Positions 1 through 64,000 of a DNA stretch of 64,000 bases are shown one piece after another. The notes under the pieces are model-generated. The model saw only the letters and a program-made list of their open reading frames with translations. It was not told the origin of the DNA and made no database searches. The stretch's first letter is position 1, and each line of letters begins with the position of its first letter. Source of the DNA: Escherichia coli. GTDB lineage: Bacteria; Pseudomonadota; Gammaproteobacteria; Enterobacterales; Enterobacteriaceae. Location of the stretch: the NCBI RefSeq assembly GCF_024700885.2, contig NZ_CP117016.1; one strand, 5' to 3'. The translations under genes were made by a program, and so were the position numbers.

Positions 1-433
1 GGTGTGACTTTTTTGGTGGGATACGTCGTATGCGCAGGTGCGCAATTGTAATAAAACTTCGCCGGAGTAGCGGTATCAATACTGGCAAAGACAACTTCTT
101 TTGCGCCTTTACCAACATACAGGGCTTCGCGGTGACCGATTTCATAGCATTGACCATCGACGGTAATCGTACCGGCACCGCCAATATTGATAACACCTAA
201 CTCGCGACGTTCCAGGAAATAGCTTACGCCGAGTTGTTTACCAACTTCCCCGCCAACGGAAACCGTTTTAGTTACCGGCATAATGCCGCCAACAATAATA
301 CGGTCAATGTGGCTGTAAACCATGGTGTACTCATCGGCGACAAATACCTTTTCAACCAAAAATTCATTGCGCAGCCCCTGGGTATCCAGCGTTTTTGCAT
401 GCGCACTGTGGATGCTCTGTCTTACGTCCACAT
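1..433 (-). CDS. kduI: 5-dehydro-4-deoxy-D-glucuronate isomerase, N-terminal portion (gene continues past the left edge)
   Basis: Reverse-strand translation from GTG at 433-431 reads [24 protein letters not shown]...; GGAGG Shine-Dalgarno 6 nt upstream; ORF-track 234..446(+) is its antisense shadow. Confidence 0.8.
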
Positions 434-473
434 CAACCTCCGATAATCAGTGAAGCGTGAAAATAGAAAACGA

Positions 474-493
474 TAGTGAAACGCTGTTTCGTT
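474..493. promoter_or_regulatory. KdgR-like operator, near-palindrome GTGAAACGCTGTTTCG, upstream of kduI
   Basis: Inverted half-sites TGAAAC / GTTTC seen in sequence; resemblance to the KdgR operator is from memory. Confidence 0.35.
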
Positions 494-540
494 TTCTCTA
501 TAAGGGGATGATATGCCCACGGGATAGGGTTTTCAATTAA

Positions 541-561
541 AAATAAAACAACGTTTCATTT
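541..561. promoter_or_regulatory. KdgR-like operator AAATAAAACAACGTTTCATTT upstream of kduI
   Basis: Near-palindrome AAATRAAAC..GTTTCATTT seen in sequence, about 110 bp upstream of the kduI start. Confidence 0.4.
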
Positions 562-717
562 TTAAGTTAAGGACTGAAAAAAGTGCAGTGTCGATCACGA
601 ATATGTCATGAGAATGGAAAAATCAGGGAGCCCTGAAAATGTATGTCGACTCGCCAGCCACCATTATTCAACAGATTAATGACGGCTGATATTTATCGGT
701 AAGGAGGAAATGCAGAG

Positions 718-1902
718 CTATTCGTCACGTTCAATGGTCAATGCCACGCCCTGGCCCCCGCCGATACAAAGCGTAGCCAGTCCTTTGCGGGCATTACGTT
801 TCACCATTTCATGAACCAGAGAAACGAGGATTCGGCAACCGGAAGCGCCTATTGGATGACCGAGTGCGATCGCGCCACCATTGACATTGACCCGACGCTC
901 ATCCCATTCAAGCATCTTGCCAACCGAAAGCGCCTGTGCAGCAAACGCTTCATTAGCCTCGATAAGATCGACATCAGCCAACTGCCAGCCAACACGCTCC
1001 AGGCAACGGCGGGTCGCATACACCGGCGCAATTCCCATCAATGCCGGATCTACACCAACGCTGGCAAATGCGCGGATGCGGGCCAGCACGGGTAAATTCA
1101 ACGCTCGTGCTTTGGCTTCGCTCATCATCATTACTGCAGCTGCGCCATCGTTTATGGATGATGCATTACCCGCTGTCACAGAGCCGAGACTATCAAATGA
1201 AGGATTTAAACGGGCTAAGCCTTCTGTACTGGCGTCAGTGCGTGGCTGTTCATCGGTATCTACAACCAACGTCTGACCGTTACTTTGGGTCATTACCGGG
1301 ACGATCTCATCTTTAAATCGTCCGGCGTCAATCGCCGCTCGCGCTTTTTGTTGCGAGCTAAGTGCGTAAGCATCCTGCAACTGACGGCTGATGCCATATT
1401 CGCGAGCCAGATTTTCGGCGGTGACACCAATATGATAATCATTGAAGGCATCCCACAACCCATCGTGCACAAGACTATCAACCAACTGGCTATTGCCAAG
1501 CTGTGCACCAGTGCGGCTATCAGTCAGAACATGTGGTGCGCGGCTCATGTTTTCCTGGCCACCGGCGATGACAATATCAGCCTCGCCACACTGTATCGCC
1601 TGAGTAGCCAGATGCAGTGCTTTAAGCCCGGAACCGCAAACGTCATTAATAGTGATTGCAGAAACGCTGTTAGGAAGACCACCTTTAATAGCCGATTGCC
1701 TTGCCGGATTCTGCCCTGCCCCTGCAGTCAACACCTGACCAAGAATCACTTCATCCACCGCATATGCAGGAACACCGGTACGTTCTATTAACGCTTTCAC
1801 GACCAGGCTGCCAAGTTCCACGGCGGAATGACCCGCTAACGCACCACGAAAGCAGCCGATAGGTGTCCGTAACGCCCCGACAATCACAACGTCTTTCATC
1901 AC
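718..1902 (-). CDS. yqeF: acetyl-CoA acetyltransferase (thiolase)
   Basis: 394-aa ORF with thiolase signatures (VCGSGL active-site Cys region, C-terminal CIGGGQG); the second Met at 1899 may be the true start. Confidence 0.9.
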   Translation of the reverse strand: MMKDVVIVGALRTPIGCFRGALAGHSAVELGSLVVKALIERTGVPAYAVDEVILGQVLTAGAGQNPARQSAIKGGLPNSVSAITINDVCGSGLKALHLATQAIQCGEADIVIAGGQENMSRAPHVLTDSRTGAQLGNSQLVDSLVHDGLWDAFNDYHIGVTAENLAREYGISRQLQDAYALSSQQKARAAIDAGRFKDEIVPVMTQSNGQTLVVDTDEQPRTDASTEGLARLNPSFDSLGSVTAGNASSINDGAAAVMMMSEAKARALNLPVLARIRAFASVGVDPALMGIAPVYATRRCLERVGWQLADVDLIEANEAFAAQALSVGKMLEWDERRVNVNGGAIALGHPIGASGCRILVSLVHEMVKRNARKGLATLCIGGGQGVALTIERDE

Positions 1903-2153
1903 AACCTCGCACCAATTAACAGTGCAATAGTAAATGATTGTTAATAACAGTTATCTTAATTGTTTAAAAAAAGTGATTTTTATCACAAAGGAAATACGCC
2001 TGACCAGCGGTCAGAGACATAACTGGCACGTAAGGTTTGCAACCACTAACCCACCAATAGAGAGGTAGAAAGGGCGTTAATCTCCCATACTTAACCTGGT
2101 TTATGGTAAATTGCCCTCCATTTTGTTTAATTTGTAGATGATACGTTCAGATA

Positions 2154-3383
2154 ATGTCTAATATTTGGTCAAAAGAAGAAACTCTGTGGAGTTTCGCGCT
2201 CTACGGCACAGCCGTTGGTGCAGGCACGCTCTTCCTTCCTATTCAGTTAGGTTCGGCAGGGGCTGTGGTCCTGTTTATTACTGCTCTGGTCGCCTGGCCT
2301 TTAACATATTGGCCACATAAAGCCTTATGCCAGTTCATCCTCTCATCAAAAACATCAGCAGGTGAAGGGATAACGGGCGCGGTAACACACTACTATGGCA
2401 AGAAGATTGGTAATCTGATTACCACGCTGTACTTCATCGCCTTTTTTGTCGTCGTGTTGATATATGCCGTGGCAATTACCAACTCACTTACGGAACAGCT
2501 GGCAAAGCATATGGTTATTGATCTTCGCATCCGTATGTTGGTGAGTCTGGGTGTTGTATTAATCCTGAATCTCATTTTTCTAATGGGACGCCATGCCACT
2601 ATTCGGGTAATGGGATTTTTGGTATTCCCATTGATTGCCTATTTCTTATTTCTTTCTATTTACCTGGTCGGTAGTTGGCAACCTGATCTATTAACTACCC
2701 AGGTAGAGTTCAATCAGAATACCCTTCACCAGATATGGATATCGATTCCCGTGATGGTTTTCGCCTTTAGCCATACGCCCATTATTTCTACGTTTGCCAT
2801 AGACAGACGTGAAAAATATGGCGAACATGCTATGGATAAATGCAAAAAAATTATGAAAGTCGCTTATCTCATCATCTGCATAAGTGTACTGTTCTTTGTC
2901 TTTAGCTGCCTGCTTTCTATTCCACCTTCGTATATTGAAGCGGCTAAAGAAGAAGGGGTTACCATTTTATCGGCGCTTTCTATGCTGCCGAACGCCCCAG
3001 CATGGTTGTCAATTTCCGGGATTATTGTCGCAGTCGTTGCGATGTCGAAATCATTCCTGGGTACGTACTTTGGCGTTATTGAAGGTGCCACGGAGGTCGT
3101 CAAAACAACACTGCAGCAGGTTGGTGTAAAGAAAAGTCGTGCATTTAACCGCGCACTATCAATTATGTTGGTATCGCTGATTACCTTCATTGTTTGTTGC
3201 ATTAACCCGAACGCGATATCGATGATTTACGCGATCAGCGGCCCGCTCATTGCCATGATACTTTTCATCATGCCTACGCTGTCAACATATCTCATCCCGG
3301 CGCTTAAACCCTGGCGTTCCATCGGAAATCTGATTACGCTGATCGTGGGTGTCCTGTGCGTATCGGTAATGTTCTTTAGCTAA
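2154..3383 (+). CDS. yqeG: multi-pass membrane transporter (amino-acid permease-like)
   Basis: 409-aa highly hydrophobic ORF with many predicted transmembrane segments; position after yqeF matches K-12 order. Confidence 0.85.
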   Translation: MSNIWSKEETLWSFALYGTAVGAGTLFLPIQLGSAGAVVLFITALVAWPLTYWPHKALCQFILSSKTSAGEGITGAVTHYYGKKIGNLITTLYFIAFFVVVLIYAVAITNSLTEQLAKHMVIDLRIRMLVSLGVVLILNLIFLMGRHATIRVMGFLVFPLIAYFLFLSIYLVGSWQPDLLTTQVEFNQNTLHQIWISIPVMVFAFSHTPIISTFAIDRREKYGEHAMDKCKKIMKVAYLIICISVLFFVFSCLLSIPPSYIEAAKEEGVTILSALSMLPNAPAWLSISGIIVAVVAMSKSFLGTYFGVIEGATEVVKTTLQQVGVKKSRAFNRALSIMLVSLITFIVCCINPNAISMIYAISGPLIAMILFIMPTLSTYLIPALKPWRSIGNLITLIVGVLCVSVMFFS

Positions 3384-3393
3384 TATCCATTGT

Positions 3394-3436
3394 GAATGGT
3401 TCAAAATTGCTACAATTTTGAACCATTCCAGTTTTC
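3394..3436 (+). terminator. rho-independent terminator after yqeG
   Basis: Perfect 16-bp inverted repeat GAATGGTTCAAAATTG / CAATTTTGAACCATTC with a 3-nt loop, followed by a T-rich tract. Confidence 0.6.
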
Positions 3437-3842
3437 ATAATGTTCATTTGTTATAATTCCGCTCTATCACTTCTCTCGTCATATCCTAGTATTATCAGTT
3501 AGTTAAACACACAAAGAGATCTGAACATCTTAAATAAGACTATTTAAGATGCATAACTTAGATTCGCAAGATATCTTCTGGTCATTCAAAAACAATTTGC
3601 GATATAGATATTCTCATACCATGAGATAGTTATCTGAACCACCATCAACCAGGTAAGATTAAATCAGTGAAACATAATCATATTTAATAACGAGAAATGC
3701 ATTTTTAAATGCTTTACTCAGAATTATAGCAAATACAGATTAATCGCAATTTTTCCCAGCAAAATTACAAAATCATGGTGTATTGACATCATCAATAACC
3801 AATGAAATTATGCAATTATATACGGATAGGGAGGTTCTTAAC

Positions 3843-4475
3843 ATGGGGCTTTGTAGTCGTTATAAAAGTCTTACATGCAATAGTTGCTCAATGCATTGCC
3901 AAATAATGCCAGAAGAGTCACCGCGTTTGCAGTATTGCGCAAACTCGTGTTTTTGTATGTGGCCCGAAGAAAGTTCATATTTTAATCGTGGTGTGGTGGA
4001 AGGTATCTTAACAAAAAACCACAATGCGAGATTAAGCGGATATATTTTTGTCGATTTTTCAGTAAGTTTTTTACGTCTATTCCTTGAAAAAGACTGGATT
4101 GACTATCTTGCAAGTACTGACATGGGGATTGTTTTAGTCAGCGACCGAAATATGCAATCGTTAGCTAACTACTGGCGAAAACACAACTCTGCAATATCTG
4201 CTGTCATATATAATGATGATGGTCTTGATGTTGCCAATGAAAAGATCAGACAACTATTTATTGGTCGTTATTTATCATTTACCAGAGGGAACACATTAAC
4301 TCAGATGGAATTCACCATAATGGGATATATGGTTTCTGGTTATAATCCATATCAGATTGCTGAAGTTCTGGATATGGATATCCGTAGCATCTACGCGTAC
4401 AAGCAACGAATCGAAAAGAGAATGGGTGGTAAAATAAACGAGTTATTTATTCGTTCACATTCGGTCCAACATTGA
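3843..4475 (+). CDS. yqeH: LuxR-family transcriptional regulator (ETT2-island remnant)
   Basis: ORF-track ORF 3783..4475 begins at TTG; the ATG at 3843 (MGLCSRYKSL...) gives 210 aa; C-terminal helix-turn-helix region of LuxR/GerE type (NTLTQMEFTIMGYMVSGYNPYQIAEVLDMDIRSIYAYKQRIEKRM); AT-rich codon usage. Confidence 0.8.
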   Translation: MGLCSRYKSLTCNSCSMHCQIMPEESPRLQYCANSCFCMWPEESSYFNRGVVEGILTKNHNARLSGYIFVDFSVSFLRLFLEKDWIDYLASTDMGIVLVSDRNMQSLANYWRKHNSAISAVIYNDDGLDVANEKIRQLFIGRYLSFTRGNTLTQMEFTIMGYMVSGYNPYQIAEVLDMDIRSIYAYKQRIEKRMGGKINELFIRSHSVQH

Positions 4476-4508
4476 TACTCAATAATCTGCCAGAATCATA
4501 CTCTGCTT

Positions 4509-4540
4509 ATACGGGCATCTATTGAAATGCCCGTATTTTA
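4509..4540 (+). terminator. rho-independent terminator after yqeH
   Basis: 10-bp perfect stem ATACGGGCAT / ATGCCCGTAT with an 8-nt loop, followed by TTTTAC. Confidence 0.6.
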
Positions 4541-4688
4541 CAAATAAGCAGTACCCCCAAGAGTAAACAACATGGTATTTAAAACCATCACACGAAAAAT
4601 TCAGAAGCATTACGAAATATGAATTTACAAACAGGTGATGCTGCCAACTTACTGATTTAGTGTATGATGGTGTTTTTGAGGTGCTCCA

Positions 4689-4964
4689 GTGGCTTCTGTT
4701 TCTATCAGCTGTCCCTCCTGTTCAGCTACTGACGGGGTGGTGCGTAACGGCAAAAGCACCGCCGGACATCAGCGCTATCTCTGCTCTCACTGCCGTAAAA
4801 CATGGCAACTGCAGTTCACTTACACCGCTTCTCAACCCGGTACGCACCAGAAAATCATTGATATGGCCATGAATGGCGTTGGATGCCGGGCAACTGCCCG
4901 CATTATGGGCGTTGGCCTCAACACGATTTTACGTCACTTAAAAAACTCAGGCCGCAGTCGGTAA
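4689..4964 (+). CDS. insA: IS1 InsA (transposition repressor)
   Basis: 91-aa [40 protein letters not shown]... recognised as IS1 InsA; GTG start. Confidence 0.95.
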
Positions 4965-5386
4965 CCTCGCGCATACAGCCGGGCAGTGACGTCATCGTCT
5001 GCGCGGAAATGGACGAACAGTGGGGCTATGTCGGGGCTAAATCGCGCCAGCGCTGGCTGTTTTACGCGTATGACAGTCTCCGGAAGACGGTTGTTGCGCA
5101 CGTATTCGGTGAACGCACTATGGCGACGCTGGGGCGTCTTATGAGCCTGCTGTCACCCTTTGACGTGGTGATATGGATGACGGATGGCTGGCCGCTGTAT
5201 GAATCCCGCCTGAAGGGAAAGCTGCACGTAATCAGCAAGCGATATACGCAGCGAATTGAGCGGCATAACCTGAATCTGAGGCAGCACCTGGCACGGCTGG
5301 GACGGAAGTCGCTGTCGTTCTCAAAATCGGTGGAGCTGCATGACAAAGTCATCGGGCATTATCTGAACATAAAACACTATCAATAA
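4883..5386 (+). CDS. insB: IS1 InsB frame; the transposase InsAB' is made by a -1 frameshift at the TTAAAAAACTC motif near 4936-4946
   Basis: 167-aa ORF matching InsB; A6C slippery motif present in the insA/insB overlap. Confidence 0.9.
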
Positions 5387-5638
5387 GTTGGAGTCATTAC
5401 CCAGTCTGTCGATGACATTACAATGCCAGGATGGGCTTTATCTTCACGTTGTGCTATCGCGGTGTGAGAGGTGCAACTGCCGCCAACGTTAGGTTATACT
5501 GTCATCTCACCGTGTAACTTAACGTGACAGTTACTAAGGGCGGATCACAATGGTAGAACTCCTAAGCAAATTAAATAGGTAACTGTTTAAGTTGCTGACA
5601 GAGAAGACTTTTTTGGTCTTCTCCACCTGGGGAGATTC

Positions 5639-5712
5639 TGGAGCGGGCGAAGGGAATCGAACCCTCGTATAGAGCTTGGGAAGCTCTCGTTCTACCATTG
5701 AACTACGCCCGC
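5639..5712 (-). tRNA. glyU: tRNA-Gly (anticodon CCC)
   Basis: Reverse complement reads GCGGGCGTAGTTCAATGGTAGAACGAGAGCTTCCCAAGCTCTATACGAGGGTTCGATTCCCTTCGCCCGCTCCA with encoded CCA. Confidence 0.95.
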
Positions 5713-5790
5713 TTCGAGATGCGTAAGGCATTATAAACCTTACGCTCTCCTTAGCAAGTGCCGCGCTGCTGACTGCTGATTAATTCGCCA

Positions 5791-6567
5791 TCAGCATTTT
5801 GGCTTGCTGCTCTGAGGCGGCAAGTAACGCAGCGGATCAATTGCCGTAGCACGGTAACGAATCTGGAAATGCAGGCGAACCGATGCCGCATCAGTGCTCC
5901 CCATAGTGGCGATTTTTTGCCCAGCCTTCACGCTTTGCCCATTATTTACCAGCATCGTGTCATTATGGGCGTAAGCCGTAATGTAATCTTCACTGTGTTT
6001 AATCATGATGAGATTACCGTAGCCACGCAGCTGGTTGCCCACATACACCACCTTTCCTGCACCCGCGGCGTAAATAGGTGTACCTCGTGGAGCTGAGATA
6101 TCAATCCCTTTATTGCCGCCATCAGCTGTCGAATACGGCATGATAACTTTCCCTGTCGTTGGCCATAACCAACAACGTTGCCCTACTGGCGGCCAGGAAG
6201 ATTTCGGTACTGCTGATGACGGTGTAACCGATGCGGTTTTGGTCGTTGATTTGGCGGTTGATTTACGTGTACTGCTACTTTTCGCCCCACCCAGTTTTAG
6301 TTTCTGACCAACTTCAATGGTGTAAGGGGGGGAAATGCCGTTCAGTCGCGCCAGCTCTTTTACGCTGGTTCCCGTGGTGCGCGAAATACGATATAGCGTA
6401 TCCCCCCGTTTCACGGTGTAAACGGAGCCGGAATACGTTCCTGTATCGGATGATTTGCTACCCGAGCAGCCCGCCAAAAGCAGTCCAACCGATAACAACA
6501 TCACGATACCCAGAGATTTTTTATTCAGGCGTCCCGCACTCAAAATCTTTCCTCGCTTAAAAAACAA
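5791..6567 (-). CDS. ygeR: LysM-domain / M23-family peptidase lipoprotein
   Basis: 258-aa ORF; lipobox LLLAGCSG; LysM motif (YTVKRGDTLYRISRTTGTSVKELARLNGI); M23 peptidase-like C-terminus. Confidence 0.85.
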   Translation of the reverse strand: MFFKRGKILSAGRLNKKSLGIVMLLSVGLLLAGCSGSKSSDTGTYSGSVYTVKRGDTLYRISRTTGTSVKELARLNGISPPYTIEVGQKLKLGGAKSSSTRKSTAKSTTKTASVTPSSAVPKSSWPPVGQRCWLWPTTGKVIMPYSTADGGNKGIDISAPRGTPIYAAGAGKVVYVGNQLRGYGNLIMIKHSEDYITAYAHNDTMLVNNGQSVKAGQKIATMGSTDAASVRLHFQIRYRATAIDPLRYLPPQSSKPKC

Positions 6568-6887
6568 GACGCCATATCATAGCAGCCAGCCTCTGGATAC
6601 CCAATCTCTTGCTTCTCGAAAAACGCGGTAATAGAGAAAGAGGTTAATTTCATTTGGCAAAGGGAAGTATCATCAGCAAAATATTCGCTGCAGAGGTATC
6701 GAATTTCCTGACTTTTTTACCCTATTTCCCATCCTGATGCGTAATAATCCTGATTTATCACATTGATTTTATCGCCACTCATATTGATACGTATCACTGC
6801 CCCTATTCAGAGTCCTGTTTCGTATCATATCTGTGTTTTTTTAACGTCATCACACTTCCTTCCTCCCCTAACGCTTATCGTCGTTTC

Positions 6888-6902
6888 TGGCGTAAATCTT
6901 GC
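6888..6902 (+). promoter_or_regulatory. candidate sigma54 (-24/-12) promoter for xdhA: TGGCGTAAATCTTGC
   Basis: GG and GC spaced as in the TGGCAC-N5-TTGC consensus; about 96 bp upstream of the xdhA start. Confidence 0.4.
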
Positions 6903-6997
6903 CTGCTTAGACTAAATCTTTGCCATAAGAACCAAATGTTCAAATCGAGGGGATTTCTATGGAAGCGCGGGAAGCAACCGCTACGGGTGAATCTTGC

Positions 6998-9256
6998 ATG
7001 CGCGTCGATGCCATTGCTAAGGTCACCGGGCGGGCACGATATACTGACGATTATGTTATGGCGGGCATGTGTTACGCGAAATATGTACGTAGCCCTATCG
7101 CACATGGTTATGCCGTAAGTATTAATGATGAACAAGCCAGAAGTTTACCAGGCGTACTGGCGATTTTTACCTGGGAAGATGTACCTGATATCCCATTCGC
7201 TACAGCTGGGCATGCCTGGACACTTGACGAAAACAAGCGCGATACCGCCGATCGCGCACTGCTAACTCGCCATGTTCGTCATCATGGTGACGCCGTTGCC
7301 ATCGTCGTGGCCCGTGATGAACTCACGGCAGAAAAAGCGGCGCAATTGGTCAGCATTGAGTGGCAAGAATTACCCGTTATCACCACGCCAGAAGCGGCGC
7401 TGGCAGATGACGCTGCACCAATCCATAACGGCGGCAATTTACTAAAACAAAGCTCGATGTCGACGGGTAATGTCCAACAAACAATCGATGCCGCCGATTA
7501 CCAGGTGCAGGGGCACTATCAGACGCCGGTCATTCAACATTGTCACATGGAAAGCGTGACATCGCTGGCATGGATGGAGGATGACTCGCGAATTACCATC
7601 GTTTCCAGCACCCAGATCCCGCACATTGTTCGCCGTGTGGTTGGTCAGGCGCTGAATATTCCCTGGTCATGCGTACGAGTCATCAAACCGTTTGTCGGTG
7701 GCGGTTTTGGTAATAAACAGGATGTACTGGAAGAGCCAATGGCGGCATTCCTGACCAGCAAGCTTGGCGGCATTCCGGTGAAAGTTTCCCTTAGCCGTGA
7801 AGAGTGTTTCCTCGCAACCCGTACCCGCCACGCTTTTACTATTGACGGGCAAATGGGCGTGAACCGCGACGGAACATTGAAAGGTTATAGTCTGGATGTT
7901 CTGTCTAACACCGGCGCTTATGCATCTCACGGGCACTCCATCGCTTCTGCAGGGGGGAATAAAGTCGCTTACCTTTATCCTCGTTGTGCCTACGCTTACA
8001 GTTCAAAGACCTGCTATACCAACCTCCCCTCGGCTGGTGCGATGCGTGGTTATGGCGCGCCACAAGTCGTATTTGCCGTTGAGTCTATGCTTGATGACGC
8101 CGCGACAGCGTTAGGTATTGATCCTGTTGAAATTCGTTTACGCAACGCCGCCCGCGAAGGAGATGCTAATCCGCTCACAGGCAAACGTATTTACAGCGCA
8201 GGGTTGCCGGAGTGTCTTGAAAAAGGCCGGAAAATCTTTGAATGGGAAAAACGCCGTGCAGAGTGCCAGAACCAGCAAGGCAATTTACGCCGCGGCGTTG
8301 GCGTCGCCTGTTTTAGCTACACCTCTAACACCTGGCCTGTCGGCGTAGAAATTGCTGGCGCGCGCCTGTTGATGAATCAGGATGGAACCATCAACGTACA
8401 GAGTGGTGCCACGGAAATCGGCCAGGGTGCCGACACCGTGTTCTCGCAAATGGTGGCAGAAACCGTGGGGGTTCCGGTCAGCGACATTCGCGTTATTTCA
8501 ACACAAGATACCGACGTTACGCCGTTCGATCCCGGCGCATTTGCCTCACGCCAGAGCTATGTTGCCGCGCCCGCGCTACGCAGTGCGGCACTGTTATTAA
8601 AGGAGAAAATCATCGCTCACGCCGCTGTCATGCTACATCAGTCAGCGATGAATCTTACCTTGATAAAAGGCCATATCGTGCTGGTTGAACGACCGGAAGA
8701 GCCGTTAATGTCGTTAAAAGATTTGGCGATGGATGCCTTCTACCACCCTGAACGCGGCGGGCAGCTCTCTGCCGAAAGCTCCATCAAAACCACCACTAAC
8801 CCACCAGCGTTTGGCTGTACCTTTGTTGATCTGACGATCGATATTGCGCTGTGCAAAGTCACCATCAACCGCATCCTTAACGTTCATGATTCGGGCCATA
8901 TTCTTAATCCGTTGCTGGCAGAAGGTCAGGTACACGGCGGAATGGGAATGGGCATTGGCTGGGCGCTATTTGAAGAGATGATCATCGATGCGAAAAGCGG
9001 CGTGGTCCGTAACCCCAATCTGCTGGATTACAAAATGCCCACCATGCCGGATCTGCCACAACTGGAAAGCGCGTTCGTCGAAATCAATGAGCCGCAATCC
9101 GCATACGGACATAAGTCACTGGGTGAGCCACCAATAATTCCTGTTGCCGCTGCTATTCGTAACGCGGTGAAGATGGCTACCGGTGTTGCAATCAATACAC
9201 TGCCGCTGACGCCAAAACGGTTATATGAAGAGTTCCATCTGGCAGGATTGATTTGA
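6998..9256 (+). CDS. xdhA: xanthine dehydrogenase, molybdopterin-binding subunit
   Basis: 752 aa from the Met at 6998 (MRVDAIAKVTGRARYTDDY...); GGGFGNK molybdopterin-hydroxylase motif; ORF-track N-terminal extension from 6959 rejected. Confidence 0.9.
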   Translation: MRVDAIAKVTGRARYTDDYVMAGMCYAKYVRSPIAHGYAVSINDEQARSLPGVLAIFTWEDVPDIPFATAGHAWTLDENKRDTADRALLTRHVRHHGDAVAIVVARDELTAEKAAQLVSIEWQELPVITTPEAALADDAAPIHNGGNLLKQSSMSTGNVQQTIDAADYQVQGHYQTPVIQHCHMESVTSLAWMEDDSRITIVSSTQIPHIVRRVVGQALNIPWSCVRVIKPFVGGGFGNKQDVLEEPMAAFLTSKLGGIPVKVSLSREECFLATRTRHAFTIDGQMGVNRDGTLKGYSLDVLSNTGAYASHGHSIASAGGNKVAYLYPRCAYAYSSKTCYTNLPSAGAMRGYGAPQVVFAVESMLDDAATALGIDPVEIRLRNAAREGDANPLTGKRIYSAGLPECLEKGRKIFEWEKRRAECQNQQGNLRRGVGVACFSYTSNTWPVGVEIAGARLLMNQDGTINVQSGATEIGQGADTVFSQMVAETVGVPVSDIRVISTQDTDVTPFDPGAFASRQSYVAAPALRSAALLLKEKIIAHAAVMLHQSAMNLTLIKGHIVLVERPEEPLMSLKDLAMDAFYHPERGGQLSAESSIKTTTNPPAFGCTFVDLTIDIALCKVTINRILNVHDSGHILNPLLAEGQVHGGMGMGIGWALFEEMIIDAKSGVVRNPNLLDYKMPTMPDLPQLESAFVEINEPQSAYGHKSLGEPPIIPVAAAIRNAVKMATGVAINTLPLTPKRLYEEFHLAGLI

Positions 9257-9266
9257 GGATAACATC

Positions 9267-10145
9267 ATGTTTGATTTTGCTTCTTACCATCGCGCAGCAA
9301 CCCTTGCCGATGCCATCAACCTGCTGGCTGACAACCCACAGGCCAAACTGCTCGCCGGTGGCACTGACGTACTGATTCAGCTCCACCATCACAATGACCG
9401 TTATCGCCATATTGTTGATATTCATAATCTGGCGGAGCTGCGGGGAATTACGCTAGCGGAAGATGGCTCACTACGTATCGGCTCTGCAACGACATTTACC
9501 CAGCTCATTGAAGATCCTGTAACTCAACGTCATCTCCCAGCGTTATGTGCTGCGGCCTCGTCCATTGCCGGACCGCAGATCCGTAACGTCGCTACCTACG
9601 GTGGAAATATTTGCAACGGTGCTACCAGTGCAGATTCTGCCACGCCAACGCTAATTTATGACGCGAAACTGGAGATTCACTCCCCGCGCGGTGTTCGTTT
9701 CGTCCCGATTAATGGCTTTCACACTGGGCCGGGCAAAGTGTCTCTTGAGCATGACGAAATCCTTGTCGCCTTTCATTTTCCGCCCCAGCCGAAAGAACAC
9801 GCGGGCAGCGCGCATTTTAAATATGCCATGCGCGACGCAATGGATATTTCAACGATTGGCTGCGCCGCACATTGCCGACTGGATAACGGCAATTTCAGCG
9901 AATTACGCCTGGCATTTGGTGTTGCCGCGCCAACGCCAATTCGCTGCCAACATGCCGAACAGACTGCACAAAATGCGCCATTAAACCTGCAAACACTGGA
10001 AGCCATCAGCGAATCAGTCCTGCAAGATGTCGCCCCGCGTTCTTCATGGCGGGCCAGTAAAGAGTTTCGTCTGCATCTCATCCAGACGATGACCAAAAAA
10101 GTGATTAGCGAAGCCGTCGCCGCGGCGGGGGGAAAATTGCAATGA
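9267..10145 (+). CDS. xdhB: xanthine dehydrogenase, FAD-binding subunit
   Basis: 292-aa ORF of the CO-dehydrogenase flavoprotein family; immediately downstream of xdhA. Confidence 0.9.
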
Positions 10146-10621
10146 ATCACAGCGAAACAATCACCATCGAATGCACCATTAACGGGATGCCTTTTCAGCT
10201 TCACGCCGCACCAGGCACGCCGCTCTCGGAATTACTCCGCGAACAAGGACTGCTAAGTGTCAAACAAGGGTGCTGCGTGGGTGAATGTGGTGCCTGTACG
10301 GTGCTGGTCGACGGCACAGCAATAGACAGTTGCTTATACCTTGCCGCCTGGGCTGAAGGAAAAGAGATCCGCACGCTGGAAGGTGAAGCGAAAGGCGGAA
10401 AACTTTCTCATGTACAGCAGGCTTATGCTAAATCCGGCGCAGTGCAGTGCGGGTTTTGTACGCCTGGCCTGATTATGGCTACCACAGCAATGCTGGCGAA
10501 ACCACGCGAGAAGCCATTAACCATTACGGAAATTCGTCGCGGACTGGCGGGAAATCTTTGTCGCTGCACGGGGTATCAGATGATTGTAAATACAGTTCTG
10601 GATTGCGAGAAAACGAAGTAA
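10142..10621 (+). CDS. xdhC: xanthine dehydrogenase, 2Fe-2S subunit
   Basis: 159-aa ORF with Cys clusters [11 protein letters not shown] and CGFCTPG; ATGA overlap with the xdhB stop. Confidence 0.9.
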
Positions 10622-10626
10622 AAGGA

Positions 10627-10650
10627 TATCCGGCCTGAATTCAGGCCGGA
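10627..10650. terminator. bidirectional terminator-like perfect palindrome between convergent xdhC and ygeV
   Basis: ATCCGGCCTGAATTCAGGCCGGAT is a perfect 24-bp palindrome. Confidence 0.5.
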
Positions 10651-10660
10651 TTCACTGAGG

Positions 10661-12439
10661 TTATGTGTTTAACAACTCATATTTCTTAATCTTGCGATAG
10701 AGCGTAGCAATGCCGATGCCCAGTTCATCAGCAACTTGCTTCTTGCTGTTATGACGTGAAAGCGCCTCGCGGATCATTTGCTTTTCCATCTCCTCCAGCG
10801 CCGTGCCGCCCGCATCATCGAGTGCCAGGTGCGCCTCGTTGACCTCTGTTACATCACTTTGCTCCGTTGTGCCATTATTCAGCAGATTTGGCGGCAATAG
10901 CGTGCTGTCGATAACTTCACCTGAAGGAACCACGTTAACCAGATATTCCATCAAATTGCTTAACTCGCGCAGGTTTCCGGGCCAACGATGCTTACGCAAT
11001 ATTTCGACGACATCGGGAGCAATGCCCGGATAAACCGATCCCAGACGACGGGTATGCAGATGTAAAAAGTAATGCACCAGTAGTTCAATATCTTCCTGAC
11101 GTTCACGCAGCGGTGGCAGAGTTATCGGGATAACATTAAGTCGGTAGAAGAGATCTTCGCGGAATTTACCTTCGGCAATGAACTGGGCCAAATTCTGGTT
11201 AGTTGCAGAAATGATGCGAATGTCGACTTGTATTGGGCTACTGGCACCAATCGGCAGAATTTCACGCGCCTCAATAGCGCGCAGTAATTTAGCCTGCAAC
11301 ATTAATGGCATATCACCTATTTCATCGAGAAACAGCGTGCCCGTATTCGCCGCCTGAATCAACCCTGTTTTACCGTTGGCAGAAGCGCCAGTAAATGCGC
11401 CTTTAACATAACCGAACAGTTCGCTCTCCAGAAGCTGCTCCGGAATCGCGGCACAGTTGATAGCAATAAAGGGTTTATTCCGTCTTCCGCTCAACTTATG
11501 GATTGCACGGGCGACAACTTCTTTACCCGTGCCGCTTTCACCAACCACCATAACGCTGGATGGGCTGGGTGCAATACGGCTAATGAGTCGTTTTAATTGC
11601 CGCATAACACGGCACTCGCCAACCAATTGTTCAATATGCGGTTCATCAGGTGCATTTGCTACAGAAAAACTGGTATGCGATTGGTGAAACGCCATTAAAA
11701 ATAATTGTCGGCCCTGAATGTTATGCAATTGACCAATGATTAATTCACTTTTATCGTCCCACGAAACAATATGCTGCATATGTCCATGGGTAAAATTACT
11801 CTCAAATGTTAATGGTCTGAAACGGATAGGTTTCCCAATAATATTATTTTGTACAACACCAAGTGTTTTTAAGGCAGTCTGATTAACAAACTGAATCCGA
11901 TTATCGTCATCAACAACTAATACACCCTGATCCATATTATCGATCATGGTCGCGAATATTTTACTGATGTTATCTCCTGGTCCCTGATCCTCCAGAAGTT
12001 TCGAAACAAAAATGGTGGATATATGGCGAACGTAATCAGAAAATTCGCGTAAATTATCACTAATATGCTCTTGTTGCTCGTGGGTAACGGCAATCAAACT
12101 TATCACCCCAACACAACGATCCTGTAAAATGACAGGCGTACCCAGAAATGCTTTTTCGCGGCAATTTTCTTTACTATCGCAACCTTCGCAAAGGGGATCG
12201 AAGCGAGACTGTGTCACAACTTTTTCAGTTTTCGTTTCCAGGACGTGGCGGAGCAGGCGTGAGTTGCCGCTCAACTGGCGACCAAGAAACTTCCCATACG
12301 CGCCCGTTCCGGCGACGCGACACAAGTTTTCATCAACGATCTCAACCTCAAGCTGCAAAACGCTGGCAAGCATTCTGGCAAAACGCTGAATTGTCGGTTG
12401 AATTTGCATCAATACTGACTGCGTAGTAGCAAGCTCCAT
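10661..12439 (-). CDS. ygeV: sigma54-dependent transcriptional activator (bacterial enhancer-binding protein)
   Basis: 592-aa ORF with AAA+ Walker A GESGTGKE, the sigma54-contact motif GAFTGA, and a C-terminal helix-turn-helix. Confidence 0.9.
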   Translation of the reverse strand: MELATTQSVLMQIQPTIQRFARMLASVLQLEVEIVDENLCRVAGTGAYGKFLGRQLSGNSRLLRHVLETKTEKVVTQSRFDPLCEGCDSKENCREKAFLGTPVILQDRCVGVISLIAVTHEQQEHISDNLREFSDYVRHISTIFVSKLLEDQGPGDNISKIFATMIDNMDQGVLVVDDDNRIQFVNQTALKTLGVVQNNIIGKPIRFRPLTFESNFTHGHMQHIVSWDDKSELIIGQLHNIQGRQLFLMAFHQSHTSFSVANAPDEPHIEQLVGECRVMRQLKRLISRIAPSPSSVMVVGESGTGKEVVARAIHKLSGRRNKPFIAINCAAIPEQLLESELFGYVKGAFTGASANGKTGLIQAANTGTLFLDEIGDMPLMLQAKLLRAIEAREILPIGASSPIQVDIRIISATNQNLAQFIAEGKFREDLFYRLNVIPITLPPLRERQEDIELLVHYFLHLHTRRLGSVYPGIAPDVVEILRKHRWPGNLRELSNLMEYLVNVVPSGEVIDSTLLPPNLLNNGTTEQSDVTEVNEAHLALDDAGGTALEEMEKQMIREALSRHNSKKQVADELGIGIATLYRKIKKYELLNT

Positions 12440-12749
12440 AGCTTTACCTTCCAGACTTACTTAAAAGTCGATCATTGAAGACGTTGATGGTTCACAGATC
12501 ATGATGATATTAACTCAGGCGAAATTGGCTTTGATAAAAACATAAGATTTTTATCACTTTCTAATGAAATTATGGAAGAGATATCACATTTCTATATCAA
12601 TATGAGAATTACGGCGGTGAGTTTATCAAACTGAAGAGAGAGCGCCTGTTCCTTTATCTTATTTCTGATACTTAGCAGCAAATAAATAACGCGATAAAAA
12701 AAGCCAAACGTTTTCGTATTTTACAAACAACCAGAAGCTGGCATCAATT

Positions 12750-12765
12750 TGTGATCAACCCCACA
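12750..12765. promoter_or_regulatory. CRP-like site TGTGATCAACCCCACA upstream of ygeW
   Basis: TGTGA-N6-CCACA, 9 of 10 matches to the CRP half-sites TGTGA-N6-TCACA. Confidence 0.35.
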
Positions 12766-12808
12766 CATTACCCGTCAAATTAGTCTTTTGCAGCCGCTTG
12801 GATAATTC

Positions 12809-12823
12809 TGGCATAGTTATTGT
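12809..12823 (+). promoter_or_regulatory. candidate sigma54 -24/-12 element TGGCATAGTTATTGT upstream of ygeW
   Basis: GG at -24 spacing and TTGT in place of TTGC; about 90 bp upstream of the ygeW start. Confidence 0.3.
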
Positions 12824-12915
12824 TAGTCCCAGGTATAGCTGTGAAAAGACCAATCACTTTTGGCAAGTCACAGTGAAATAAACCTCTTTGCCTGTCATTC
12901 CACTACCGGGACTTT

Positions 12916-14106
12916 ATGATGAAAACTGTTAATGAGCTGATTAAGGATATCAATTCGCTGACCTCTCACCTTCACGAGAAAGATTTTTTGTTAACGTGGG
13001 AACAGACGCCAGATGAACTGAAACAAGTACTGGACGTTGCCGCAGCATTAAAAGCACTGCGTGCTGAAAACATCTCAACCAAAGTCTTTAATAGTGGATT
13101 AGGTATTTCCGTATTCCGCGACAACTCCACCCGTACCCGTTTCTCTTATGCTTCCGCGCTTAACCTGCTCGGCCTTGCACAGCAAGATCTCGACGAAGGC
13201 AAATCACAAATCGCTCACGGCGAAACCGTGCGTGAAACCGCCAATATGATCTCCTTCTGCGCCGATGCCATCGGTATTCGTGACGATATGTATCTGGGCG
13301 CAGGCAACGCCTATATGCGTGAAGTTGGCGCTGCACTTGATGACGGTTACAAGCAGGGTGTGCTGCCGCAACGTCCGGCTTTAGTGAACCTGCAATGCGA
13401 TATTGACCACCCGACTCAGTCAATGGCTGACCTGGCATGGTTACGTGAACACTTTGGTTCACTGGAAAACCTGAAAGGTAAAAAAATCGCCATGACCTGG
13501 GCCTACTCCCCAAGCTATGGCAAACCGCTCTCTGTACCACAAGGCATCATCGGTCTGATGACTCGCTTCGGTATGGATGTCACCCTGGCCCATCCGGAAG
13601 GCTACGACCTGATCCCGGATGTCGTTGAAGTCGCTAAAAACAATGCTAAAGCCTCCGGCGGTAGCTTCCGTCAGGTCACCAGCATGGAAGAAGCCTTCAA
13701 AGACGCAGACATCGTTTATCCGAAGTCATGGGCACCTTACAAAGTGATGGAAGAGCGTACTGAATTGCTGCGTGCGAACGATCACGAAGGCTTAAAAGCA
13801 CTGGAAAAACAGTGTCTGGCACAGAACGCGCAACACAAAGACTGGCATTGTACTGAAGAGATGATGGAACTGACCCGTGATGGCGAAGCCCTGTACATGC
13901 ACTGCCTGCCAGCTGATATCAGCGGCGTATCCTGCAAAGAAGGTGAAGTGACTGAAGGCGTATTCGAAAAATACCGTATCGCGACCTACAAAGAAGCCAG
14001 CTGGAAGCCTTATATCATCGCCGCGATGATCCTGTCCCGCAAATACGCCAAACCAGGTGCACTGCTCGAGCAACTGCTGAAAGAAGCGCAAGAACGCGTG
14101 AAATAA
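12916..14106 (+). CDS. ygeW: carbamoyltransferase (ornithine/aspartate transcarbamylase superfamily)
   Basis: 396-aa ORF with the carbamoyl-phosphate-binding STRTR motif and HCLP motif. Confidence 0.85.
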   Translation: MMKTVNELIKDINSLTSHLHEKDFLLTWEQTPDELKQVLDVAAALKALRAENISTKVFNSGLGISVFRDNSTRTRFSYASALNLLGLAQQDLDEGKSQIAHGETVRETANMISFCADAIGIRDDMYLGAGNAYMREVGAALDDGYKQGVLPQRPALVNLQCDIDHPTQSMADLAWLREHFGSLENLKGKKIAMTWAYSPSYGKPLSVPQGIIGLMTRFGMDVTLAHPEGYDLIPDVVEVAKNNAKASGGSFRQVTSMEEAFKDADIVYPKSWAPYKVMEERTELLRANDHEGLKALEKQCLAQNAQHKDWHCTEEMMELTRDGEALYMHCLPADISGVSCKEGEVTEGVFEKYRIATYKEASWKPYIIAAMILSRKYAKPGALLEQLLKEAQERVK

Positions 14107-14163
14107 CCCCTCGGGCCGATCAGCTGGTCGGCCCTCTATTTCCAGAGGCCAAAAGGATAGGAT

Positions 14164-15360
14164 ATGTCCGTTTTCTCATTGAAGATTGATATCGCCGATA
14201 ACAAATTTTTCAACGGCGAAACATCACCGCTCTTTTCGCAAAGCCAGGCCAAACTGGCGCGCCAGTTCCACCAGAAAATTGCTGGTTATCGCCCAACACC
14301 GCTTTGTGCGCTGGACGATCTCGCAAACCTTTTTGGTGTGAAGAAAATTCTCGTCAAAGACGAATCAAAACGATTCGGTCTGAACGCCTTCAAAATGCTC
14401 GGCGGTGCGTACGCCATCGCTCAATTATTGTGTGAAAAATATCATCTTGATATCGAAACGCTGTCATTTGAGCATCTGAAAAATGCCATCGGCGAAAAAA
14501 TGACCTTCGCGACCACCACCGACGGCAACCACGGGCGCGGTGTGGCATGGGCAGCACAGCAACTCGGACAGAATGCGGTGATTTACATGCCGAAAGGTTC
14601 TGCTCAGGAACGCGTTGACGCCATTCTGAACCTCGGTGCCGAGTGCATCGTCACGGATATGAACTATGACGATACCGTTCGCCTGACCATGCAACACGCG
14701 CAGCAGCACGGCTGGGAAGTGGTGCAAGATACCGCCTGGGAAGGTTACACCAAAATCCCAACCTGGATCATGCAGGGCTATGCAACACTGGCAGATGAAG
14801 CCGTCGAGCAAATGCGTGAAATGGGCGTAACCCCGACGCACGTTCTGCTGCAAGCTGGTGTCGGTGCAATGGCCGGTGGTGTGCTGGGTTATCTGGTCGA
14901 CGTCTATAGCCCGCAAAATCTGCACAGCATTATTGTTGAACCTGACAAAGCTGACTGTATTTATCGCTCCGGCGTCAAAGGCGACATCGTCAACGTTGGC
15001 GGTGATATGGCCACCATCATGGCGGGCCTGGCCTGCGGCGAACCTAACCCGCTGGGCTGGGAAATCCTACGTAACTGCGCCACCCAATTCATCTCCTGCC
15101 AGGACAGTGTTGCCGCATTAGGTATGCGTGTGCTGGGTAATCCGTACGGCAATGACCCGCGCATCATCTCCGGTGAATCCGGCGCTGTCGGTTTGGGCGT
15201 TCTCGCAGCGGTTCATTATCACCCGCAACGTCAAAGCCTGATGGAAAAACTGGCGCTGAACAAAGATGCCGTAGTGCTGGTTATCAGCACTGAAGGCGAC
15301 ACAGACGTGAAGCACTACCGCGAAGTTGTCTGGGAAGGCAAACACGCTGTAGCACCTTAA
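14164..15360 (+). CDS. ygeX: PLP-dependent diaminopropionate ammonia-lyase
   Basis: 398-aa ORF; position after ygeW matches K-12 order; family assignment (Trp-synthase beta / serine dehydratase fold) is from memory of this gene, no specific motif checked. Confidence 0.85.
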   Translation: MSVFSLKIDIADNKFFNGETSPLFSQSQAKLARQFHQKIAGYRPTPLCALDDLANLFGVKKILVKDESKRFGLNAFKMLGGAYAIAQLLCEKYHLDIETLSFEHLKNAIGEKMTFATTTDGNHGRGVAWAAQQLGQNAVIYMPKGSAQERVDAILNLGAECIVTDMNYDDTVRLTMQHAQQHGWEVVQDTAWEGYTKIPTWIMQGYATLADEAVEQMREMGVTPTHVLLQAGVGAMAGGVLGYLVDVYSPQNLHSIIVEPDKADCIYRSGVKGDIVNVGGDMATIMAGLACGEPNPLGWEILRNCATQFISCQDSVAALGMRVLGNPYGNDPRIISGESGAVGLGVLAAVHYHPQRQSLMEKLALNKDAVVLVISTEGDTDVKHYREVVWEGKHAVAP

Positions 15361-15417
15361 TCACCCTATTGGAACTGCTCCCTGCAAAACGGGGAGTAAA
15401 AAATCTGGAGAAAAATA

Positions 15418-16629
15418 ATGGCTAAGAATATTCCATTCAAACTGATTCTTGAAAAAGCAAAAGATTACCAGGCGGACATGACTCGCTTCCTGCGCGACAT
15501 GGTTGCTATTCCCAGTGAAAGCTGCGACGAAAAACGCGTAGTACATCGTATTAAAGAAGAGATGGAAAAAGTCGGCTTCGATAAAGTTGAAATCGACCCG
15601 ATGGGCAACGTTCTCGGTTATATCGGCCACGGCCCGCGTCTGGTGGCAATGGACGCTCATATTGATACCGTCGGCATTGGCAACATCAAAAACTGGGACT
15701 TCGATCCGTACGAAGGCATGGAAACTGATGAGCTGATCGGTGGTCGCGGTACTTCCGACCAGGAAGGCGGCATGGCATCTATGGTTTATGCCGGTAAAAT
15801 CATTAAAGACCTCGGTCTGGAAGATGAATATACCCTGCTGGTTACCGGTACTGTGCAGGAAGAAGACTGCGACGGTCTGTGCTGGCAGTACATTATTGAA
15901 CAATCCGGCATTCGCCCGGAATTTGTGGTCAGTACCGAACCAACCGACTGCCAGGTATACCGTGGTCAGCGCGGTCGTATGGAAATTCGTATTGATGTTC
16001 AGGGTGTTAGCTGCCACGGTTCTGCGCCAGAACGCGGTGACAACGCCATTTTCAAAATGGGTCCGATTCTTGGCGAATTACAAGAACTCTCCCAACGTCT
16101 GGGTTATGACGAATTCCTCGGCAAAGGCACCCTCACCGTTTCTGAAATCTTCTTCACATCCCCAAGCCGTTGCGCTGTAGCAGATAGCTGCGCCGTCTCT
16201 ATTGACCGCCGTCTGACCTGGGGCGAAACCTGGGAAGGCGCGCTGGACGAAATCCGCGCCCTGCCTGCAGTACAGAAAGCTAACGCGGTTGTTTCTATGT
16301 ACAACTACGACCGTCCGTCCTGGACTGGCCTGGTTTACCCAACCGAATGCTACTTCCCGACCTGGAAAGTGGAAGAAGATCACTTCACCGTTAAAGCACT
16401 GGTGAATGCCTACGAAGGTCTGTTTGGCAAAGCGCCGGTTGTTGATAAGTGGACCTTCTCAACTAACGGCGTATCTATCATGGGCCGTCACGGCATTCCG
16501 GTGATCGGCTTTGGCCCAGGTAAAGAACCTGAAGCGCATGCACCTAACGAAAAAACCTGGAAATCTCACCTGGTGACCTGTGCCGCGATGTACGCGGCAA
16601 TCCCGTTAAGCTGGCTGGCAACCGAATAA
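15418..16629 (+). CDS. ygeY: M20-family metallopeptidase / amidohydrolase
   Basis: 403-aa ORF; position between ygeX and hyuA matches K-12 order; M20 (ArgE/DapE) family assignment is from memory, no specific motif checked. Confidence 0.85.
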
Positions 16630-16646
16630 TTACTCTTCACTTATTC

Positions 16647-16671
16647 CCCTCCGGTTCGCCGGAGGGTTTTT
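16647..16671 (+). terminator. intrinsic terminator-like hairpin between ygeY and hyuA
   Basis: CCCTCCGG-TTCG-CCGGAGGG stem-loop followed by TTTTT, ending 11 nt before the hyuA start. Confidence 0.5.
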
Positions 16672-16681
16672 GGAGTTTGCT

Positions 16682-18067
16682 ATGCGCGTATTGATCAAAA
16701 ACGGCACTGTCGTTAACGCAGATGGACAAGCCAAACAGGATTTGCTGATTGAAAGCGGGATTGTTCGCCAGTTGGGCAACAATATTTCGCCACAGCTCCC
16801 GTATGAAGAAATTGATGCCACTGGCTGTTACGTTTTCCCTGGCGGCGTGGATGTCCATACGCATTTCAATATTGATGTCGGCATCGCGCGCAGTTGTGAT
16901 GATTTTTTTACCGGTACCCGCGCAGCTGCGTGTGGCGGTACAACAACCATTATTGACCATATGGGATTTGGCCCGAATGGCTGCCGGTTACGCCATCAAC
17001 TGGAGGTTTATCGTGGTTATGCCGCCCATAAGGCGGTCATCGACTACAGCTTTCACGGTGTGATCCAGCACATTAATCACGCCATCCTCGACGAAATTCC
17101 GATGATGGTCGAAGAAGGACTGAGCAGTTTTAAACTCTATTTAACCTATCAATACAAACTCAACGATGACGAAGTTTTGCAGGCGTTACGCCGCTTGCAT
17201 GAGTCCGGCGCGCTGACCACCGTGCACCCGGAAAATGATGCAGCTATCGCCAGCAAGCGGGCGGAGTTTATTGCCGCAGGGTTAACCGCGCCGCGCTATC
17301 ACGCCTTGAGTCGCCCTCTGGAATGCGAAGCGGAAGCCATCGCCCGCATGATTAACCTGGCACAAATTGCCGGTAACGCCCCGCTCTATATCGTGCACCT
17401 GTCTAACGGCTTAGGTCTGGATTATCTGCGTCTTGCCCGTGCGAATCACCAGCCAGTCTGGGTTGAAACCTGCCCACAATATCTCCTGTTGGACGAACGC
17501 AGTTACGATACAGAAGATGGCATGAAGTTCATTCTTAGCCCACCGCTGCGTAACGTACGCGAGCAGGACAAACTGTGGTGTGGCATCAGCGATGGTGCGA
17601 TTGACGTGGTAGCGACCGATCACTGCACATTCTCGATGGCTCAACGCCTGCAAATTTCTAAAGGCGATTTCAGTCGCTGCCCAAATGGCTTACCCGGTGT
17701 GGAAAACCGCATGCAGTTACTGTTTTCCAGTGGCGTTATGACGGGACGTATAACACCGGAACGTTTTGTTGAATTAACCAGCGCGATGCCCGCCAGGCTG
17801 TTTGGCCTGTGGCCGCAAAAAGGATTATTAGCGCCCGGTTCCGATGGCGACGTGGTGATTATCGACCCACGTCAGAGTCAACAAATTCAGCATCGCCATC
17901 TCCACGACAACGCCGACTACTCGCCATGGGAGGGTTTTACCTGTCAGGGCGCGATTGTCAGAACTTTATCCCGTGGTGAAACGATTTTCTGTGACGGCAC
18001 TTTTACAGGCAAAGCCGGGCGAGGTCGTTTCCTGCGACGCAAACCGTTTGTCCCTCCCGTGCTCTAA
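16682..18067 (+). CDS. hyuA: D-phenylhydantoinase (cyclic amidohydrolase)
   Basis: 461 aa from the ATG at 16682 (MRVLIKNGTVV...); metal-binding HTHF motif; ORF-track start at 16670 is TTG. Confidence 0.85.
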   Translation: MRVLIKNGTVVNADGQAKQDLLIESGIVRQLGNNISPQLPYEEIDATGCYVFPGGVDVHTHFNIDVGIARSCDDFFTGTRAAACGGTTTIIDHMGFGPNGCRLRHQLEVYRGYAAHKAVIDYSFHGVIQHINHAILDEIPMMVEEGLSSFKLYLTYQYKLNDDEVLQALRRLHESGALTTVHPENDAAIASKRAEFIAAGLTAPRYHALSRPLECEAEAIARMINLAQIAGNAPLYIVHLSNGLGLDYLRLARANHQPVWVETCPQYLLLDERSYDTEDGMKFILSPPLRNVREQDKLWCGISDGAIDVVATDHCTFSMAQRLQISKGDFSRCPNGLPGVENRMQLLFSSGVMTGRITPERFVELTSAMPARLFGLWPQKGLLAPGSDGDVVIIDPRQSQQIQHRHLHDNADYSPWEGFTCQGAIVRTLSRGETIFCDGTFTGKAGRGRFLRRKPFVPPVL

Positions 18068-18114
18068 CCACTGCCAAGGATCTATACACAATCAAGAATG
18101 ATGAGTGAGGAAAA

Positions 18115-19047
18115 ATGAGTAAGAAAATTGTTCTCGCCCTGGGCGGGAATGCGCTGGGCGACGATCTGGCCGGGCAAATGAAAGCGGTAAAAATTACTTC
18201 TCAGGCAATTGTTGATTTAATTGCCCAGGGACATGAGGTCATCGTCACTCACGGTAACGGGCCACAGGTGGGCATGATTAACCAGGCCTTTGAAGCTGCC
18301 GCAAAAACTGAAGCGCACTCGCCAATGCTGCCGATGTCTGTCTGTGTTGCCTTAAGCCAGGGTTATATTGGTTACGATCTACAAAACGCATTAAGAGAAG
18401 AACTGCTTTCTCGTGGCATTAATAAACCTGTAGCAACGCTGGTTACCCAGGTCGAAGTCGATGCTAACGACCCGGCATTCCTCAACCCGACCAAACCGAT
18501 CGGTTCGTTCTTTACCGAGCAAGAAGCAGAGCAACTGACAAAACAGGGTTACACTCTGAAAGAAGATGCTGGTCGCGGCTATCGCCGTGTTGTTGCCTCG
18601 CCAAAACCGGTTGATATCATTGAAAAAGAAACGGTTAAAGCGTTGGTAGATGCAGGCCAGGTGGTGATCACCGTTGGCGGTGGTGGTATCCCTGTTATTC
18701 GTGAAGGTAACCACCTGCGTGGTGCCAGTGCGGTTATCGATAAAGACTGGGCCAGCGCCCGTTTAGCAGAAATGATTGATGCCGATATGCTGATCATTCT
18801 GACTGCGGTAGAAAAAGTGGCCATTAACTTCGGTAAAGAGAATGAACAGTGGCTCGATCGCCTGTCATTAAGTGATGCTGAACGCTTTATCGAAGAAGGT
18901 CATTTTGCGAAAGGTTCTATGCTGCCTAAAGTGGAAGCTGCCGCCTCGTTTGCTCGCTCTCGCGCAGGTCGTGAAGCACTGATTACCGTATTGAGCAAAG
19001 CGAAAGAAGGGATTGAAGGCAAAACCGGAACGGTGATTTGTCAGTAA
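18115..19047 (+). CDS. yqeA: carbamate kinase-like protein
   Basis: 310-aa ORF of the amino-acid kinase family (N-terminal LGGNAL, GGGIP motif). Confidence 0.85.
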   Translation: MSKKIVLALGGNALGDDLAGQMKAVKITSQAIVDLIAQGHEVIVTHGNGPQVGMINQAFEAAAKTEAHSPMLPMSVCVALSQGYIGYDLQNALREELLSRGINKPVATLVTQVEVDANDPAFLNPTKPIGSFFTEQEAEQLTKQGYTLKEDAGRGYRRVVASPKPVDIIEKETVKALVDAGQVVITVGGGGIPVIREGNHLRGASAVIDKDWASARLAEMIDADMLIILTAVEKVAINFGKENEQWLDRLSLSDAERFIEEGHFAKGSMLPKVEAAASFARSRAGREALITVLSKAKEGIEGKTGTVICQ

Positions 19048-19050
19048 TTA

Positions 19051-19084
19051 AAAGGCCGGGTGGGTAATACCATCCGGCCATTTT
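19051..19084. terminator. bidirectional terminator between convergent yqeA and yqeB
   Basis: GGCCGG...CCGGCC stem flanked by A-run and T-run. Confidence 0.5.
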
Positions 19085-19087
19085 CAT

Positions 19088-20713
19088 TTAAGCCACTTCC
19101 AGCACTTCTTTTGTCGCTTTCACGCCCTGATGCATCAACATCATTAACGCCTCAAGTACGCCGCCGCCAATTGCCCGGGCTTTATCAGAAACGCTGGTGA
19201 AATCAGCCGTTTCACCACGAGGATCGATATCACCAATTTTAAAACCACCGACCACTGCTAGTCCGTCGTTCAACAAGCCACGCACCATCCCCGTCAACGG
19301 TGCTTTAATTTCATGCTCACCAATCCAGGCAATCACATCGCCCTCTTTCACCAGATCGCCTAATTTCACGTTGGATCGCATAATGCCTGCAGCAGGAGCA
19401 CGGATCACCCGTCGGGTGGTATGCCCCATAATATTGCTAGGAACACCGGTATTCTCCTGCGCACAACCAGAGTAAATCACCTGACCGAGCCAGTGCCCGC
19501 GATTTGTTTCAATTACCGCATGACAATCCTTCCCTGCAATAAAGCCCGGCCCAAGCGCGATTGTTACTGGTGCCATATCTGCCCGCGTCCCCAAATTCTG
19601 TTTCGCCAGAATAGCGTCCACCACGCAAAGCGGTTTCAGTTCATCAAGCAATGAACAGGCGGGATCTACCATCACAGGGATGAATCCGCGTTCGGTAAGT
19701 TTCATCGCTTCCGCAGAGCTGGTTGCCAGGCGGGCAGTGACGCCTTCGACCGTCATTTCGCCATCGAACACGGCCTGGGCAAACGCCACGGTACAACGAA
19801 TCACTGTCGGTTTTTCCACTTCCAGCATGATCACTTTAAAACCCGCATGATACAGACGTAGCGCCACACCACTGGCGATATCCCCCGCACCGCGAATCAC
19901 CACCAGCTGGTGTCCGGAAGGATGAGAAGGTTTCATCATCAGCCCACCCGGCGCGTTATTTTTCACCTGTAATATTTCTGCCAGCACGCTGATGGCGATC
20001 TCCTGCGGCGTTTCCGCACCTATGTTGTAACCAACGGGCGCATGTAAACGGGCAATATGTTCTTCAGCCACGCCTTTCTCACGCAATTGACGCAGGAAAA
20101 GCTGAACCTTGCGGCGACTTGCCAGCAACCCCAGCCATGCAATGGGCTGTTCAATGAGTTTGTCGAGGGCTTCACGATCCTGATTATTCGTGGCAATCAG
20201 GACAAAATTATCAGGGCGAATATCCAGTGCTTCCACTGCCGCACCAAACGACTCAGCATGGAGAAGCGTGGTTGATGGTGGGAATAATTCAGGATTGAGG
20301 CTTTCGCGATAAATATCGGCAACGGCAATATCAAATCCTAATAGCGCCGCACTCTGGGCTATCGCCCGGTTGACATGCCCCGCGCCAATCAACACCAGAC
20401 GTGGACGCATACCATGGACGCTGATAAATACGGACATTGCACCTCCACAATCTGACCCGACAGCATCCGCACCGTTACGAGCCATACGTCCATGGAATAA
20501 TCGCGGCTTACGTTCCTGCAATGCCTGAAGCGACTCTTCAATCACCTTCCGCTCAACCATTCCGCCACCAATTGTACCGACGATAGAGCCATCGGCGCGC
20601 ACTAACATTTGTGCAGAATGGCGGGGAGTCGAGCCTCGGCTATCAACAATTTGCGCCATCGCAAACGGACAATTTTGCTCTTCGAGTTTTGCAGCCTCTG
20701 TGAAAATATTCAT
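19088..20713 (-). CDS. yqeB: XdhC/CoxI-family accessory protein (marker of selenium-dependent molybdenum hydroxylase loci)
   Basis: 541-aa ORF; synteny with yqeC and mocA. Confidence 0.8.
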   Translation of the reverse strand: MNIFTEAAKLEEQNCPFAMAQIVDSRGSTPRHSAQMLVRADGSIVGTIGGGMVERKVIEESLQALQERKPRLFHGRMARNGADAVGSDCGGAMSVFISVHGMRPRLVLIGAGHVNRAIAQSAALLGFDIAVADIYRESLNPELFPPSTTLLHAESFGAAVEALDIRPDNFVLIATNNQDREALDKLIEQPIAWLGLLASRRKVQLFLRQLREKGVAEEHIARLHAPVGYNIGAETPQEIAISVLAEILQVKNNAPGGLMMKPSHPSGHQLVVIRGAGDIASGVALRLYHAGFKVIMLEVEKPTVIRCTVAFAQAVFDGEMTVEGVTARLATSSAEAMKLTERGFIPVMVDPACSLLDELKPLCVVDAILAKQNLGTRADMAPVTIALGPGFIAGKDCHAVIETNRGHWLGQVIYSGCAQENTGVPSNIMGHTTRRVIRAPAAGIMRSNVKLGDLVKEGDVIAWIGEHEIKAPLTGMVRGLLNDGLAVVGGFKIGDIDPRGETADFTSVSDKARAIGGGVLEALMMLMHQGVKATKEVLEVA

Positions 20714-20760
20714 ACCAACCTCAATGGATATCCTTTCAGTAACCCGGAATACCCGGGCCG

Positions 20761-21531
20761 CTAATTCACAAATCTGCGCGCGATTGCAGGATGTTCTTGT
20801 ATATCGCCCAGCCAGATTGCCTCTACGTCGTGTTGTTGCAGCGGTTGAAGGAGCTCGCTTTGTGCAATCGCATTCTCACATTGAGAAAAACGGTTAATGA
20901 ACCAGACTCGCCGACAACCTTGCGGTACGTTTTTAAATGCGCCCTGAGGGTGGCGAACCAGCGCAACGAGATCGCTCAGTTGCAAGGTTGCATCAGGTGT
21001 TAACCCGGTAATATCAGCAAACTGCGACCAGCGATGGACATTTTCTGTGCTCACTTTCGCGCCCAAAATATGTCCTCCCATCACAGCAATCACGCAGCAA
21101 CTGCTTTTGGGTATGCAAGGTTCGTGCTCATCAGGCGCTTTTAACGTCATTCCACGCGAGCCATCTGCCTCAATGAGAATTACGTCACACTCTGGTCGTT
21201 GCACCAGTGCATCAATCGCTTCTGGCGTAAATCCCTGCACTTTTCCCTGGTTCGCTTTCCAGCTGTGAAAACAAAATGAAATGGGGGATGTAAGAGACGC
21301 ATGAGGAAGCATGGCGGGATCACGACAGAAAACCACGGGCCAGTGAGACGTTGGCATAAACATATGTGTCGTCGTAGTGATTAACACACGCCTGCCGCTA
21401 GCCTGGAGCAGTTCTGCCAGCCAAAAAAGCAAGCTGGTTTTCCCCCCAGCCCCAACAACAGAAATCACAGTGGGACGTTTCTGCGCGCCTAAATCAATGA
21501 ATAATGCCGATGGGTCAACTATACTTTTCAC
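20761..21531 (-). CDS. yqeC: selenium-dependent molybdenum hydroxylase system protein (YqeC family)
   Basis: 256-aa ORF with P-loop-like VVGAGGKTS; synteny. Confidence 0.75.
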   Translation of the reverse strand: MKSIVDPSALFIDLGAQKRPTVISVVGAGGKTSLLFWLAELLQASGRRVLITTTTHMFMPTSHWPVVFCRDPAMLPHASLTSPISFCFHSWKANQGKVQGFTPEAIDALVQRPECDVILIEADGSRGMTLKAPDEHEPCIPKSSCCVIAVMGGHILGAKVSTENVHRWSQFADITGLTPDATLQLSDLVALVRHPQGAFKNVPQGCRRVWFINRFSQCENAIAQSELLQPLQQHDVEAIWLGDIQEHPAIARRFVN

Positions 21532-21633
21532 GAGTCTTTATGACCTCTCTGGGATAAATTATCCCCAACTTAATCCATCAGGAAGTAACGCAATTATCAG
21601 GCGTTATTAGCCCCTATAAATAATGGAACCACT

Positions 21634-22212
21634 ATGTCAGCCATCGACTGTATAATTACCGCTGCCGGATTATCATCAAGAATGGGGCAATGGAAAATGA
21701 TGTTACCCTGGCAACAGGGAACAATTCTTGATACAAGTATCAAAAATGCGTTGCAGTTTTGTAGCCGAATTATTTTAGTCACCGGCTATCGTGGTAATGA
21801 ACTGCACGAGCGTTATGCGAACCAGAGCAATATCACTATTATCCACAACCCAGATTATGCGCAGGGTTTACTAACATCAGTAAAGGCCGCAGTACCCGCG
21901 GTAAAAACAGAATATTGTTTTCTCACCCACGGTGACATGCCTACCCTCACCATCGATATTTTTAGAAAAATCTGGTCGTTACGAAATGATGGCGCAATAC
22001 TGCCACTCCATAATGGCATTCCCGGCCATCCGATTTTAGTGTCAAAGCCATGCCTGATGCAGGCAATCCAGCGTCCCAATATCACCAATATGCGTCAGGC
22101 ACTCCTTATGGGAGATCATTATTCCGTCGAAATAGAAAATGCAGAAATAATTTTAGATATTGATACTCCGGACGACTTTATTACAGCGCAAAAAAGGTAT
22201 ACTAAAATTTAG
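21634..22212 (+). CDS. mocA: molybdenum cofactor cytidylyltransferase (MobA-like)
   Basis: 192-aa ORF with MobA-like nucleotidyltransferase N-terminus (AAGLSSRMG). Confidence 0.8.
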   Translation: MSAIDCIITAAGLSSRMGQWKMMLPWQQGTILDTSIKNALQFCSRIILVTGYRGNELHERYANQSNITIIHNPDYAQGLLTSVKAAVPAVKTEYCFLTHGDMPTLTIDIFRKIWSLRNDGAILPLHNGIPGHPILVSKPCLMQAIQRPNITNMRQALLMGDHYSVEIENAEIILDIDTPDDFITAQKRYTKI

Positions 22213-22366
22213 AAAATGTAGTTAAACGATTGCGTTCAAATATTTAATCCCTCCAGCACTCTTTATCATAATGATAAGGAATCACTGATTTTGAGAAAAG
22301 AGAAAAAGTGATAAATGGGCTGGCAATAATAATTTTCAGGAGTGATTTTAATTCTCATTTGGCACC

Positions 22367-22382
22367 TGTGAGTTCATTCACA
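22367..22382. promoter_or_regulatory. CRP binding site TGTGAGTTCATTCACA upstream of ygfK
   Basis: Perfect match to both CRP consensus half-sites TGTGA-N6-TCACA. Confidence 0.55.
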
Positions 22383-22436
22383 AAAAGCTCCTAAGTTTCG
22401 AGCCGCCTCACATTTTTTTATATTTCCCGCCAAACC

Positions 22437-22452
22437 TGGCAAGAGTGGTGCG
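22437..22452 (+). promoter_or_regulatory. candidate sigma54 -24/-12 element TGGCAAGAGTGGTGCG upstream of ygfK
   Basis: GG-N10-GC spacing correct; about 80 bp upstream of the ygfK start. Confidence 0.3.
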
Positions 22453-22533
22453 ATTGTTGCTCTATCCCCCTAAACCACCGGATTTCTCAACACCGGTCAC
22501 TCAATGATATCTGTATAAGCTAAGGAGAGGGTT

Positions 22534-25500
22534 ATGGGGGATATTATGCGTCCCATTCCGTTTGAGGAACTTTTGACGCGCATATTTGATGAATACCAAC
22601 AACAACGCTCAATCTTTGGTATTCCCGAGCAACAGTTTTACTCACCCGTAAAAGGTAAAACTGTTAGCGTCTTCGGTGAAACCTGTGCCACTCCCGTCGG
22701 CCCTGCCGCTGGCCCGCACACGCAGCTCGCGCAAAATATTGTCACTTCCTGGCTGACTGGCGGGCGCTTCATCGAACTAAAAACCGTCCAAATTCTTGAC
22801 CGTCTGGAGCTGGAAAAGCCCTGTATCGATGCCGAAGACGAGTGCTTTAACACCGAATGGTCTACCGAATTTACCCTGCTTAAAGCCTGGGATGAATACC
22901 TCAAAGCCTGGTTTGCCCTGCACCTTCTCGAAGCGATGTTCCAGCCTTCTGATTCCGGTAAATCGTTCATCTTTAATATGAGCGTCGGTTATAACCTCGA
23001 AGGTATTAAGCAACCGCCGATGCAACAGTTCATCGACAATATGATGGATGCATCTGACCATCCGAAATTCGCTCAATATCGCGATACGCTGAATAAATTA
23101 CTCCAGGATGACGCATTTTTAGCCCGCCACGGATTGCAGGAAAAACGCGAATGCCTGCAGGCCTTACCGGCACGCATCCCCACCAGCATGGTAGAAGGCG
23201 TTACCCTCTCCACCATGCACGGCTGTCCTCCGCATGAAATCGAAGCCATTTGCCGCTACATGCTGGAAGAAAAAGGGCTCAATACCTTTGTGAAACTCAA
23301 CCCGACCTTACTGGGGTACGCGCGTGTTCGTGAGATCCTCGATGTCTGCGGTTTCGGTTACATAGGCTTAAAAGAAGAGTCATTTGATCACGACCTCAAG
23401 CTGACGCAAGCGCTGGAAATGCTGGAACGCCTGATGGTACTGGCAAAAGAAAAATCACTCGGCTTTGGCGTAAAACTGACTAACACTCTCGGCACCATCA
23501 ACAATAAAGGCGCACTGCCTGGTGAAGAGATGTATATGTCAGGCCGTGCGCTGTTCCCGCTCTCCATCAATGTTGCAGCAGTTCTCTCTCGCGCCTTTGA
23601 CGGCAAACTGCCCATTTCTTATTCCGGTGGTGCCAGTCAGCTGACTATCCGCGATATTTTTGATACTGGTATTCGCCCTATTACTATGGCAACCGACCTG
23701 CTGAAACCTGGCGGCTATCTGCGCTTAAGTGCCTGCATGCGCGAGCTGGAAGGCTCCGACGCCTGGGGGCTTGACCATGTTGACGTCGAACGCCTGAACA
23801 AACTGGCAGCAGACGCGTTAACCATGGAATACACTCAGAAACACTGGAAGCCAGAAGAGCGTATTGAAGTGGCAGAAGACCTGCCGCTGACCGACTGCTA
23901 CGTTGCACCGTGCGTTACTGCTTGCGCCATTAAACAGGATATTCCGGAATACATCCGTCTGCTTGGCGAACACCGCTATGCCGACGCACTGGAACTCATC
24001 TACCAACGCAACGCCCTGCCCGCCATTACCGGTCATATTTGCGATCACCAGTGCCAATACAACTGTACCCGCCTGGATTACGACAGTGCGCTGAATATCC
24101 GCGAACTGAAAAAAGTCGCGCTGGAAAAAGGTTGGGATGAATATAAGCAACGCTGGCACAAACCAGCCGGTTCTGGTTCACGCCATCCGGTTGCCGTGAT
24201 TGGTGCAGGTCCGGCGGGTCTGGCAGCAGGTTACTTCCTTGCCAGAGCGGGCCATCCGGTTACGCTGTTTGAACGCGAAGCCAATGCGGGCGGCGTGGTG
24301 AAAAATATCATTCCTCAGTTCCGTATTCCTGCAGAGTTAATTCAGCACGATATCGATTTTGTTGCCGCTCACGGCGTGAAATTTGAGTATGGCTGCTCAC
24401 CCGATTTGACCGTTGAACAGTTAAAAAATCAGGGCTTCCACTATGTTCTGATTGCCACCGGCACTGATAAAAATAGCGGTGTGAAACTGGCGGGCGACAA
24501 CCAAAATGTCTGGAAATCACTCCCCTTCCTGCGTGAATACAACAAGGGCACAGCGCTCAAGCTGGGCAAACATGTGGTCGTTGTCGGGGCGGGTAACACG
24601 GCAATGGACTGCGCTCGTGCGGCGTTACGCGTTCCAGGCGTAGAAAAAGCAACGGTCGTTTACCGTCGTTCACTGCAAGAGATGCCAGCATGGCGCGAAG
24701 AGTATGAAGAAGCGTTGCACGACGGTGTGGAGTTCCGTTTCCTGAATAATCCGGAACGTTTCGATGCTGATGGCACCTTAACCTTGCGCGTTATGTCGCT
24801 TGGCGAACCTGATGAGAAAGGTCGTCGCCGTCCGGTTGAAACCAACGAAACAGTAACACTGCATGTAGACAGCCTGATCACCGCCATTGGTGAACAGCAG
24901 GATACTGAAGCCCTGAATGCGATGGGCGTGCCGCTGGACAAAAACGGCTGGCCAGACGTCGACCATAATGGCGAAACTCGTCTGACTGACGTCTTTATGA
25001 TCGGCGACGTACAGCGCGGACCATCCTCCATTGTCGCTGCTGTCGGAACCGCGCGTCGGGCGACCGATGCCATCCTTAGTCGGGAAAACATCCGTTCCCA
25101 CCAGAACGATAAATACTGGAACAACGTCAATCCGGCGGAAATCTATCAACGCAAAGGCGATATCTCTATCACCCTGGTGGATAGCGACGATCGTGACGCG
25201 TTTGTCGCCCAGGAAGCCGCACGCTGCCTTGAATGTAACTACGTTTGCAGCAAGTGTGTGGATGTCTGCCCGAACCGCGCCAACGTATCCATTGCGGTCC
25301 CTGGCTTCCAGATCCGTTTCCAGACGCTGCACCTCGACGCTTACTGTAACGAATGCGGCAACTGCGCTCAGTTCTGCCCGTGGAACGGTAAACCGTACAA
25401 AGACAAAATCACCGTCTTCAGCCTGTCGCAAGACTTTGATAACAGCAGCAACCCTGGCTTCCTTGTGGAAGATTGCCGGGTACGAGTACGTCTGAATAAC

Positions 25501-25632
25501 CAAAGCTGGGTGTTAAACATCGACAGCGAAGGTCAGTTCAACAACGAACCACCGGAGCTGAACGATATGTGCCGCATTATTAGCCATGTCCACCAGCATC
25601 ATCATTATCTGCTGGGCCGCGTGGAGGTGTAA
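22534..25632 (+). CDS. ygfK: large Fe-S / FAD-NAD(P) oxidoreductase (glutamate-synthase-beta-like domain), putative selenate reductase subunit
   Basis: 1032-aa ORF; Rossmann motif [21 protein letters not shown]; Cys clusters; AAGGAG Shine-Dalgarno. Confidence 0.85.
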   Translation: MGDIMRPIPFEELLTRIFDEYQQQRSIFGIPEQQFYSPVKGKTVSVFGETCATPVGPAAGPHTQLAQNIVTSWLTGGRFIELKTVQILDRLELEKPCIDAEDECFNTEWSTEFTLLKAWDEYLKAWFALHLLEAMFQPSDSGKSFIFNMSVGYNLEGIKQPPMQQFIDNMMDASDHPKFAQYRDTLNKLLQDDAFLARHGLQEKRECLQALPARIPTSMVEGVTLSTMHGCPPHEIEAICRYMLEEKGLNTFVKLNPTLLGYARVREILDVCGFGYIGLKEESFDHDLKLTQALEMLERLMVLAKEKSLGFGVKLTNTLGTINNKGALPGEEMYMSGRALFPLSINVAAVLSRAFDGKLPISYSGGASQLTIRDIFDTGIRPITMATDLLKPGGYLRLSACMRELEGSDAWGLDHVDVERLNKLAADALTMEYTQKHWKPEERIEVAEDLPLTDCYVAPCVTACAIKQDIPEYIRLLGEHRYADALELIYQRNALPAITGHICDHQCQYNCTRLDYDSALNIRELKKVALEKGWDEYKQRWHKPAGSGSRHPVAVIGAGPAGLAAGYFLARAGHPVTLFEREANAGGVVKNIIPQFRIPAELIQHDIDFVAAHGVKFEYGCSPDLTVEQLKNQGFHYVLIATGTDKNSGVKLAGDNQNVWKSLPFLREYNKGTALKLGKHVVVVGAGNTAMDCARAALRVPGVEKATVVYRRSLQEMPAWREEYEEALHDGVEFRFLNNPERFDADGTLTLRVMSLGEPDEKGRRRPVETNETVTLHVDSLITAIGEQQDTEALNAMGVPLDKNGWPDVDHNGETRLTDVFMIGDVQRGPSSIVAAVGTARRATDAILSRENIRSHQNDKYWNNVNPAEIYQRKGDISITLVDSDDRDAFVAQEAARCLECNYVCSKCVDVCPNRANVSIAVPGFQIRFQTLHLDAYCNECGNCAQFCPWNGKPYKDKITVFSLSQDFDNSSNPGFLVEDCRVRVRLNNQSWVLNIDSEGQFNNEPPELNDMCRIISHVHQHHHYLLGRVEV

Positions 25633-25634
25633 TC

Positions 25635-26963
25635 ATGTTGATTCTGAAGAATGTCACCGCAGTGCAGTTACACCCGGCGAAAGTGCAGGAAGGCGTTGAT
25701 ATCGCCATCGAAAATGATGTGATTGTCGCTATCGGCGATGCCCTGACGCAACGCTACCCCGATGCCAGCTACAAAGAGATGCATGGTCGGATTGTGATGC
25801 CAGGAATTGTCTGCTCGCACAACCATTTTTACTCGGGGCTGTCCCGCGGAATTATGGCAAACATCGCCCCCTGCCCGGATTTCATCTCAACGCTGAAAAA
25901 TCTCTGGTGGCGACTCGATCGCACCCTTGATGAAGAGTCGCTCTATTACAGCGGACTGATTTGTTCCCTGGAAGCGATTAAGGGCGGATGTACATCGGTT
26001 ATCGATCACCATGCCTCTCCGGCGTATATCGACGGGTCGCTCTCCACATTGCGCAACGCATTTTTAAAAGTTGGCCTGCGCGCGATGACCTGTTTTGAAA
26101 CTACTGACCGTAACAACGGTATCAAAGAGTTGCAGGAAGGTGTAGAAGAAAACATCCGCTTCGCCCGTCAGATTGATGAGGCGAAGAAAGCAGCAACCGA
26201 ACCGTATCTGGTGGAAGCACATATCGGCGCTCACGCGCCGTTTACCGTGCCGGATGCCGGTCTGGAGATGCTGCGTGAAGCCGTGAAAGCCACAGGTCGT
26301 GGTTTGCACATTCACGCTGCGGAAGACCTTTATGACGTTTCCTACAGTCACCACTGGTACGGCAAAGACCTGCTGGCACGACTGGCGCAATTCGATCTCA
26401 TCGACAGCAAAACGCTGGTCGCTCATGGGCTGTACTTGTCGAAAGATGACATCGCCCTACTCAATCAGCGCGATGCGTTCCTAGTGCATAACGCCCGTTC
26501 AAACATGAACAACCATGTCGGCTACAACCATCACCTTAGCGACATCCGCAATCTGGCGTTGGGAACTGACGGCATTGGTTCGGACATGTTTGAAGAGATG
26601 AAATTTGCCTTCTTTAAACATCGCGATGCGGGTGGTCCGCTGTGGCCTGACAGTTTTGCCAAAGCACTGGCTAACGGCAACGAACTGATGAGCCGCAACT
26701 TTGGCGCGAAATTTGGCCTTCTGGAAGCCGGTTACAAAGCCGATTTAACCATTTGCGATTACAACTCGCCGACACCGCTGCTGGCAGACAATATCGCCGG
26801 GCATATCGCTTTCGGTATGGGCTCAGGCAGCGTTCATAGCGTGATGGTCAATGGCGTGATGGTCTATGAAGACCGTCAGTTTAACTTCGATTGCGATTCC
26901 ATTTATGCGCAAGCCAGAAAAGCCGCTGCCAGTATGTGGCGTCGGATGGATGCGCTGGCATAA
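25635..26963 (+). CDS. ssnA: amidohydrolase-family protein (chlorohydrolase / aminohydrolase)
   Basis: 442-aa ORF with HxH metal-binding motif (SHNHF); directly follows ygfK. Confidence 0.85.
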   Translation: MLILKNVTAVQLHPAKVQEGVDIAIENDVIVAIGDALTQRYPDASYKEMHGRIVMPGIVCSHNHFYSGLSRGIMANIAPCPDFISTLKNLWWRLDRTLDEESLYYSGLICSLEAIKGGCTSVIDHHASPAYIDGSLSTLRNAFLKVGLRAMTCFETTDRNNGIKELQEGVEENIRFARQIDEAKKAATEPYLVEAHIGAHAPFTVPDAGLEMLREAVKATGRGLHIHAAEDLYDVSYSHHWYGKDLLARLAQFDLIDSKTLVAHGLYLSKDDIALLNQRDAFLVHNARSNMNNHVGYNHHLSDIRNLALGTDGIGSDMFEEMKFAFFKHRDAGGPLWPDSFAKALANGNELMSRNFGAKFGLLEAGYKADLTICDYNSPTPLLADNIAGHIAFGMGSGSVHSVMVNGVMVYEDRQFNFDCDSIYAQARKAAASMWRRMDALA

Positions 26964-27013
26964 ATGACAAATACCCTCTTCCCGTAGGGAAGAGGGTTAA
27001 ATAAGGAAAGAAG

Positions 27014-27793
27014 ATGATTGAACAATTTTTCAGGCCCGACTCTGTCGAACAGGCGCTGGAACTGAAGCGCCGCTACAAGGATGAAGCCGTCTGGTTCGCC
27101 GGGGGCAGCAAACTCAACGCTACACCAACCCGTACCGATAAAAAGATTGCCATTTCCTTACAGGATCTGGAACTGGACTGGGTTGACTGGGATAACGGTG
27201 CACTGCGGATTGGCGCAATGTCTCGCTTGCAGCCACTGCGTGATGCGCGATTTATTCCTGCAGCACTGCGTGAAGCCCTCGGCTTTGTCTACTCTCGCCA
27301 TGTTCGTAATCAGTCGACCATTGGTGGTGAAATCGCCGCCCGGCAGGAAGAGTCTGTGCTGCTTCCCGTCCTGCTGGCACTGGATGCTGAACTGGTTTTT
27401 GGCAATGGCGAAACACTGTCAATCGAAGAGTACCTGGCCTGCCCATGCGATCGCCTGCTAACCGAAATTATCATTAAAGATCCGTATCGCACCTGTGCGA
27501 CCCGCAAAATTAGCCGTTCTCAGGCAGGTTTAACCGTCGTGACGGCAGCCGTTGCAATGACAGACCACGACGGTATGCGAATTGCGCTGGATGGCGTCGC
27601 CAGTAAAGCCCTGCGTCTGCACGATGTTGAAAAACAAAATCTGGAAGGCAATGCACTTGAACAGGCTGTCGCCAACGCCATTTTCCCGCAGGAAGATTTG
27701 CGGGGCAGCGTGGCCTATAAACGCTATATCACGGGAGTTCTGGTAGCCGACCTTTATGCCGACTGCCAACAGGCTGGGGAGGAAGCCGTATGA
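27014..27793 (+). CDS. ygfM: FAD-binding molybdopterin-dehydrogenase subunit-like protein
   Basis: 259-aa ORF; ATGA overlap with xdhD. Confidence 0.8.
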   Translation: MIEQFFRPDSVEQALELKRRYKDEAVWFAGGSKLNATPTRTDKKIAISLQDLELDWVDWDNGALRIGAMSRLQPLRDARFIPAALREALGFVYSRHVRNQSTIGGEIAARQEESVLLPVLLALDAELVFGNGETLSIEEYLACPCDRLLTEIIIKDPYRTCATRKISRSQAGLTVVTAAVAMTDHDGMRIALDGVASKALRLHDVEKQNLEGNALEQAVANAIFPQEDLRGSVAYKRYITGVLVADLYADCQQAGEEAV

Positions 27794-30660
27794 TCATCCA
27801 CTTTACTTTAAATGGCGCGCCTCAGGAGCTAACCGTTAATCCAGGCGAAAACGTGCAAAAGCTGTTGTTTAACATGGGAATGCACTCTGTACGCAACAGC
27901 GATGATGGATTCGGGTTTGCCGGTTCTGACGCAATTATCTGTAACGGTAATATCGTTAACGCGTCCTTGCTTATCGCCGCACAGTTAGAGAAGGCAGATA
28001 TTCGTACCGCAGAGTCTCTGGGCAAATGGAACGAGTTAAGTCTGGTTCAACAGGCAATGGTTGATGTTGGCGTGGTGCAGTCTGGTTATAACGATCCAGC
28101 TGCGGCTCTGATTATCACCGATCTTCTCGATCGCATTGCCACACCGACCCGCGAAGAGATCGACGACGCGCTTTCTGGTTTGTTCAGCCGCGATGCAGGC
28201 TGGCAACAATACTATCAGGTCATTGAACTGGCGGTTGCACGTAAAAATAATCCGCAGGCCACCATTGATATCGCTCCAACTTTCCGCGATGACCTTGAAG
28301 TCATTGGTAAGCATTATCCTAAAACTGATGCCGCGAAAATGGTGCAGGCGAAACCCTGCTATGTTGAAGACCGCGTAACGGCTGACGCCTGCGTCATTAA
28401 AATGTTACGTAGCCCACACGCTCACGCACTGATTACTCATCTGGATATCAGCAAAGCTGAAGCCTTACCGGGCGTTGTTCACGTTATTACTCACCTGAAT
28501 TGCCCGGATATCTACTATACCCCGGGCGGTCAGAGCGCACCGGAACCGTCACCGCTTGACCGCCGTATGTTCGGCAAGAAAATGCGTCACGTCGGCGATC
28601 GCGTTGCTGCGGTCGTCGCTGAAAGTGAAGAAATTGCGCTCGAAGCACTGAAGCTCATCGACGTTGAATATGAAGTGCTTAAACCTGTAATGTCGATCGA
28701 CGAAGCAATGGCGGAAGATGCGCCTGTCGTGCACGATGAACCGGTGGTGTATGTTGCTGGTGCGCCAGATACTCTGGAAGACGATAACAGCCATGCAGCC
28801 CAGCGCGGCGAACATATGATCATCAACTTCCCGATCGGTTCTCGCCCCCGTAAAAATATCGCCGCCAGTATTCATGGTCATATTGGCGATATGGACAAAG
28901 GCTTTGCCGATGCCGATGTGATCATTGAGCGAACCTATAACTCAACGCAGGCACAGCAGTGCCCGACTGAAACACATATCTGCTTTACCCGTATGGACGG
29001 CGATCGTCTGGTGATCCACGCCTCCACCCAGGTACCATGGCACTTACGCCGCCAGGTCGCGCGCCTCGTGGGCATGAAACAGCATAAAGTTCATGTCATT
29101 AAAGAGCGAGTTGGCGGCGGTTTTGGTTCCAAACAAGACATCCTGCTGGAAGAAGTGTGCGCCTGGGCAACCTGCGTGACCGGACGTCCGGTACTGTTCC
29201 GCTACACCCGTGAAGAAGAGTTTATTGCTAACACCTCTCGCCACGTCGCGAAAGTCACCGTCAAACTGGGCGCGAAAAAAGATGGTCGCCTGACGGCAGT
29301 GAAGATGGATTTCCGCGCCAACACGGGCCCTTACGGCAACCACTCACTCACCGTACCGTGTAACGGACCGGCGCTGTCGCTGCCGTTATATCCGTGTGAT
29401 AACGTCGATTTCCAGGTCACCACCTACTACAGCAACATTTGCCCAAATGGTGCTTATCAGGGTTATGGCGCGCCGAAAGGTAACTTCGCTATCACCATGG
29501 CATTAGCGGAACTGGCTGAACAGTTACAGATCGACCAGCTGGAAATTATCGAACGTAACCGTGTACACGAAGGGCAAGAGCTGAAAATTCTCGGTGCAAT
29601 CGGTGAAGGTAAAGCGCCGACCTCCGTTCCTTCCGCCGCCAGCTGCGCACTGGAAGAGATCCTGCGTCAGGGTCGCGAGATGATCCACTGGTCGTCACCG
29701 AAACCGCAAAATGGTGACTGGCACATCGGTCGCGGCGTCGCCATTATCATGCAGAAATCGGGTATCCCAGATATCGATCAGGCTAACTGCATGATCAAAC
29801 TGGAATCGGACGGCACCTTTATCGTTCATTCTGGCGGTGCGGATATTGGTACTGGTTTGGATACTGTGGTGACGAAACTGGCAGCAGAAGTGCTGCACTG
29901 CCCACCGCAGGACGTGCATGTTATCTCCGGTGATACCGATCATGCGTTGTTTGATAAAGGCGCATATGCCTCGTCCGGTACTTGCTTCTCGGGTAACGCG
30001 GCGCGTTTGGCAGCAGAAAATCTGCGGGAGAAAATTCTGTTCCACGGTGCACAAATGTTGGGTGAGCCAGTGGCAGATGTCCAACTAGCAACGCCGGGCG
30101 TCGTGCGCGGCAAGAAAGGCGAAGTTAGTTTCGGGGATATTGCCCATAAAGGCGAAACCGGCACCGGCTTTGGTTCACTGGTGGGAACTGGCAGTTATAT
30201 CACGCCTGATTTCGCCTTCCCGTATGGCGCAAACTTCGCTGAAGTTGCCGTCAACGCGCGTACGGGTGAAATCCGCCTGGATAAATTCTACGCCTTGCTG
30301 GACTGCGGTACACCGGTCAACCCGGAATTAGCATTGGGACAAATCTACGGTGCTACCCTGCGAGCTATCGGCCACAGTATGAGCGAAGAGATCATTTATG
30401 ACGCCGAAGGTCACCCGTTAACGCGTGATTTACGCAGTTACGGTGCACCGAAAATTGGTGACATTCCGCGTGATTTCCGCGCAGTGCTGGTGCCGAGCGA
30501 CGATAAAGTCGGCCCGTTCGGGGCGAAATCGATCTCGGAAATCGGTGTAAATGGCGCAGCTCCGGCGATTGCTACCGCAATTCACGATGCCTGCGGCATC
30601 TGGTTACGCGAATGGCATTTCACACCGGAGAAAATACTCACCGCGCTGGAAAAAATATAA
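27790..30660 (+). CDS. xdhD: fused molybdopterin-binding / Fe-S hydroxylase (xanthine dehydrogenase family)
   Basis: 956-aa ORF with GGGFGSKQD molybdopterin motif. Confidence 0.85.
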   Translation: MIIHFTLNGAPQELTVNPGENVQKLLFNMGMHSVRNSDDGFGFAGSDAIICNGNIVNASLLIAAQLEKADIRTAESLGKWNELSLVQQAMVDVGVVQSGYNDPAAALIITDLLDRIATPTREEIDDALSGLFSRDAGWQQYYQVIELAVARKNNPQATIDIAPTFRDDLEVIGKHYPKTDAAKMVQAKPCYVEDRVTADACVIKMLRSPHAHALITHLDISKAEALPGVVHVITHLNCPDIYYTPGGQSAPEPSPLDRRMFGKKMRHVGDRVAAVVAESEEIALEALKLIDVEYEVLKPVMSIDEAMAEDAPVVHDEPVVYVAGAPDTLEDDNSHAAQRGEHMIINFPIGSRPRKNIAASIHGHIGDMDKGFADADVIIERTYNSTQAQQCPTETHICFTRMDGDRLVIHASTQVPWHLRRQVARLVGMKQHKVHVIKERVGGGFGSKQDILLEEVCAWATCVTGRPVLFRYTREEEFIANTSRHVAKVTVKLGAKKDGRLTAVKMDFRANTGPYGNHSLTVPCNGPALSLPLYPCDNVDFQVTTYYSNICPNGAYQGYGAPKGNFAITMALAELAEQLQIDQLEIIERNRVHEGQELKILGAIGEGKAPTSVPSAASCALEEILRQGREMIHWSSPKPQNGDWHIGRGVAIIMQKSGIPDIDQANCMIKLESDGTFIVHSGGADIGTGLDTVVTKLAAEVLHCPPQDVHVISGDTDHALFDKGAYASSGTCFSGNAARLAAENLREKILFHGAQMLGEPVADVQLATPGVVRGKKGEVSFGDIAHKGETGTGFGSLVGTGSYITPDFAFPYGANFAEVAVNARTGEIRLDKFYALLDCGTPVNPELALGQIYGATLRAIGHSMSEEIIYDAEGHPLTRDLRSYGAPKIGDIPRDFRAVLVPSDDKVGPFGAKSISEIGVNGAAPAIATAIHDACGIWLREWHFTPEKILTALEKI

Positions 30661-30669
30661 GTAATAAAT

Positions 30670-30698
30670 GGCCGCTTCGGCGGCCTGTTTCTCTGTTT
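30670..30698 (+). terminator. rho-independent terminator after xdhD
   Basis: GGCCGC-TTCG-GCGGCC hairpin followed by TGTTTCTCTGTTT. Confidence 0.6.
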
Positions 30699-30824
30699 GA
30701 ACGACGACCAAATAGTGACTGCGAAAATGAGATAAGCCGTTCTCAAGGCGTCCTGCGCCCCAAATTCGTGGGAATTTATTTTACTGATTCAGATGATCAA
30801 ATTTACTTTAAAAGGAGTGAAGGG

Positions 30825-32225
30825 ATGTCTGATATAAACCATGCAGGTTCTGACCTTATATTTGAACTGGAGGATCGCCCTCCCTTTCATCAGGCTCTCG
30901 TTGGTGCCATTACCCATCTGTTGGCAATTTTCGTTCCGATGGTAACCCCCGCGTTAATCGTGGGTGCGGCCTTACAGCTTTCCGCTGAAACAACTGCCTA
31001 TCTTGTTTCAATGGCGATGATCGCCTCTGGTATTGGTACCTGGTTACAAGTAAACCGCTATGGCATCGTCGGTTCTGGCCTACTCTCAATTCAGTCAGTC
31101 AATTTTTCATTTGTTACGGTCATGATTGCGCTGGGCAGCAGCATGAAAAGCGACGGTTTTCACGAAGAGTTAATCATGTCGTCGCTCCTCGGCGTCTCCT
31201 TCGTTGGCGCATTTCTGGTTGTCGGCTCTTCTTTTATCCTGCCCTATTTACGTCGGGTTATTACGCCTACCGTCAGCGGCATTGTGGTGCTGATGATCGG
31301 CTTAAGCCTGATTAAAGTCGGCATTATCGATTTTGGTGGAGGATTTGCAGCCAAAAGCAGCGGTACATTCGGCAATTACGAACATCTCGGCGTTGGTTTA
31401 TTGGTTTTGATTGTGGTGATCGGCTTTAACTGCTGTCGCAGTCCGTTGCTACGCATGGGAGGGATCGCCATTGGGCTATGTGTCGGCTATATCGCATCGT
31501 TATGCCTGGGCATGGTGGATTTCAGCAGTATGCGCAATTTGCCGTTAATCACCATCCCACATCCGTTCAAATACGGCTTTAGTTTTAGCTTCCATCAGTT
31601 CCTGGTGGTTGGCACGATTTATCTGCTTAGCGTGCTGGAAGCTGTCGGCGATATCACCGCCACGGCAATGGTTTCCCGCCGCCCCATTCAGGGGGAAGAG
31701 TATCAGTCCCGACTGAAAGGCGGCGTGCTGGCAGACGGTCTGGTTTCTGTTATCGCCTCCGCTGTCGGATCATTACCCTTAACCACGTTTGCGCAAAATA
31801 ATGGGGTTATTCAGATGACTGGCGTCGCTTCACGTTATGTCGGGCGAACCATCGCGGTAATGCTGGTTATCCTCGGCTTATTTCCGATGATTGGCGGCTT
31901 CTTCACGACCATTCCCTCGGCAGTTCTGGGAGGCGCAATGACGTTGATGTTTTCCATGATTGCCATCGCAGGGATTCGCATCATCATCACCAACGGTTTA
32001 AAGCGCCGAGAAACACTTATTGTCGCCACTTCTTTAGGTTTAGGGCTTGGCGTCTCCTACGATCCCGAAATTTTTAAAATATTGCCAGCCTCTATTTATG
32101 TACTAGTTGAAAACCCTATTTGTGCTGGCGGGTTAACTGCGATTTTATTAAATATTATCCTCCCTGGTGGCTACCGACAGGAAAACGTTCTGCCTGGTAT
32201 TACCTCAGCGGAAGAGATGGATTAA
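30825..32225 (+). CDS. xanQ: xanthine permease (NCS2/NAT family)
   Basis: 466 aa from the ATG at 30825 (MSDINHAGSDL...) with AAGGAG upstream; ORF-track extension from 30612 rejected. Confidence 0.85.
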   Translation: MSDINHAGSDLIFELEDRPPFHQALVGAITHLLAIFVPMVTPALIVGAALQLSAETTAYLVSMAMIASGIGTWLQVNRYGIVGSGLLSIQSVNFSFVTVMIALGSSMKSDGFHEELIMSSLLGVSFVGAFLVVGSSFILPYLRRVITPTVSGIVVLMIGLSLIKVGIIDFGGGFAAKSSGTFGNYEHLGVGLLVLIVVIGFNCCRSPLLRMGGIAIGLCVGYIASLCLGMVDFSSMRNLPLITIPHPFKYGFSFSFHQFLVVGTIYLLSVLEAVGDITATAMVSRRPIQGEEYQSRLKGGVLADGLVSVIASAVGSLPLTTFAQNNGVIQMTGVASRYVGRTIAVMLVILGLFPMIGGFFTTIPSAVLGGAMTLMFSMIAIAGIRIIITNGLKRRETLIVATSLGLGLGVSYDPEIFKILPASIYVLVENPICAGGLTAILLNIILPGGYRQENVLPGITSAEEMD

Positions 32226-32239
32226 CAGTAAAGGAGTCA

Positions 32240-33559
32240 ATGATGTCAGGAGAACACACGTTAAAAGCGGTACGAGGCAGTTTTATTGATGTCACCCGTA
32301 CAGTCGATAACCCAGAGGAGATTGCCTCTGCGCTGCGGTTTATTGAGGATGGTTTATTACTCATTAAACAGGGAAAAGTGGAATGGTTTGGCGAATGGGA
32401 AGACGGAAAGCATCAAATTCCTGACACTATTCGCGTGCGCGACTATCGCGGCAAACTGATAGTACCGGGCTTTGTCGATACACATATCCATTATCCGCAA
32501 AGTGAAATGGTGGGGGCCTATGGTGAACAATTGCTGGAGTGGTTGAATAAACACACCTTCCCTACTGAACGTCGTTATGAGGATTTAGAGTACGCCCGCG
32601 AAATGTCGGCGTTCTTCATCAAGCAGCTTTTACGTAACGGAACCACCACGGCTCTGGTGTTTGGCACTGTTCATCCGCAATCCGTTGATGCGCTGTTTGA
32701 AGCCGCCAGCCATATCAATATGCGTATGATTGCCGGTAAGGTGATGATGGACCGCAACGCACCGGATTATCTGCTCGACACTGCCGAAAGCAGCTATCAC
32801 CAAAGCAAAGAGCTGATCGAACGCTGGCACAAAAATGGTCGTCTGTTGTATGCGATTACGCCACGCTTCGCCCCTACCTCATCTCCTGAACAGATGGCGA
32901 TGGCGAAACGCCTGAAAGAAGAATATCCGGATACGTGGGTACATACCCATCTCTGTGAAAACAAAGATGAAATTGCCTGGGTGAAAGAACTTTATCCTGA
33001 CCATGATGGCTATCTGGATGTTTACCATCAGTACGGCCTGACCGGTAAAAACTGTGTCTTTGCTCACTGCGTCCATCTCGAAGAAAAAGAGTGGGATCGT
33101 CTCAGCGAAACCAAATCCAGCATTGCTTTCTGTCCGACCTCCAACCTTTACCTCGGCAGCGGCTTATTCAACTTGAAAAAAGCATGGCAGAAGAAAGTTA
33201 AAGTGGGCATGGGAACGGATATCGGTGCCGGAACAACTTTCAACATGCTGCAAACGCTGAACGAAGCCTACAAAGTATTGCAATTACAAGGCTATCGCCT
33301 CTCGGCATATGAAGCGTTTTACCTGGCCACGCTCGGCGGAGCGAAATCTCTGGGCCTTGACGATTTAATTGGCAACTTTTTACCTGGCAAAGAGGCTGAT
33401 TTCGTGGTGATGGAACCCACCGCCACTCCGCTACAGCAGCTGCGCTATGACAACTCTGTTTCTTTAGTCGACAAATTGTTCGTGATGATGACGTTGGGCG
33501 ATGACCGTTCGATCTACCGCACCTACGTTGATGGTCGTCTGGTGTACGAACGCAACTAA
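32240..33559 (+). CDS. guaD: guanine deaminase
   Basis: 439 aa from the ATG at 32240 (MMSGEHTLKAV...); amidohydrolase HIHYPQ motif; AAGGAG Shine-Dalgarno. Confidence 0.85.
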   Translation: MMSGEHTLKAVRGSFIDVTRTVDNPEEIASALRFIEDGLLLIKQGKVEWFGEWEDGKHQIPDTIRVRDYRGKLIVPGFVDTHIHYPQSEMVGAYGEQLLEWLNKHTFPTERRYEDLEYAREMSAFFIKQLLRNGTTTALVFGTVHPQSVDALFEAASHINMRMIAGKVMMDRNAPDYLLDTAESSYHQSKELIERWHKNGRLLYAITPRFAPTSSPEQMAMAKRLKEEYPDTWVHTHLCENKDEIAWVKELYPDHDGYLDVYHQYGLTGKNCVFAHCVHLEEKEWDRLSETKSSIAFCPTSNLYLGSGLFNLKKAWQKKVKVGMGTDIGAGTTFNMLQTLNEAYKVLQLQGYRLSAYEAFYLATLGGAKSLGLDDLIGNFLPGKEADFVVMEPTATPLQQLRYDNSVSLVDKLFVMMTLGDDRSIYRTYVDGRLVYERN

Positions 33560-33594
33560 TAATAAAACTTTAACATCCTCGTGAGGACATCATT

Positions 33595-34962
33595 ATGTCT
33601 GGAGACATCCTACAAACACCGGACGCACCAAAGCCACAGGGCGCGCTGGATAATTATTTTAAAATTACCGCTCGTGGCAGTACCGTTCGTCAGGAAGTAC
33701 TGGCTGGCTTAACGACCTTTCTGGCCATGGTTTATTCCGTTATCGTCGTTCCGGGAATGCTGGGCAAAGCAGGTTTTCCTCCCGCAGCTGTGTTTGTTGC
33801 CACCTGTCTGGTCGCGGGCTTCGGCTCGTTGCTGATGGGATTATGGGCCAATTTGCCAATGGCGATTGGTTGCGCGATTTCCCTGACGGCGTTTACCGCA
33901 TTCAGTCTGGTACTCGGGCAACAAATTAGCGTTCCTGTCGCACTGGGCGCGGTCTTTCTGATGGGAGTCATCTTCACCGCCATTTCCGTAACCGGTGTGC
34001 GTACCTGGATCTTACGTAATTTACCGATGGGGATCGCTCACGGTACAGGTATCGGTATCGGGCTGTTTCTGCTGCTGATTGCTGCTAACGGTGTGGGAAT
34101 GGTTATCAAAAACCCGATTGAAGGCTTGCCAGTGGCGCTCGGTGCGTTTACCTCCTTCCCGGTGATGATGAGCTTACTAGGGCTGGCGGTCATCTTCGGT
34201 CTGGAGAAGTGTCGCGTACCCGGCGGGATCTTGTTGGTGATTATTGCAATTTCGATCATCGGCTTAATCTTTGACCCAGCGGTGAAGTACCACGGTCTGG
34301 TGGCGATGCCAAGCCTGACTGGCGAAGATGGTAAGTCTCTGATTTTCAGCCTCGATATTATGGGCGCACTCCAGCCAACTGTACTTCCGAGTGTACTGGC
34401 ATTGGTGATGACCGCAGTGTTCGACGCCACTGGCACCATCCGTGCCGTCGCCGGTCAGGCGAATTTGTTGGATAAAGACAACCAGATCATCAACGGCGGC
34501 AAAGCCCTGACCAGTGACTCAGTAAGTTCAATATTCTCCGGCCTGGTGGGCGCAGCGCCCGCAGCGGTTTATATCGAATCAGCGGCAGGAACCGCCGCCG
34601 GGGGTAAAACAGGGTTAACCGCAACCGTAGTGGGGGCGTTATTCCTGCTGATTCTGTTCTTATCACCGCTGTCATTTTTGATCCCTGGTTACGCCACTGC
34701 ACCCGCTCTGATGTACGTAGGTTTGCTGATGTTAAGTAACGTCTCGAAGCTGGATTTCAATGATTTTATTGACGCTATGGCTGGCCTGGTGTGTGCCGTG
34801 TTCATCGTTCTGACTTGTAATATCGTTACCGGTATTATGCTGGGCTTTGTGACACTGGTCGTAGGCCGCGTCTTTGCACGCGAATGGCAAAAGCTGAATA
34901 TTGGTACGGTGATCATTACTGCCGCACTGGTCGCATTTTACGCGGGTGGTTGGGCAATCTAA
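33595..34962 (+). CDS. ghxQ: guanine/hypoxanthine permease (NCS2 family)
   Basis: 455-aa hydrophobic ORF. Confidence 0.85.
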
Positions 34963-34965
34963 TAG

Positions 34966-34997
34966 ATTCTCCGCGCCTTTCAGCGCGGAGATTTCTT
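34966..34997 (+). terminator. terminator after ghxQ
   Basis: TCTCCGCGC-CTTTCA-GCGCGGAGA hairpin followed by TTTCTTTC. Confidence 0.55.
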
Positions 34998-35489
34998 TCA
35001 CAGAGGATTCTCACCGCTGGCAACAATACGCTGCTGGCGGACTCGCCTGAGTTCTCTTTCAGTAAGCAACTGCAGCGCCTGTGTTGGGCAAGATTCAACG
35101 CAGGCTGGCCCCTCTTCCCGCTGTTCACAGAGATCGCATTTCACGATTTGTTGCCGGGTATCCCCCGGCAACGACTGAATGGTGATCATTCCAAACGGGC
35201 ACGCACTGACGCAACTCTGACAGCCAATACAACGGGCAGAATTGGTCTGCACCACCTGCTCGCCCATCGTCAGCGCCCCCACGGGGCAAGCGCCAACACA
35301 AGGGGCGTTTTCACACTGATGGCACATCACCGGCGCACTGATGCTGTCCAGTCGCTGTACCTTCAGCCGGGGTAAAAAGACATCGGCATTCAACTCCTGT
35401 TCTGAAGGGTGAGCGACCACACAGGCTACTTCACAAGTACGGCAGCCAATACAGTCAGCCGGATTAACGATAATTAACGATTTCATCAC
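34998..35489 (-). CDS. ygfS: 4Fe-4S ferredoxin-type protein
   Basis: 163-aa ORF with several CxxCxxCxxxCP motifs. Confidence 0.85.
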
Positions 35490-37405
35490 GATGCCTTCGT
35501 ATCAAACAGAGTTAACATATCGCGCGCCGCCTGCCTTCCTGCGGCCATTGCAGTGACAACCAGATCCGCGCCATGAACTGCATCACCACCAGCAAAGACT
35601 TTTTTCAGATGCGTCTGGGTAGGTAAATACCCGACGTCACCGGTTTGAATCAGGCCCCATTTATCGAGTTTAATTCCGCTGCCCTGCAACCACGGCATGG
35701 CATGCGCCTGGAAACCAAAGGCCATAATGAGAACATCGGCGGGCAATTCAAACTCTGAACCCGCTACCGGACGAGGACGACGGCGACCATCCGGCCCCGG
35801 CTCCCCCATGGCGGTACGAATCAGGCCCACTGCAGTTAAACGCCCATCTTCGTCACAAGCGATATATTGCGGCTGAACATTGAACTGAAACTCGACACCT
35901 TCCTCGCGCGCATTGACCACCTCTTTGCGCGAGCCCGGCATACTGACTTCATCACGACGATACGCGCAGGTCACGCTGGCGGCATTGAGGCGGATGGAGG
36001 TCCGCAAACAATCCATGGTCGTATCGCCACCGCCCAATACCACGACTCGCTTACCTTCCACATCCGTCAGCGGATACTCTTCAGACTCCGGCAACCCCAT
36101 GAGCTGGCGGGTATGGGCAGTCAGGAACGGTAGAGCCTGAATGACACCGGGCGCATCTTCATGCGGCAGATCTGCTCGCATCATCCCGTAAGTCCCCACG
36201 CCGATGAAAACTGCATCATATTCAGAAGTTAAATCGCTAAAGGTAATATCGCGGCCAATTTCACAGTTAAGATGAAAGTCGATTCCCATTGCGGTGAATA
36301 TCTCTCGCCGCTGGCTTAATACCGTTTTATCGAGTTTGAAAGGAGGTATGCCAAAAGTCAGCATACCGCCAATTTCTGGATGGCGATCAAAGACATCAAC
36401 CTGAACTCCTGCGCGCGCCAGAATATCAGCACACCCTAACCCTGCAGGCCCTGCGCCAATCACCGCCACTTTTTCGATACGGGGAACAACTTTGCTGACA
36501 TCGGGACGCCAGCCCATCGCCAGCGCGGTATCGGTGATGTAGCGTTCCAGATTCCCGATAGAGACTGCGCCAGAGTGATCTTTCAAAGTACATGCGCCTT
36601 CACAAAGACGGTCCTGTGGACATACCCTGCCGCAGATTTCTGGTAAGGAACTGGTCTGGTGGCAAAGTTCTGCCGCTTCAATAATCTTTCCTTCCTGCAC
36701 CAGACGGATGTAATCCGGAATAGCGTTATGCAGCGGGCAATGCCAGTTGCAGTTAGCTTTTTCGGCGCAATAAACACAGCGGTCACTCTCATAAGTCGCT
36801 TGTTGTGGATCCAGCCCGTAATAGATTTCGCCAAAGTGGGTTTTCCGTTCACTCGCTGAAATGTTATCTGCGCCTTTACGCGAGTTAACGGGGAGCAACG
36901 CTGCACTGCGAGATGGCTGAGCGTCTGATGACGCTTTTCCTGCTGCCGTTTTGCGCTGGCGGGCCACCTTTATCTGCTGCAACCCTTTATCGTCCATCAG
37001 CCGTAACGCCTGTGTTGGGCAGACTTCAATACAGGCTTGCGTGCCGGAACTGCGCTGGTTACAAAGGTCGCATTTCTGCGCAATCGTATCGACCATCTCA
37101 ACGACGCCAAAGGAGCAAGCGATTGCGCATCTTTTACAACCAATACATTTTTGCTCGTCCAGTTGTACGCTATCGGGCTGGAAAGTCAGAGCATTAACCG
37201 GACAAGCCGTAACGCAAGGGGCATTGTTGCAGTGATGGCAGGCCACCGGATTCGCAGCCTGGCCTTTCCCTACAACGTGGATACGCGGTCGAAAGTCACT
37301 GTGACTCAGCGGCCAGTTTTCTTGATTATGTGCCATCGCACAGGCAATTTCACAAGCATGACAGCCTATACATTCCGCAGCTTCAGCAGCGATAAACTTA
37401 TTCAT
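35486..37405 (-). CDS. ygfT: Fe-S / FAD-NAD(P) oxidoreductase (glutamate-synthase-beta-like)
   Basis: 639 aa from MNKFIAAE...; ferredoxin Cys motifs plus [21 protein letters not shown]; alternative start at 37420. Confidence 0.85.
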
Positions 37406-37756
37406 TTGCATCCCTTTCATTTAATGAGTTATGTCTTCTCAAATTTCGCGATGCAATAAATGGGCATATATTAGGTAGCATGGCCGATTTAATTATAATT
37501 TTGCGACTGAGTTCAAATTATTGCCCCTCAATCTGTGCCGCTTTCATTATTTCAACATTGCCGACCAAAAGAGATCTAACCAGATAAAAACGATTAAATA
37601 CGAGAGTGCGACATGCCAGAATGATTAATGAAATATCAATATGAGAAAATTACAGATAATTCCATTGTCAGGTTCTCTTCTCATTTTCGTGGTTTAACCA
37701 CGATTATGTGATTGCCTCCGCAATTCCTGTCTCTAACTCCCCTTCCTCGCAAAAAC

Positions 37757-37771
37757 TGGCACTCCACGAGC
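37757..37771 (+). promoter_or_regulatory. candidate sigma54 -24/-12 element TGGCACTCCACGAGC upstream of uacT
   Basis: Perfect TGGCAC at -24 and GC at the -12 position; about 70 bp upstream of the uacT start. Confidence 0.35.
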
Positions 37772-37840
37772 ATGTGTTTAGACAGTTTCATTAACGTAAA
37801 CGGTTGCTTTTTACTCTGGCGAGCGAAAGGAGAAACACTG

Positions 37841-39289
37841 ATGAGCGCCATAGATTCCCAACTTCCCTCATCTTCAGGGCAAGATCGCCCAACTGATGAG
37901 GTTGACCGCATATTATCACCAGGAAAGCTGATCATACTCGGTCTGCAACACGTCCTTGTCATGTACGCAGGTGCAGTCGCTGTTCCTCTTATGATTGGTG
38001 ACCGACTGGGCCTCTCAAAAGAAGCTATTGCGATGCTCATTAGCTCGGATCTCTTTTGCTGCGGGATCGTCACATTATTGCAATGTATCGGTATCGGCCG
38101 CTTTATGGGGATCCGCCTGCCGGTGATTATGTCGGTGACCTTCGCCGCTGTAACACCAATGATAGCCATTGGGATGAACCCGGATATCGGCCTGCTGGGG
38201 ATATTCGGTGCCACTATCGCCGCGGGTTTTATCACCACATTATTAGCGCCACTTATCGGTCGCTTGATGCCTTTATTCCCGCCACTGGTTACCGGTGTGG
38301 TTATTACTTCTATCGGACTTAGCATCATTCAGGTGGGTATTGACTGGGCCGCAGGAGGTAAAGGGAATCCGCAATATGGTAATCCCGTTTATTTAGGTAT
38401 CTCCTTTGCCGTCTTAATTTTTATCTTGCTCATTACTCGCTATGCGAAAGGATTTATGTCCAACGTCGCCGTATTACTGGGGATTGTATTTGGCTTTTTA
38501 CTTTCGTGGATGATGAATGAAGTCAATTTATCCGGGCTACATGATGCTTCATGGTTTGCGATTGTCACGCCGATGTCATTTGGTATGCCGATTTTCGATC
38601 CCGTTTCCATTCTGACCATGACTGCCGTGTTAATCATCGTGTTTATCGAGTCGATGGGGATGTTCCTGGCACTGGGTGAAATAGTCGGTCGTAAACTCTC
38701 TTCACACGATATTATTCGCGGGCTGCGTGTCGATGGCGTAGGGACAATGATAGGCGGAACGTTTAACAGCTTCCCCCACACGTCATTTTCACAAAACGTT
38801 GGCCTGGTTAGCGTGACGCGCGTTCATAGCCGCTGGGTGTGTATTTCTTCGGGAATTATATTAATCCTGTTTGGCATGGTGCCAAAAATGGCGGTGCTGG
38901 TCGCCTCCATTCCGCAATTTGTGCTGGGCGGTGCTGGGCTGGTGATGTTCGGCATGGTACTGGCGACAGGAATTCGAATTCTGTCGCGCTGTAACTACAC
39001 CACCAACCGTTACAACCTCTATATTGTGGCGATCAGTCTCGGCGTTGGCATGACTCCGACGCTCTCTCACGATTTCTTTTCTAAGTTACCGGCCGTACTG
39101 CAACCGTTGCTGCATAGCGGCATTATGCTCGCAACCCTTAGCGCCGTTGTGCTGAACGTCTTCTTTAATGGCTATCAGCATCATGCTGATCTGGTGAAGG
39201 AATCCGTCTCTGATAAAGATTTAAAAGTCAGGACAGTACGTATGTGGCTTCTGATGCGCAAGCTGAAGAAAAATGAGCATGGAGAATAA
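37841..39289 (+). CDS. uacT: uric acid permease (NCS2/NAT family)
   Basis: 482 aa from the ATG at 37841 (MSAIDSQLPSS...) with AAAGGAG upstream; ORF-track extension from 37712 rejected. Confidence 0.85.
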   Translation: MSAIDSQLPSSSGQDRPTDEVDRILSPGKLIILGLQHVLVMYAGAVAVPLMIGDRLGLSKEAIAMLISSDLFCCGIVTLLQCIGIGRFMGIRLPVIMSVTFAAVTPMIAIGMNPDIGLLGIFGATIAAGFITTLLAPLIGRLMPLFPPLVTGVVITSIGLSIIQVGIDWAAGGKGNPQYGNPVYLGISFAVLIFILLITRYAKGFMSNVAVLLGIVFGFLLSWMMNEVNLSGLHDASWFAIVTPMSFGMPIFDPVSILTMTAVLIIVFIESMGMFLALGEIVGRKLSSHDIIRGLRVDGVGTMIGGTFNSFPHTSFSQNVGLVSVTRVHSRWVCISSGIILILFGMVPKMAVLVASIPQFVLGGAGLVMFGMVLATGIRILSRCNYTTNRYNLYIVAISLGVGMTPTLSHDFFSKLPAVLQPLLHSGIMLATLSAVVLNVFFNGYQHHADLVKESVSDKDLKVRTVRMWLLMRKLKKNEHGE

Positions 39290-39290
39290 T

Positions 39291-39416
39291 ATGAATCTTT
39301 TAATGCGCGCTATATTCAGTCTGTTGTTGCTTTTTACTCTCTCTATTCCTGTCATTTCTGACTGTGTTGCAATGGCCATTGAAAGTCGCTTCAAATATAT
39401 GATGCTGCTTTTTTAA
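39291..39416 (+). CDS. yqfG: small hydrophobic protein, 41 aa (MNLLMRAIFSLLLLFTLSIPVISDCVAMAIESRFKYMMLLF)
   Basis: Not in the ORF track (<60 aa); GGAG about 6 nt upstream; K-12 has a small gene yqfG near idi (from memory). Confidence 0.45.
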   Translation: MNLLMRAIFSLLLLFTLSIPVISDCVAMAIESRFKYMMLLF

Positions 39417-39538
39417 ATGGTTTTTACCTGTCGACATCCGCTCAAAACGGGCGGTTGTCGATAAACGCTCACTTGGTTAATCATTTCACTCTTCAATTAT
39501 CTATAATGATGAGTGATTAGAATTACATGTGAGAAATT

Positions 39539-40087
39539 ATGCAAACGGAACACGTCATTTTATTGAATGCACAGGGAGTTCCCACGGGTACGCTGGAAAA
39601 GTATGCCGCACACACGGCAGACACTCTCTTACATCTCGCGTTCTCCAGTTGGCTGTTTAATGCCAAAGGGCAATTATTAGTTACCCGCCGCGCACTGAGC
39701 AAAAAAGCATGGCCTGGCGTGTGGACTAACTCGGTTTGTGGGCACCCACAACTGGGAGAAAGCAACGAAGACGCAGTGATCCGCCGTTGCCGTTATGAGC
39801 TTGGCGTGGAAATTACGCCTCCTGAATCTATCTATCCTGACTTTCGCTACCGCGCCACCGATCCGAATGGCATTGTGGAAAATGAAGTGTGTCCGGTATT
39901 TGCCGCACGCACGACCAGTGCGTTACAGATCAATGATGATGAAGTGATGGATTATCAATGGTGTGATTTAGCAGATGTATTACACGGTATTGATGCCACA
40001 CCGTGGGCGTTCAGTCCGTGGATGGTGATGCAGGCAGCCAATAGTGAAGCAAGAAAATTGTTGTCTGCTTTCGCGCAGCACAATTAA
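39539..40087 (+). CDS. idi: isopentenyl-diphosphate delta-isomerase
   Basis: 182-aa ORF of the Nudix-fold IPP isomerase type. Confidence 0.9.
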
Positions 40088-40110
40088 AAAACCCCGACAT
40101 TTGCCGGGGT
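40086..40110 (-). terminator. rho-independent terminator of the prfB-lysS operon
   Basis: On the minus strand, ACCCCGGCAAATGTCGGGGT hairpin followed by TTTTTT. Confidence 0.65.
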
Positions 40111-40129
40111 TGTGAGCATAACGTAATGC

Positions 40130-41647
40130 TTATTTCACCGGACGCATCGCCGGGAACAGAATAACGTCGCGGATGGTATGGCTGTTGGTGAACAGCATTA
40201 CCATACGGTCGATACCAATTCCCAGACCTGCTGTCGGCGGTAAGCCATGTTCCAGTGCGGTGACATAATCTTCGTCGTAGAACATCGCTTCGTCGTCGCC
40301 TGCGTCTTTCGCGGCAACCTGATCCAGGAAGCGCTGCGCCTGATCTTCCGCGTCATTCAGCTCGCTAAAGCCGTTACCGATTTCACGACCACCAATGAAG
40401 AACTCAAAGCGGTCTGTGATTTCCGGGTTAACGTCGTTACGACGCGCCAGCGGAGAAACTTCTGCCGGATATTCAGTAATGAAGGTCGGCTGAATCAGAT
40501 GTGCTTCTGCCACTTCTTCGAAGATCTCGGTAACGATACGGCCCAGACCCCAGCTCTTCTCAACGTGGATACCGATAGATTCAGCAATCGCTTTCGCAGA
40601 GTCGAAGTTGTCCAGATCTGCCATGTCGGTTTCCGGGCGATATTTCTTGATCGCTTCACGCATGGTCAGTTTTTCGAACGGTTTACCGAAGTCCAGCGTC
40701 ACGTCGCCGTAGGTCACTTCCGTCTTACCGAGAATATCCTGTGCCAGAGTACGGAACAGCGATTCGGTCAGCTCGATCAGATCTTTGTAATCCGCGTAAG
40801 CCATATAGAGTTCCATCATGGTGAACTCTGGGTTATGACGTACGGAGATACCTTCGTTACGGAAGTTACGGTTGATTTCGAATACACGCTCGAAGCCACC
40901 GACCACCAGACGCTTGAGGTACAGTTCCGGCGCGATACGCAGGTACATGTCGAGATCCAGCGCATTATGGTGGGTGATAAACGGACGCGCAGCGGCACCG
41001 CCTGGGATCACCTGCATCATCGGCGTTTCAACTTCCATAAAGCCGCGGTTCACCATGAACTGGCGAATACCAGAGAGGATCTGCGAGCGCACTTTAAAAG
41101 TGTTGCGGGATTCATCGTTAGAGATGAGATCCAAATAACGCTGACGATAGCGCGCTTCCTGATCCTGCAAGCCGTGGAATTTGTCCGGCAGCGGACGCAG
41201 TGCTTTGGTCAGCAGACGCAGCTCGGTGCAGTGGATAGACAGTTCGCCAGTTTTGGTTTTGAACAGTTTACCTTTCGCGCCGAGGATGTCGCCGAGGTCC
41301 CATTTTTTGAACTGCTCGTTGTAAATGCCTTCCGGCAGATCGTCACGGGCAACGTACAGCTGAATGCGGCCCCCCACGTCCTGCAGGGTAACGAAAGACG
41401 CTTTACCCATAATACGACGGGTCATCATGCGGCCAGCAACGGCAACTTCGATGTTCAGCGCTTCCAGTTCTTCGTTCTCTTTACCGTCGAATTCTGCGTG
41501 CAATTGGTCAGAGGTATGATCGCGACGGAAATCGTTCGGGAAGGCAATCCCCTGCTCGCGCAGGTTCGCCAGCTTCTCACGACGCGTTTTCAGTTCATTG
41601 TTAAGATCGACTACCGCGTCAGCGCCCTGTGCGTGTTGTTCAGACAT
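40130..41647 (-). CDS. lysS: lysine--tRNA ligase (constitutive)
   Basis: 505-aa class II aminoacyl-tRNA synthetase; immediately downstream of prfB. Confidence 0.95.
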
Positions 41648-41656
41648 GTTGGTTCC

Positions 41657-42755
41657 TCATAACCCTGCTTTCAAACTTGCTTCGATAAATTGATCCAGGC
41701 TGCCGTCCAGCACGGCCTGCGTGTTGCGGGTTTCTACCCCGGTACGCAGATCTTTAATGCGGGAGTCATCAAGGACATAAGAACGAATCTGGCTGCCCCA
41801 GCCGATATCAGATTTATTATCTTCCATCGCCTGTTTCTCGGCATTTTTCTTCTGCATCTCCAGTTCATAAAGCTTCGCTTTCATCTGCTTCATGGCCTGG
41901 TCTTTGTTCTTGTGCTGGGAACGGTCGTTCTGGCACTGGGTCACGATCCCGGTCGGGATGTGGGTAATACGCACCGCAGATTCGGTACGGTTAACGTGCT
42001 GACCGCCCGCGCCGGACGCGCGATAAACGTCGATGCGCAGATCCGCCGGGTTGATTTCGATATCAATATCGTCATCAACTTCCGGGTAAACAAACGCGGA
42101 GCTGAACGACGTGTGGCGACGACCGCCGGAGTCAAACGGGCTCTTACGCACCAGGCGGTGAACGCCAGTTTCTGTACGCAGCCAGCCGTAAGCGTAATCG
42201 CCGGAGATTTTGATCGTCACGGATTTAATACCCGCCACTTCACCTTCCGACTCTTCGATGATTTCAGTTTTGAAACCACGCGATTCTGCCCAGCGCAGAT
42301 ACATACGCTCAAGCATGCTCGCCCAGTCCTGTGCTTCCGTACCACCAGACCCCGCCTGAATATCGAGGTAGCAGTCGGCGCTGTCATATTCGCCAGAGAA
42401 CATACGGCGGAACTCAAGCTGCGCCAGTTTTTCTTCCAGAGCGTCGAGTTCAGCAACGGCTTCGTTAAAGGTTTCTTCGTCGTCAGCTTCTACAGCCAGT
42501 TCCAGCAGACCAGAAACATCTTCCAGCCCCTGTTTCATTTGGTCAAGGGTGTCGACAACGGCTTCGAGGGAGGAACGCTCTTTACCCAGCGCCTGTGCGC
42601 GTTCGGGTTCGTTCCAGACATCCGGCTGTTCCAGCTCGGCGTTTACTTCTTCCAGACGCTCTTTCTTGGCGTCATAGTCAAAGATACCCCCTAAGAACGT
42701 CGGAGCGTTCCGTGAGGTCCTGAATGCGATTATTTACCGGATTAATTTCAAACAT
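41657..42755 (-). CDS. prfB: peptide chain release factor 2, requiring a programmed +1 ribosomal frameshift
   Basis: N-terminal [12 protein letters not shown]... starts at 42755; frameshift site CTT TGA C at 42677-42683 (minus strand) preceded by the internal Shine-Dalgarno AGGGGG; downstream frame is the 41657..42538 ORF. Confidence 0.95.
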
Positions 42756-42845
42756 GGTCTGATTTCTTTTCTTGAGCTAGTCAAAATGCGGTGATAAGAG
42801 CGGGATTGTACCCAATCCACGCTCTTTTTTATAGAGAAGATGACG

Positions 42846-44579
42846 CTAAATTGGCCAGATATTGTCGATGATAATTTGCAGGCTGCGATTGCCGCGAAAC
42901 TCGTTGATATCAAGCTTATAAGCCAGTTGCACTTCGCGCACGCCGTTATCCGGCCAAAGGGCGGTATCAACGTTAAAGGCAATGCCGTCCAGCAGCGGGC
43001 CGCCGCCGACCGGTTCAACCATGACCTTCAAATGGCGTTCGCCTACCAGTCGTTGTTGCAGAAGGCGGAAATGACCGTCAAACAGCGGCTCCGGGAACAT
43101 CTGCCCCCACGGGCCAGCATCGCGCAGCAGCTGCGCTACTTCCATGGTCATTTCGGCCGGGCTTAACGGGCCGTCTGACACCACTTCGCCTTGCAATAGT
43201 GAAGGATCCAGCCACTCAGTAACCAGTTCGCCAAACCGTTGTTGAAAGAGTTCGAATTTATCCTCTTCCAGCGACAAACCAGCCGCCATCGCATGACCGC
43301 CAAACTTGAGCATCATGCCAGGGTAGAGCATGTCTAACCGCTCCAGCGCATCACGCATATGCAGCCCCTGAATGGAGCGACCGGAACCTTTCAGCGTACC
43401 ATCACCTGCTGGCGCAAAGGCGATAACCGGACGATGAAAACGCTCTTTGATGCGCGAAGCCAGAATGCCGACCACGCCCTGATGCCATTCGGGGTGATAC
43501 ATTGCCAGCCCACCGGGTAGCGTGTCGCGGCTGCGCTCCAGTTTCTCGCACAGGGTCAGGGCTTCAATCTGCATTCCCTGTTCGATCTCTTTTCGCGTCT
43601 GGTTTAGCGCATCGAGTTCATTTGCCAGCACGCGCGCTTCGCCGATGTTGTCGCACAGCAACAGCGCCACACCAACGGACATATCATCCAGTCGCCCGGC
43701 GGCATTGAGACGCGGCCCCAGCGCAAAACCTAAATCGCTGGCGGCGAGTTTTTGCGCATCGCGATTGGCCACTTCCAGCAGCGCTTTAATCCCCGGACGG
43801 CACTTCCCGGCGCGGATGCGGCTCATCCCCTGCCAGGTCAGAATACGGTTATTAGCGTCCAGCGGCACCACGTCTGCCACTGTCCCCAACGCCACCAGAT
43901 CCAGCAGTTCTGCCAGATTAGGAATTGCGATGCCGCGCTCATCAAACCAGCCCTGATCGCGCAAAAAGGTGCGCAGAGCCAGCATCAGATAAAACGCCAC
44001 ACCCACGCCTGCCAGTGATTTCGACGGGAAATTACAGTCGCGCAAGTTAGGGTTAATGATCGCTTCCGCTGCGGGTAATGTGTCGCCCGGCAAATGGTGA
44101 TCGGTAACAATAACCGGAATGCCCAACGAACGAGCGTGTTCAACCCCCGCATGGGAGGAAATACCGTTATCCACCGTGACAATTAACTGCGCGCCACGGG
44201 CATGGGCCTGATCGACTACTTCCGGGCTTAAGCCGTAACCGTCTTCGAAACGGTTTGGTACCAGGTAGTCGATATTGCTGCAACCAAGCGAGCGCATCGC
44301 CAGCACGCTTAGAGCCGTGCTGGTCGCGCCGTCGGCGTCGAAATCACCGACCACAATAATCCGCGTTCCTTCGCGAAAAGCGTTGTAAAGGATCTCAACG
44401 GCCTTTTCGACGCCGCTCAGTTGCTGCCAGGGCAGCATACCTTTAACACTGCGTTCCAGTTCATGCGCACTGCGTACTCCCCGGCTGGCGTATAAACGGC
44501 GCAGCAAGGGAGGCAATTCCGCGGGCAAGTCTGCCGTTTCATCGACTTCACGGCGACGAAGTTGTATCTGTTGTTTCAC
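42846..44579 (-). CDS. recJ: single-stranded-DNA-specific 5'-3' exonuclease
   Basis: 577-aa ORF with DHH motif (VTDHH). Confidence 0.95.
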   Translation of the reverse strand: MKQQIQLRRREVDETADLPAELPPLLRRLYASRGVRSAHELERSVKGMLPWQQLSGVEKAVEILYNAFREGTRIIVVGDFDADGATSTALSVLAMRSLGCSNIDYLVPNRFEDGYGLSPEVVDQAHARGAQLIVTVDNGISSHAGVEHARSLGIPVIVTDHHLPGDTLPAAEAIINPNLRDCNFPSKSLAGVGVAFYLMLALRTFLRDQGWFDERGIAIPNLAELLDLVALGTVADVVPLDANNRILTWQGMSRIRAGKCRPGIKALLEVANRDAQKLAASDLGFALGPRLNAAGRLDDMSVGVALLLCDNIGEARVLANELDALNQTRKEIEQGMQIEALTLCEKLERSRDTLPGGLAMYHPEWHQGVVGILASRIKERFHRPVIAFAPAGDGTLKGSGRSIQGLHMRDALERLDMLYPGMMLKFGGHAMAAGLSLEEDKFELFQQRFGELVTEWLDPSLLQGEVVSDGPLSPAEMTMEVAQLLRDAGPWGQMFPEPLFDGHFRLLQQRLVGERHLKVMVEPVGGGPLLDGIAFNVDTALWPDNGVREVQLAYKLDINEFRGNRSLQIIIDNIWPI

Positions 44580-44584
44580 GCGAA

Positions 44585-45295
44585 TTATTTACCGCTGGTC
44601 ATTTTTTGGTGTTCGTCGAGGAATTCTTTCATGTCTTTCGGCGGCTGGTAACCCGGAACAAGTGTGCCATTGCTCAGCACAACTGCTGGAGTACCGCTAA
44701 CGCCAAGCTGGACGCCAAGTGCGTAATGGTCGGCAATATCCACGTCGCAGCTGGCTGGTGCGACGCTTTTACCTGCCATCACATCATCAAACGCTTTGTT
44801 TTTATCTTTCGCACACCAGATAGCTTTCATTTCTTTCTCTGCATCGCTATCCAGCCCCTGGCGCGGGAAAGCAAGATAACGCACGGTGATCCCCAGCGCG
44901 TTATAGTCTGCCATTTGCTCATGCAGTTTGTGGCAGTAACCACAGGTAATATCAGTAAACACGGTGATGACGTGTTTTTCCTGCGGCGCTTTATAAACGA
45001 TCATCTCTTTTTCAAGCGCATTCAACTGCTTTAACAGCATCTTATTGGTGACATTGACCGGAGCCGTGCCACTAACGTCATACATTGGCCCCTGAATGAT
45101 ATGTTTACCATCATCGGTGATGTACAACACACCGCTGTTAGTCAGAACTGTCTTCATGCCAGCTACGGGCGCGGGCTGAATATCGCTGCTTTTGATGCCC
45201 ATTTTGGCTAACGTTTGTTGAATTGCCGCGTCATCAGCCTGAGCAAAGCCTGAAAACGCCGCCAACAAAGTAAACAACATAAAACCTTTCTTCAT
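44585..45295 (-). CDS. dsbC: periplasmic disulfide bond isomerase
   Basis: 236-aa ORF with signal peptide and CGYC active site. Confidence 0.95.
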   Translation of the reverse strand: MKKGFMLFTLLAAFSGFAQADDAAIQQTLAKMGIKSSDIQPAPVAGMKTVLTNSGVLYITDDGKHIIQGPMYDVSGTAPVNVTNKMLLKQLNALEKEMIVYKAPQEKHVITVFTDITCGYCHKLHEQMADYNALGITVRYLAFPRQGLDSDAEKEMKAIWCAKDKNKAFDDVMAGKSVAPASCDVDIADHYALGVQLGVSGTPAVVLSNGTLVPGYQPPKDMKEFLDEHQKMTSGK

Positions 45296-45319
45296 AAATC
45301 TTCCCGTTCTTTTCAGACA

Positions 45320-46216
45320 TCACGCCCGCGGGTGATGCTGTTGATGAAGTTGCCGCAGACGCTCGGTAGCGACATGCGTATAAATTTGCGTGGTGGAGAG
45401 ATCGCTGTGGCCCAGTAGCATCTGCACCACGCGTAAATCCGCACCATGATTTAATAAGTGAGTGGCAAAAGCGTGACGCAACACATGCGGTGACAGCTTT
45501 TCGCTGTCGATACCCGCCAGCACGGCATAATGTTTAATGCGGTGCCAGAAGGTCTGTCGCGTCATCTGCTGCGCACGCTGGCTGGGAAACAACACGTCAA
45601 TTGACACACCATTCAGCAGCCACGGACGCCCATGTTCCAGATAGGTTTCCAGCCAGTAAACCGCCTCTTCACCTAACGGCACCAGGCGCTCTTTGTTGCC
45701 TTTACCAATGACCCGCACTACGCCCTGACGCAGGCTGATATCACTCATTGTCAGCCCGACCAGTTCAGAGACACGCAGTCCGGTAGCATACAACACTTCA
45801 AGCATGGCTTTATCGCGTAGCTCCAGTGGCTGATCAATTAATGGTGCCTGCAATAAACGTTCGACCTGCGCTTCGCTTAAATCTTTTGGCAAACGCTGGG
45901 GCAATTTCGGTGAAGCGAGATGCGCACTGGGATCGTCTTCACGAAACTTTTCGCGATAAAGATACTGGAACAATCGGCGCACTGCACTCAGCAAACGCGC
46001 TGAGCTGGTGGCTTTATACCCGCCCTCCAGCCTTTCTGCCAGTAATGCCTGCAAATCGTCACTTTGCGCCGTCGCCAGCGTCAACCCGCGGTGATGCAAC
46101 CACTCCACCATCATTGACAGATCGCGACGGTATGCGTTCAACGTATTTTCAGCCAGATTTTTTTCCAGCCACAGAGCATCAAGAAACTGCTCGATGCGTG
46201 CCAGATCCTGTTTCAC
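45320..46216 (-). CDS. xerD: site-specific tyrosine recombinase
   Basis: 298-aa ORF with tyrosine-recombinase R..HxxR..Y residues. Confidence 0.95.
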   Translation of the reverse strand: MKQDLARIEQFLDALWLEKNLAENTLNAYRRDLSMMVEWLHHRGLTLATAQSDDLQALLAERLEGGYKATSSARLLSAVRRLFQYLYREKFREDDPSAHLASPKLPQRLPKDLSEAQVERLLQAPLIDQPLELRDKAMLEVLYATGLRVSELVGLTMSDISLRQGVVRVIGKGNKERLVPLGEEAVYWLETYLEHGRPWLLNGVSIDVLFPSQRAQQMTRQTFWHRIKHYAVLAGIDSEKLSPHVLRHAFATHLLNHGADLRVVQMLLGHSDLSTTQIYTHVATERLRQLHQQHHPRA

Positions 46217-46327
46217 TTGCGCCCCTTATGGTCACTCATTTGATCCATTATGCCTTATTGTGCCGTGACTAAAGCGATTCTGATACACTAGCCGCAAAAG
46301 CCACAGCAGAATCGAGAAGCTTACGTT

Positions 46328-46849
46328 ATGAATATGGGTCTTTTTTACGGTTCCAGCACCTGTTACACCGAAATGGCGGCAGAAAAAATCCGCGATATTA
46401 TCGGCCCAGAACTGGTGACCTTACATAACCTCAAGGACGACTCCCCGAAATTAATGGAGCAGTACGATGTGCTCATTCTGGGTATCCCGACCTGGGATTT
46501 TGGTGAAATCCAGGAAGACTGGGAAGCCGTCTGGGATCAGCTCGACGACCTGAACCTCGAAGGTAAAATTGTTGCGCTGTATGGGCTTGGCGATCAACTG
46601 GGATACGGCGAGTGGTTCCTCGATGCGCTCGGTATGCTGCATGACAAGCTCTCGACCAAAGGCGTGAAGTTCGTCGGCTACTGGCCAACGGAAGGATATG
46701 AGTTTACCAGCCCGAAACCGGTGATTGCTGACGGGCAACTGTTCGTGGGTCTGGCGCTGGACGAAACTAACCAATATGACCTTAGCGACGAGCGTATTCA
46801 GAACTGGTGCGAGCAAATCCTCAACGAAATGGCAGAGCATTACGCCTGA
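46328..46849 (+). CDS. fldB: flavodoxin 2
   Basis: 173-aa long-chain flavodoxin. Confidence 0.9.
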
Positions 46850-46888
46850 TGTCACTGACGGCTTAGCGCATATGCTTTGCCGTCATCT

Positions 46889-47555
<667 letters not shown>

Positions 47556-47785
47556 TCACGAAAGTCCAGTACCCCGCTATTGTAACGTGTTTTTCGACTT
47601 CTTTTGCGGGAATATCAGTAAACACAATCGCGATCGCGAAATTAATTCACAACAATTCAAGGGCTTCATTTTTTTGGAAGTCGCCTCGCAGAAGGCACAG
47701 ATCGCGTAGTGAAAGCACTTGCATTGCCTCATAGCTCTTTTACCATTAGTCATTAATACGCCGTTAAGCAACTCAGGACTCTATT

Positions 47786-48766
47786 ATGGCTTTTACACCT
47801 TTTCCTCCCCGTCAGCCTACGGCTTCTGCCCGTTTGCCACTGACGCTGATGACGCTTGATGACTGGGCGCTTGCCACCATTACTGGCGCGGACAGCGAAA
47901 AATATATGCAGGGTCAAGTGACAGCAGATGTCAGCCAGATGACAGAAGATCAGCACCTGCTCGCCGCCCATTGCGACGCCAAAGGCAAAATGTGGAGCAA
48001 CTTACGTCTGTTCCGCGACGGCGATGGCTTTGCATGGATTGAACGGCGCAGCGTGCGTGAACCGCAGCTGACTGAACTGAAAAAATATGCGGTGTTCTCT
48101 AAAGTGACAATCGCGCCAGACGACGAGCGTGTGCTGCTTGGTGTTGCCGGTTTTCAGGCGCGCGCCGCGCTGGCAAATCTCTTTAGTGAACTGCCTTCGA
48201 AAGAAAAACAGGTAGTTAAAGAAGGCGCGACCACTTTGCTATGGTTTGAACACCCGGCAGAACGTTTCCTGATCGTAACCGATGAAGCCACTGCCAATAT
48301 GCTGACCGATAAACTGCGCGGTGAAGCGGAACTGAACAATAGCCAACAGTGGCTGGCATTAAACATTGAAGCGGGTTTCCCGGTGATTGATGCCGCCAAC
48401 AGCGGGCAGTTTATCCCACAGGCGACCAACCTCCAGGCGCTGGGCGGCATTAGCTTTAAAAAAGGCTGCTATACCGGACAAGAGATGGTGGCGCGAGCTA
48501 AATTCCGTGGTGCCAACAAACGCGCGCTCTGGTTGCTGACAGGTAGTGCCAGCCGACTGCCGGAAGCTGGTGAAGACTTAGAGCTGAAAATGGGCGAGAA
48601 CTGGCGTCGTACCGGTACGGTGCTGGCTGCGGTCAAACTGGAAGATGGTCAGGTCGTGGTACAGGTCGTCATGAATAACGATATGGAACCGGACAGCATC
48701 TTCCGCGTGCGTGACGATGCGAATACATTGCGTATCGAGCCGCTGCCGTATTCGCTCGAAGAGTAA
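47786..48766 (+). CDS. ygfZ: tRNA-modifying protein YgfZ (folate-binding)
   Basis: 326-aa ORF with C-terminal KGCYTGQE motif. Confidence 0.9.
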
Positions 48767-48774
48767 ATCTCTGT

Positions 48775-48805
48775 GTCGCATCAGGCATTTATCGCCTGAT
48801 GCGAC
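48775..48805. repeat. REP (repetitive extragenic palindrome) element
   Basis: GTCGCATCAGGCATTTATCGCCTGATGCGAC palindrome between convergent ygfZ and yqfA. Confidence 0.7.
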
Positions 48806-48842
48806 GCGGGTGTGTCTTTTCAGGCCTACAAAGGCACACCCA

Positions 48843-49505
<663 letters not shown>

Positions 49506-49665
49506 TTACTCCGGAGAAACGTACACGCACATGTATACCTCTCCAGCGTAACTGAGAATAGTTCCAGTGAACACCTGTTAGCTAAAATAAATTCTGATTT
49601 GGGACTAATCTCCTAAAAATCATGAAATTAAATGCAAAATTTCAACTAACAGGCGTGAGTTCAAT

Positions 49666-49977
49666 TTAAAGGCATTTAAATTCAATCACATAAAACTGTA
49701 TCTGGCCGGGATAGATGTCGGCAATGACCTTTTTCAGTTCTGGCAGGGTCATATTCTCCTGCCCTGCATGTTTTTCCGTCAGCGTATCCAGCGTTACGGT
49801 TGAGGTTGCAGTGACTTCAATCGTGCAAAAATAACCGTCATCTTCAAAACGTCCGACACGAAGCACATCACCCGTTTTGAAGTGCGATTCAGACTCGTCG
49901 CGGATGGTGATGGTTTTACGCCCAGCCAGAATGTCATCCTGGAAACGTTGAAAAAAAGTGATGTCGTTTGGCTGCAT
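49666..49977 (-). CDS. yqfB: ASCH-domain protein
   Basis: 103-aa ORF. Confidence 0.8.
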
Positions 49978-49994
49978 GGTACTATTTCCTGTAA

Positions 49995-51455
<1,461 letters not shown>

Positions 51456-51466
51456 TTACCCGATGT

Positions 51467-51491
51467 GCCTGATGCGCCCCGCTCATCAGGC
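51467..51491. repeat. REP-like imperfect palindrome
   Basis: GCCTGATGCGCCCCGCTCATCAGGC. Confidence 0.5.
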
Positions 51492-51574
51492 CTGGCGCTC
51501 CTGTCATATATTGAACTCCAGGAGTTTATATTTACGCTTCATCCGACACACAAAGCGCACTTTATTAACAAGCT

Positions 51575-51597
51575 AAAAAGGCGCCGAAGCGCCTTTA
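51575..51597 (-). terminator. rho-independent terminator of gcvTHP
   Basis: On the minus strand, AAAGGCGCTTCGGCGCCTTTTT. Confidence 0.7.
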
Positions 51598-51618
51598 GAA
51601 GATAGTCGAATCAGTGAA

Positions 51619-54492
51619 TTACTGGTATTCGCTAATCGGTACGCAGGAGCAGAACAGGTTACGGTCGCCGTAAACATCATCCAGACGTTTCACTGTCGGC
51701 CAGTATTTGTCTGCCACGCCTGCCGGGAATACCGCAACTTCACGGCTGTACGGATGCGCCCACTCGGCGACCAGTTCGCTCTGAATGTGCGGCGCGTTCA
51801 CCAGCGGGTTATCTTCCAGCGGCCAGACACCGGCTTTCACCTGGTCAATTTCTGCGCGGATAGCCAGCATCGCGTCGATAAAGCGATCCAGTTCCACTTT
51901 GCTTTCGGATTCGGTCGGTTCAACCATCAGCGTACCCGCCACCGGGAATGACATGGTCGGCGCGTGGAAACCGTAGTCGATCAGACGCTTGGCAATATCC
52001 AGTTCGCTGATGCCGGTTTCTTCTTTCAGCGGACGAATATCAAGAATACATTCGTGCGCCACGCGACCGTCGCGACCGGTATACAGCACCGGGAAAGCAT
52101 CCTGCAGGCGGCTGGCAATATAGTTGGCGTTAAGAATTGCCACCTGGCTTGCTTTTTTCAGCCCTTCTGCGCCCATCATGCGGATGTACATCCAGCTGAT
52201 TGGCAGGATAGAGGCACTACCGAACGGTGCCGCAGAAACCGCGCCCTGACGGGTTAACATGCCTTCGATTTGCACCACGCTATGACCCGGTACAAACGGT
52301 GCCAAATGCGCTTTCACACCGATCGGTCCCATACCTGGGCCGCCGCCACCGTGCGGAATGCAGAAGGTTTTATGCAGGTTGAGATGCGAAACGTCCGCGC
52401 CAATAAAGCCCGGTGAGGTAATGCCAACCTGGGCGTTCATGTTCGCGCCATCAAGGTAAACCTGACCGCCGAACTGATGCACGACTTCACACACTTCACG
52501 GATCGTTTCTTCGTACACGCCGTGGGTGGAAGGATAAGTCACCATGATGCAGGAGAGATTATCGCCCGCCTGTTCCGCTTTCGCGCGCAGGTCAGTCAGA
52601 TCGATGTTGCCATTTTTATCACATGCCACAACCACCACCTGCATTCCTGCCATATGTGCAGAAGCAGGGTTAGTTCCGTGCGCAGAAGCCGGGATCAGGC
52701 AGATATCGCGATGCCCCTCGTTGCGGCTTTCATGATAATGACGAATCGCCAGCAGGCCCGCGTATTCGCCCTGTGCGCCAGAGTTCGGCTGCATACAAAC
52801 GGCGTCGTAACCAGTCAGTTTCACCAGCCAATCAGCCAGCTGCGCAATCATCTGCTGATAACCTTCTGCCTGTTCCGGCGGGCAGAACGGGTGCAGTTCG
52901 GCAAATTCCGGCCAGGTGATGGGGATCATCTCGGCGGCGGCGTTCAGTTTCATGGTGCAGGAACCCAGCGGGATCATCGCCTGATTCAGCGCCAGATCTT
53001 TACGCTCCAGCGAGTGCATATAGCGCATCATTTCGGTTTCGCTGTGGTAGCGATTAAACACCGGATGGGTGAGGATTTCGTCGTCGCGCAGCATCGCAGG
53101 CTGGATAGAGCGGCTGTCGTGAGCCACGTCTTTGTCCAGCGTGTCGATGTCCAGGCCGTGGTTATCCCCCAGCAGTACGCTGAAAAGCTGCATCACGTTT
53201 TCGCGCGTGGTGGTTTCATCAAGGGTGATCCCAACCGCGTTCAGGATATCGCTACGCAGGTTGATTTCAGCCGCTTCGGCACGCGCCAGTACGCCCGCCT
53301 TGTCGGCCACTTCCACACACAGAGTGTCGAAATAGTGCGCATGGCGCAGCTTCAGACCTTTTTGTTGCAGGCCTGCCGCCAGGATATCGGTCAGACGGTG
53401 AATGCGGTTAGCGATACGTTTCAGGCCAACCGGGCCGTGATAAACGGCATACAGGCTGGCGATGTTTGCCAGCAGCACCTGGGAAGTACAAATGTTGGAG
53501 TTCGCTTTCTCACGACGAATATGTTGCTCGCGAGTCTGCATCGCCATGCGCAGAGCGGTGTTGCCAGCTGCATCTTTCGATACACCGATAATACGGCCCG
53601 GCATTGAGCGTTTGTATTCGTCTTTCGCCGCAAAGAATGCCGCGTGTGGGCCACCGTAACCCATCGGTACGCCAAAGCGTTGCGCCGAACCAAAAACAAT
53701 ATCCGCGCCCTGTTTACCCGGCGCAGTTAACAGCACCAGCGCCATAATATCGGCGGCGACACTGACCACAATTTTGCGTGATTTCAGTTCGCTAATAAGC
53801 GCGGTGTAGTCGTGAATTTCACCAGTAGTGCCGACCTGCTGTAACAGCACGCCGAAGACGTCCTGGTGGTCGAGCACTTTTTGCGCATCATCGACAATCA
53901 CTTCAAAACCAAAGGTTTCAGCACGAGTACGGACCACATCCAGCGTTTGCGGATGCACATCGGAAGCCACGAAGAAGCGGTTGGCATTTTTCAGTTTGCT
54001 GACGCGTTTCGCCATCGCCATTGCTTCGGCGGCAGCGGTGGCTTCGTCAAGAAGAGAAGCCGATGCCATATCCAGACCGGTCAAATCCAGCGTTACCTGC
54101 TGGAAGTTGAGCAGTGCTTCAAGGCGGCCCTGGGAGACTTCAGGTTGATACGGAGTATACGCGGTATACCAGCCCGGATTTTCCAGCATGTTACGCAGAA
54201 TAACCGGCGGTAGCTGCACGGCGGTGTAACCCATGCCGATGTAAGACGTGAAGCGTTTATTGCGACTGGCAATAGCCTTGAGTTCCGCCAGCGCGGCGTA
54301 TTCGGTCGCCGGTGCGCCAACCTGCGGCGGGGTCGCAAGCTGAATATCTTTCGGCACAATCTGGCCGGTCAGCGCGTTTAACGATTGTGCGCCAACGGCA
54401 TTCAGCATTTCTTGCTGTTGCGCGGCGTCCGGTCCGATATGGCGTTCAATAAAAGCGCCGCTGTTTTCAAGCTGGCTTAACGTCTGTGTCAT
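51619..54492 (-). CDS. gcvP: glycine dehydrogenase (decarboxylating), glycine cleavage P protein
   Basis: 957 aa from [22 protein letters not shown]...; ORF-track extension to 54576 rejected. Confidence 0.95.
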
Positions 54493-54610
54493 GAGCGATG
54501 GTTCCTGAAACGTGCAGTGAATTGTGAACCTCTCTCCTTGCGAAGAGAGTGAGGGTGAGGCGTAAAAGTTCCTCACCCTGATCCTCTCCCGCAGAAGAGG
54601 AATAAAGCCG

Positions 54611-55000
54611 TTACTCGTCTTCTAACAATGCTTCGTATGCGGTCGCATCCAGCAGTGATTCCAGTTCGCTTTCATCGCTGGCTTTGATTTTAAAGATCCA
54701 GCCGCCTGCATACGGTTCGCTGTTCACCAGTTCCGGGGAATCGCTCAGTGCGTCGTTTACCGCCACGATTTCACCGCTTACTGGCGCATAAATGTCTGAC
54801 GCCGCTTTTACCGATTCGGCAACCGCGCAGTCATCGCCCGCGCTAACCGTCGCGCCCACTTCCGGCAGGTCAACAAACACCATATCGCCTAACAGCTCCT
54901 GGGCATGTTCGGTGATACCAACGGTGTAAGTGCCGTCGGCTTCTTTACGCAGCCATTCGTGTTCTTTGCTGTATTTCAGTTCTGCTGGTACGTTGCTCAT
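54611..55000 (-). CDS. gcvH: glycine cleavage system H protein (lipoyl carrier)
   Basis: 129 aa from [16 protein letters not shown]... Confidence 0.95.
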
Positions 55001-55023
55001 CAATCAATCTCCAAAAAAGTAAA

Positions 55024-56118
55024 TCACGCGACGGCTTTACCGTTACGCACAAAAACAGGTTTCGTCACTTTAACCGGCATTTCACGGTTGCGAATTTGCA
55101 CAATCGCTGTTTCACCAATACCTTCCGGCACGCGCGCCAGCGCAATGCTGTAACCCAGCGTCGGGGAGAAAGTCCCGCTGGTGATAATGCCTTCATGCTG
55201 GTTGCCCTGCGCATCGGTAAAACGTACCGGCAGTTCATTACGCAGCACGCCTTTTTCGGTCATCACCAGACCAACCAGTTTTTCTGTGCCATGCTCACGC
55301 TGCACTTCCAGGGCTTCACGACCGATGAAGTCACGATCTGCCGGTTCCCAGGCGATAGTCCAGCCCATATTGGCGGCTAAAGGAGAGATGGTTTCGTCCA
55401 TCTCCTGACTATAAAGATTCATACCCGCTTCCAGACGCAGCGTGTCACGCGCGCCCAGGCCGCATGGCTTAACGCCCGCTTCCACCAGCGCACGCCAGAA
55501 ATCGGCCGCTTTTTCATTGGGCAGCGCAATTTCGTAGCCCGCTTCACCGGTGTAACCGGTGGTGGCAATAAACAGATCGCCCGCCTGCACGCCAAAGAAC
55601 GGTTTCATCCCTTCCACCGCCTGACGCTGGGTGTCATTAAACAGTGTGGCAGCTTTTGCCTGCGCATTCGGCCCTTGTACGGCGATCATGGAAAGGTCAT
55701 CACGAACGGTAATTTCGATGCCGAAAGGTTCAGCGTGTTGGGTAATCCAGGAGAGGTCTTTTTCGCGGGTGGCGGAGTTAACAACGAGGCGGAAGAAATC
55801 TTCAGTAAAGTAGTAGACGATGAGGTCATCTATCACACCGCCAGAGGCATTCAACATCCCCGAGTAAAGGGCTTTGCCGCTTTTGGTGAGTTTCGCCACA
55901 TCGTTCGCCAGCAGATAACGCAAAAACTCCCGGGTGCGGCTGCCGCGAAGATCGACGATGGTCATATGTGACACATCAAACATTCCGGCATCGGTACGTA
56001 CCGCATGATGTTCGTCGATTTGCGAACCGTAATGCAGCGGCATCATCCAGCCGTGGAAATCCACCATGCGAGCGCCGCAAAGCGTGTGTTGTTCGTATAA
56101 AGGAGTCTGTTGTGCCAT
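55024..56118 (-). CDS. gcvT: aminomethyltransferase, glycine cleavage T protein
   Basis: 364 aa from [11 protein letters not shown]... with AGGAG Shine-Dalgarno; ORF-track extension to 56241 rejected. Confidence 0.95.
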
Positions 56119-56565
56119 CTTGTCCTCATTGAATAAGCGGGGCTGACAACTTTTCCATGGCGAAATTATCACCACGAAACCCAGCATCGGAGCCACTCCC
56201 GGTCCCCAACGCAATCGTTCTCTTTTGCCTGAACTTACCACCGAAACAGACTGTTAACCATAAGGTAAAATTGATCATCACATTAGCTTATGGTTAAAAA
56301 ACGCCAAAATCGCAACAGAATAAAAAACCAAAAAATGAACAAATCTCTATATAAAGATAAACAAATGAGAAACTTAATTTGAATAAAGCAATATTAAGAA
56401 CTGAAAAAATGTCAAAAAACACTAAATCAAAAATTCGTGACATTAGAAAATATAATGCGAAAACGGAGGTGAAATTAGTTTATTTCAAATGAGGAAAATC
56501 TCCCGGCGAAAAAACCGGGAGATGAAAGTGTGATGGGTATCAAATAAACAACAGAGGAGAAATTT
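56119..56565 (-). promoter_or_regulatory. gcvTHP promoter / upstream regulatory region (AT-rich)
   Basis: 447-bp intergenic region upstream of gcvT; known from the literature to carry GcvA, Lrp, PurR and CRP sites, which were not mapped individually here. Confidence 0.5.
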
Positions 56566-57768
56566 TTAACGCAGCCATTCAGGCAAATCGTTTAATCCCA
56601 TTGCCTGGCGGATAAGTTGTGGTTTAACGCCAGGAAGCGTGTCGGCCAGTTTCAGACCAATATCACGCAGCAGTTTTTTCGCCGGATTAGCCCCGGAAAA
56701 CAGATCGCGGAATCCCTGCATACCAGCCAGCATCAGCGCCGCACTGTGCTTACGGCTACGCTCATAGCGACGCAGGTAAATGTACTGCCCGATGTCTTTA
56801 CCCTGACGATGCAACCGTTTCAGTTCGGCAATCAGCTCTGCGGCATCCATAAAGCCGAGATTAACGCCCTGCCCCGCGAGCGGGTGAATAGTATGCGCGG
56901 CGTCGCCCACCAACGCCAGACGGTGTGCGGCAAACTGGCGGGCATAACGCCCCGTCAGCGGGAACACCTGACGCTCGCTCTCAACCTTGCATAAGCCCAG
57001 GCGATTATCAAAAGCGATATTTAACGCGCGATTAAATTCGTCTTCACTTGCCTGCTGCATCCGCTGCGCTTCCTCTGGCGACAGTGACCAGACAATCGAG
57101 CAAAGATGCGGATCGCTAAGCGGTAAAAAGGCCAGAATGCCTTCGCCATGGAAAACCTGCCGCGCCACCGCATCATGCGGTTCTTCCGTGCGAATGGTCG
57201 CTACCAGCGCGTGATGCTGATAATCCCAGAAAGTCAGCGGAATATCGGCTTTGTTGCGCAACCAGGAATTAGCGCCGTCCGCGCCAATCACCAGACGCGC
57301 CGTTAACATGCTGCCATCTTTCAGCGTCAGGAAGGTTTCATTTTCTCCCCAGGCGACCTGCTGTAATTCTGCGGGGGCTAACAGAGTGATATCTGACGAC
57401 TGATGTGCTTTGTTCCACAGCGCGTAGTGAATCACTGAATTTTCAACGATATGCCCAAGATGGCTATAGCCCATGCTTTGATCGTCAAACGAAATGTGAC
57501 CAAAACTGTCTTTGTCCCACACTTCCATACCGTGATAACAACTGGCCCTACGAGAGAGAATGTCCTGCCAGACGCCAAGACGGGTGAGTAATTTTTCGCT
57601 GGCGGCATTGATAGCCGAAACGCGCAGTTGTGGTGGTGCATCCGCCGCCAGAGGTTCCGGTACGCGCTGCTCCAGTACGGCAACGCGTAAGCCGCTCCCC
57701 TGTAAGCCGCAGGCAACCGCCAGCCCCACCATGCCGCCGCCAACAATGGCTACATCAACACTTTGCAT
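56566..57768 (-). CDS. ubiI: FAD-dependent 2-octaprenylphenol hydroxylase
   Basis: 400-aa ORF with N-terminal GGGMVG dinucleotide-binding motif. Confidence 0.9.
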   Translation of the reverse strand: MQSVDVAIVGGGMVGLAVACGLQGSGLRVAVLEQRVPEPLAADAPPQLRVSAINAASEKLLTRLGVWQDILSRRASCYHGMEVWDKDSFGHISFDDQSMGYSHLGHIVENSVIHYALWNKAHQSSDITLLAPAELQQVAWGENETFLTLKDGSMLTARLVIGADGANSWLRNKADIPLTFWDYQHHALVATIRTEEPHDAVARQVFHGEGILAFLPLSDPHLCSIVWSLSPEEAQRMQQASEDEFNRALNIAFDNRLGLCKVESERQVFPLTGRYARQFAAHRLALVGDAAHTIHPLAGQGVNLGFMDAAELIAELKRLHRQGKDIGQYIYLRRYERSRKHSAALMLAGMQGFRDLFSGANPAKKLLRDIGLKLADTLPGVKPQLIRQAMGLNDLPEWLR

Positions 57769-57790
57769 TGTTTATTCCTTAAAACCGCCT

Positions 57791-58969
57791 TCAACGCGCC
57801 ACCCAACCGAGGGTGCGCTGCGCCAGCACATCGCGTGCCGGGGTAAATAATTCCATCGTCATCAGCCCGATGTTGCGCCCGACAACCAGCGGGGTCCAAC
57901 GGTTGGCAAAAAGATGTACAAGGCTGTCCGTGACGCCGATGGTTGCTTCGCGATCGCTCTGTCGACGCTGCTGATAACGGCACAATACGCCGTAATCACC
58001 CATGTCTTCTCCGCGCTCCTGCGCCTGAGTCAGAGTTTCTGCAAGGCTCATCACATCACGCATACCGAGGTTGAACCCTTGCCCGGCGATGGGGTGCAGA
58101 GTTTGCGCCGCATTGCCCACCAGCACAGTGCGATGGGTAATCGGTCTGGCGGCGCGGGTTAATGCCAGCGGATAAGCACTGCGTTTACCAGCGTGGGTAA
58201 TTTTCCCAAGTCGCCAGCCAAAGGCCGACTGGAGTTCACGGCAAAACTTCTCGTCGCTCCACGACAGCACCTCTTCGCGCCGTTCCAGTGGATGACACCA
58301 GACCAGCGAACAGCGTCCGTCAGACATCGGCAACATCGCCAGCGGGCCATGTTGCGTAAAGCGTTCAAAAGCGCGCCCTTCATGCGCAACGGAAGTCGCA
58401 ACGTTGGCAATCACAGCCAGTTGTTCGTAAGGCTCCTGCTGCCAGTCAACGCCGCACACAGTGGCTAACGCTGAATGGGTGCCATCAGCGGCTACCAGCA
58501 CGCGGCCCGTCAGCGTTTCGCCACACTCCAGCGTCACTTCAACATGACTCTGAGTACGGGCAACGTTAGCCACGCGATCCGGGCAATGCAGCGTTACGCC
58601 AGGTGCTTTGCGCAGCAATGCAAACAGCCGTTGCCCGACATTGTGCAATTCGACAACCTGTCCCAGCGCCGCCAGTTGGTAATCTTCTGCGGCGAGGGTG
58701 ACGAATCCGGCATGACCACGATCGCTGACATGCACGGTAGTGATGGCGGTTGCGCAATCAGCCAGAGATTGCCAGACGCCGATGCGCGCCAGTTGCTGAC
58801 AGGTACCCGCCGCCAGCGCTATCGCTCGTCCATCAAAGCCCGGATGAGCATGTGACTCTGGCGCAGTCGCTTCAATCAAATGTACCGGCAGCGCCCCGTG
58901 ACTTAACCGGGAAATAGCCAGCGCCAGCGTCGCGCCCGCCATGCCGCCACCGACGATGATTACGCTCAT
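57791..58969 (-). CDS. ubiH: FAD-dependent 2-octaprenyl-6-methoxyphenol hydroxylase
   Basis: 392-aa ORF with GGGMAG motif. Confidence 0.9.
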   Translation of the reverse strand: MSVIIVGGGMAGATLALAISRLSHGALPVHLIEATAPESHAHPGFDGRAIALAAGTCQQLARIGVWQSLADCATAITTVHVSDRGHAGFVTLAAEDYQLAALGQVVELHNVGQRLFALLRKAPGVTLHCPDRVANVARTQSHVEVTLECGETLTGRVLVAADGTHSALATVCGVDWQQEPYEQLAVIANVATSVAHEGRAFERFTQHGPLAMLPMSDGRCSLVWCHPLERREEVLSWSDEKFCRELQSAFGWRLGKITHAGKRSAYPLALTRAARPITHRTVLVGNAAQTLHPIAGQGFNLGMRDVMSLAETLTQAQERGEDMGDYGVLCRYQQRRQSDREATIGVTDSLVHLFANRWTPLVVGRNIGLMTMELFTPARDVLAQRTLGWVAR

Positions 58970-60291
58970 TGCTTTCTCGCAGCAGCCATCAACGCTTCGA
59001 TTTCTTCCGGCTTTTTCACCACGCTGGCGGTGAGGTTTTCGTTGCCGGTTTCGGTAATCACAATGTCGTCTTCAATACGAATGCCGATACCGCGATATTG
59101 TTCTGGCACATCCGCATCCGGCGCGATATACAGACCAGGCTCTACGGTCAGTACCATCCCCGGTTCCAGAATGCGCGAGCGATCCTGGCCATAAACGCCA
59201 ACGTCATGGACATCCAGTCCTAACCAGTGGCTAAGGCCATGCATAAAGAAAGGACGATGGGCGTTCTGAGCGATCAGTTCATCAACATCACCTTTCAGGA
59301 TGCCGAGTTTTACCAGGCCGCTAACCATGATACGCACCACTTCACCAGTGACTTCCTGCATGGAAGTTCCCGGACGATACAGGCGCAGGCTGGTTTCGAG
59401 AGACTCCAGCACAATGTCGTAGATTTCACGCTGGGCCTGGGTGAATTTGCCGTTGACCGGGAAGGTGCGGGTAATATCGCCCGCGTAACCTTTGTATTCA
59501 CAACCCGCGTCAATCAACACCAGGTCACCGTCGCGCAGTTCACTCTCGTTTTCGGTGTAGTGCAGAATGCAGCCGTTTTCACCGCTGCCGACAATGGTGT
59601 TATAGGACGGATAGCGCGCACCGTGGCGGTTAAATTCGTGGTGAATTTCGCCTTCCAGATGGTACTCGAACATTCCCGGACGGCATTTTTCCATCGCCCG
59701 GGTATGCGCCAGGGCGGTGATTTCTCCCGCGCGGCGAAGTACGGCAATCTCTTCCGGCGATTTGAACAGGCGCATTTCATGAACAATGGGACGCCAGTCG
59801 ATCATCGTTGCTGGCGCGGTGAGATTTTGTCGCGAGCCTTTACGCAGCTTTTCCAGCGCGCTGTTCACGATTTCATCAGCATATGCATATTCGCCCTGGG
59901 CGTGGTAAACCACATCCAGACCATTAAGTAGTTGATAAAGTTGCTGATTAATTTCGCTGAATGCCAGTGCGCGGTGAACGCCCAGTTTCTCTGGCGCGGC
60001 ATCCTGACCTAAACGACGGCCAAACCAGATCTCCGCCGTCAGGTCGCGAACGCGGTTAAACAGAACGCTGTGGTTATGAGTGTCATCGCTTTTAATCAGC
60101 ACCAGCACCGCTTCCGGTTCGTTAAAGCCGGTGAAGTACCAGAAGTCACTGTTCTGACGATAGGGGTATTCGCTGTCGGCGCTACGTGTTACTTCTGGTG
60201 CAGCAAAAATCAGCGCGGCGCTGCCGGGTTGCATTTGCTCCACCAGGGCCTGACGGCGACGCTGAAACTCTTGCCGGGATATCTCACTCAT
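58966..60291 (-). CDS. pepP: Xaa-Pro aminopeptidase
   Basis: 441 aa from MSEISRQEFQRRRQAL...; ORF-track extension to 60504 rejected. Confidence 0.9.
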   Translation of the reverse strand: MSEISRQEFQRRRQALVEQMQPGSAALIFAAPEVTRSADSEYPYRQNSDFWYFTGFNEPEAVLVLIKSDDTHNHSVLFNRVRDLTAEIWFGRRLGQDAAPEKLGVHRALAFSEINQQLYQLLNGLDVVYHAQGEYAYADEIVNSALEKLRKGSRQNLTAPATMIDWRPIVHEMRLFKSPEEIAVLRRAGEITALAHTRAMEKCRPGMFEYHLEGEIHHEFNRHGARYPSYNTIVGSGENGCILHYTENESELRDGDLVLIDAGCEYKGYAGDITRTFPVNGKFTQAQREIYDIVLESLETSLRLYRPGTSMQEVTGEVVRIMVSGLVKLGILKGDVDELIAQNAHRPFFMHGLSHWLGLDVHDVGVYGQDRSRILEPGMVLTVEPGLYIAPDADVPEQYRGIGIRIEDDIVITETGNENLTASVVKKPEEIEALMAAARKQ

Positions 60292-60316
60292 AACACTCTC
60301 CTTACGTTTTTTGTTT

Positions 60317-60895
60317 TTAGTGTAGAGTCGGTTTTTGTACTTCTGGCGCGGTCGGTTGCGGATGAGTAAAGGTGTCGTGGCATAACAGCGCGGCAACACG
60401 AACGTATTCGATGATCTCTTCAAGCGACATTTCAAGCTCTTCCTGATCTTCGTCTTCGTCGTAGCCCAGCTGCGCGATGTTACGCAGATCGTCGATGGCT
60501 TCACCGGTTTCGCCGGTCACTTTGTCCAGCTTCGGTTGCGTAACGCCAAGACCAAGCAGGAAGTGATTGACCCAACCTGCCAGCGCATCAGCCCGATCGA
60601 AAACGCTGACATCATCGCCATCAGGCAGATAAAGTTGAAAAAGGAAGCCGTCATCCTGCAGGGCATCGCTGGTGGCAGAGTGCATTTTACGCAGTGCCTG
60701 TGCCAGCTCATGACCGAAAGCCATGCCTTCGTTCGTCAGGTCGTGAAGTAGCGGCAGCCATGAGCTGTCATCGTTACCGCCACATATCATCCCACTGATT
60801 AAACCATGCATCTCAGCAGGGGTCAGACCCGTCCCTTGTTGGTTCAGATACTGGTTCATTTCGTTGTAACCAGGCATTTCGTTCTGTATAGACAT
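60317..60895 (-). CDS. ygfB: UPF0149-family protein
   Basis: 192 aa from [10 protein letters not shown]... Confidence 0.85.
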
Positions 60896-60996
60896 AAGCA
60901 TTCGTCGTCAAAGGGAGGAATATTCATGATATGCTACCACTTTGGGCCCTGGTGGACCAGAAAAGGGCTTGTCTCTTCTCATCAGGGTAGCTATAG

Positions 60997-61392
<396 letters not shown>

Positions 61393-61433
61393 CACTTTTC
61401 GGTTTACTGTGGTAGAGTAACCGTGAAGACAAA

Positions 61434-61617
61434 ATTTCTCTGAGATGTTCGCAAGCGGGCCAGTCCCCTGAGCCGATATTTCATACCACAAGAATGTGGC
61501 GCTCCGCGGTTGGTGAGCATGCTCGGTCCGTCCGAGAAGCCTTAAAACTGCGACGACACATTCACCTTGAACCAAGGGTTCAAGGGTTACAGCCTGCGGC
61601 GGCATCTCGGAGATTCC
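61434..61617 (+). ncRNA. ssrS: 6S RNA (RNA polymerase sigma70-holoenzyme regulator)
   Basis: Matches the remembered 6S sequence ATTTCTCTGAGATGTTCGCAAGCGGGCCAGTCCCCTGAGCC...GGCATCTCGGAGATTCCCT. Confidence 0.9.
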
Positions 61618-61691
61618 CTTCTTATCTGGCACCAGCCATGACGCAACTACCAGAACTCCCACTGACATTATCCCGACAAGAAATCCGCAAA

Positions 61692-62240
61692 ATGATTCGG
61701 CAACGTCGTCGTGCGTTAACGCCGGAACAACAGCAGGAAATGGGTCAACAAGCTGCTACCCGGATGATGACTTATCCCCCAGTGGTGATGGCGCATACGG
61801 TCGCTGTATTCCTCTCTTTTGATGGCGAACTCGACACCCAGCCACTCATAGAACAACTCTGGCGCGCCGGTAAGCGCGTATATCTTCCAGTTTTGCATCC
61901 CTTTAGTGCCGGTAATTTGCTGTTCCTGAATTACCATCCGCAAAGCGAACTGGTGATGAACAGGTTGAAGATCCATGAGCCAAAACTGGATGTGCGTGAC
62001 GTGCTACCCCTTTCCCGATTAGACGTGTTGATCACACCGCTGGTCGCCTTTGATGAGTACGGTCAGCGCCTGGGAATGGGCGGTGGTTTTTATGATCGAA
62101 CCTTACAAAACTGGCAGCACTATAAAATGCAACCGGTGGGTTATGCGCATGATTGTCAGTTGGTGGAAAAACTCCCCGTTGAAGAGTGGGATATCCCACT
62201 TCCTGCGGTGGTTACACCGTCGAAAGTCTGGGAGTGGTGA
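61692..62240 (+). CDS. fau: 5-formyltetrahydrofolate cyclo-ligase
   Basis: 182 aa from MIRQRRRALTPEQQQEMGQQAA...; lies just downstream of 6S RNA; ORF-track extension from 61494 would run through ssrS and is rejected. Confidence 0.85.
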   Translation: MIRQRRRALTPEQQQEMGQQAATRMMTYPPVVMAHTVAVFLSFDGELDTQPLIEQLWRAGKRVYLPVLHPFSAGNLLFLNYHPQSELVMNRLKIHEPKLDVRDVLPLSRLDVLITPLVAFDEYGQRLGMGGGFYDRTLQNWQHYKMQPVGYAHDCQLVEKLPVEEWDIPLPAVVTPSKVWEW

Positions 62241-62301
62241 GGGCGACACACCTGCATCGCCCTGATTGACATCGTTGATTCTTTAACCTAATTTAGTGAG
62301 T

Positions 62302-62445
62302 AAGGGTAAGGGAGGATGACTCCTCCCCTGAGACTGACTGTTAATAAGCTGGGAAACTTATGAGTAACAGTACAATCAGTATGATGACAAGTCGCATCAT
62401 AACCCTTCTCCTTCAAGCCCTCGCTTCGGTGAGGGCTTTACCGTT
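62302..62445 (+). ncRNA. sibC: SibC-like antisense sRNA (type I antitoxin), ends approximate
   Basis: Putative promoter TTGACA (62266-62271), 17-bp spacer, TAATTT (62289-62294); fully antisense to ibsC; 3' hairpin AGCCCTCGCTTCGGTGAGGGCT. Confidence 0.5.
62341..62400 (-). CDS. ibsC: IbsC-family 19-aa hydrophobic toxin (type I toxin-antitoxin)
   Basis: Reverse strand encodes ATG ATG CGA CTT GTC ATC ATA CTG ATT GTA CTG TTA CTC ATA AGT TTC CCA GCT TAT TAA = MMRLVIILIVLLLISFPAY; AAGGAG Shine-Dalgarno upstream. Confidence 0.75.
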   Translation of the reverse strand: MMRLVIILIVLLLISFPAY

Positions 62446-62588
62446 ACAGCCCCATGCTGCCCTGCCATCGTAAATCCCCATTAAATAAACACAACGCATT
62501 GATCTGACTTTGATTTATTTCTTCGAGCAGACTCGCAAAGGCAATTGCAGCGCACTACAAATGGCAGCGACATGCGCGGGAGAAGCGA

Positions 62589-62618
62589 TAAAAAAACGGG
62601 CAAGTCAGTGACCTGCCC
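62589..62618 (-). terminator. rho-independent terminator of serA
   Basis: On the minus strand, CGGGCAGGTCACTGACTTGCCCG followed by TTTTTTT. Confidence 0.7.
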
Positions 62619-62640
62619 GTTGATTTTCAGAGAAGGGGAA

Positions 62641-63873
62641 TTAGTACAGCAGGCGGGCGCGAATGGTACCCGGAATAGCTTTCATTGCCTGCAGCGCTTT
62701 TTCGGCAACGTCTTCGTCGGCTTCAATATCAATAACCACATAACCCATCTGGGCGGAAGTTTGCAGATATTGCGCGGCGATGTTGACGCCCTGCTCGGCG
62801 AAGATTTTGTTCAGCGCAGTTAGCACGCCCGGACGGTTTTCGTGGATGTGCATCAGACGACGCCCACCGTGCAGTGGCAGCGAGACTTCCGGGAAGTTCA
62901 CCGCAGAGAGCGTTGAGCCATTGTCAGAATACTTGATCAATTTACCCGCAACTTCCAGGCCGATATTCTCCTGCGCTTCCTGAGTCGAACCGCCAATGTG
63001 TGGCGTCAGAAGGACGTTGTCGAATTCACACAGCGGAGAGGTAAATGGATCGCTATTGGTTGCCGGTTCCGTCGGGAATACGTCGATTGCCGCCCCCGCC
63101 AGATGTTTGCTCGCCAGCGCGTCACACAGCGCCGGAATATCCACCACAGTACCGCGCGAAGCATTAATCAGCAGCGAGCCGGGCTTCATTAGTGAAATCT
63201 CTTTCGCACCCATCATATTTTTGGTGGACGGATTCTCTGGTACATGCAGACTCACCACATCGCTCATATTCAGCAGGTCAGAAAGATGCTGTACCTGAGT
63301 GGCGTTGCCCAGCGGCAGTTTGTTTTCAATATCATAAAAGTAAACATACATTCCCAGCGATTCAGCCAGAATGCCCAATTGCGTACCAATATGACCGTAG
63401 CCGATGATACCCAGCTTTTTGCCGCGCGCTTCAAAAGAACCCGCCGCCAGTTTGTTCCACACGCCACGGTGCGCTTTAGCATTGGCTTCCGGCACGCCGC
63501 GCAATAGCAGCAGCAGTTCGCCAATCACCAGCTCCGCAACAGAGCGCGTATTTGAGAACGGTGCGTTAAATACCGGGATCCCGCGTTTTGCCGCCGCATC
63601 CAGATCAACCTGGTTTGTTCCGATACAGAAACAGCCAATAGCGACCAGTTTTTCTGCGGCGTTGATCACGTCTTCAGTCAGATGGGTACGGGATCGCAGG
63701 CCGATGAAGTGGGCATCGCGGATGGATTCTTTTAATTGTTCATCATCCAGCGCGCCTTTGTGAAATTCGATGTTGGTGTAACCCGCTGCACGAAGGCTTT
63801 CAAGCGCCTTTTGGTGCACGCCTTCTACCAGCAGAAACTTAATCTTGTCTTTCTCCAGCGATACCTTTGCCAT
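62641..63873 (-). CDS. serA: D-3-phosphoglycerate dehydrogenase
   Basis: 410-aa ORF MAKVSLEKDKIKFLLVEGVHQ... with NAD-binding GxGxxG (GIIGYGHIG). Confidence 0.95.
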   Translation of the reverse strand: MAKVSLEKDKIKFLLVEGVHQKALESLRAAGYTNIEFHKGALDDEQLKESIRDAHFIGLRSRTHLTEDVINAAEKLVAIGCFCIGTNQVDLDAAAKRGIPVFNAPFSNTRSVAELVIGELLLLLRGVPEANAKAHRGVWNKLAAGSFEARGKKLGIIGYGHIGTQLGILAESLGMYVYFYDIENKLPLGNATQVQHLSDLLNMSDVVSLHVPENPSTKNMMGAKEISLMKPGSLLINASRGTVVDIPALCDALASKHLAGAAIDVFPTEPATNSDPFTSPLCEFDNVLLTPHIGGSTQEAQENIGLEVAGKLIKYSDNGSTLSAVNFPEVSLPLHGGRRLMHIHENRPGVLTALNKIFAEQGVNIAAQYLQTSAQMGYVVIDIEADEDVAEKALQAMKAIPGTIRARLLY

Positions 63874-64000
63874 TTACCCAATCCTGTCTTTTGAAATGTT
63901 GTGTGCGGATTTGCATCCGCCTTTCAACATATCAAAAAATAATATTGCGGCAATATGAACGTTTGCGTCGCAATGTTGAGGAAATATCACGCAAAGGTAT

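Follow-up and report, generated by a model that had tools for sequence, protein, structure and literature searches.

Organization of the yqeG-glyU interval

The window considered here is the whole 64,000-nucleotide stretch of Escherichia coli DNA that was analyzed. An AT-rich block (3384-4633) carrying yqeH lies in this window between yqeG and the tRNA gene glyU; the order is yqeG, the block, an IS1 element, 237 bp of other DNA, and glyU. K-12, O157, and strain 1190 share this yqeG-to-glyU site. The limits of the block are exact to the base, 3384 being the first base past the yqeG stop codon and 4633 the last before the left inverted repeat of IS1. Comparisons among genes use a set of 48 whose annotation was transferred from strain MLI114, which differs from the window by one mismatch in 64 kb. 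The features of the interval are given below.

2154-3383: yqeG, ending directly before the block
3384-3557, no strand: AT-rich core spacer 3' of yqeG, 174 bp, 30.5% GC, also in ETT2-free E. coli
3394-3428: terminator-like hairpin of yqeG, 16 perfect pairs, -22.5 kcal/mol, z = -7.7
3558-4633, + strand: remnant of the ETT2 island (its left-most 1,076 bp), 35.1% GC, 100% identity to strain 1190
3558-3842: part of the remnant before yqeH, 30.2% GC
3783-3811, + strand: σ70 promoter-like site 5' of yqeH, TTGACA-17-AATTAT with TG before the -10 element, 10/12 in a consensus scan
3843-4475, + strand: yqeH, intact, 210 aa, 37.6% GC, annotated as WP_001305805.1 in MLI114, 1190, and SMS-3-5
4476-4633: part of the remnant after yqeH, 34.2% GC
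4510-4539, + strand: terminator-like hairpin 3' of yqeH, UACGGGCAU/AUGCCCGUA, then UUUU
4634-5401, + strand: IS1 (IS1A-like), 768 bp, 53.3% GC, insA/insB with programmed frameshift
5402-5638, no strand: remnant of a phage-like integrative element (glyU-proximal end), 237 bp, 45.1% GC, not ETT2
5639-5712, - strand: glyU, tRNA-Gly(CCC), from ARAGORN, Rfam (tRNA, 71.6 bits), and annotation

An AGGGAGG ribosome-binding site is located about 7 nt 5' of the yqeH ATG, and the site at 3783-3811 is a candidate promoter recognized by pattern match. Downstream of the gene, the RNA of 4476-4560 folds at -20.6 kcal/mol (z = -3.99), and none of 200 shuffled sequences folds equally well; a simple terminator scan missed the hairpin at 4510-4539 because its T-run has just four T. 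At a permissive Rfam threshold, glyU is the sole match in 3300-5800. No direct repeats were found in 3300-5900, and therefore there are no att-like repeats at the IS1 or the ETT2 remnant here.

Base composition and codon usage

An earlier note on this DNA described yqeH and its flanks as markedly more AT-rich than core genes such as xdhA, with an AT-rich codon choice, and both descriptions agree with the measurements. The block has 34.5% GC, as compared to 50.9% across the full window, and coincides with the lowest 1250-bp stretch: in 1250-bp windows taken every 10 bp over the 64 kb (mean 51.0%, sd 3.8%), the minimum of 34.4% starts at 3381, and only 0.02% of these windows have GC as low as the block. 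Among the 48 genes yqeH is lowest both in GC (37.6% versus 51.8 +/- 3.2%; z = -4.45) and in GC at third codon positions (GC3, 34.0% versus 54.9 +/- 5.5%; z = -3.8); the values for xdhA are 52.8 and 52.7%, respectively.

The codon adaptation index (CAI), which the same note proposed as a check, is low for yqeH and has no diagnostic value. With the window's own genes as reference, yqeH is at the bottom of the 48 genes (0.577; z = -2.2). With the Sharp-Li weights, yqeH is no outlier (0.201; z = -1.5) and ygfX is even lower (0.195). GC3 and the CAI against the window-own reference are more reliable than the Sharp-Li CAI.

Extension of the AT-rich island leftward into yqeG was considered and rejected; yqeG is present in ETT2-free strains and has an unremarkable GC3 (49.5%). 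Its low overall GC stems from the first two codon positions, a pattern to be expected of a membrane protein.

The left end of ETT2

ETT2 is a 29.9-kb island adjoining glyU, with 36.9% GC as compared to 50.8% for the chromosome, that has undergone widespread attrition (PMC11068852, PMC3977695); its acquisition is ancient and preceded the split of E. coli and E. albertii (PMC4700944). In strain 1190, a 1,250-bp block identical to that of the window is followed by yqeI and, up to glyU, the eiv/epa/epr type III secretion genes. In that strain the interval from glyU to the left edge of the island spans 27,666 bp, and positions 3558-4633 correspond to its final 1,076 bp. A BLAST search with the whole island found no match in the 64-kb window for the rest of it (~26.6 kb), including the epr/epa/eiv secretion apparatus genes. 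Judged by these alignments, 3558-4633 is a remnant with no secretion system.

Over 2000-4633 the window is identical to strain 1190 (100%) and close to O157:H7 (97.9%) and K-12 (97.6%). An ETT2 origin could be refuted if ETT2-bearing relatives did not share 3558-4633; they do share it. At least 80% of the length of the block is found in 3,952 of 5,426 complete E. coli genomes, and yqeH is annotated in it every time. The composition of the remnant is also that of the island, since ETT2 of strain 1190 has 35.8% GC and its 1250-bp windows average 35.8 +/- 2.9%. Comparative evidence, and not composition alone, shows yqeH to be the sole surviving ETT2 gene in this strain. The suggestion in the earlier note that yqeH is a horizontally acquired regulator is borne out by its position within sequence 100% identical to the left end of ETT2 in strain 1190, and the further suggestion that the rest of the island was lost is supported by the presence of just 1,076 of the 27,666 bp.

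The flanks of yqeH, which that note also took to be foreign, are of two kinds. The sequence from 3558 on belongs to ETT2, but the first 174 bp of the block do not. Alignment of the ETT2-free strain EC5654 to the window runs to 3557 and restarts at glyU (5639), and about 1,215 of the 5,426 complete genomes match segment 3384-3557 only, at 90-95% identity. Since this segment is present in ETT2-free strains, it is core spacer and not island DNA. The ETT2-free strains carry another, 141-bp spacer that is absent from the window.

The remnant resembles ETT2 of other strains in its site between yqeG and glyU, the 97-100% identity of its left-end sequence, a GC content of ~35-37%, yqeH as the first gene, and attrition through deletions and IS elements (PMC11068852, PMC3977695). 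It differs in having one gene left, whereas K-12 has about 15 gene remnants and intact islands have 35 ORFs, and in a right junction that lies within a second, unrelated element. ETT2 isoforms in a 2024 review lack 3-13 genes or have deletions of 5-8.7 kb, and the same review mentions E. albertii strains in which just yqeF and yqeG remain. A yqeH-only isoform ending at IS1 was not found described in the ETT2 literature consulted, mainly reviews.

The IS1 junction and the second glyU element

The IS1 next to the remnant is annotated in RefSeq as an IS1A-family transposase with programmed frameshift; its insA and insB ORFs are present, and its terminal inverted repeats are imperfect (23 bp, 18 of 23 positions matching). 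A target-site duplication of ~9 bp is the sign of a simple IS1 insertion. The sequences flanking 4634-5401, TTACAAACA and CAGTCTGTC, show no such duplication, as expected at a deletion junction mediated by the element, and the two flanks are DNAs that are not contiguous elsewhere.

In O26:H11 strain FWSEC0001, a 13.5-kb element with genes for an integrase and a major capsid protein lies beside glyU, bordered by a 22-nt repeat of the 3' end of glyU. Its first 237 bp, counted from glyU, match the DNA to the right of IS1 (5402-5638) at 99.6% identity. The glyU 3' end is the attachment point of this second element, while glyU is also the landmark that adjoins ETT2. The possibility that 5402-5638 is the right end of ETT2 was ruled out; it has no match to the sequence adjoining glyU in K-12 or in B2-type strains, nor to that of ETT2-free strains, and it is the end of the glyU-integrated element.

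Of the 5,426 complete genomes, just five match the IS1 junctions in a single piece, and they are the same five for both: MLI114, SMS-3-5, and three others. Other genomes have IS1 copies at varied distances from the same anchor, giving two-piece matches that span 327-743 bp, and some of these copies interrupt yqeI; the varied positions mark the AT-rich spacer as a recurrent IS1 target. A single IS1 without the 9-bp duplication, where distant sequences have been joined, is the expected signature of an IS1-mediated deletion. The locus is like known cases of adjacent deletion or inter-copy recombination in that a lone complete IS1 joins sequences separated by tens of kilobases in relatives; it differs in that the event is seen here from its product alone, which fits both mechanisms. 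No precursor with IS1 at either junction and intact DNA beyond it was present among the complete genomes searched, and the deletion mechanism and the ancestral content (full or decayed ETT2) are therefore inferred.

Very probably, the block consists of 174 bp of core spacer and the left-most 1,076 bp of ETT2, left by an IS1-associated deletion, with the locus possibly silenced by H-NS. The proposed history would begin with ETT2, an SPI-1-like type III secretion island, gained long ago by horizontal transfer in the E. coli/E. albertii lineage, its GC content having stayed at ~36%. A deletion in the MLI114/SMS-3-5 lineage, either an adjacent deletion caused by intramolecular transposition of IS1 or recombination between a pair of IS1 copies, would then have extended from 158 bp 3' of yqeH to 237 bp before glyU. 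As IS1 lies between the end of ETT2 and the end of the second element, a single IS1-associated deletion probably took most of both islands, i.e., ~26.6 kb of ETT2 (judged by the closest intact relative) and almost the entire phage-like element. The survivor is a complete yqeH transcription unit, with its promoter-like site, ribosome-binding site, ORF, and terminator-like hairpin.

Loss of ETT2 next to an IS1 is ordinary island decay and a case already understood. Earlier work has documented ETT2 with its low GC, its placement beside glyU, and its erosion through deletions and IS elements, and has named yqeH as one of its regulators. The locus has little importance past bookkeeping, and its value lies in three modest points. 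It is a clean case, resolved to the base pair, in which a single deletion bounded by IS1 took away most of two stacked islands; it cautions against reading AT-richness as stand-alone proof of foreign origin; and the yqeH-only lineage (MLI114, SMS-3-5, and the three others) provides a natural background in which to test secretion-system-independent action of YqeH.

Retention and regulation of yqeH

The earlier note referred to yqeH as a regulator retained after loss of the island. The gene is indeed intact, but selection for keeping it does not follow, as the deletion endpoint may merely reflect the position of IS1. There is a substantial chance, although somewhat below even, that yqeH is a neutral leftover that was spared because the deletion-nucleating IS1 sat downstream and that has no role without the secretion system. 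The deletion boundary is exactly the IS1 end, in a spacer that is a recurrent IS1 target, and the event is shared by five genomes only, with too few later substitutions to test constraint. All five keep an intact yqeH encoding the same protein, WP_001305805.1, and the two sub-lineages differ in yqeH by two synonymous and no non-synonymous changes, a count without statistical power. Across E. coli, in contrast, yqeH is under strong purifying selection; dN/dS is ~0.03 relative to the K-12, O157, and O26 alleles (7-8 synonymous differences and 1 non-synonymous difference). The gene is intact in K-12, O157, O26, and strain 1190, even beside ETT2 pseudogenes, and in the window the entire transcription unit was kept, all of which argues against a neutral leftover.

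In favor of a neutral leftover, the homologous K-12 region is non-transcribed, H-NS-bound DNA (PMC12460168); a K-12 yqeG-ygeL fragment serves as an H-NS-binding template and forms H-NS hairpin structures, or CHINs (PMC12460168), and the spacer between yqeH and yqeI appears in a list of H-NS-associated "promoter islands" (PMC3661553). In its GC content (30-38%) and its homology to the K-12 CHIN fragment, the block is similar to the AT-rich CHIN domains silenced by H-NS/StpA, but the AT-rich DNA left at the locus is only 1.25 kb long, less than a reported median CHIN length of 2 kb. By analogy with the K-12 region, the locus may be bound and largely silenced by H-NS/StpA.

The phenotypes of an avian pathogenic E. 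coli (APEC) mutant, which involve non-ETT2 genes, are evidence against the neutral alternative. With yqeH deleted, strain APEC40 is less motile, adherent, and virulent and forms less biofilm, and its transcripts of flg/fli, lsr, and c-di-GMP genes are reduced (PMC9014576); these functional data come from one APEC strain in which ETT2 genes are still present, and complementation was only partial (PMC9014576). Under the favored reading, that of a remnant carrying a complete yqeH unit, YqeH would bind DNA through its C-terminal helix-turn-helix domain once expressed and, as in the APEC mutant, might modulate flagellar, biofilm, and adhesion genes outside the island.

YqeH as a member of the EcpR/MatA family

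YqeH is a regulator of the EcpR/MatA family in which an N-terminus rich in Cys precedes a predicted receiver-like domain and a LuxR/GerE helix-turn-helix. It is 26% identical to K-12 MatA over 172 aa (E = 6e-17), with residues 39-201 aligned. The Pfam GerE domain (PF00196) is a marginal pass (23.7 bits at residues 151-195; cut-off 23.5), and its assignment is supported by a helical bundle at 154-203 in the AlphaFold2 model (pLDDT 90) and by LuxR-type structural matches. EcpR_N (PF27348) is among the precomputed Pfam hits for YqeH clusters and homologues; a local Pfam search returned no EcpR_N match to YqeH. With the NCBIfam equivalog for EcpR (NF047921; cut-off 300), YqeH scores 73.8 bits and K-12 MatA 342; YqeH is a paralogue of EcpR/MatA, a regulator of fimbriae and motility, and not EcpR. 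There are no fimbrial genes near yqeH in the window, and it is not adjacent to an ecp/mat operon; a homologue that is 50% identical to YqeH (P0042) sits upstream of a chaperone-usher operon.

YqeH and MatA share full-length homology, the EcpR_N plus GerE architecture, and a similar size and AT-richness. MatA activates mat/ecp and represses flhDC (summarized in bioRxiv 10.64898/2025.12.14.694247), and YqeH likewise affects motility and biofilm genes (PMC9014576), although with the opposite reported sign for motility, as the yqeH deletion mutant is less motile. Two features of YqeH are missing from MatA: the N-terminal CxxCxxxC...C motif and Asp101, which lies at the predicted phospho-acceptor position of the receiver.

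The best full-length Foldseek matches of the YqeH model are RcsB, DesR, VpsT, and EvgA (E = 2.5e-5 to 3e-4, probability 1.0). The predicted receiver fold is a beta-alpha repeat at 37-139 with four clear strands only and TM-scores of just 0.23-0.40; Pfam Response_reg has no match to YqeH at E <= 0.1, and a PDB sequence search gave nothing below E = 0.069. Asp101, at the end of the third beta strand, occurs in 50 of the 56 family members aligned, and MatA has Ala at this position. From the topology of the model and the motif VLVSDRNM, D101 is presumed equivalent to D57 of CheY. In the model, YqeH would resemble NarL/FixJ regulators such as RcsB, EvgA, VpsT, and DesR in pairing a receiver-like alpha/beta domain with a C-terminal LuxR helix-turn-helix, and differs from them by the extra Cys-rich N-terminal extension. 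No histidine kinase gene is adjacent to yqeH in the window.

A speculative extension, for which the chances are rather low, is that the YqeH subfamily comprises orphan atypical response regulators with a four-Cys (CxxCxxxC...x12...C) metal- or redox-sensing module and the Asp kept at the phospho-acceptor position, and that YqeH acts as a stand-alone, H-NS-gated regulator of core motility, biofilm, and adhesion genes after loss of the secretion system. If so, ETT2 would have left behind a functional regulator and not junk.

Origin of the AT-richness

Composition by itself is unspecific for foreign origin; AT-richness alone is no proof, because the core paralogue matA is equally AT-rich. For yqeH and its flanks, low GC might instead be intrinsic to the family and linked to regulation (e.g., for H-NS control), which is improbable as a replacement for foreign origin; the two can both hold. 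In each context examined, the homologue has lower GC than its neighbors: K-12 matA has 39.1% and its upstream spacer 36.6%, versus 53.8% for the co-transcribed ecp genes; the Citrobacter koseri homologue has 42.9%, versus 49-56% in its flanks; and P0042 has 43.2%, versus 57-59% in its flanks, including the downstream fimbrial operon. The 174 bp of core spacer (30.5% GC) are, moreover, as AT-rich as the island part. Against this explanation, the whole 27.6-kb island with the identical yqeH allele has 35.8% GC, the structural type III secretion genes included; the segment is a presence/absence polymorphism beside a tRNA gene; and ETT2 is treated as horizontally acquired (PMC11068852, PMC3977695, PMC4700944).

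Later import of the yqeH block by homologous recombination from an ETT2-bearing strain into a lineage that was first ETT2-free is very improbable. In its favor, the block matches strain 1190 at 100% identity, whereas 15 differences in 3.2 kb separate the window from the SMS-3-5 group, 7 of them clustered at the yqeG 3' end as a hint of recombination nearby. Import needs a right homology arm, however, and the block ends instead at an IS1 that lacks a target duplication and is followed by sequence from another element; in addition, the 141-bp spacer of ETT2-free strains is missing, and both junctions are identical in two diverged sub-lineages.

Composition of the yqeH Block

The limits that the earlier note gave for the AT-rich block containing yqeH (3384-4633) are exact: 3384 lies directly after the yqeG stop codon and 4633 directly before the inverted repeat of an IS1. 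The gene order around it is as follows.

Features at the yqeG-glyU locus (window coordinates)
718-1899, minus strand, yqeF
2154-3383, plus strand, yqeG
3843-4475, plus strand, yqeH (210 aa)
4634-5401, IS1
5402-5638, 237-bp segment
5639-5712, minus strand, glyU, tRNA-Gly(CCC)
5791-6543, minus strand, actS/ygeR
6959-9256, plus strand, xdhA

The GC content of the block is 34.5%, against 50.9% for the whole window. Sliding-window GC falls from about 46% at the yqeG end to 30-38% over 3400-4600 and is 50-56% from 4600 on; windows of 1250 bp average 51.0% (sd 3.8%) and reach their minimum, 34.4%, at start position 3381, so that the block is practically the window minimum, and 0.02% of such windows are as low in GC. 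Codon usage was compared among 48 intact genes of the window, using the RefSeq annotation of MLI114, which differs from the window by one base in 64 kb. yqeH has the lowest GC (37.6%; others 51.8 ± 3.2%, z = -4.45) and the lowest GC3 (34.0%; others 54.9 ± 5.5%, z = -3.8) of these genes, and xdhA has 52.8 and 52.7%, respectively, which bears out the claims that the block is more AT-rich than its core neighbours and that yqeH shows AT-rich codon choice. The proposed check by codon adaptation index gives a low value for yqeH that is not decisive: with Sharp-Li weights, yqeH scores 0.201 (z = -1.5) and ygfX lower still (0.195); with the window's own genes as reference, yqeH is lowest (0.577, z = -2.2).

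Two weaker GC dips (1-kb windows of 41-46%) occur at 11400-13000, comprising the ygeV 5' end and the ygeV-ygeW spacer, and at 21000-23000 around mocA (GC 42.5%, GC3 41%); the yqeH block is far lower. Rfam matches at 61434-61617 and 62266-62416 are ordinary core features, namely 6S RNA (ssrS) and Sib antitoxin RNA; the ibsC toxin gene adjoins the Sib RNA in the MLI114 annotation.

Origin of the Block

In K-12, O157:H7, and strain 1190, the last of which has an identical yqeH block, the interval between yqeH and glyU carries yqeI, yqeJ, yqeK, ygeF, ygeG, ygeH, and further genes; O157:H7 and strain 1190 have the epr/epa/eiv type III secretion genes there as well. This stretch constitutes the ETT2 island, published as 29.9 kb with a GC content of 36.9% vs. 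50.8% for the chromosome (PMC11068852, PMC3977695). By megablast, at least 80% of the block is covered in 3,952 of 5,426 complete E. coli genomes, always annotated as yqeH; a large class of genomes has just the first 171-174 bp, with 1,215 records in the 90-95% identity band and a typical match of 91.4%. In ETT2-free EC5654, 316 bp separate yqeG from glyU. Because the alignment of this strain to the window stops at 3557 and resumes at 5639, the block is composite, made up of core spacer (3384-3557, GC 30.5%) and ETT2 DNA (3558-4633, GC 35.1%). Within the spacer, at 3394-3428, a perfect hairpin of 16 bp resembles a terminator for yqeG. When the glyU-to-left-edge interval of strain 1190 (27,666 bp) is compared with the window by BLAST, only its last 1,076 bp match, at 100% identity, and 26,590 bp are missing. 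ETT2 of strain 1190 has a GC content of 35.8% (internal 1250-bp windows 35.8 ± 2.9%); the composition of the remnant is thus typical of island DNA.

Composition alone is no proof of foreign origin, because the EcpR/YqeH family is AT-rich at every locus examined and the 174-bp core spacer is equally AT-rich. Genes of this family lie 10-15 GC points under their neighbours at the loci examined (L013-L016): matA, encoding the K-12 fimbrial and motility regulator MatA/EcpR, has 39.1% (L016, 6747-7337) within an ecp operon of 53.8%; the Citrobacter koseri yqeH homologue has 42.9%, with neighbours of about 50-55%; and the gene for P0042, a homologue 50% identical to YqeH, has 43.2%, with neighbours of 57-59%. 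This points to AT-richness as a property that such regulator loci maintain. Comparative evidence establishes that the yqeH remnant is foreign, because it shows presence/absence polymorphism, is identical to the edge of a 27.6-kb AT-rich type III secretion island, and occupies a tRNA-adjacent site. The earlier note's reading of the block as foreign thus stands for 3558-4633, 100% identical to the ETT2 edge of strain 1190, and fails for 3384-3557, which is shared with ETT2-free EC5654; its view that yqeH was left after loss of the rest of the island agrees with the 1,076 of 27,666 bp that remain, with IS1 at the edge.

Acquisition of ETT2 is ancient, since E. albertii has an intact ETT2 at glyU, placing uptake before the E. 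coli/E. albertii split (PMC4700944); other E. coli that are ETT2-free have most likely lost it secondarily. In EC5654, the yqeG-glyU spacer (L003, 6175-6315) includes about 60 bp (GATTGCATTGCGTAAACGC...) that lie in K-12 at the glyU-proximal end of the ETT2 region (L004, 15913-15976) and about 77 bp further, found in neither K-12 nor the window. With DNA common to both ends of the K-12 ETT2 interval, this "empty" site resembles a deletion scar, in line with ancient acquisition and later loss.

IS1 Junction and glyU-Proximal Stub

The block is bounded by a complete 768-bp IS1, annotated with an IS1A-family transposase and programmed frameshift, whose terminal inverted repeats agree at 18 of 23 positions. 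Its 9-bp flanks differ (TTACAAACA vs. CAGTCTGTC), and a target-site duplication is therefore absent. On its left lies the yqeH-yqeI spacer, at a point that in strain 1190 is 176 bp upstream of the yqeI start.

The segment at 5402-5638 was ruled out as ETT2, having no match adjoining glyU in K-12 or ETT2-free strains. Present directly beside glyU in 265 genomes, its sequence supplies the first 237 bp of an element of 13.5 kb in O26:H11 FWSEC0001 (L010, 126-13617). This element has genes for a tyrosine integrase, a recombinase, and a major capsid protein; a direct repeat (22 nt) of the glyU 3' end bounds it, and in size and content it is like a phage satellite. Strain 504838 has a similar element. 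The 237 bp are the stub of this integrative element. Behind it in FWSEC0001 stands, in tandem, a second integrase-bearing element, about 9.1 kb long and ending in an att repeat of 17 nt, and the K-12-like right end of ETT2 comes only after that; glyU has thus been used repeatedly. Within the stub, 22 nt at 5538-5559 form an inverted, 82%-complementary copy of the glyU 5' half at 5689-5710 (GGGCGGATCACAATGGTAGAAC). Here the integrative element seems to carry a tRNA-like fragment, which ARAGORN does not call as a tRNA.

Both junctions are uninterrupted in only five of the 5,426 genomes, the same five for each: MLI114 (Mali), SMS-3-5, GIMC1405 (Russia), WWCOL-236 (South Korea), and 98232 (Egypt). 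In the simplest history, an ancestor with ETT2 and a glyU-integrated phage-like element would have undergone one IS1-associated deletion, by adjacent deletion or by recombination between two IS1 copies, removing everything from the yqeH-yqeI spacer to a point 237 bp from glyU. We infer this mechanism and the ancestral ETT2 state (full or already decayed), since no precursor genome was found among the complete E. coli genomes searched. The locus is a decayed ETT2 isoform, belonging to a thoroughly described class; no isoform with yqeH only, an IS1 end, and a fused stub of a glyU-integrated element was found in the literature searched. The SMS-3-5 genome, however, has long been publicly available, and deletions by such a mechanism are routine.

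IS1 copies occur in dozens of unrelated E. coli genomes at varied distances from the same anchor downstream of yqeH (joined matches span 327-743 bp, some under yqeI), so the AT-rich yqeH-yqeI spacer is a recurrent IS1 target. IS1 prefers AT-rich DNA, with which these recurrent hits agree.

Integrity and Possible Role of yqeH

The remnant appears to retain the whole yqeH transcription unit: a promoter-like site at 3783-3811 (pattern match, TTGACA-17-AATTAT with extended -10), the ribosome-binding site AGGGAGG, the gene, and, at 4510-4539, a hairpin with UUUU behind it (-20.6 kcal/mol, z = -4.0). The 210-aa product is WP_001305805.1 in all five deletion genomes and strain 1190; the K-12, O157, and O26 alleles each depart from it by a single amino acid and by 7-8 synonymous changes (dN/dS about 0.03). 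Between the MLI114 and SMS-3-5 sub-lineages there are 15 differing sites in 3.2 kb, of which the two synonymous and zero non-synonymous in yqeH are too few for a test of constraint.

An APEC40 mutant lacking yqeH is less motile, less adherent, less invasive, and less virulent, forms less biofilm, and has lower levels of flg/fli, lsr, and c-di-GMP-related transcripts, with only partial complementation (PMC9014576), and YqeH has a positive effect on espE3, outside ETT2 (PMC11068852). MatA activates mat/ecp and represses flhDC (summarised in bioRxiv 10.64898/2025.12.14.694247). The K-12 yqeG-ygeL fragment adopts hairpin structures that depend on H-NS and are characteristic of silenced genes acquired by horizontal transfer (PMC12460168), and the yqeH/yqeI spacer is among H-NS-associated promoter islands (PMC3661553). 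In the window strain, H-NS probably still targets the AT-rich locus of 1.25 kb. Once expressed, YqeH would bind DNA via its LuxR helix-turn-helix domain and modulate motility and adhesion genes outside the former island. That yqeH is a neutral leftover, with no role in a strain lacking the secretion system, is the lesser prospect, though a substantial one.

The YqeH Family

The N-terminal part of YqeH is EcpR_N (PF27348, precomputed Pfam matches), and the GerE/LuxR helix-turn-helix match is marginal (23.7 bits, cut-off 23.5). YqeH is 26% identical to K-12 MatA/EcpR over 172 residues (E = 6e-17) and scores 73.8 bits with the EcpR equivalog model, under its cut-off of 300, which makes it a paralogue. 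With 121 representatives at E <= 1e-3 among 1.84 billion, this is a small family. A confident AlphaFold2 model (pLDDT 90, pTM 0.87), built from a 56-sequence alignment, begins with a Cys-rich N-terminal hairpin, which is followed by a receiver-like beta-alpha domain at 37-139 and a helix-turn-helix domain at 154-203. Its best PDB matches, RcsB, DesR, VpsT, and EvgA (E 2.5e-5 to 3e-4, with low TM-scores of 0.23-0.40), are full-length NarL/FixJ-type response regulators, a likeness at the level of the predicted model. Asp101, at the receiver phospho-acceptor position, occurs in 50 of 56 sequences and is Ala in MatA. Residues 1-36 (window 3843-3950) contain the motif C12-x2-C15-x3-C19-x12-C32, conserved in the subfamily (each Cys in about 35 of 56 sequences, all four in 29) and lacking from MatA/EcpR; the motif may be a metal- or redox-binding module. 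A rather unlikely reading is that proteins of the YqeH type, with their conserved four-Cys module, are atypical response regulators of the orphan kind and outlive island loss as functional regulators.

In C. koseri (L013, 1085-3625), the yqeH homologue (82% identical) lies beside yqeI- and yqeJ-like genes on the opposite strand; the group adjoins rcnR/rcnA, and the 6.3-kb contig holds no type III secretion genes. The secretion apparatus of ETT2 and its yqeHIJ "left arm" may be separate modules. The gene for P0042, like matA, lies directly upstream of a chaperone-usher fimbrial operon.

Follow-up and report, generated by a model that had tools for sequence, protein, structure and literature searches.

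An IS1-bounded deletion between yqeH and glyU has removed ETT2 and most of a phage-like element in one clone of Escherichia coli

In Escherichia coli, the tRNA gene glyU lies next to ETT2, an AT-rich island of ~30 kb with widespread attrition; EAEC 042, CE10, ST69, and many E. albertii have it intact, and elsewhere it is decayed (PMC11068852, PMC4700944, PMC7058095, PMC2808357). In the DNA analyzed here (a stretch of 64,000 nucleotides, called the window below), the interval between the regulator gene yqeH and glyU contains an IS1 and 395 bp of non-coding DNA only: the epr, epa, and eiv secretion genes and the ETT2 regulators are absent from it, and yqeH alone stays. Which DNA has been lost at this place, and did IS1 remove it or arrive after the loss? 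The features concerned are the following (coordinates of the window).

3843..4475, + strand: yqeH, an intact LuxR-type regulator gene (open reading frame), the last gene left of the deletion
4476..4633, no strand: first 158 bp of the yqeH-yqeI spacer, AT-rich (34% G+C); the left breakpoint follows 4633
4634..5401, + strand: complete IS1 (IS1A type, 768 bp) at the joint of the deletion, without target-site duplication
4689-4964, + strand: insA, open reading frame of 91 aa
4883-5386, + strand: insB frame, open reading frame of 167 aa, overlapping insA
4940-4946, + strand: A6C slip site AAAAAAC, read from the sequence
5402..5638, no strand: non-coding remnant of 237 bp, the glyU-proximal arm of a phage-like element of ~13 kb; the right breakpoint precedes 5402
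5639..5712, - strand: glyU, intact tRNA-Gly(CCC) (ARAGORN; Rfam tRNA, 71.6 bits)
5791..6543, - strand: actS (ygeR), the first core gene right of glyU, unaffected

Elements of the IS1 family are ~768 bp long with imperfect terminal inverted repeats of ~23 bp, and they contain insA and an overlapping insB' frame, read together as the InsAB' transposase after a -1 frameshift at an A6C motif. The element of the window has the length of 768 bp and both terminal repeats, with GGTGATGCTGCCAACTTACTGAT at the left (4634-4656) and ...AAGTTGGAGTCATTACC at the right (last base 5401; reverse complement of the right end, GGTAATGACTCCAACTTATTGAT), together with the two frames and the AAAAAAC site. In SMS-3-5 and MLI114, RefSeq annotates the copies of the same element as an IS1A-family transposase with programmed frameshift. 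The element is the only IS1 copy within the 64-kb window; IS1 copies in LR-50 and PO06101 match it at 100% identity, and the SMS-3-5 copy differs from it by two mismatches. A sequence-only reading of this DNA had placed a complete IS1 at 4634..5401 between yqeH and tRNA-Gly, and every coordinate is correct.

A simple insertion of IS1 leaves a target-site duplication of 8-9 bp. Here, the 9-mers beside the element, TTACAAACA (4625-4633) and CAGTCTGTC (5402-5410), differ, as that reading had also noticed, and no direct repeat is visible in any register within 12-15 bases on each side. A control copy, in K_EC180, does have an 8-bp duplication. With the 8-9 bp duplication absent, the copy in the window is not a simple insertion; its identity as IS1 is unaffected. 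The right 9-mer, CAGTCTGTC, with C at both ends, presumably resembles an IS1 target more than the left one does (by a target rule applied to a single site), and this is kept out of the argument.

On either side of the element, no gene is disrupted, yqeH and glyU both being intact. The product of yqeH is annotated as WP_001305805.1 in SMS-3-5 and MLI114, and the identical protein occurs in the ETT2-positive genomes ST38, KK19-02, and GN06156; it is the only ETT2-proximal regulator left. A terminator-like hairpin 3' of yqeH is kept (stem 4510-4518/4527-4535 followed by TTTT, read by eye; its T-run is below the threshold of the terminator scan, which left it unflagged), as is a promoter-like match for glyU at 5757-5730. 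In the Rfam scan, glyU alone is matched, and the 237 bp at 5402..5638 have no Rfam family and no open reading frame of note. Right of glyU follow actS/ygeR and then xdhABC; actS is collinear with all compared genomes, and its native position and orientation anchor the right side. The rest of the window, from kduI to serA, is ordinary core chromosome.

The extent of the loss was read against ST38, KK19-02, GN06156, and K-12, the first three being preferred to E. coli B as the more informative references. The left flank is collinear with all four down to ...TTACAAACA, after which those genomes continue with ATAGTGGCAT... towards yqeI. In the ST38 strain (NZ_OZ204848.1, locus L003), the left flank ends between 7463 and 7464 (...GAATTTACAAACA/ATAGTGGCAT...) and the right flank starts between 46763 and 46764 (...GCGTGTGTT/CAGTCTGTCGATG...). 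The missing DNA thus begins exactly at the IS1 ends, and both flanks are collinear with the undeleted relatives. The distance between the flanks in ETT2-positive strains, the measurement by which a deletion had been proposed to be checked, is 39,300 bp in ST38 (L003) and 40,032 bp in KK19-02. In K-12, the left breakpoint lies 10,657 bp from glyU (yqeI to ygeQ with IS2H); the sequence-only reading had given the same content, IS2 included, but its size of ~20 kb was too large. The proposed alignment to K-12 succeeds in part: the left flank and glyU map, but the 237-bp right flank has no match there, so K-12 is the wrong reference for the right breakpoint.

Relative to ST38, two blocks are missing. 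Of ETT2, 26,587 bp are gone (35.8% G+C, ~33 annotated CDS); this part runs from yqeI to the GH15/ygeQ gene and includes all epr/epa/eiv secretion genes. The other part is 12,713 bp of an inserted element (39.7% G+C), with 14 CDS, among them an integrase, and with the distal att copy. The ~39.3-40.0 kb lost relative to near relatives is therefore two islands, ETT2 and most of a phage-like element, and the deletion of ETT2 next to IS1 that had been proposed from the sequence holds as an IS1-bounded deletion and falls short in extent. KK19-02, the closest relative with the right flank (99.5% over 4 kb), carries a full ETT2, and so does GN06156 (26,590 bp from the left breakpoint to glyU), which is the next-nearest genome over 14.4 kb (99.3%).

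The missing ETT2 DNA is not elsewhere on the chromosome. A chimeric query was made of 267 bp specific to the right junction and ten 50-bp ETT2 tags (from yqeI, yqeJ, yqeK, ygeG, ygeH, eprH, sctU, sctT, sctN, and sctV) that are identical in the three ETT2-positive relatives. In the chromosomes of MLI114, SMS-3-5, GIMC1405, and WWCOL-236, which all carry the joint of the window, the ten tags match no place beyond the junction, and the ETT2-positive controls show 5-8 places. With the tags absent from the MLI114 chromosome, ETT2 has been lost and not moved, as far as the searched chromosomes go, and the same holds for the other three. These absences, and the full ETT2 of the relatives at this very position, bear out the earlier view that the interval is not a simple insertion and that ETT2 is deleted between yqeH and glyU. 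The five genomes with the joint are also missing from the best 60 matches (down to 99.0% identity) to the sctC-sctN segment of KK19-02. In strain 98232 (NZ_CP173446.1), the query has one match beyond the junction.

With the event, all ETT2 structural genes, the ETT2 regulators downstream of yqeH, and the element with its integrase are gone. In the "complete" ETT2 islands of ST38, KK19-02, and GN06156, the annotation shows the same two defects (at L003 22394-24216, L005 26062-27884, and L015 34525-36347, respectively): the YscQ/EpaO-type gene is frameshifted and the SpaN/EivJ-type gene is split. A frameshift in eivJ is already known for ETT2 (PMC4700944). Since these defects are common to the three islands, the one lost here may have been non-functional beforehand.

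The second island is recognized from the 237 bp at 5402..5638. This stretch is present in 265 of the 5,426 complete genomes and is 100% identical to L003 46764-47000 in ST38, the end of an integrase/capsid element. There, the element (L003 34051-47022) is ~13 kb long and bounded by a perfect 22-bp direct repeat, TGGAGCGGGCGAAGGGAATCGA (34051-34072 and 47001-47022, 12,950 bp apart), one copy being the 3' end of glyU and the other lying beside a tyrosine integrase. K-12 and GN06156 have the empty site, TAAAT-att-ACCCTCG, and ST38 has the occupied site, TAAAT-att-GGAAACC...element...GATTC-att-ACCCTCG. The window reads GATTC followed by glyU, that is, the element side, and has a single att copy, the 3' 22 nt of glyU (5639-5660; TGGAGCGGGCGAAGGGAATCGA on the + strand). 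The att repeats, tyrosine integrase, and empty site of an integrase-mediated insertion into glyU are thus all found in the relatives, and the window keeps the glyU-side arm with one att, an arm no longer able to excise. The 237-bp "intergenic" stretch by glyU was left as a scar by the loss of a second mobile element, a fact that is missed if the window is aligned to K-12 alone.

In ST38, the integrase of the element matches phrog_1 (PHROGs, E=1.4e-38), and generic PHROGs matches are found to HK97-type major head, tape-measure-like, tail-fibre-like, and replication-initiator-like proteins; 23-bp iterons are present at L003 44136-44274. A search of 50,697 phage records gives no match to the element over its whole length. 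It shares 353 bp (L003 42381-42733, 99.2% identity) with the rV5-like phage Mt1B1_P17, and a non-coding stretch of 46 bp (L003 45034-45079) is common to many myoviruses of 146-150 kb. These phage-shared stretches may reflect a satellite-helper link.

How widespread is the joint? With 120-bp queries, one per IS1 junction, both exact junctions are found, each in one piece, in 5 of 5,426 complete E. coli genomes: MLI114, SMS-3-5, GIMC1405:EC_Lstone01, WWCOL-236, and 98232 (NZ_CP173446.1). With the same queries and genomes, no genome has just one exact junction, as a precursor or intermediate would; the remaining IS1 matches (37 with the left flank, 3 with the right flank) are all IS1 at other positions. 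Nor does any of the 5,426 genomes cover the joint with the flanks united without IS1 (synthetic 128-bp query), so that neither observation named beforehand as contrary to a deletion, a matching direct repeat around IS1 or contiguous flanks without it, was made. The window differs from MLI114 (NZ_CP117013.1, 1054504-1118503, reverse strand) by one mismatch, at window position 18077, and is 99.7-99.8% identical to SMS-3-5 around IS1. Over 14.4 kb right of glyU, the five genomes are ~100% identical to the window, the next genome being at 99.3%, and this identity points to one event in one clone. The number of chromosomal IS1 copies in the five ranges from 1 to 11; in the GIMC1405 chromosome, the IS1 between yqeH and glyU is the sole IS1 match. 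In a published phylogeny (PMC2808357), SMS-3-5 falls within the group that is now named F. The deletion explains precisely why the SMS-3-5/MLI114 clone (phylogroup F) is without ETT2 when its nearest relatives have the complete island, and the two IS1 junctions constitute a single-base marker of that clone.

The locus has other IS1 events. At least eight independent ones occur in the yqeH-yqeI area besides that of the window, namely the K_EC180 insertion and at least seven IS1-bounded deletions, and, in the listed losses in PO06101 (445 bp), the NT1F10 group (11.4 kb), TUM9803 (25.0 kb), and ET896 (25.3 kb), the left ends lie within ~1.1 kb (L003 7065-8160) and the right ends are scattered; the queries started from the flanks of the window itself and linked IS1 copies on the same strand only, which biases the counts and inflates the clustering of left ends. 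The insertion in K_EC180 is a simple one, within the yqeH-yqeI spacer. In LR-50 and FDAARGOS_1248/200112, IS1-bounded deletions end in other variants of the element, and in LR-21-1 the left end is in the middle of ETT2 (eprH). All of these deletions resemble that of the window in having IS1 at the joint, no target duplication, and glyU kept, and their joints lead from the yqeH/yqeI area (from eprH in LR-21-1) to some place further right. Unlike it, they occur in other lineages with other breakpoints and sizes and are independent events. Together, the event in the window and the at least seven further cases are in line with IS1 being one of the main agents of ETT2 attrition.

Two further arrangements near yqeH deserve mention. 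ET896 and TUM9803 (L007, L008 2502-3269) have an identical left junction inside yqeI (…GCATTTGTC/IS1) and different right junctions inside ygeQ. The pair was considered as natural proof of a one-ended deletion and dropped, since the two IS1 copies differ at 9 of 768 positions, leaving a weak analogy only; the shared junction could come from two deletions starting at one ancestral IS1 with later gene conversion, or from repeated insertion at one site. In 2013C-4991 (NZ_CP027355.1, L016 ~4207-6238) and in four genomes related to it, the DNA downstream of yqeH leads after ~300 bp into an IS1, to which an rtcR truncated at its 5' end is joined. In K-12, rtcR lies ~0.5 Mb away; this joint suggests a large IS1-associated inversion or rearrangement.

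We put the probability that the window has an IS1-bounded deletion of ETT2 and the phage-like element at about 95%. The deletion was almost certainly made by IS1, because the two ancestral breakpoint sequences share no homology, an intact IS1 without duplication stands at the joint, and no genome has the joint without IS1. Adjacent deletion, a long-known property of IS1 that results from its intramolecular transposition, is the likeliest route, and as a specific mechanism we hold it to be somewhat better than an even bet. The ancestor of the MLI114/SMS-3-5 clone would have had a complete ETT2 and the ~13-kb element in glyU. IS1 would have inserted into the AT-rich yqeH-yqeI spacer and would next have moved, by intramolecular transposition, to a target inside the element at a distance of 237 bp from glyU. 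The IS1 and its left junction would have been kept, a new right junction formed, and the ~39-40 kb between them discarded as a circle. This circle would have carried away 26.6 kb of ETT2, from yqeI to the GH15/ygeQ gene, and 12.7 kb of the element together with its integrase and distal att. The comparisons show the deletion with its exact endpoints and content, its confinement to one clone, and that ETT2 is missing from the rest of the chromosome; we infer that IS1 is the cause, that the left junction is the original insertion, and that intramolecular transposition rather than recombination made the right one. A precursor with IS1 and a duplication at one junction and the intervening DNA intact does not occur among the 5,426 complete genomes, and with no intermediate genome there the order of events is not observed.

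The same product would result from homologous recombination between two direct IS1 copies, one in the spacer and one 237 bp from glyU, where a RecA-dependent crossover would remove the 39-40 kb and leave a hybrid IS1. This is a tenable second choice, to which we give about half the weight of adjacent deletion: it leaves exactly the observed structure of one intact IS1 with non-matching flanks, the 1 to 11 chromosomal copies show that IS1 has been active in the clone, and the yqeH-yqeI spacer is a repeated IS1 target. It calls, however, for two independent insertions, each without an example among the 5,426 genomes, and hence for two unsampled intermediates when adjacent deletion needs one. A simple IS1 insertion is known in the spacer (K_EC180) but none was found in the element arm, the three other IS1 near the arm being deletion joints. 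The IS1 of the window also has no signs of a chimera and is 100% identical to copies in unrelated strains, an argument of little weight since identical parents would look alike. Adjacent deletion is favoured, too, by the series of IS1-bounded losses at the locus, with left ends clustered and right ends scattered.

Accounts in which IS1 played no part in the loss fare much worse. Most E. coli are without ETT2 or have it in a decayed state (reviews PMC11068852, PMC4700944), and 1,313 of 5,426 complete genomes keep the sctC-sctN core. It has to be considered, then, that the DNA was deleted without IS1, or that the lineage was always without ETT2, and that IS1 arrived later by a simple insertion at the joint; yet such an insertion would have left an 8-9 bp duplication, as in K_EC180, and no genome with the flanks joined without IS1 is found. 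The absence of breakpoint homology makes a spontaneous deletion followed by IS1 insertion unlikely in itself. That the interval formerly held both islands is shown by the 237-bp arm of the element and by the first 158 bp of the spacer, which are intact; ETT2 is present in the nearest relatives. We regard this course of events as highly improbable. Still less credible is an assembly artefact across the IS1 repeat, or an inversion or translocation that moved ETT2 elsewhere. A multi-copy repeat such as IS1 commonly breaks assemblies, and the 2013C-4991 lineage, with IS1 by yqeH joined to truncated rtcR, is an apparent case of a real large rearrangement; but both junctions of the window recur in five complete assemblies, which are independent and come from different laboratories and countries, GIMC1405 has no second chromosomal IS1 to be mis-joined, the right flank has its native position and orientation next to glyU-actS-xdhA, and none of the ten ETT2 tags has a match elsewhere on the chromosome.

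A broader and rather doubtful reading would take the two halves of the locus together: an undescribed family of glyU-integrating, capsid-encoding elements of ~13 kb, possibly satellites of large rV5-like myoviruses, as the source of the 237-bp remnant, and a hot spot for IS1 in the spacer that convergently strips ETT2 and the element. If the hot spot were real, selection against keeping ETT2 and the element would be implied.

With respect to tRNA-integrated satellites (P4-like, PICI, and capsid-forming PICI), the element lost here has in the relatives a tyrosine integrase and a 22-bp att that rebuilds the tRNA 3' end, as well as a capsid gene, a replication-initiator-like gene, iterons, and a size of ~13 kb. 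Unlike those satellites, it survives in the window as just 237 non-coding bases and has no whole-length counterpart in the phage records.

Adjacent deletions by IS1 were reportedly described by Reif and Saedler in 1975 for the gal region. As in such classic cases, the window retains one IS1, with one flank unchanged and the other new; there is no target duplication, and the deletion starts exactly at the IS1 end. Unlike the gal-region cases, the event is natural, spans 39-40 kb, and is fixed in a clone, and its mechanism is inferred, with a product not separable from that of recombination between two IS1 copies.

The attrition of ETT2 is the closest parallel. Deletion bounded by insertion sequences is a textbook route of island loss, and Ren et al. 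in 2004 are said to have reported the mutational attrition of ETT2 next to glyU with a catalogue of its isoforms. Outside that catalogue, we found no description in the literature searched of this yqeH-glyU joint or of the element remnant. The published ETT2 isoforms consulted have right-end deletions of 5-9 kb and a 1.3-kb transposase insertion in ygeH. As in other instances (PMC11068852, PMC3977695, PMC4700944, PMC7058095), the locus is the same and so is the trend of decay and deletion seen in most E. coli, in which K-12 also takes part with its 10.7-kb remnant containing IS2. Unlike in those, the loss in the window is total from yqeI onwards, IS1 stands at the joint, and most of a second, unrelated island is gone. 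No new kind of element or mechanism is revealed: the locus adds a further example to a familiar class of events, brought about with a known element, and belongs to ordinary IS-driven genome erosion.

Follow-up and report, generated by a model that had tools for sequence, protein, structure and literature searches.

Organization of the glyU Locus

The window analyzed here, by which we mean the whole 64,000-nucleotide stretch of the Escherichia coli contig NZ_CP117016.1, shows around the tRNA gene glyU the order yqeG, yqeH, IS1, a segment of 237 bp, glyU, actS (ygeR), and xdhA (Table 1). This layout was 100% identical to that of strain MLI114 and 99.6% identical to that of SMS-3-5. The gene yqeH is the sole gene of the ETT2 region remaining at the yqeG side, and comparison with K-12 showed that the window lacks any ETT2-region gene between yqeH and glyU; in the list of ORFs of the window, no integrase was found in this same interval. 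The glyU gene is encoded on the minus strand, and its 3′ CCA end, as located by ARAGORN and Rfam, corresponds to position 5639.

A preliminary description of this DNA, made from the sequence alone, had placed about 237 bp without ORFs between IS1 and the 3′ end of the tRNA-Gly gene, with a hairpin at about 5601–5623. The length was correct, and the hairpin is found at exactly those positions, with 8-bp stems and the loop TTTTTTG. The absence of ORFs was also essentially right, as the only ones that touch the segment are a 34-amino acid ORF with a TTG start located inside IS1 and a 65-amino acid ORF of the minus strand that runs through the tRNA gene, both of which we judged to be spurious, leaving the segment without any credible ORF.

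Table 1. Coordinates of the features at the glyU locus and protein assignments in the parent element; positions are those of the window.
Feature	Position	Strand	Details
yqeH	3783–4475	+	ORF; RefSeq annotation of identical loci in MLI114 and SMS-3-5; K-12 map
IS1, complete	4634–5401	+	768 bp, IS1A-type; ends GGTGATGCTGCC and GAGTCATTACC
Element-derived segment between IS1 and glyU	5402–5638		237 bp; probable relic of a tRNA-proximal arm
Block common to both element variants	5408–5638		231 bp
ATAGGTAACTG, 11-mer, candidate arm-type integrase motif	5575–5585	+	inverted partial copy ACAGTTAC at 5527–5534
Perfect 8-bp inverted repeat with 7-nt loop	5601–5623		GAGAAGAC (5601–5608), TTTTTTG (5609–5615), GTCTTCTC (5616–5623)
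att core TGGAGCGGGCGAAGGGAATCGAA	5639–5661		23 bp; glyU 3′ end, T-arm to CCA; single copy in the window
glyU, tRNA-Gly(CCC), intact	5639–5712	−	ARAGORN; Rfam RF00005, 71.6 bits
Tyrosine integrase (element)			406-aa ORF adjoining the distal repeat; PF00589 (E = 6.8e-12) and DUF6538; phrog_1 integrase (E = 7.8e-38)
Dit-like tail protein (element)			PF21821
Tape-measure-like protein (element)			phrog_16051
E-type major capsid protein (element)			PF03864
Serine invertase/resolvase (element)			PF00239
Replication-initiator-like (Rep-like) protein (element)			NC101 element

Distribution of the Segment

A megablast search detected the segment in 265 out of 5,426 complete E. coli genomes, always in the chromosome and with one copy per genome in all the carriers except one. 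Identity to the segment of the window was ≥99% in 189 genomes and fell in the 90–95% band in another 52; there are essentially two haplotypes. At every examined locus the segment adjoined glyU, the exception being strain 22AR0118, in which it has been displaced by a later island. With carriage in 265 of 5,426 genomes, the segment is therefore neither universal core sequence nor a general trait of ETT2-bearing strains.

No match to the segment was found in 50,697 phage records or in IMG/VR, and these sequence collections contained no excised or circular attP form either. Among the GTDB species representatives, a search with the pattern of the hairpin region yielded one further match, corresponding to a divergent Escherichia genome (L008) that also carries the genes of the element described below, and none in other genera.

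A Phage-Like Element Inserted at glyU

In strain NC101, which belongs to phylogroup B2 and has no ETT2, the segment closes, on the glyU side, an insertion of 12,372 bp that has an exact copy of TGGAGCGGGCGAAGGGAATCGAA at each border (L005 28338–28360 and 40710–40732). These are the only two copies of this sequence at the locus, so the segment lies inside the element, which extends along L005 28338–40732. The island-free strain UPEC 536 provided the corresponding empty site, as it presents yqeG, a 315-bp spacer, and glyU, and lacks the segment. Its spacer is identical to and collinear with the NC101 sequence from yqeG to the distal repeat, with divergence starting exactly after the 23-mer; therefore, NC101 corresponds to 536 plus the element, and the block is internal to the latter. 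The finding that the preliminary description had set against its own proposal, that of native sequence next to glyU in island-free strains, was thus not what UPEC 536 showed.

Starting from the distal repeat, the NC101 element encodes a tyrosine integrase, a Dit-like protein, a tape-measure-like protein, an E-type major capsid protein, several small hypothetical proteins, a Rep-like protein, and a serine invertase (Table 1). Our attempt to class this parent element by its capsid failed, as the protein is less than 25% identical to that of any cultured phage and its best matches are large Pseudomonas myophages (about 92–99 kb). No terminase or portal was recognized among the ten ORFs of the element that were scanned, and the element may be an uncharacterized phage satellite rather than a decayed prophage. 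In addition, about 2 kb of the NC101 element (L005 36865–38881 and 39500–39700) has neither annotated genes nor ORFs longer than 75 amino acids; parts of this gene-free sequence are 83–87% conserved between the variants of the element, with no Rfam match. The invertase gene is succeeded by a run of AT-rich repeats of the TATTTA type, which may represent an origin or iterons.

In strain 504838, the end of the element is 100% identical to the segment of the window, compared to 90% for NC101. There, the order is ETT2 genes for the type III secretion system (T3SS), a GH15 gene, the native flank, a copy of the tRNA end that matches 22 of the 23 bp of the glyU 3′ end, the integrase, the rest of the element, the 237 bp, and glyU, the whole element covering approximately L006 5470–20260. 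The genes that follow the integrase encode the Dit-like, tape-measure-like and capsid proteins, succeeded by an IS1 copy and, further along, the invertase. The integrase end of this strain has suffered heavy nested insertions (L006 5577–11721), the integrase gene being split by an element of the IS3 family, after which come a fragment of ISEc52 and a group II intron (ltrA).

The window-type and NC101-type variants of the element share the same gene order and are 66–88% identical over their shared genes. Copies that look intact are those of NC101 and, for the window type, of strains 2015C-3101 and ETEC4068. Just inside the block, the window-type variant carries a gene for a yecR-like lipoprotein and an 85-amino acid ORF, and the NC101-type variant a 99-amino acid ORF. 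The two sequences cannot be aligned for about 0.75–1 kb to the left of the block, and they become 90% identical from the equivalent of position 5408 of the window up to the tRNA gene.

The preliminary description had also expected an att-like repeat beside the tRNA 3′ end. Such a repeat does exist, exact over 23 bp in NC101 and over 22 of 23 in 504838, but its core lies inside the tRNA gene (5639–5661) and not in the 237 bp. A direct repeat of the glyU 3′ end at a distal boundary, the check then proposed, was not found in the window, where no second copy of TGGAGCGGGCGAAGGGAATCGAA was detected even when up to three mismatches were allowed.

The segment could also be native core DNA downstream of glyU that has been lost or replaced in most strains, given that it abuts the tRNA gene, that it acts as the flank to the later island of 22AR0118, and that it is present in the divergent Escherichia genome. 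However, it is missing from the empty site of UPEC 536, whose sequence runs collinear with that found outside the distal repeat of NC101, and the two tRNA-end repeats, the only ones at the NC101 locus, place the block within the element. Moreover, the segment of the divergent genome is accompanied by genes of the element, and the hairpin region is absent from all the remaining GTDB species representatives. No genome was found in which core DNA runs straight into the block and glyU with neither element genes nor a repeat, and we consider a native origin very unlikely.

Native Flank of glyU and Relation to ETT2

The sequence beside the 3′ end of glyU in K-12 differs from that of the window from the first base onward. 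This K-12 flank has its homologue in the part of the 536 spacer nearest to the tRNA gene, with a 78-bp indel, and represents the native flank of the gene. The K-12-type native flank abuts glyU in at least 3,443 genomes, including EDL933, and a diverged version of it is present in B2 strains such as 536. The native flank of K-12 corresponds to L004 14922–14984, and the 315-bp spacer of UPEC 536 to L007 2724–3038.

K-12 keeps ETT2 remnants up to ygeQ, and from 63 bp (K-12) to 141 bp (the 536 type, which includes the 78-bp indel) of native flank lie between ETT2 and glyU; thus, the insertion point of ETT2 is not the 3′ end of the tRNA gene. No repeat of the tRNA end was found at the borders of ETT2. 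The left boundary of ETT2 is located about 175 bp after yqeG (window 3383–3556).

The preliminary description had taken the 237 bp as the part of an island left on the tRNA side, implying ETT2. The first half of this proposal stood, as the segment, absent in UPEC 536, is island-derived; the second did not, as K-12 and EDL933 carry the native flank instead. As to the suggested check against ETT2-positive genomes, the two strains just named showed this other flank, and the segment itself was limited to the 265 carriers indicated above. That the segment is the tRNA-proximal end of ETT2 itself would agree with reports of ETT2 as adjoining glyU (PMC2808357, PMC11068852) and with the persistence of yqeH on the other side of IS1 in the window. 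Against it, K-12 shows the native flank beside glyU, as do at least 3,443 genomes, EDL933 among them; the segment occurs in just 265, and in 504838 the native flank, the tRNA-end repeat, and the integrase all separate ETT2 from the segment. The GC content also differs, being 45% in the segment versus 36.5% in the yqeH region. With this evidence, an ETT2 origin is extremely unlikely and, in practice, refuted.

IS1 as a Probable Deletion Scar

The IS1 copy of the window is not flanked by a target-site duplication, the left flank being TTACAAACA and the right one CAGTCTGTC, so it lacks the 8–9-bp repeat of a simple insertion. The left junction lies in the intergenic spacer between yqeH and yqeI, as deduced from the alignment to K-12, which continues with unrelated sequence. 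The right junction is located inside the element, since 504838 and four other carriers run on leftward with element sequence. Both junctions were found together in the same five of the 5,426 genomes, SMS-3-5, MLI114, 98232, GIMC1405:EC_Lstone01, and WWCOL-236, and no genome of the 5,426 had just one of them, as an intermediate would. The simplest reading is that this IS1 would be the scar of an IS1-associated deletion in a single lineage, whether it took place in one event or in several.

Such a deletion would span from yqeI onward, taking away ETT2 together with the native flank, the att repeat at the distal end, the integrase, and the rest of the element up to the 237 bp, either as an adjacent deletion or by recombination of one IS1 copy with another. 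The ancestor would have had the order yqeG, yqeH, ETT2, native flank, 23-bp repeat, int, the body of the element, the 237 bp, and glyU, an arrangement with both ETT2 and the full element that is taken from strain 504838, which is not a sister of the SMS-3-5/MLI114 lineage. The anatomy of the junctions is read directly from the genomes, and the order of events is what we infer from it.

From these data, the most probable identity of the segment, to which we assign a probability of about 0.85, is the tRNA-proximal attachment arm of an approximately 12.4-kb phage-like integrative element of the GI-glyU type, left behind by an IS1-associated deletion. As it is the end of a separate element whose remainder has been deleted, the segment is best read as a dead att arm, equivalent to the P arm of attP and now forming part of an att junction with a single side. 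In this genome it is a non-mobile relic, because no integrase, partner att site, or cargo remain.

The IS1 junction (5401/5402) is only 6 bp away from the left limit (5408) of the conserved block. This proximity is not expected of a random deletion endpoint.

Hairpin and RNA Structure of the Segment

The hairpin at 5601–5623 starts 15 nt downstream of the CCA end of glyU, and in RNA of the tRNA sense its stem lengthens to 12 bp through G-U pairs. A perfect 8-bp stem with a loop of 3–10 nt appeared in 2.2% of the shuffled versions of the segment, and the same class of stem was present in 20 of the 270 window tiles of 237 bp; the hairpin is, therefore, only mildly to moderately unusual. Folding of a 79-nt region in the tRNA sense gave z = −2.2. 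The whole 237 nt of the plus strand are rich in inverted repeats and gave z = −3.3, with none of 200 shuffles being as stable. The stems of the hairpin are identical in both variants of the element, and the loop differs by a G/A change.

A second, imperfect inverted repeat of 17 nt, ACGTTAGGTTATACTGT / ACCGTGTAACTTAACGT, was observed at 5486–5525. As read from the alignment, it is kept in the NC101 variant by replacement of an A-T pair plus a G.T pair with a G-C pair plus a bulge.

The hairpin is not followed by a U-tract on either strand, the tRNA-sense sequence continuing with UGUCAGCAAC and the plus strand with CACCUGGGG, and a terminator scan of both strands over 5300–5900 gave no call. 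Consequently, an intrinsic (rho-independent) terminator, for glyU or for inward transcription, was ruled out. A known RNA family was also discarded, as Rfam returned tRNA alone both for the region of the window and for the 4 kb of non-coding sequence of the intact element. Since the DNA immediately downstream of glyU comes from the element, the hairpin belongs to the 3′ trailer of the gene in these strains, and any part it plays in processing or termination is putative.

That the block has been retained for an RNA function, as 3′ trailer or terminator of glyU or as a structured non-coding RNA, is improbable in our view. The position of the hairpin with respect to the CCA end and the folding scores of both the 79-nt and 237-nt regions would fit such a function, as would the invariant stems, the hairpin at 5486–5525 kept in NC101, and the IS1 junction at 6 bp from the boundary of the block. 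However, neither a U-tract, nor a terminator call, nor an Rfam family other than tRNA was found, and a promoter-like site at 5524–5551 is not conserved in NC101. In addition, only two haplotypes exist, about 90% identical and thus too few for real covariation, and at about 10% divergence the absence of changes in the 16 positions of the stem is estimated to be expected around 18% of the time. Inverted repeats are, moreover, equally expected in att arms that bind proteins. A more specific proposal, that the 231-bp block is a structured module borne by the element that replaces the glyU 3′ trailer or encodes a small RNA and that has been selectively retained, we regard as quite improbable. If true, it would explain why no other non-coding part is as well conserved between the two diverged variants and why the IS1 deletion halted 6 bp outside it.

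The Segment as a Probable Attachment Arm

Under the preferred reading of a dead att arm, the tyrosine integrase of the element would recombine within the last 22–23 nt of glyU. Integration would rebuild the 3′ end of the tRNA gene from the copy brought by the element, moving the native flank, together with any ETT2 behind it, farther from the gene. In an intact element, the block would carry accessory sites for the integrase and its cofactors. A conserved non-coding module that adjoins the core and gives way inward to variable cargo has the appearance that would be expected of an attP arm.

The 11-mer ATAGGTAACTG has a second, equally oriented copy in the arm next to the integrase of the window-type variant (L006 5539–5549), and both copies are located 47–64 bp from the core. 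For this motif, chosen post hoc, sharing between arms had P = 0.008 in shuffles. NC101 presents copies with 1–2 substitutions at the equivalent positions, and k-mer sharing between its two arms was not above that of shuffles. Given this non-significant test in NC101, ATAGGTAACTG is kept solely as a candidate; with a copy on both arms, it could be a site for the integrase or a cofactor in the intact element. No IHF consensus was found, allowing up to one mismatch.

Any role that the segment has today would plausibly be just the passive one of a glyU 3′ trailer.

glyU as an Integration Hotspot

Strain 22AR0118 contains an unrelated 4.3-kb island inserted at the same 23-bp core (L003 6075–10392) and flanked by repeats of it, with genes encoding a 541-amino acid integrase, a DUF4145 protein, and a KilA-N protein. 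Its insertion displaced 74 bp of the segment together with a partial tRNA end of 23 bp. This displacement and the resulting tandem accretion are the behavior expected of DNA located just outside a tRNA core. The arms of this island carry GGTTACAG-type repeats, and another IS1 of this strain abuts the block at the equivalent of position 5565. The second island type adjoins glyU in 384 of the 5,426 genomes. The glyU att core of the window is still a usable target for new islands.

Discussion

Lambdoid and P4-type elements encoding tyrosine integrases integrate in the 3′ ends of tRNA genes, following the Campbell model. Sublocation classes of such tRNA integration sites were reportedly distinguished by K. 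P. Williams in 2002. The glyU element resembles these systems in that its repeat is the 3′ end of the tRNA (T-arm to CCA, 23 bp), that the element restores the tRNA, and that an empty site is available for comparison. In addition, like the P arm of lambda, it has a conserved non-coding arm of about 230 bp beside the core, at the end opposite to int, with variable cargo just inside. Unlike lambdoid and P4-type elements, the glyU element is known from sequence alone, with no IHF consensus and just a candidate arm motif, and the arm of the window is orphaned, with neither integrase nor partner site.

IS1 mediates adjacent deletions as well as recombination between IS1 copies. As in such deletions, a complete IS1 without an 8–9-bp duplication joins in the window regions that are not contiguous in other strains; compared to the classical cases, the mechanism here is deduced from the scar, and no intermediate genome was found.

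The original survey of the attrition of ETT2 is said to be that of Ren et al., of 2004. The window parallels the usual course of that process in that almost all of ETT2 is lost and an IS element marks the scar, and it differs in that the deletion seems to have taken a second, unrelated island too, from which the residue at the glyU side derives. The mutational attrition of ETT2 has been reviewed (PMC11068852, PMC3977695).

GI-glyU is listed among the mobile elements of the E. coli ST101 strains MS6192 and MS6193 in a preprint (bioRxiv 10.1101/860726) that does not describe att arms. By megablast, MS6192 carries an NC101-type block beside glyU, and its GI-glyU is therefore probably a member of this element family. 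A limited literature search yielded no description of the att arm or of its stacking with ETT2.

The segment is, in conclusion, an ordinary scar left by a deletion at a tRNA gene that is a hotspot of integration, and its importance goes little beyond correct annotation. The parent element, a 12-kb capsid-encoding island without close phage relatives of which the window holds 237 bp, may merit study. As for the E. coli genomes of the SMS-3-5 lineage, the DNA adjacent to glyU would be the scar of a second mobile element once stacked between ETT2 and the tRNA gene, and ETT2 typing based on the "glyU junction" can be misled by a stacked-element scar of this kind.

Follow-up and report, generated by a model that had tools for sequence, protein, structure and literature searches.

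Locus and gene order

The analysed window, a 64,000-nucleotide stretch of an Escherichia coli chromosome, matches E. coli chromosomes at up to 100% identity. The RefSeq gene order of the best-matching chromosome runs from yqeG, yqeH, IS1, tRNA-Gly, actS, xdhABC, ygeV (on the opposite strand) and ygeW to dpaL (ygeX), ygeY, hyuA, arcC, yqeB, yqeC, mocA, ygfK, ssnA, ygfM and xdhD, and from there through xanQ, guaD, ghxQ, ygfS, ygfT and uacT onward to serA. The strain is not K-12, and its xdhA spacer is 97.6% identical to that of K-12. An IS1 element and a tRNA-Gly gene (4689-5712) directly separate yqeH from actS. At this position K-12 has a much longer yqe/yge block (ETT2-remnant genes), relative to which a deletion or replacement at IS1 appears to have taken place in the window strain.

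The xdh-ygf cluster constitutes the anaerobic purine/urate degradation pathway of gut bacteria, recently connected with the urate homeostasis of the host and with gout (2025 pathway paper, PMC12507026; Liu et al.). The features at its xdhA end are as follows.

6887-6903, plus strand: sigma-54 -24/-12 element of xdhABC, the 17-mer CTGGCGTAAATCTTGCC, with GG at 6889-6890 and GC at 6901-6902
6959-9256, plus strand: xdhA (open reading frame and RefSeq annotation), in the operon served by the promoter at 6887-6903
9267-10145, plus strand: xdhB (open reading frame and RefSeq annotation); the xdhABC operon occupies 6959-10621
10142-10621, plus strand: xdhC (open reading frame and RefSeq annotation)
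10661-12439, minus strand: ygeV, an enhancer-binding protein with a PAS-like N-terminus, an AAA+ domain and a C-terminal HTH_8

The sigma-54 element upstream of xdhA

The promoter of xdhA is already known: it is published and recorded in EcoCyc, and because of that entry the flagged promoter itself adds nothing new. Zhao et al. (2010, PMC2831329) listed 'tttcTGGCGTAAATCTTGCCTGctta' for xdhA and found that its expression rose 4.9-fold with sigma-54 overexpression; in their microarray data the rpoN deletion had a modest effect, a 2.1-fold decrease. In the ChIP-seq study of Bonocora et al. (2015, PMC4591121), the K-12 site is OS29 (FAT 11, PSSM 10.9) and is flagged as experimentally confirmed in EcoCyc. 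The 17-mer at this published K-12 site is identical to CTGGCGTAAATCTTGCC and lies at the same place relative to xdhA, so the non-K-12 strain of the window carries the promoter without difference. The RpoN gSELEX list of Shimada et al. (2021) contains the ygeV/ygeW spacer; xdhA is absent from that list.

A preliminary description of the window, made from its sequence, had placed a -24 (GG) and a -12 (TTGC) element at the correct sigma-54 spacing, and the letters at 6888-6902 confirm this. On the plus strand, TGGCGTAAATCTTGC fits TGGC-N7-TTGC, which is GG-N10-GC, with TGGCGT and TTGC separated by AAATC. It is the single match to the TGGC-N7-TTGC core on both strands of the 64 kb, where shuffled sequences give 4.6. 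Scoring with a position weight matrix (PWM), as had been proposed, was performed with a matrix derived from 38 intergenic, sense-oriented ChIP-seq motifs (Bonocora et al. 2015), all of which lie outside this locus. The xdhA 17-mer scored 12.0 (rank 5 of 127,968 positions), which is within the range of the 38 real sites, although in the lower quartile of their leave-one-out scores (5.0-20.3, median 15.4). The element reads TGGCGT and so departs from the consensus TGGCAC at two positions (G for A and T for C). About eight scores of this kind (at least 12.0) are expected per 128 kb of first-order Markov sequence; hence, the motif match alone is not above chance, and the case for the promoter rests on its context, that is, on position and conservation. 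The element is intergenic, co-oriented with xdhA and near it. A sigma-70 consensus scan upstream of xdhA returned one weak match, 280 bp upstream, which did not exceed the shuffle expectation.

Conservation of the promoter and of the start codon

Besides E. coli, xdhA loci from Citrobacter, Kluyvera, Klebsiella, [Enterobacter] lignolyticus, Yokenella, Morganella, Edwardsiella, Hafnia, Aeromonas and Serratia were compared. The upstream neighbour gene of xdhA varies among these genera. In each of the 10 other genera, the best sigma-54 match in the spacer scored between 10.2 and 15.1 and was co-oriented with xdhA, with the element starting 56-95 bp before the called ATG. When the loci were aligned, GGCG (6889-6892) and TTGC (6899-6902) proved invariant in all 11 genera, from Escherichia to Aeromonas, against a mean column identity of 44% in the flanking spacer. 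The 414-bp xdhA spacer has 32 variable columns when five divergent E. coli strains are compared, and only one of them falls inside the 17-mer, at 6896, a degenerate spacer position that is occupied by A or T. Position and conservation, and not motif counts, are decisive here: 6888-6902 is a real sigma-54 promoter of xdhABC, of which the comparison provides independent proof.

The same alignment corrects the start codon of xdhA. The ATG at 6959 and the Shine-Dalgarno sequence preceding it are invariant in the 11 genera, and the PGAP annotation also starts at 6959, which is 39 bp upstream of the K-12-style ATG at 6998. The latter is kept in the closest genera and is not conserved in Morganella, Edwardsiella, Hafnia, Aeromonas and Serratia. 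Translation from 6959 gives a protein of 765 aa, and that from 6998 one of 752 aa. Since the ATG at 6959 is the conserved start, the -12 element ends 57 bp before xdhA; the distance of about 96 bp given originally counts from 6998 and cannot be retained. Transcription is predicted to start near 6914 (motif centre plus 19, by the convention of Bonocora et al.), which would leave about 45 nt of leader ahead of the ATG at 6959. The 84 bp that Bonocora et al. counted from the predicted start to the K-12 ATG corresponds to 6914 to 6998 in the window.

Other sigma-54 elements in the cluster

In the same cluster, Bonocora et al. (2015, PMC4591121) reported the ChIP-seq sites OS30 (ygeW), OS31 (ygfK), OS32 (ygfT) and IS34 (within yqeC). 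Together with a candidate element upstream of uacT, the elements are the following.

12808-12824, plus strand: sigma-54 element of ygeW(XY...), CTGGCATAGTTATTGTT, PWM score 14.9, the top match in the window, with TTGT as the -12 element
21114-21130, minus strand: published intragenic sigma-54 site within yqeC, TGAGCACGAACCTTGCA, IS34, FAT 7, PWM score 9.6, pointing towards yqeB
22445-22461, plus strand: sigma-54 element of ygfK-ssnA-ygfM-xdhD, GTGGTGCGATTGTTGCT, PWM score 12.0, rank 6, in the register of Bonocora et al.
37452-37468, minus strand: published weak sigma-54 site of ygfT, TATGCCCATTTATTGCA, OS32, FAT 3, PWM score 6.3
37756-37772, plus strand: candidate sigma-54 element of uacT, CTGGCACTCCACGAGCA, PWM score 7.4, with a canonical -24 element and the atypical -12 element GAGCA

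The preliminary description had noted similar but weaker elements upstream of ygeW (12809), ygfK (22437) and uacT (37757), which hold up to different degrees. The ygeW element is present, but by sequence it is stronger than that of xdhA (14.9 versus 12.0), though its ChIP occupancy (OS30, FAT 3) is below that of xdhA (Bonocora et al. 2015, PMC4591121). It is conserved in seven genera: six other Enterobacterales have CTGGCACA(C/G)TTATTGTT, and Morganella has TTGGCATGCTTATTGTT. At ygfK, where the ChIP-seq site OS31 has a FAT of 26 (Bonocora et al. 2015, PMC4591121), the presence of a sigma-54 element stands while its position has to be moved. Two registers overlap there, TGGCAAGAG from 22437 (the preliminary description and Zhao 2010) and GTGGTGCGATTGTTGCT from 22445, and in an alignment with Enterobacter sp. 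Bisph1 and Kluyvera only the register from 22445 is conserved. The register from 22437 was rejected, as its GG is lost in Enterobacter sp. Bisph1.

The uacT element is likewise conserved, with a low score (7.4) and an atypical -12. Its counterparts at the same place are CTGGCACTGCCTAAGCA in Raoultella and the canonical CTGGTCTGAATTTTGCT (score 13.6) in Morganella. In the parts of the published ChIP-seq tables available to us it is not listed. This comparative support for a non-canonical promoter makes it plausible that uacT is transcribed from an element with an atypical -12. The published sites of ygfT, on the opposite strand, and of yqeC were missing from the preliminary description; the -12 part of the ygfT site is kept in Raoultella.

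A shared upstream dyad

A search for an inverted repeat common to these upstream regions, which had also been proposed, gave a positive result. The dyad T(A/C)TCA-N3-TGA(T/G)A is found at xdhA, ygeW, ygfK and ygfT/uacT, about 110-215 bp upstream of the promoters. Its copies in the spacers, to which no strand is assigned, are listed below.

6756-6768: dyad A, second candidate YgeV enhancer site, TATCACATTGATT, 131 bp upstream of the xdhA 17-mer
6777-6789: dyad B, candidate YgeV enhancer site, ACTCATATTGATA, 110 bp upstream of the xdhA 17-mer
12497-12509: weaker second dyad of the ygeV-ygeW spacer, GATCATGATGATA
12595-12607: dyad of the ygeV-ygeW spacer, TATCAATATGAGA, 213 bp upstream of the ygeW 17-mer
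22264-22276: dyad upstream of ygfK, TATCATAATGATA, a perfect palindrome and the top dyad match in the window, 181 bp upstream of the 17-mer
37634-37646: dyad of the ygfT-uacT spacer, TATCAATATGAGA, upstream of both elements, at 178 bp from that of ygfT and 122 bp from that of uacT

Upstream of xdhA, the 11-genus alignment contains the conserved blocks TATCAnAATGAT (6756-6768) and CTCAtnnTGATA (6777-6789), 21-22 bp apart. Dyad B lies 109-111 bp from the 17-mer in most orthologous xdhA loci, and the five E. coli strains have no SNP in either dyad. In the 64 kb, the exact 12-mer TATCAATATGAG is present four times (6778 minus, 12595 plus, 15656 minus and 37634 plus) where 0.008 copies are expected; the xdhA, ygeV-ygeW and ygfT-uacT spacers account for three of these copies.

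A symmetrised 13-bp dyad matrix was trained only on 18 xdhA sites from outside E. coli. Its four best matches in the window are 22264 (score 19.9), 37634 (18.1), 12595 (18.1) and 6777 (16.1), and these coincide exactly with the four intergenic regions that have sigma-54 ChIP peaks. Eight matches in the window score at least 14, compared with 0.58 expected. At a threshold of 12, nine of the ten matches lie between 6545 and 37840 and the tenth in the adjacent actS; 14 kb of additional flank contained no match of at least 12. The matrix scan gave no dyad upstream of the yqeC site at 21114-21130. Sites outside the training set behave similarly: in seven genera, a dyad precedes the ygeW element by 213-217 bp; in Enterobacter sp. 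Bisph1 and Kluyvera, one precedes ygfK-type elements by 161-183 bp, and in E. coli and Raoultella, one precedes the uacT element by about 120 bp. The dyad-to-promoter distances of 110, 122, 131, 178, 181 and 213 bp have no common helical phase.

High-scoring copies are also found within coding regions, at 14440-14452 (ygeX), 15655-15667 (ygeY) and 20874-20886 (yqeC), and the ygeX-internal copy recurs in Citrobacter (L082, 17492) and Klebsiella (L084, 17582). These may be internal activator sites or coincidences of coding sequence.

The dyad extends beyond the Enterobacterales. Three Clostridial loci encode YgeV-like proteins (35-39% identity) adjoining xdh or uricolytic genes. They contain strong -24/-12 elements, such as TTGGCACAAGTTTTGCT, 64 bp before ygeX in Sedimentibacter, and the dyads TATCAATATGATA, TATCATATTGATA and TATCAAAATGATA, mostly 120-190 bp upstream of the -24/-12 elements. 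Each locus has three or four dyad matches scoring at least 15, where about 0.4 would be expected in locus-specific Markov sequence. The near-consensus -24/-12 elements and the dyads lie at 11850-12150 in L006, at 5812-6016 and 17085-17222 in L004, and at 8033-8064 in L008, and TATCA-N3-TGATA there adjoins ygeX/ygeW, uacT-like and other genes. A paralog locus of Citrobacter werkmanii gave no dyad match. Judged by sequence comparison, the pairing of promoter and dyad suggests a regulatory module, and a candidate enhancer motif, conserved across phyla. We lean towards the view that the dyad is the recognition site of the YgeV family and that, with the -24/-12 promoter, it would form a module kept with anaerobic purine/urate genes from Clostridia to Enterobacterales. 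At xdhA, the dyad is probably the YgeV binding site and enhancer. The searchable literature contains no mention of the dyad or of a YgeV binding site, and, as far as it can be searched, the dyad as a candidate YgeV enhancer is possibly new.

The YgeV activator

That the cluster encodes its own sigma-54 activator was rightly stated from the beginning. The translation of ygeV contains a Walker A motif (GESGTGKE), the sigma-54 contact motif GAFTGA of the AAA+ domain, a Walker B motif (FLDEIGDM) and a C-terminal helix-turn-helix (HTH), and precomputed Pfam assignments for identical and orthologous proteins give PAS_8, Sigma54_activat, AAA_lid_14 and HTH_8. Citrobacter, Klebsiella, E. lignolyticus and Yokenella share the order xdhABC, ygeV (opposite strand), ygeW, and Morganella has it with small insertions. 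Within 10 kb of xdhA, no ygeV-like gene was found in Kluyvera, Edwardsiella, Hafnia and Serratia (L083, L088, L089 and L091, about 9750-9960 in each), where the promoter and the dyads are kept. In these four genera, the xdhA activator must have its gene at another place or be another protein.

A locus search based on YgeV returned mostly paralogous AAA+ activators, besides one proteobacterial ortholog (L003) and the Clostridial homologs; a protein homology search with YgeV gave near-identical E. coli entries only. From E. coli to Aeromonas, the HTH segment LGIGIATLYRKI does not differ, and two of the Clostridial proteins have it in identical form. Comparison of the C-terminal HTH did not separate orthologs from paralogs: because it is nearly the same in paralogs that lack a dyad nearby, the HTH sequence offers no explanation of specificity.

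It had been suggested that xdhA and the other operons form one YgeV/sigma-54 regulon, and the genes in question are those of the YgeV iModulon of Lamoureux et al. (2023), which comprises 13 genes (xdhABC, ygeWXY, hyuA, ygfK, ssnA, ygfM, xdhD, ygfT and uacT). This iModulon is defined by co-expression only, and no operator was given; the candidate dyad would supply the missing cis element. A ygeV mutant had reduced ygfT expression (Iwadate & Kato 2019, as related by citing papers including Lamoureux et al. 2023), and Liu et al. observed strong induction of ygfK and ygfT by urate. In the literature as far as it is searchable, direct dependence on YgeV is reported for ygfT only and was not found for xdhA.

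CRP-like and other regulator boxes

The 2025 pathway paper (PMC12507026) assigned the pathway enzymes, mentioned glucose repression and a native CRP site in the ygeV-ygeW spacer, and stated that the regulation of these genes 'remains poorly understood'. Three CRP-like boxes, again without an assigned strand, are located in the window.

6839-6854: CRP-like box upstream of xdhA, TTTTAACGTCATCACA, two mismatches to TGTGA-N6-TCACA
12750-12765: CRP-like box upstream of the ygeW promoter, TGTGATCAACCCCACA, one mismatch
22367-22382: perfect CRP core between the dyad and the ygfK promoter, TGTGAGTTCATTCACA

At xdhA, ygeW and ygfK, these boxes sit between the dyads and the sigma-54 elements. Within the xdhA box is a TCAC(A) block (6850-6854), 37 bp upstream of the 17-mer, of which TCAC is invariant in the 11-genus alignment; ygfK has TCACA at the same 37-bp offset, within a box of two mismatches. 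The ygeW box has a counterpart in Enterobacter sp. Bisph1. The candidate boxes agree with the reported glucose repression, and we infer that CRP binds them; they may be the basis of this repression at the sigma-54 promoters. No convincing site was found when the region was checked against the IHF consensus.

Overlapping dyad B, an FNR-like sequence TTGATACGTATCAC (6784-6797) has one mismatch to TTGAT-N4-ATCAA and includes the perfect palindrome TGATACGTATCA. This sequence lacks conservation in the other genera and looks specific to E. coli.

Proposed mechanism and alternative explanations

We are confident, short of certainty, that xdhABC, the xanthine dehydrogenase operon, has its sigma-54 (RpoN) promoter at 6887-6903, which YgeV would activate from the upstream dyads. 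Sigma-54 RNA polymerase would occupy the GG (-24) and GC (-12) elements and be held there as a closed complex. YgeV, encoded immediately downstream of xdhABC on the opposite strand, would assemble as a hexamer on the dyads at 6756-6768 and 6777-6789, 110-131 bp upstream, and DNA looping, with the conserved CRP-like TCACA box between the dyads and the promoter, would bring it to the polymerase. ATP hydrolysis and the GAFTGA loop of YgeV would then open the promoter, and transcription would proceed from near 6914 through the leader of about 45 nt to the ATG at 6959. The signal would presumably be urate or a related metabolite, under anaerobic and glucose-poor conditions. The binding of YgeV to the dyad, its activation of xdhA, the effector, the part played by CRP and the precise start site are inferences. 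The module is repeated at ygeW, ygfK and the ygfT/uacT spacer, and one activator would thus switch on the whole purine/urate cluster.

A regulator other than YgeV, for example a repressor or a global factor, might bind the conserved dyad while YgeV acts at a different, unrecognised sequence. The dyad sequence is rich in A and T, with a loose likeness to Fur-type GATAAT repeats, copies of it lie within ygeX, ygeY and yqeC, and the HTH of YgeV is not diagnostic. However, a YgeV-like gene is a regulator seen beside the dyad in the inspected loci of both Enterobacterales and Clostridia, the dyad is always about 110-215 bp upstream of a -24/-12 element, which is a typical enhancer position, and about 46 kb of unrelated flanking chromosome contained no dyad match. 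We therefore regard another occupant of the dyad as unlikely.

The promoter could also be real and respond to a different enhancer-binding protein, for instance to NtrC under nitrogen limitation, with YgeV acting only at the ygeW, ygfK and ygfT operons. Purine catabolism releases nitrogen, an NtrC gSELEX peak lies within xdhB/xdhC, a direct experiment on ygeV and xdhA was not found in the literature, and the four genera mentioned above keep the xdhA promoter with no ygeV within 10 kb. Yet the region upstream of xdhA contains no NtrC-type TGCACC-N5-GGTGCA sequence closer than five mismatches, the dyad is common to xdhA and the other promoters of the cluster, and xdhABC is co-regulated with the other operons in the YgeV iModulon, which renders this alternative quite improbable. 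The site might also reflect poised or non-productive sigma-54 binding, with xdhABC transcribed mainly from another, sigma-70 promoter. Bonocora et al. (2015, PMC4591121) cautioned that sigma-54 binding is no proof of productive transcription, and many of the ChIP-seq sites are not known to fire. The effect of rpoN on xdhA is just 2.1-fold, and the position of the CRP-like box, some 60 bp ahead of the predicted start, would fit a class I sigma-70 promoter as well. Nevertheless, the sole sigma-70-like match is the weak one 280 bp upstream, at shuffle level, whereas the -24/-12 bases do not vary among 11 genera and keep a fixed distance to the start codon, with which a non-functional site is hard to square. 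This explanation is accordingly very improbable, and activation of a functional sigma-54 promoter by YgeV is the reading that we prefer.

Comparison with known systems and significance

A cluster-encoded, effector-sensing enhancer-binding protein that lacks a receiver domain is familiar from FhlA and the formate regulon (hycA-hypA, fdhF and hydN), where FhlA drives several sigma-54 promoters, including a divergent pair, each with upstream activator sites. YgeV resembles FhlA in being a cluster-encoded activator that has no receiver domain and in serving, as proposed here, several sigma-54 promoters. The two differ in that the effector of FhlA is formate and its upstream activating sequence is a different one, and the FhlA promoters are nearer to the consensus (PSSM 12-14 versus 10.9 at xdhA). 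The arrangement at xdhA also resembles that of NtrC at glnAp2, with -24 GG and -12 GC elements, tandem candidate dyad sites 100-140 bp upstream and looping-dependent activation, which is proposed for YgeV. Unlike NtrC, which has a phosphorylatable receiver, YgeV has PAS-like sensory domains, and its candidate dyad T(A/C)TCA-N3-TGA(T/G)A is distinct from TGCACC-N5-GGTGCA of NtrC.

The candidate dyad, the CRP boxes and the corrected registers amount to a cheaply testable map of YgeV, sigma-54 and catabolite control of the cluster. If the reading of the dyad is true, it would define the complete YgeV regulon, including the non-canonical uacT promoter. In the 2025 pathway paper, the native ygeV-ygeW control region was swapped for constitutive promoters to obtain expression; a YgeV operator would be of use in understanding or re-engineering urate degradation by gut bacteria. 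The weaker dyad GATCATGATGATA of the ygeV-ygeW spacer (12497-12509, score 13.8) precedes the start codon of ygeV by about 60 bp and could serve YgeV autoregulation.

Follow-up and report, generated by a model that had tools for sequence, protein, structure and literature searches.

Short stop/start overlaps at four Escherichia coli gene junctions between kduI and serA and their plausible role in translational coupling

Gene junctions between kduI and serA

The window is a stretch of 64,000 nucleotides of the Escherichia coli chromosome, which runs from kduI to serA and shares 99.5% identity with strain SMS-3-5. The genomic setting is a purine and urate catabolism region and the ygfB-pepP-ubiHI genes, which are given as one operon (PMC11376589). 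According to the RefSeq annotation of SMS-3-5 and K-12, four pairs of neighboring same-strand protein-coding genes overlap here at their stop and start codons. The start and stop codons are proper in all eight genes (checked in window coordinates), and the gene ends are the same in the SMS-3-5 and K-12 annotations at all four junctions. The genes (RefSeq ends), the overlaps (read from the sequence) and two predicted Shine-Dalgarno (SD) motifs are located as follows.

9267-10145, plus strand: xdhB
10142-10621, plus strand: xdhC
10127-10133, plus strand: predicted SD-like G-run GGGGGGA in the last xdhB codons, 8 nt 5' of the xdhC ATG
10142-10145, plus strand: ATGA, -4 overlap (xdhC start ATG 10142-10144, xdhB stop TGA 10143-10145)
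27014-27793, plus strand: ygfM
27790-30660, plus strand: xdhD
27776-27783, plus strand: predicted strong SD motif GGGGAGGA in Gly-Glu-Glu codons at the ygfM 3' end, 6 nt 5' of the xdhD ATG
27790-27793, plus strand: ATGA, -4 overlap (start of xdhD, stop of ygfM)
34998-35486, minus strand: ygfS
35486-37405, minus strand: ygfT, with a 1-nt overlap to ygfS
35483-35489, minus strand: GTGATGA (ygfT stop TGA 35488-35486, ygfS ATG 35486-35484, second in-frame TGA 35485-35483)
57791-58969, minus strand: ubiH
58966-60291, minus strand: pepP, upstream of ubiH
58966-58969, minus strand: ATGA, -4 overlap (ubiH ATG 58969-58967, pepP stop TGA 58968-58966)

A sequence-only reading of the window had reported ATGA overlaps at all four junctions. 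The letters and the RefSeq ends bear this out at xdhB/xdhC and ygfM/xdhD, and also at pepP/ubiH, where the window letters TCAT give ATGA when read on the minus strand and pepP is the upstream gene. The stop-to-start distance is -4 at these three junctions and -1 at ygfT/ygfS. For the latter, ATGA had been placed at 35486-35489, but the window letters are TCAC, i.e., GTGA on the minus strand, and both RefSeq and Table S2 of Huber 2023 give -1 (PMC10666635). The first TGA of a tandem pair serves as the ygfT stop, and the operative overlap is the single nucleotide shared in TGATG. All four pairs are individually tabulated for K-12 in the same table, at -4 (xdhB-xdhC), -4 (ygfM-xdhD), -1 (ygfT-ygfS) and -4 (pepP-ubiH).

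A 4-nt overlap between ygfT and ygfS requires a GTG start at 35489, and the tetramer is then GTGA rather than ATGA. The corresponding junction of E. albertii and Pseudocitrobacter reads as a true ATGA without the GTG, and the ygfS ATG and N-terminus are conserved. The GTG start was rejected because it is not conserved while the ATG and the N-terminus are; the SD spacing also suits the ATG better. Since both relatives carry ATGA without GTG, the -1 state in E. coli looks derived from an ancestral ATGA.

Start codons and gene spacing

Overlaps of a few nucleotides could be annotation artefacts, with the true starts elsewhere and the genes not overlapping. Such an explanation is highly improbable here. 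The only ambiguity concerns ygfS (GTG 35489 or ATG 35486), and either start still overlaps ygfT. The annotated ATGs of xdhC, xdhD and ubiH are the first in-frame starts after a stop. Pfam domains start close to the N-terminus (UbiH FAD-binding from residue 2, XdhC Fer2 from residue 12), and the GXGXXG motif of UbiH begins at residue 7, which makes a later ubiH start impossible. The initiator methionine of xdhC and xdhD is the same in orthologues from other genera, and the upstream stops are unambiguous. An artefact was therefore rejected at xdhC, xdhD and ubiH.

The ATGA tetramer occurs 628 times on both strands of the window and is therefore uninformative by itself. A spacing of exactly -4, the commonest gene spacing in E. 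coli according to the literature, is found at 3 of the 32 same-strand junctions, more often than a uniform spacing model predicts (P about 0.003). Seven of these 32 pairs (22%) lie within -8 to +6 nt compared to a published 707 of 2987 pairs (24%) genome-wide, so the window is typical. The four junctions are ordinary operon-internal abutments of E. coli genes, and the earlier finding is right in outline. Short stop/start overlaps are the commonest, long-described arrangement of neighboring E. coli operon genes and nothing new. Their link to translational coupling has been described since the 1980s.

The overlaps could also reflect compact gene packing without any role in coupling. In this account, every downstream gene has its own ribosome-binding site, where initiation occurs de novo. 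Overlaps are easily made by mutation, as any ATG followed by A gives TGA, and they would be kept since shifting either codon alters a protein end. Neutral simulations without selection produce 4-nt overlaps most often, followed by 1-nt overlaps. The drift of ygfT/ygfS from -4 to -1 within Escherichia fits packing as well. The spacing of PepP-UbiH pairs, taken from a published table of COG pairs (Huber 2023, PMC10666635), varies between genomes (median +1, q1 -4, q3 +18, n=237), and matched amounts of these two proteins are not needed. We regard packing without coupling as unlikely overall, though as an account to be taken seriously.

Conservation of the overlaps is at odds with packing. The ATGA is kept in 6/6 orthologous xdhB/xdhC loci from E. 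coli out to Aeromonas, although the flanking residues vary freely: XdhC residue 2 is N, T, R or M, every such codon beginning with A, and the XdhB tail is likewise variable. Loss of the xdhB stop would lengthen XdhB by 37 codons. The ygfM/xdhD ATGA is kept in 19/19 Enterobacteriaceae loci (18/18 and K. aerogenes), and the Photobacterium junction is TAAccATG (+2). The upstream stop codon alone demands an A after the ATG, and conservation is therefore no proof of selection for coupling.

Shine-Dalgarno motifs and local RNA structure

The predicted SD motifs inside the upstream genes differ strongly in strength among the four junctions. The anti-SD duplexes at xdhC (-9.4 kcal/mol) and xdhD (-11.3 kcal/mol, the second strongest among 48 window starts) are strong, and those at ygfS (-3.3 kcal/mol) and ubiH (-3.0 kcal/mol) are weak, compared to a window median of -6.1. 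A GGAGG-type motif lies within the conserved A-G-G-K/E codons of xdhB orthologues, and GGRGARGA is kept in ygfM orthologues. The strong xdhC and xdhD motifs could also serve independent initiation. With strong SDs of their own, xdhC and xdhD agree with packing. The genes ubiH and ygfS have SDs that rank in the lowest quartile of the window and would initiate poorly by themselves, which argues against packing.

Coupling might alternatively operate through RNA unfolding, with the upstream ribosome melting structure that masks the ribosome-binding site, so that a fresh 30S subunit can initiate without ribosome handover. Unfolding is favoured for several classical pairs. In silico folding of -70 to +50 around all 48 window starts identified only xdhD as notably paired (third most paired of the 48, with an unpaired probability of 0.33 vs a median of 0.48). 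For xdhC and ubiH, the predicted initiation regions are less paired than the window median, and ygfS does not stand out, which speaks against unfolding. Such predictions are weak evidence either way and were not used as support. At spacings of -4 and -1, the terminating ribosome is reviewed as occluding the start site until its departure. Unfolding alone also hardly explains the steep distance dependence of coupling, and we consider it a rather doubtful sole mechanism. None of the four junctions matched an RNA element in Rfam.

Subunit relations of the encoded proteins

Two of the four pairs encode components of molybdenum hydroxylases. XdhB contains the Pfam domains FAD_binding_5 and CO_deh_flav_C, XdhC contains Fer2 and Fer2_2, YgfM contains FAD_binding_5, and XdhD contains Fer2_2, hammerhead and MoCoBD_1/2. 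The best PDB relatives are small FeS and medium FAD subunits of Mo-hydroxylase heteromers. As judged by sequence, XdhB and YgfM are FAD subunits, XdhC is a [2Fe-2S] subunit and XdhD is a fused FeS/Mo subunit. The genes had been read as encoding subunit pairs, which is sound for XdhB/XdhC based on the domain complement and solved homologous heteromers. The same reading is sound for YgfM/XdhD, as the two proteins co-purify (PMC12507026). Instead of oxidising xanthine, XdhD-YgfM acts on urate, which it reduces to 2,8-dioxopurine (PMC12507026). Table S2 of Huber 2023 scores ygfM-xdhD as 'no complex' (PMC10666635), which is contradicted by the later co-purification.

The subunit reading does not extend to PepP/UbiH. 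PepP is an M24 aminopeptidase (AMP_N and Peptidase_M24) and UbiH is a FAD_binding_3 monooxygenase of ubiquinone synthesis. The two proteins have unrelated functions and are not subunits of one enzyme; Huber 2023 Table S2 gives pepP-ubiH the score 'CMPLX not' (PMC10666635). The tables of Burkhardt 2017 include pepP and ygfB but neither ubiH nor the xdh genes. YgfS is a 4Fe-4S dicluster ferredoxin-like protein, and YgfT combines its own N-terminal ferredoxin-like domain with a GltD-like domain. Both are described as paralogues of HydN/YsaA in a literature that reports no complex between them.

Subunit genes typically overlap in molybdenum hydroxylase operons of the xanthine oxidase family (CoxSML/CutSML, PaoABC, NdhFSLM and R. 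capsulatus XdhAB), as they do here. The COG-level median spacings are close to -4 (CutS-CutB -4, CutB-CoxL -3.4, CoxL-CutS -3.4). The gene order differs from the other systems, with FAD followed by FeS and FAD followed by the FeS/Mo fusion in E. coli.

Discussion

Translational coupling at the four junctions is plausible by analogy with studied overlaps, and spacings of -4 and -1 are its classic arrangement. All four pairs lie within the distance of about -8 to +10 nt used as a coupling criterion (Huber 2023, PMC10666635). Spacings in this range show a 4.5-fold enrichment of heteromeric subunits (PMC10666635), which packing without coupling does not predict. The overlap pairs of Huber 2019 and 2023 (PMC6728339, PMC10666635) share the geometry and the organism with the junctions described here, and likewise have an SD inside the upstream reading frame, predicted here to be strong at xdhC and xdhD and weak at ygfS and ubiH. 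The tested pairs were hyfHI, astDB, ydbH/ynbE, menDH and bioBF, i.e., none of the present four. Native 4-nt-overlap pairs were coupled in 4/5 reporter tests, and coupling collapsed with about 20 nt of added spacer (PMC6728339, PMC10666635), both of which argue against packing. The exception, bioBF, was uncoupled and is what packing would predict (Huber 2019, PMC6728339). The contribution of the SD among these pairs ranged from essential to none (PMC6728339).

Classical coupled pairs (trpE-trpD, trpB-trpA, rplK-rplA and the atp genes) likewise have short or overlapping operon junctions, with the downstream gene partly dependent on upstream translation. Coupling was measured directly for the classical pairs and amounts to just 1.7- to 7-fold in reporters (Saito et al. 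2020), whereas at the present pairs it is predicted from the sequence. The mechanism of coupling at short overlaps is disputed. Depletion of RRF leaves the downstream/upstream ribosome-density ratios unchanged, overlapping pairs included, and de novo initiation was favoured (Saito et al. 2020). Such an outcome fits packing and is compatible with coupling by RNA unfolding.

We suggest that the four junctions are ordinary operon-internal overlaps, three ATGA (-4) and one TGATG (-1), which probably support termination-reinitiation. The overlaps leave no space for a terminator and a promoter between the two genes of a pair, which may lie on one mRNA. A ribosome terminating at the upstream TGA would sit right over the downstream AUG. 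The ribosome, or its 30S subunit, could be held by an SD encoded at the 3' end of the upstream gene and might re-initiate after a backward shift of 1-4 nt. The terminating ribosome might also prevent folding of the initiation region and leave it accessible to a new 30S subunit. Output of the downstream protein would then depend on and scale with upstream translation. In the case of XdhB/XdhC and YgfM/XdhD, as modules of Mo-hydroxylases with fixed ratios, such coupling could favour a matched supply of subunits. These are the two junctions with both a strong internal SD and an overlap conserved across genera. The pepP/ubiH overlap has no stoichiometric meaning and would merely link the weakly initiating ubiH to pepP translation. 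The proposal that the overlaps imply tight, stoichiometric expression of subunit pairs goes too far, because PepP and UbiH are unrelated, YgfT and YgfS lack evidence of a complex, the bioBF overlap is uncoupled and measured coupling remains modest; the findings of Saito et al. also count against it.

A further reading attributes both Mo-hydroxylase ATGA junctions to selection that specifically favours assembly of the FAD, FeS and Mo subunits during translation. The E. coli-specific tandem TGA-TGA at ygfT/ygfS would, on the same reading, be no product of drift but a shift (-4 to -1) that retuned coupling adaptively. Taken jointly, this seems improbable. The selection reading points to junctions that persist between E. 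coli and Aeromonas together with a purine-rich SD, which conserved Gly-Gly-Lys or Gly-Glu-Glu codons encode. If it were true, breaking the overlap without changing the proteins should reduce the amount of active XdhABC or XdhD-YgfM obtained.

The importance of the overlaps beyond annotation hygiene is limited, as these exact four pairs were already tabulated for K-12 (PMC10666635). An ATGA overlap such as that of pepP/ubiH is no evidence of shared complex membership. The strong internal SDs and the cross-genus conservation at the Mo-enzyme junctions imply that separating the genes may change subunit ratios, which might affect synthetic operons that split the two pairs. The -1 overlap of ygfT/ygfS with its tandem stop is useful to consider when genes of urate degradation are recoded or refactored, as for engineered uricolytic probiotics.

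Junction sequences and start codons

Four gene junctions had been read as ATGA overlaps of a stop and a start codon, and this observation is partly confirmed. Three overlaps are exact; the fourth junction, ygfT/ygfS, overlaps by a single nucleotide. Spacings are given from stop to start in nt, with negative values for overlaps.

10142-10145, plus strand: ATGA common to the xdhB stop and xdhC start
27790-27793, plus strand: ATGA common to the ygfM stop and xdhD start
35486-35489, minus strand: ygfT/ygfS; plus-strand TCAC, GTGA on the minus strand, inside the heptamer GTGATGA
58966-58969, minus strand: pepP stop and ubiH start; plus-strand TCAT, ATGA on the minus strand, pepP upstream and ubiH downstream

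Gene coordinates were carried over to the window from the RefSeq annotation of SMS-3-5 and K-12 MG1655, and for each of the eight junction genes both the start and the stop codon were inspected directly. The order ubiH/pepP had been reversed in the sequence-only reading, as pepP lies upstream on the minus strand. At ygfT/ygfS, the ygfT stop is the TGA at 35488..35486 and the annotated ygfS start in SMS-3-5 and K-12 is the ATG at 35486..35484, giving a 1-nt overlap (TGATG, spacing -1). Two in-frame TGA codons stand in tandem at the end of ygfT (35483-35488, minus strand), the second at 35485..35483. An ATGA is physically present at 35483-35486 and is not the operative stop/start overlap. The 4-nt overlap placed at 35486-35489 fits only a longest-ORF GTG start, and would then be GTGA. 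We rejected this GTG start. The codon preceding the ygfS ATG is GCA or AAA in E. albertii and Pseudocitrobacter, while the ATG and an MKS/MKA N-terminus are kept in both (YgfS 83% and 60% identical, respectively), which settles the ygfS start as ATG.

The other three overlaps do not disappear through reassigned starts. The ATG of xdhC, xdhD and ubiH is the first in-frame start following a stop, and orthologues of other genera share the same initiator methionine. Pfam domains begin near the N-terminus, with the FAD-binding domain of UbiH starting at residue 2 and the Fer2 domain of XdhC at residue 12.

The window spans kduI to serA on the Escherichia coli chromosome. Over 9000-12000 it shows 100% identity to SMS-3-5 (NC_010498.1) and to related genomes, but across all 64 kb the identity to SMS-3-5 is 99.5%, with 11 gaps (indels). 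The window therefore derives from a strain related to SMS-3-5 yet distinct from it, or is a mosaic. Between the window and NC_010498.1, the annotated yqeF and serA coordinates are offset by 1 and 12 nt.

Frequency of short spacings

Both strands of the window together contain 628 copies of the tetramer ATGA, so its presence alone carries no meaning; the non-random aspect is its placement at gene boundaries. A spacing of exactly -4 is found in 3 of the 32 same-strand adjacent CDS pairs (P ~0.003 under a chance model of uniform spacing between -20 and +60 nt). Spacings within -8 to +6 nt account for 7/32 pairs (22%), and for 707 of 2,987 pairs (24%) across the E. coli genome. The window thus has a typical frequency of such junctions and follows the normal E. 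coli pattern. The phenomenon is textbook knowledge, and the four pairs are already tabulated by Huber et al. 2023 (PMC10666635, Table S2) with spacings of -4 (xdhB-xdhC, ygfM-xdhD, pepP-ubiH) and -1 (ygfT-ygfS). Only the derived TGA-TGA at E. coli ygfT/ygfS and the cross-genus conservation of the molybdenum enzyme overlaps with embedded Shine-Dalgarno (SD) motifs are mildly new.

Other close neighbors include sdhE/ygfX, missing from the sequence-only list, with a 20-nt same-strand overlap (47277-47296, minus strand) and a GTG start for ygfX. The pairs ygfK/ssnA (TAAtcATG, +2, 25630-25637) and uacT/yqfG (+1, 39287-39293) nearly abut, and the 3' ends of yqfG (plus) and yqfH (minus) overlap convergently by 4 nt (39413-39416). 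The spacings of xdhA/xdhB (+10 nt, 9257-9266) and prfB/lysS (+9 nt, 41648-41656) fall within a small E. coli-specific peak at +9 to +12 nt (Huber 2023, PMC10666635).

Conservation of the junctions

Scanning genomes with YgfM gave 20 loci. The ygfM/xdhD ATGA is kept in all 18 Enterobacteriaceae loci (Escherichia, Citrobacter, Kluyvera, Klebsiella indica, Atlantibacter, Trabulsiella, Pluralibacter), at YgfM identities down to 72% and with differing terminal residues (AV, IA, VV, IQ, LA). Klebsiella aerogenes has ATGA too, and the two Photobacterium loci have TAAccATG (+2). The xdhB/xdhC ATGA is kept in 6/6 orthologous loci (Citrobacter amalonaticus, K. aerogenes, Atlantibacter, Morganella, Edwardsiella, Aeromonas), with XdhC identity down to 64%. 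XdhC residues 2-8 vary freely among these, and codon 2 begins with A throughout (AAT, ACT, AGA, ATG). XdhB orthologues carry a GGAGG-type motif within conserved A-G-G-K/E codons. The xdhA/xdhB spacing in orthologues is +5 in Morganella, +6 in Edwardsiella and an 8-nt overlap in Aeromonas. Published COG-pair medians for molybdenum hydroxylase subunits lie near -4 (CutS-CutB -4, CutB-CoxL -3.4, CoxL-CutS -3.4; PMC10666635). Without the A after ATG, the upstream reading frame would run on for 37 more codons in XdhB, 6 in YgfM and 2 in PepP. This A is needed to keep the upstream stop, so conservation reflects a constraint on the arrangement and is no proof of selection for coupling.

In K. aerogenes (locus L030, 2388-3480), ygfM-xdhD lies directly downstream of xdhABC, ~400 nt past xdhC. 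The two molybdenum enzyme operons are adjacent there, whereas ygfM-xdhD is ~17 kb away from xdhABC in E. coli. One locus of the YgfM scan, a 7.6-kb contig (locus L021, NZ_JAUFQN010000014.1, 'Flavobacterium paronense' tig00000263) carries an E. coli-like ygfM-xdhD with frameshift errors and is very likely a contaminant in the Flavobacterium assembly.

The ygfT/ygfS junction is a true ATGA overlap in E. albertii and Pseudocitrobacter, with YgfT tails ...SQ* and ...QK*. TCG TGA TGA is found in E. coli, one further Escherichia species and one metagenomic contig. Parsimony against E. albertii and Pseudocitrobacter suggests that E. coli ygfT gained a stop one codon earlier, shifting the spacing from -4 to -1, with the old TGA now the second stop of a tandem. 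For pepP/ubiH, conservation was taken from the published COG-pair table (COG0006@COG0654: median +1, q1 -4, q3 +18, n=237; PMC10666635), and the spread indicates that the overlap is not a fixed feature of the pair.

Translational coupling and subunit status

SD strength was predicted from how the 20 nt preceding the start pair with the 16S rRNA 3' end (median over 48 window starts -6.1 kcal/mol). The SD is strong for xdhC (-9.4 kcal/mol, GGGGGGA at 10127-10133), very strong for xdhD (-11.3 kcal/mol, GGGGAGGA at 27776-27783), and weak for ygfS (-3.3 kcal/mol) and ubiH (-3.0 kcal/mol). In silico, the initiation region of xdhD ranks with the most heavily paired ones, those of xdhC and ubiH are less paired than the median, and that of ygfS does not stand out. 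These accessibility predictions give no consistent picture across the four junctions and carry little weight. An Rfam search gave no match at any of the four junctions. The ssnA initiation region is predicted as the most base-paired of the 48 starts, which makes ssnA a candidate for unfolding-type coupling.

Translational coupling is currently explained by two models, termination-reinitiation and de novo initiation (review PMC12548453). We consider it fairly probable that the four junctions couple translation, most plausibly by reinitiation at the junction aided by an SD inside the upstream gene. Among native E. coli pairs with 4-nt overlaps, four of five were coupled and bioBF was uncoupled (Huber et al., PMC6728339). 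SD removal mostly lowered coupling, a spacer of ~20 nt almost abolished it, and short spacings were enriched 4.5-fold among heteromeric subunits (Huber et al.). The main rival, compact gene packing without functional coupling, seems rather unlikely to us, even if the 4-nt peak also emerges in neutral simulations. In the work of Saito, Green and Buskirk, RRF depletion left upstream/downstream ribosome-density ratios unchanged, overlapping pairs included; the authors favour de novo initiation, and coupling in their reporters was only 1.7- to 7-fold.

Coupling by reinitiation would suit an equimolar supply in the two molybdenum enzyme pairs. XdhB (FAD_binding_5, CO_deh_flav_C) and XdhC (Fer2, Fer2_2) are, judging from their Pfam domains, complementary modules of a xanthine-oxidase-family enzyme and a subunit pair. 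Among solved structures, XdhC is best matched by the small FeS subunits of heteromeric Mo-hydroxylases (4zoh, 3hrd, 1t3q, 1n5w, 5g5g), while such modules are fused in one chain in eukaryotic XDH. YgfM (FAD_binding_5) and XdhD (Fer2_2, hammerhead, MoCoBD_1/2) together hold the full module set and are a subunit pair. YgfM and XdhD co-purify, and the preparation catalyzes the reduction of urate to 2,8-dioxopurine (PMC12507026); the "no complex" score for ygfM-xdhD in Huber 2023 (PMC10666635) is therefore outdated. YgfS is a ferredoxin-like 4Fe-4S protein, and YgfT has its own ferredoxin-like domain and a GltD-like flavoprotein part. In the literature both are described as HydN/YsaA paralogues, with no YgfT/YgfS complex reported. 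PepP, an Xaa-Pro aminopeptidase of the M24 family, and UbiH, a flavin monooxygenase in ubiquinone synthesis, are subunits of nothing in common and merely share the ygfB-pepP-ubiHI operon. The proposal of tightly coupled stoichiometric expression of subunit pairs is partly supported. Subunit status holds for XdhB/XdhC and YgfM/XdhD (domain complement, solved relatives, co-purification) but not for the unrelated PepP/UbiH. Tight stoichiometry is an inference for all the pairs and is the wrong frame for PepP/UbiH.

Other features of the window

Between yqeH and the glyU tRNA-Gly (4476-5790), the window contains only an IS1A element (4689-5386), where K-12 has a ~10.8 kb ETT2 type III secretion remnant (yqeI ... 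ygeQ). The island hence appears deleted or replaced. Expected known elements are present.

61434-61617: 6S RNA (ssrS)
62266-62416: SibC antitoxin RNA opposite ibsC
41657-42755: prfB with its programmed +1 frameshift
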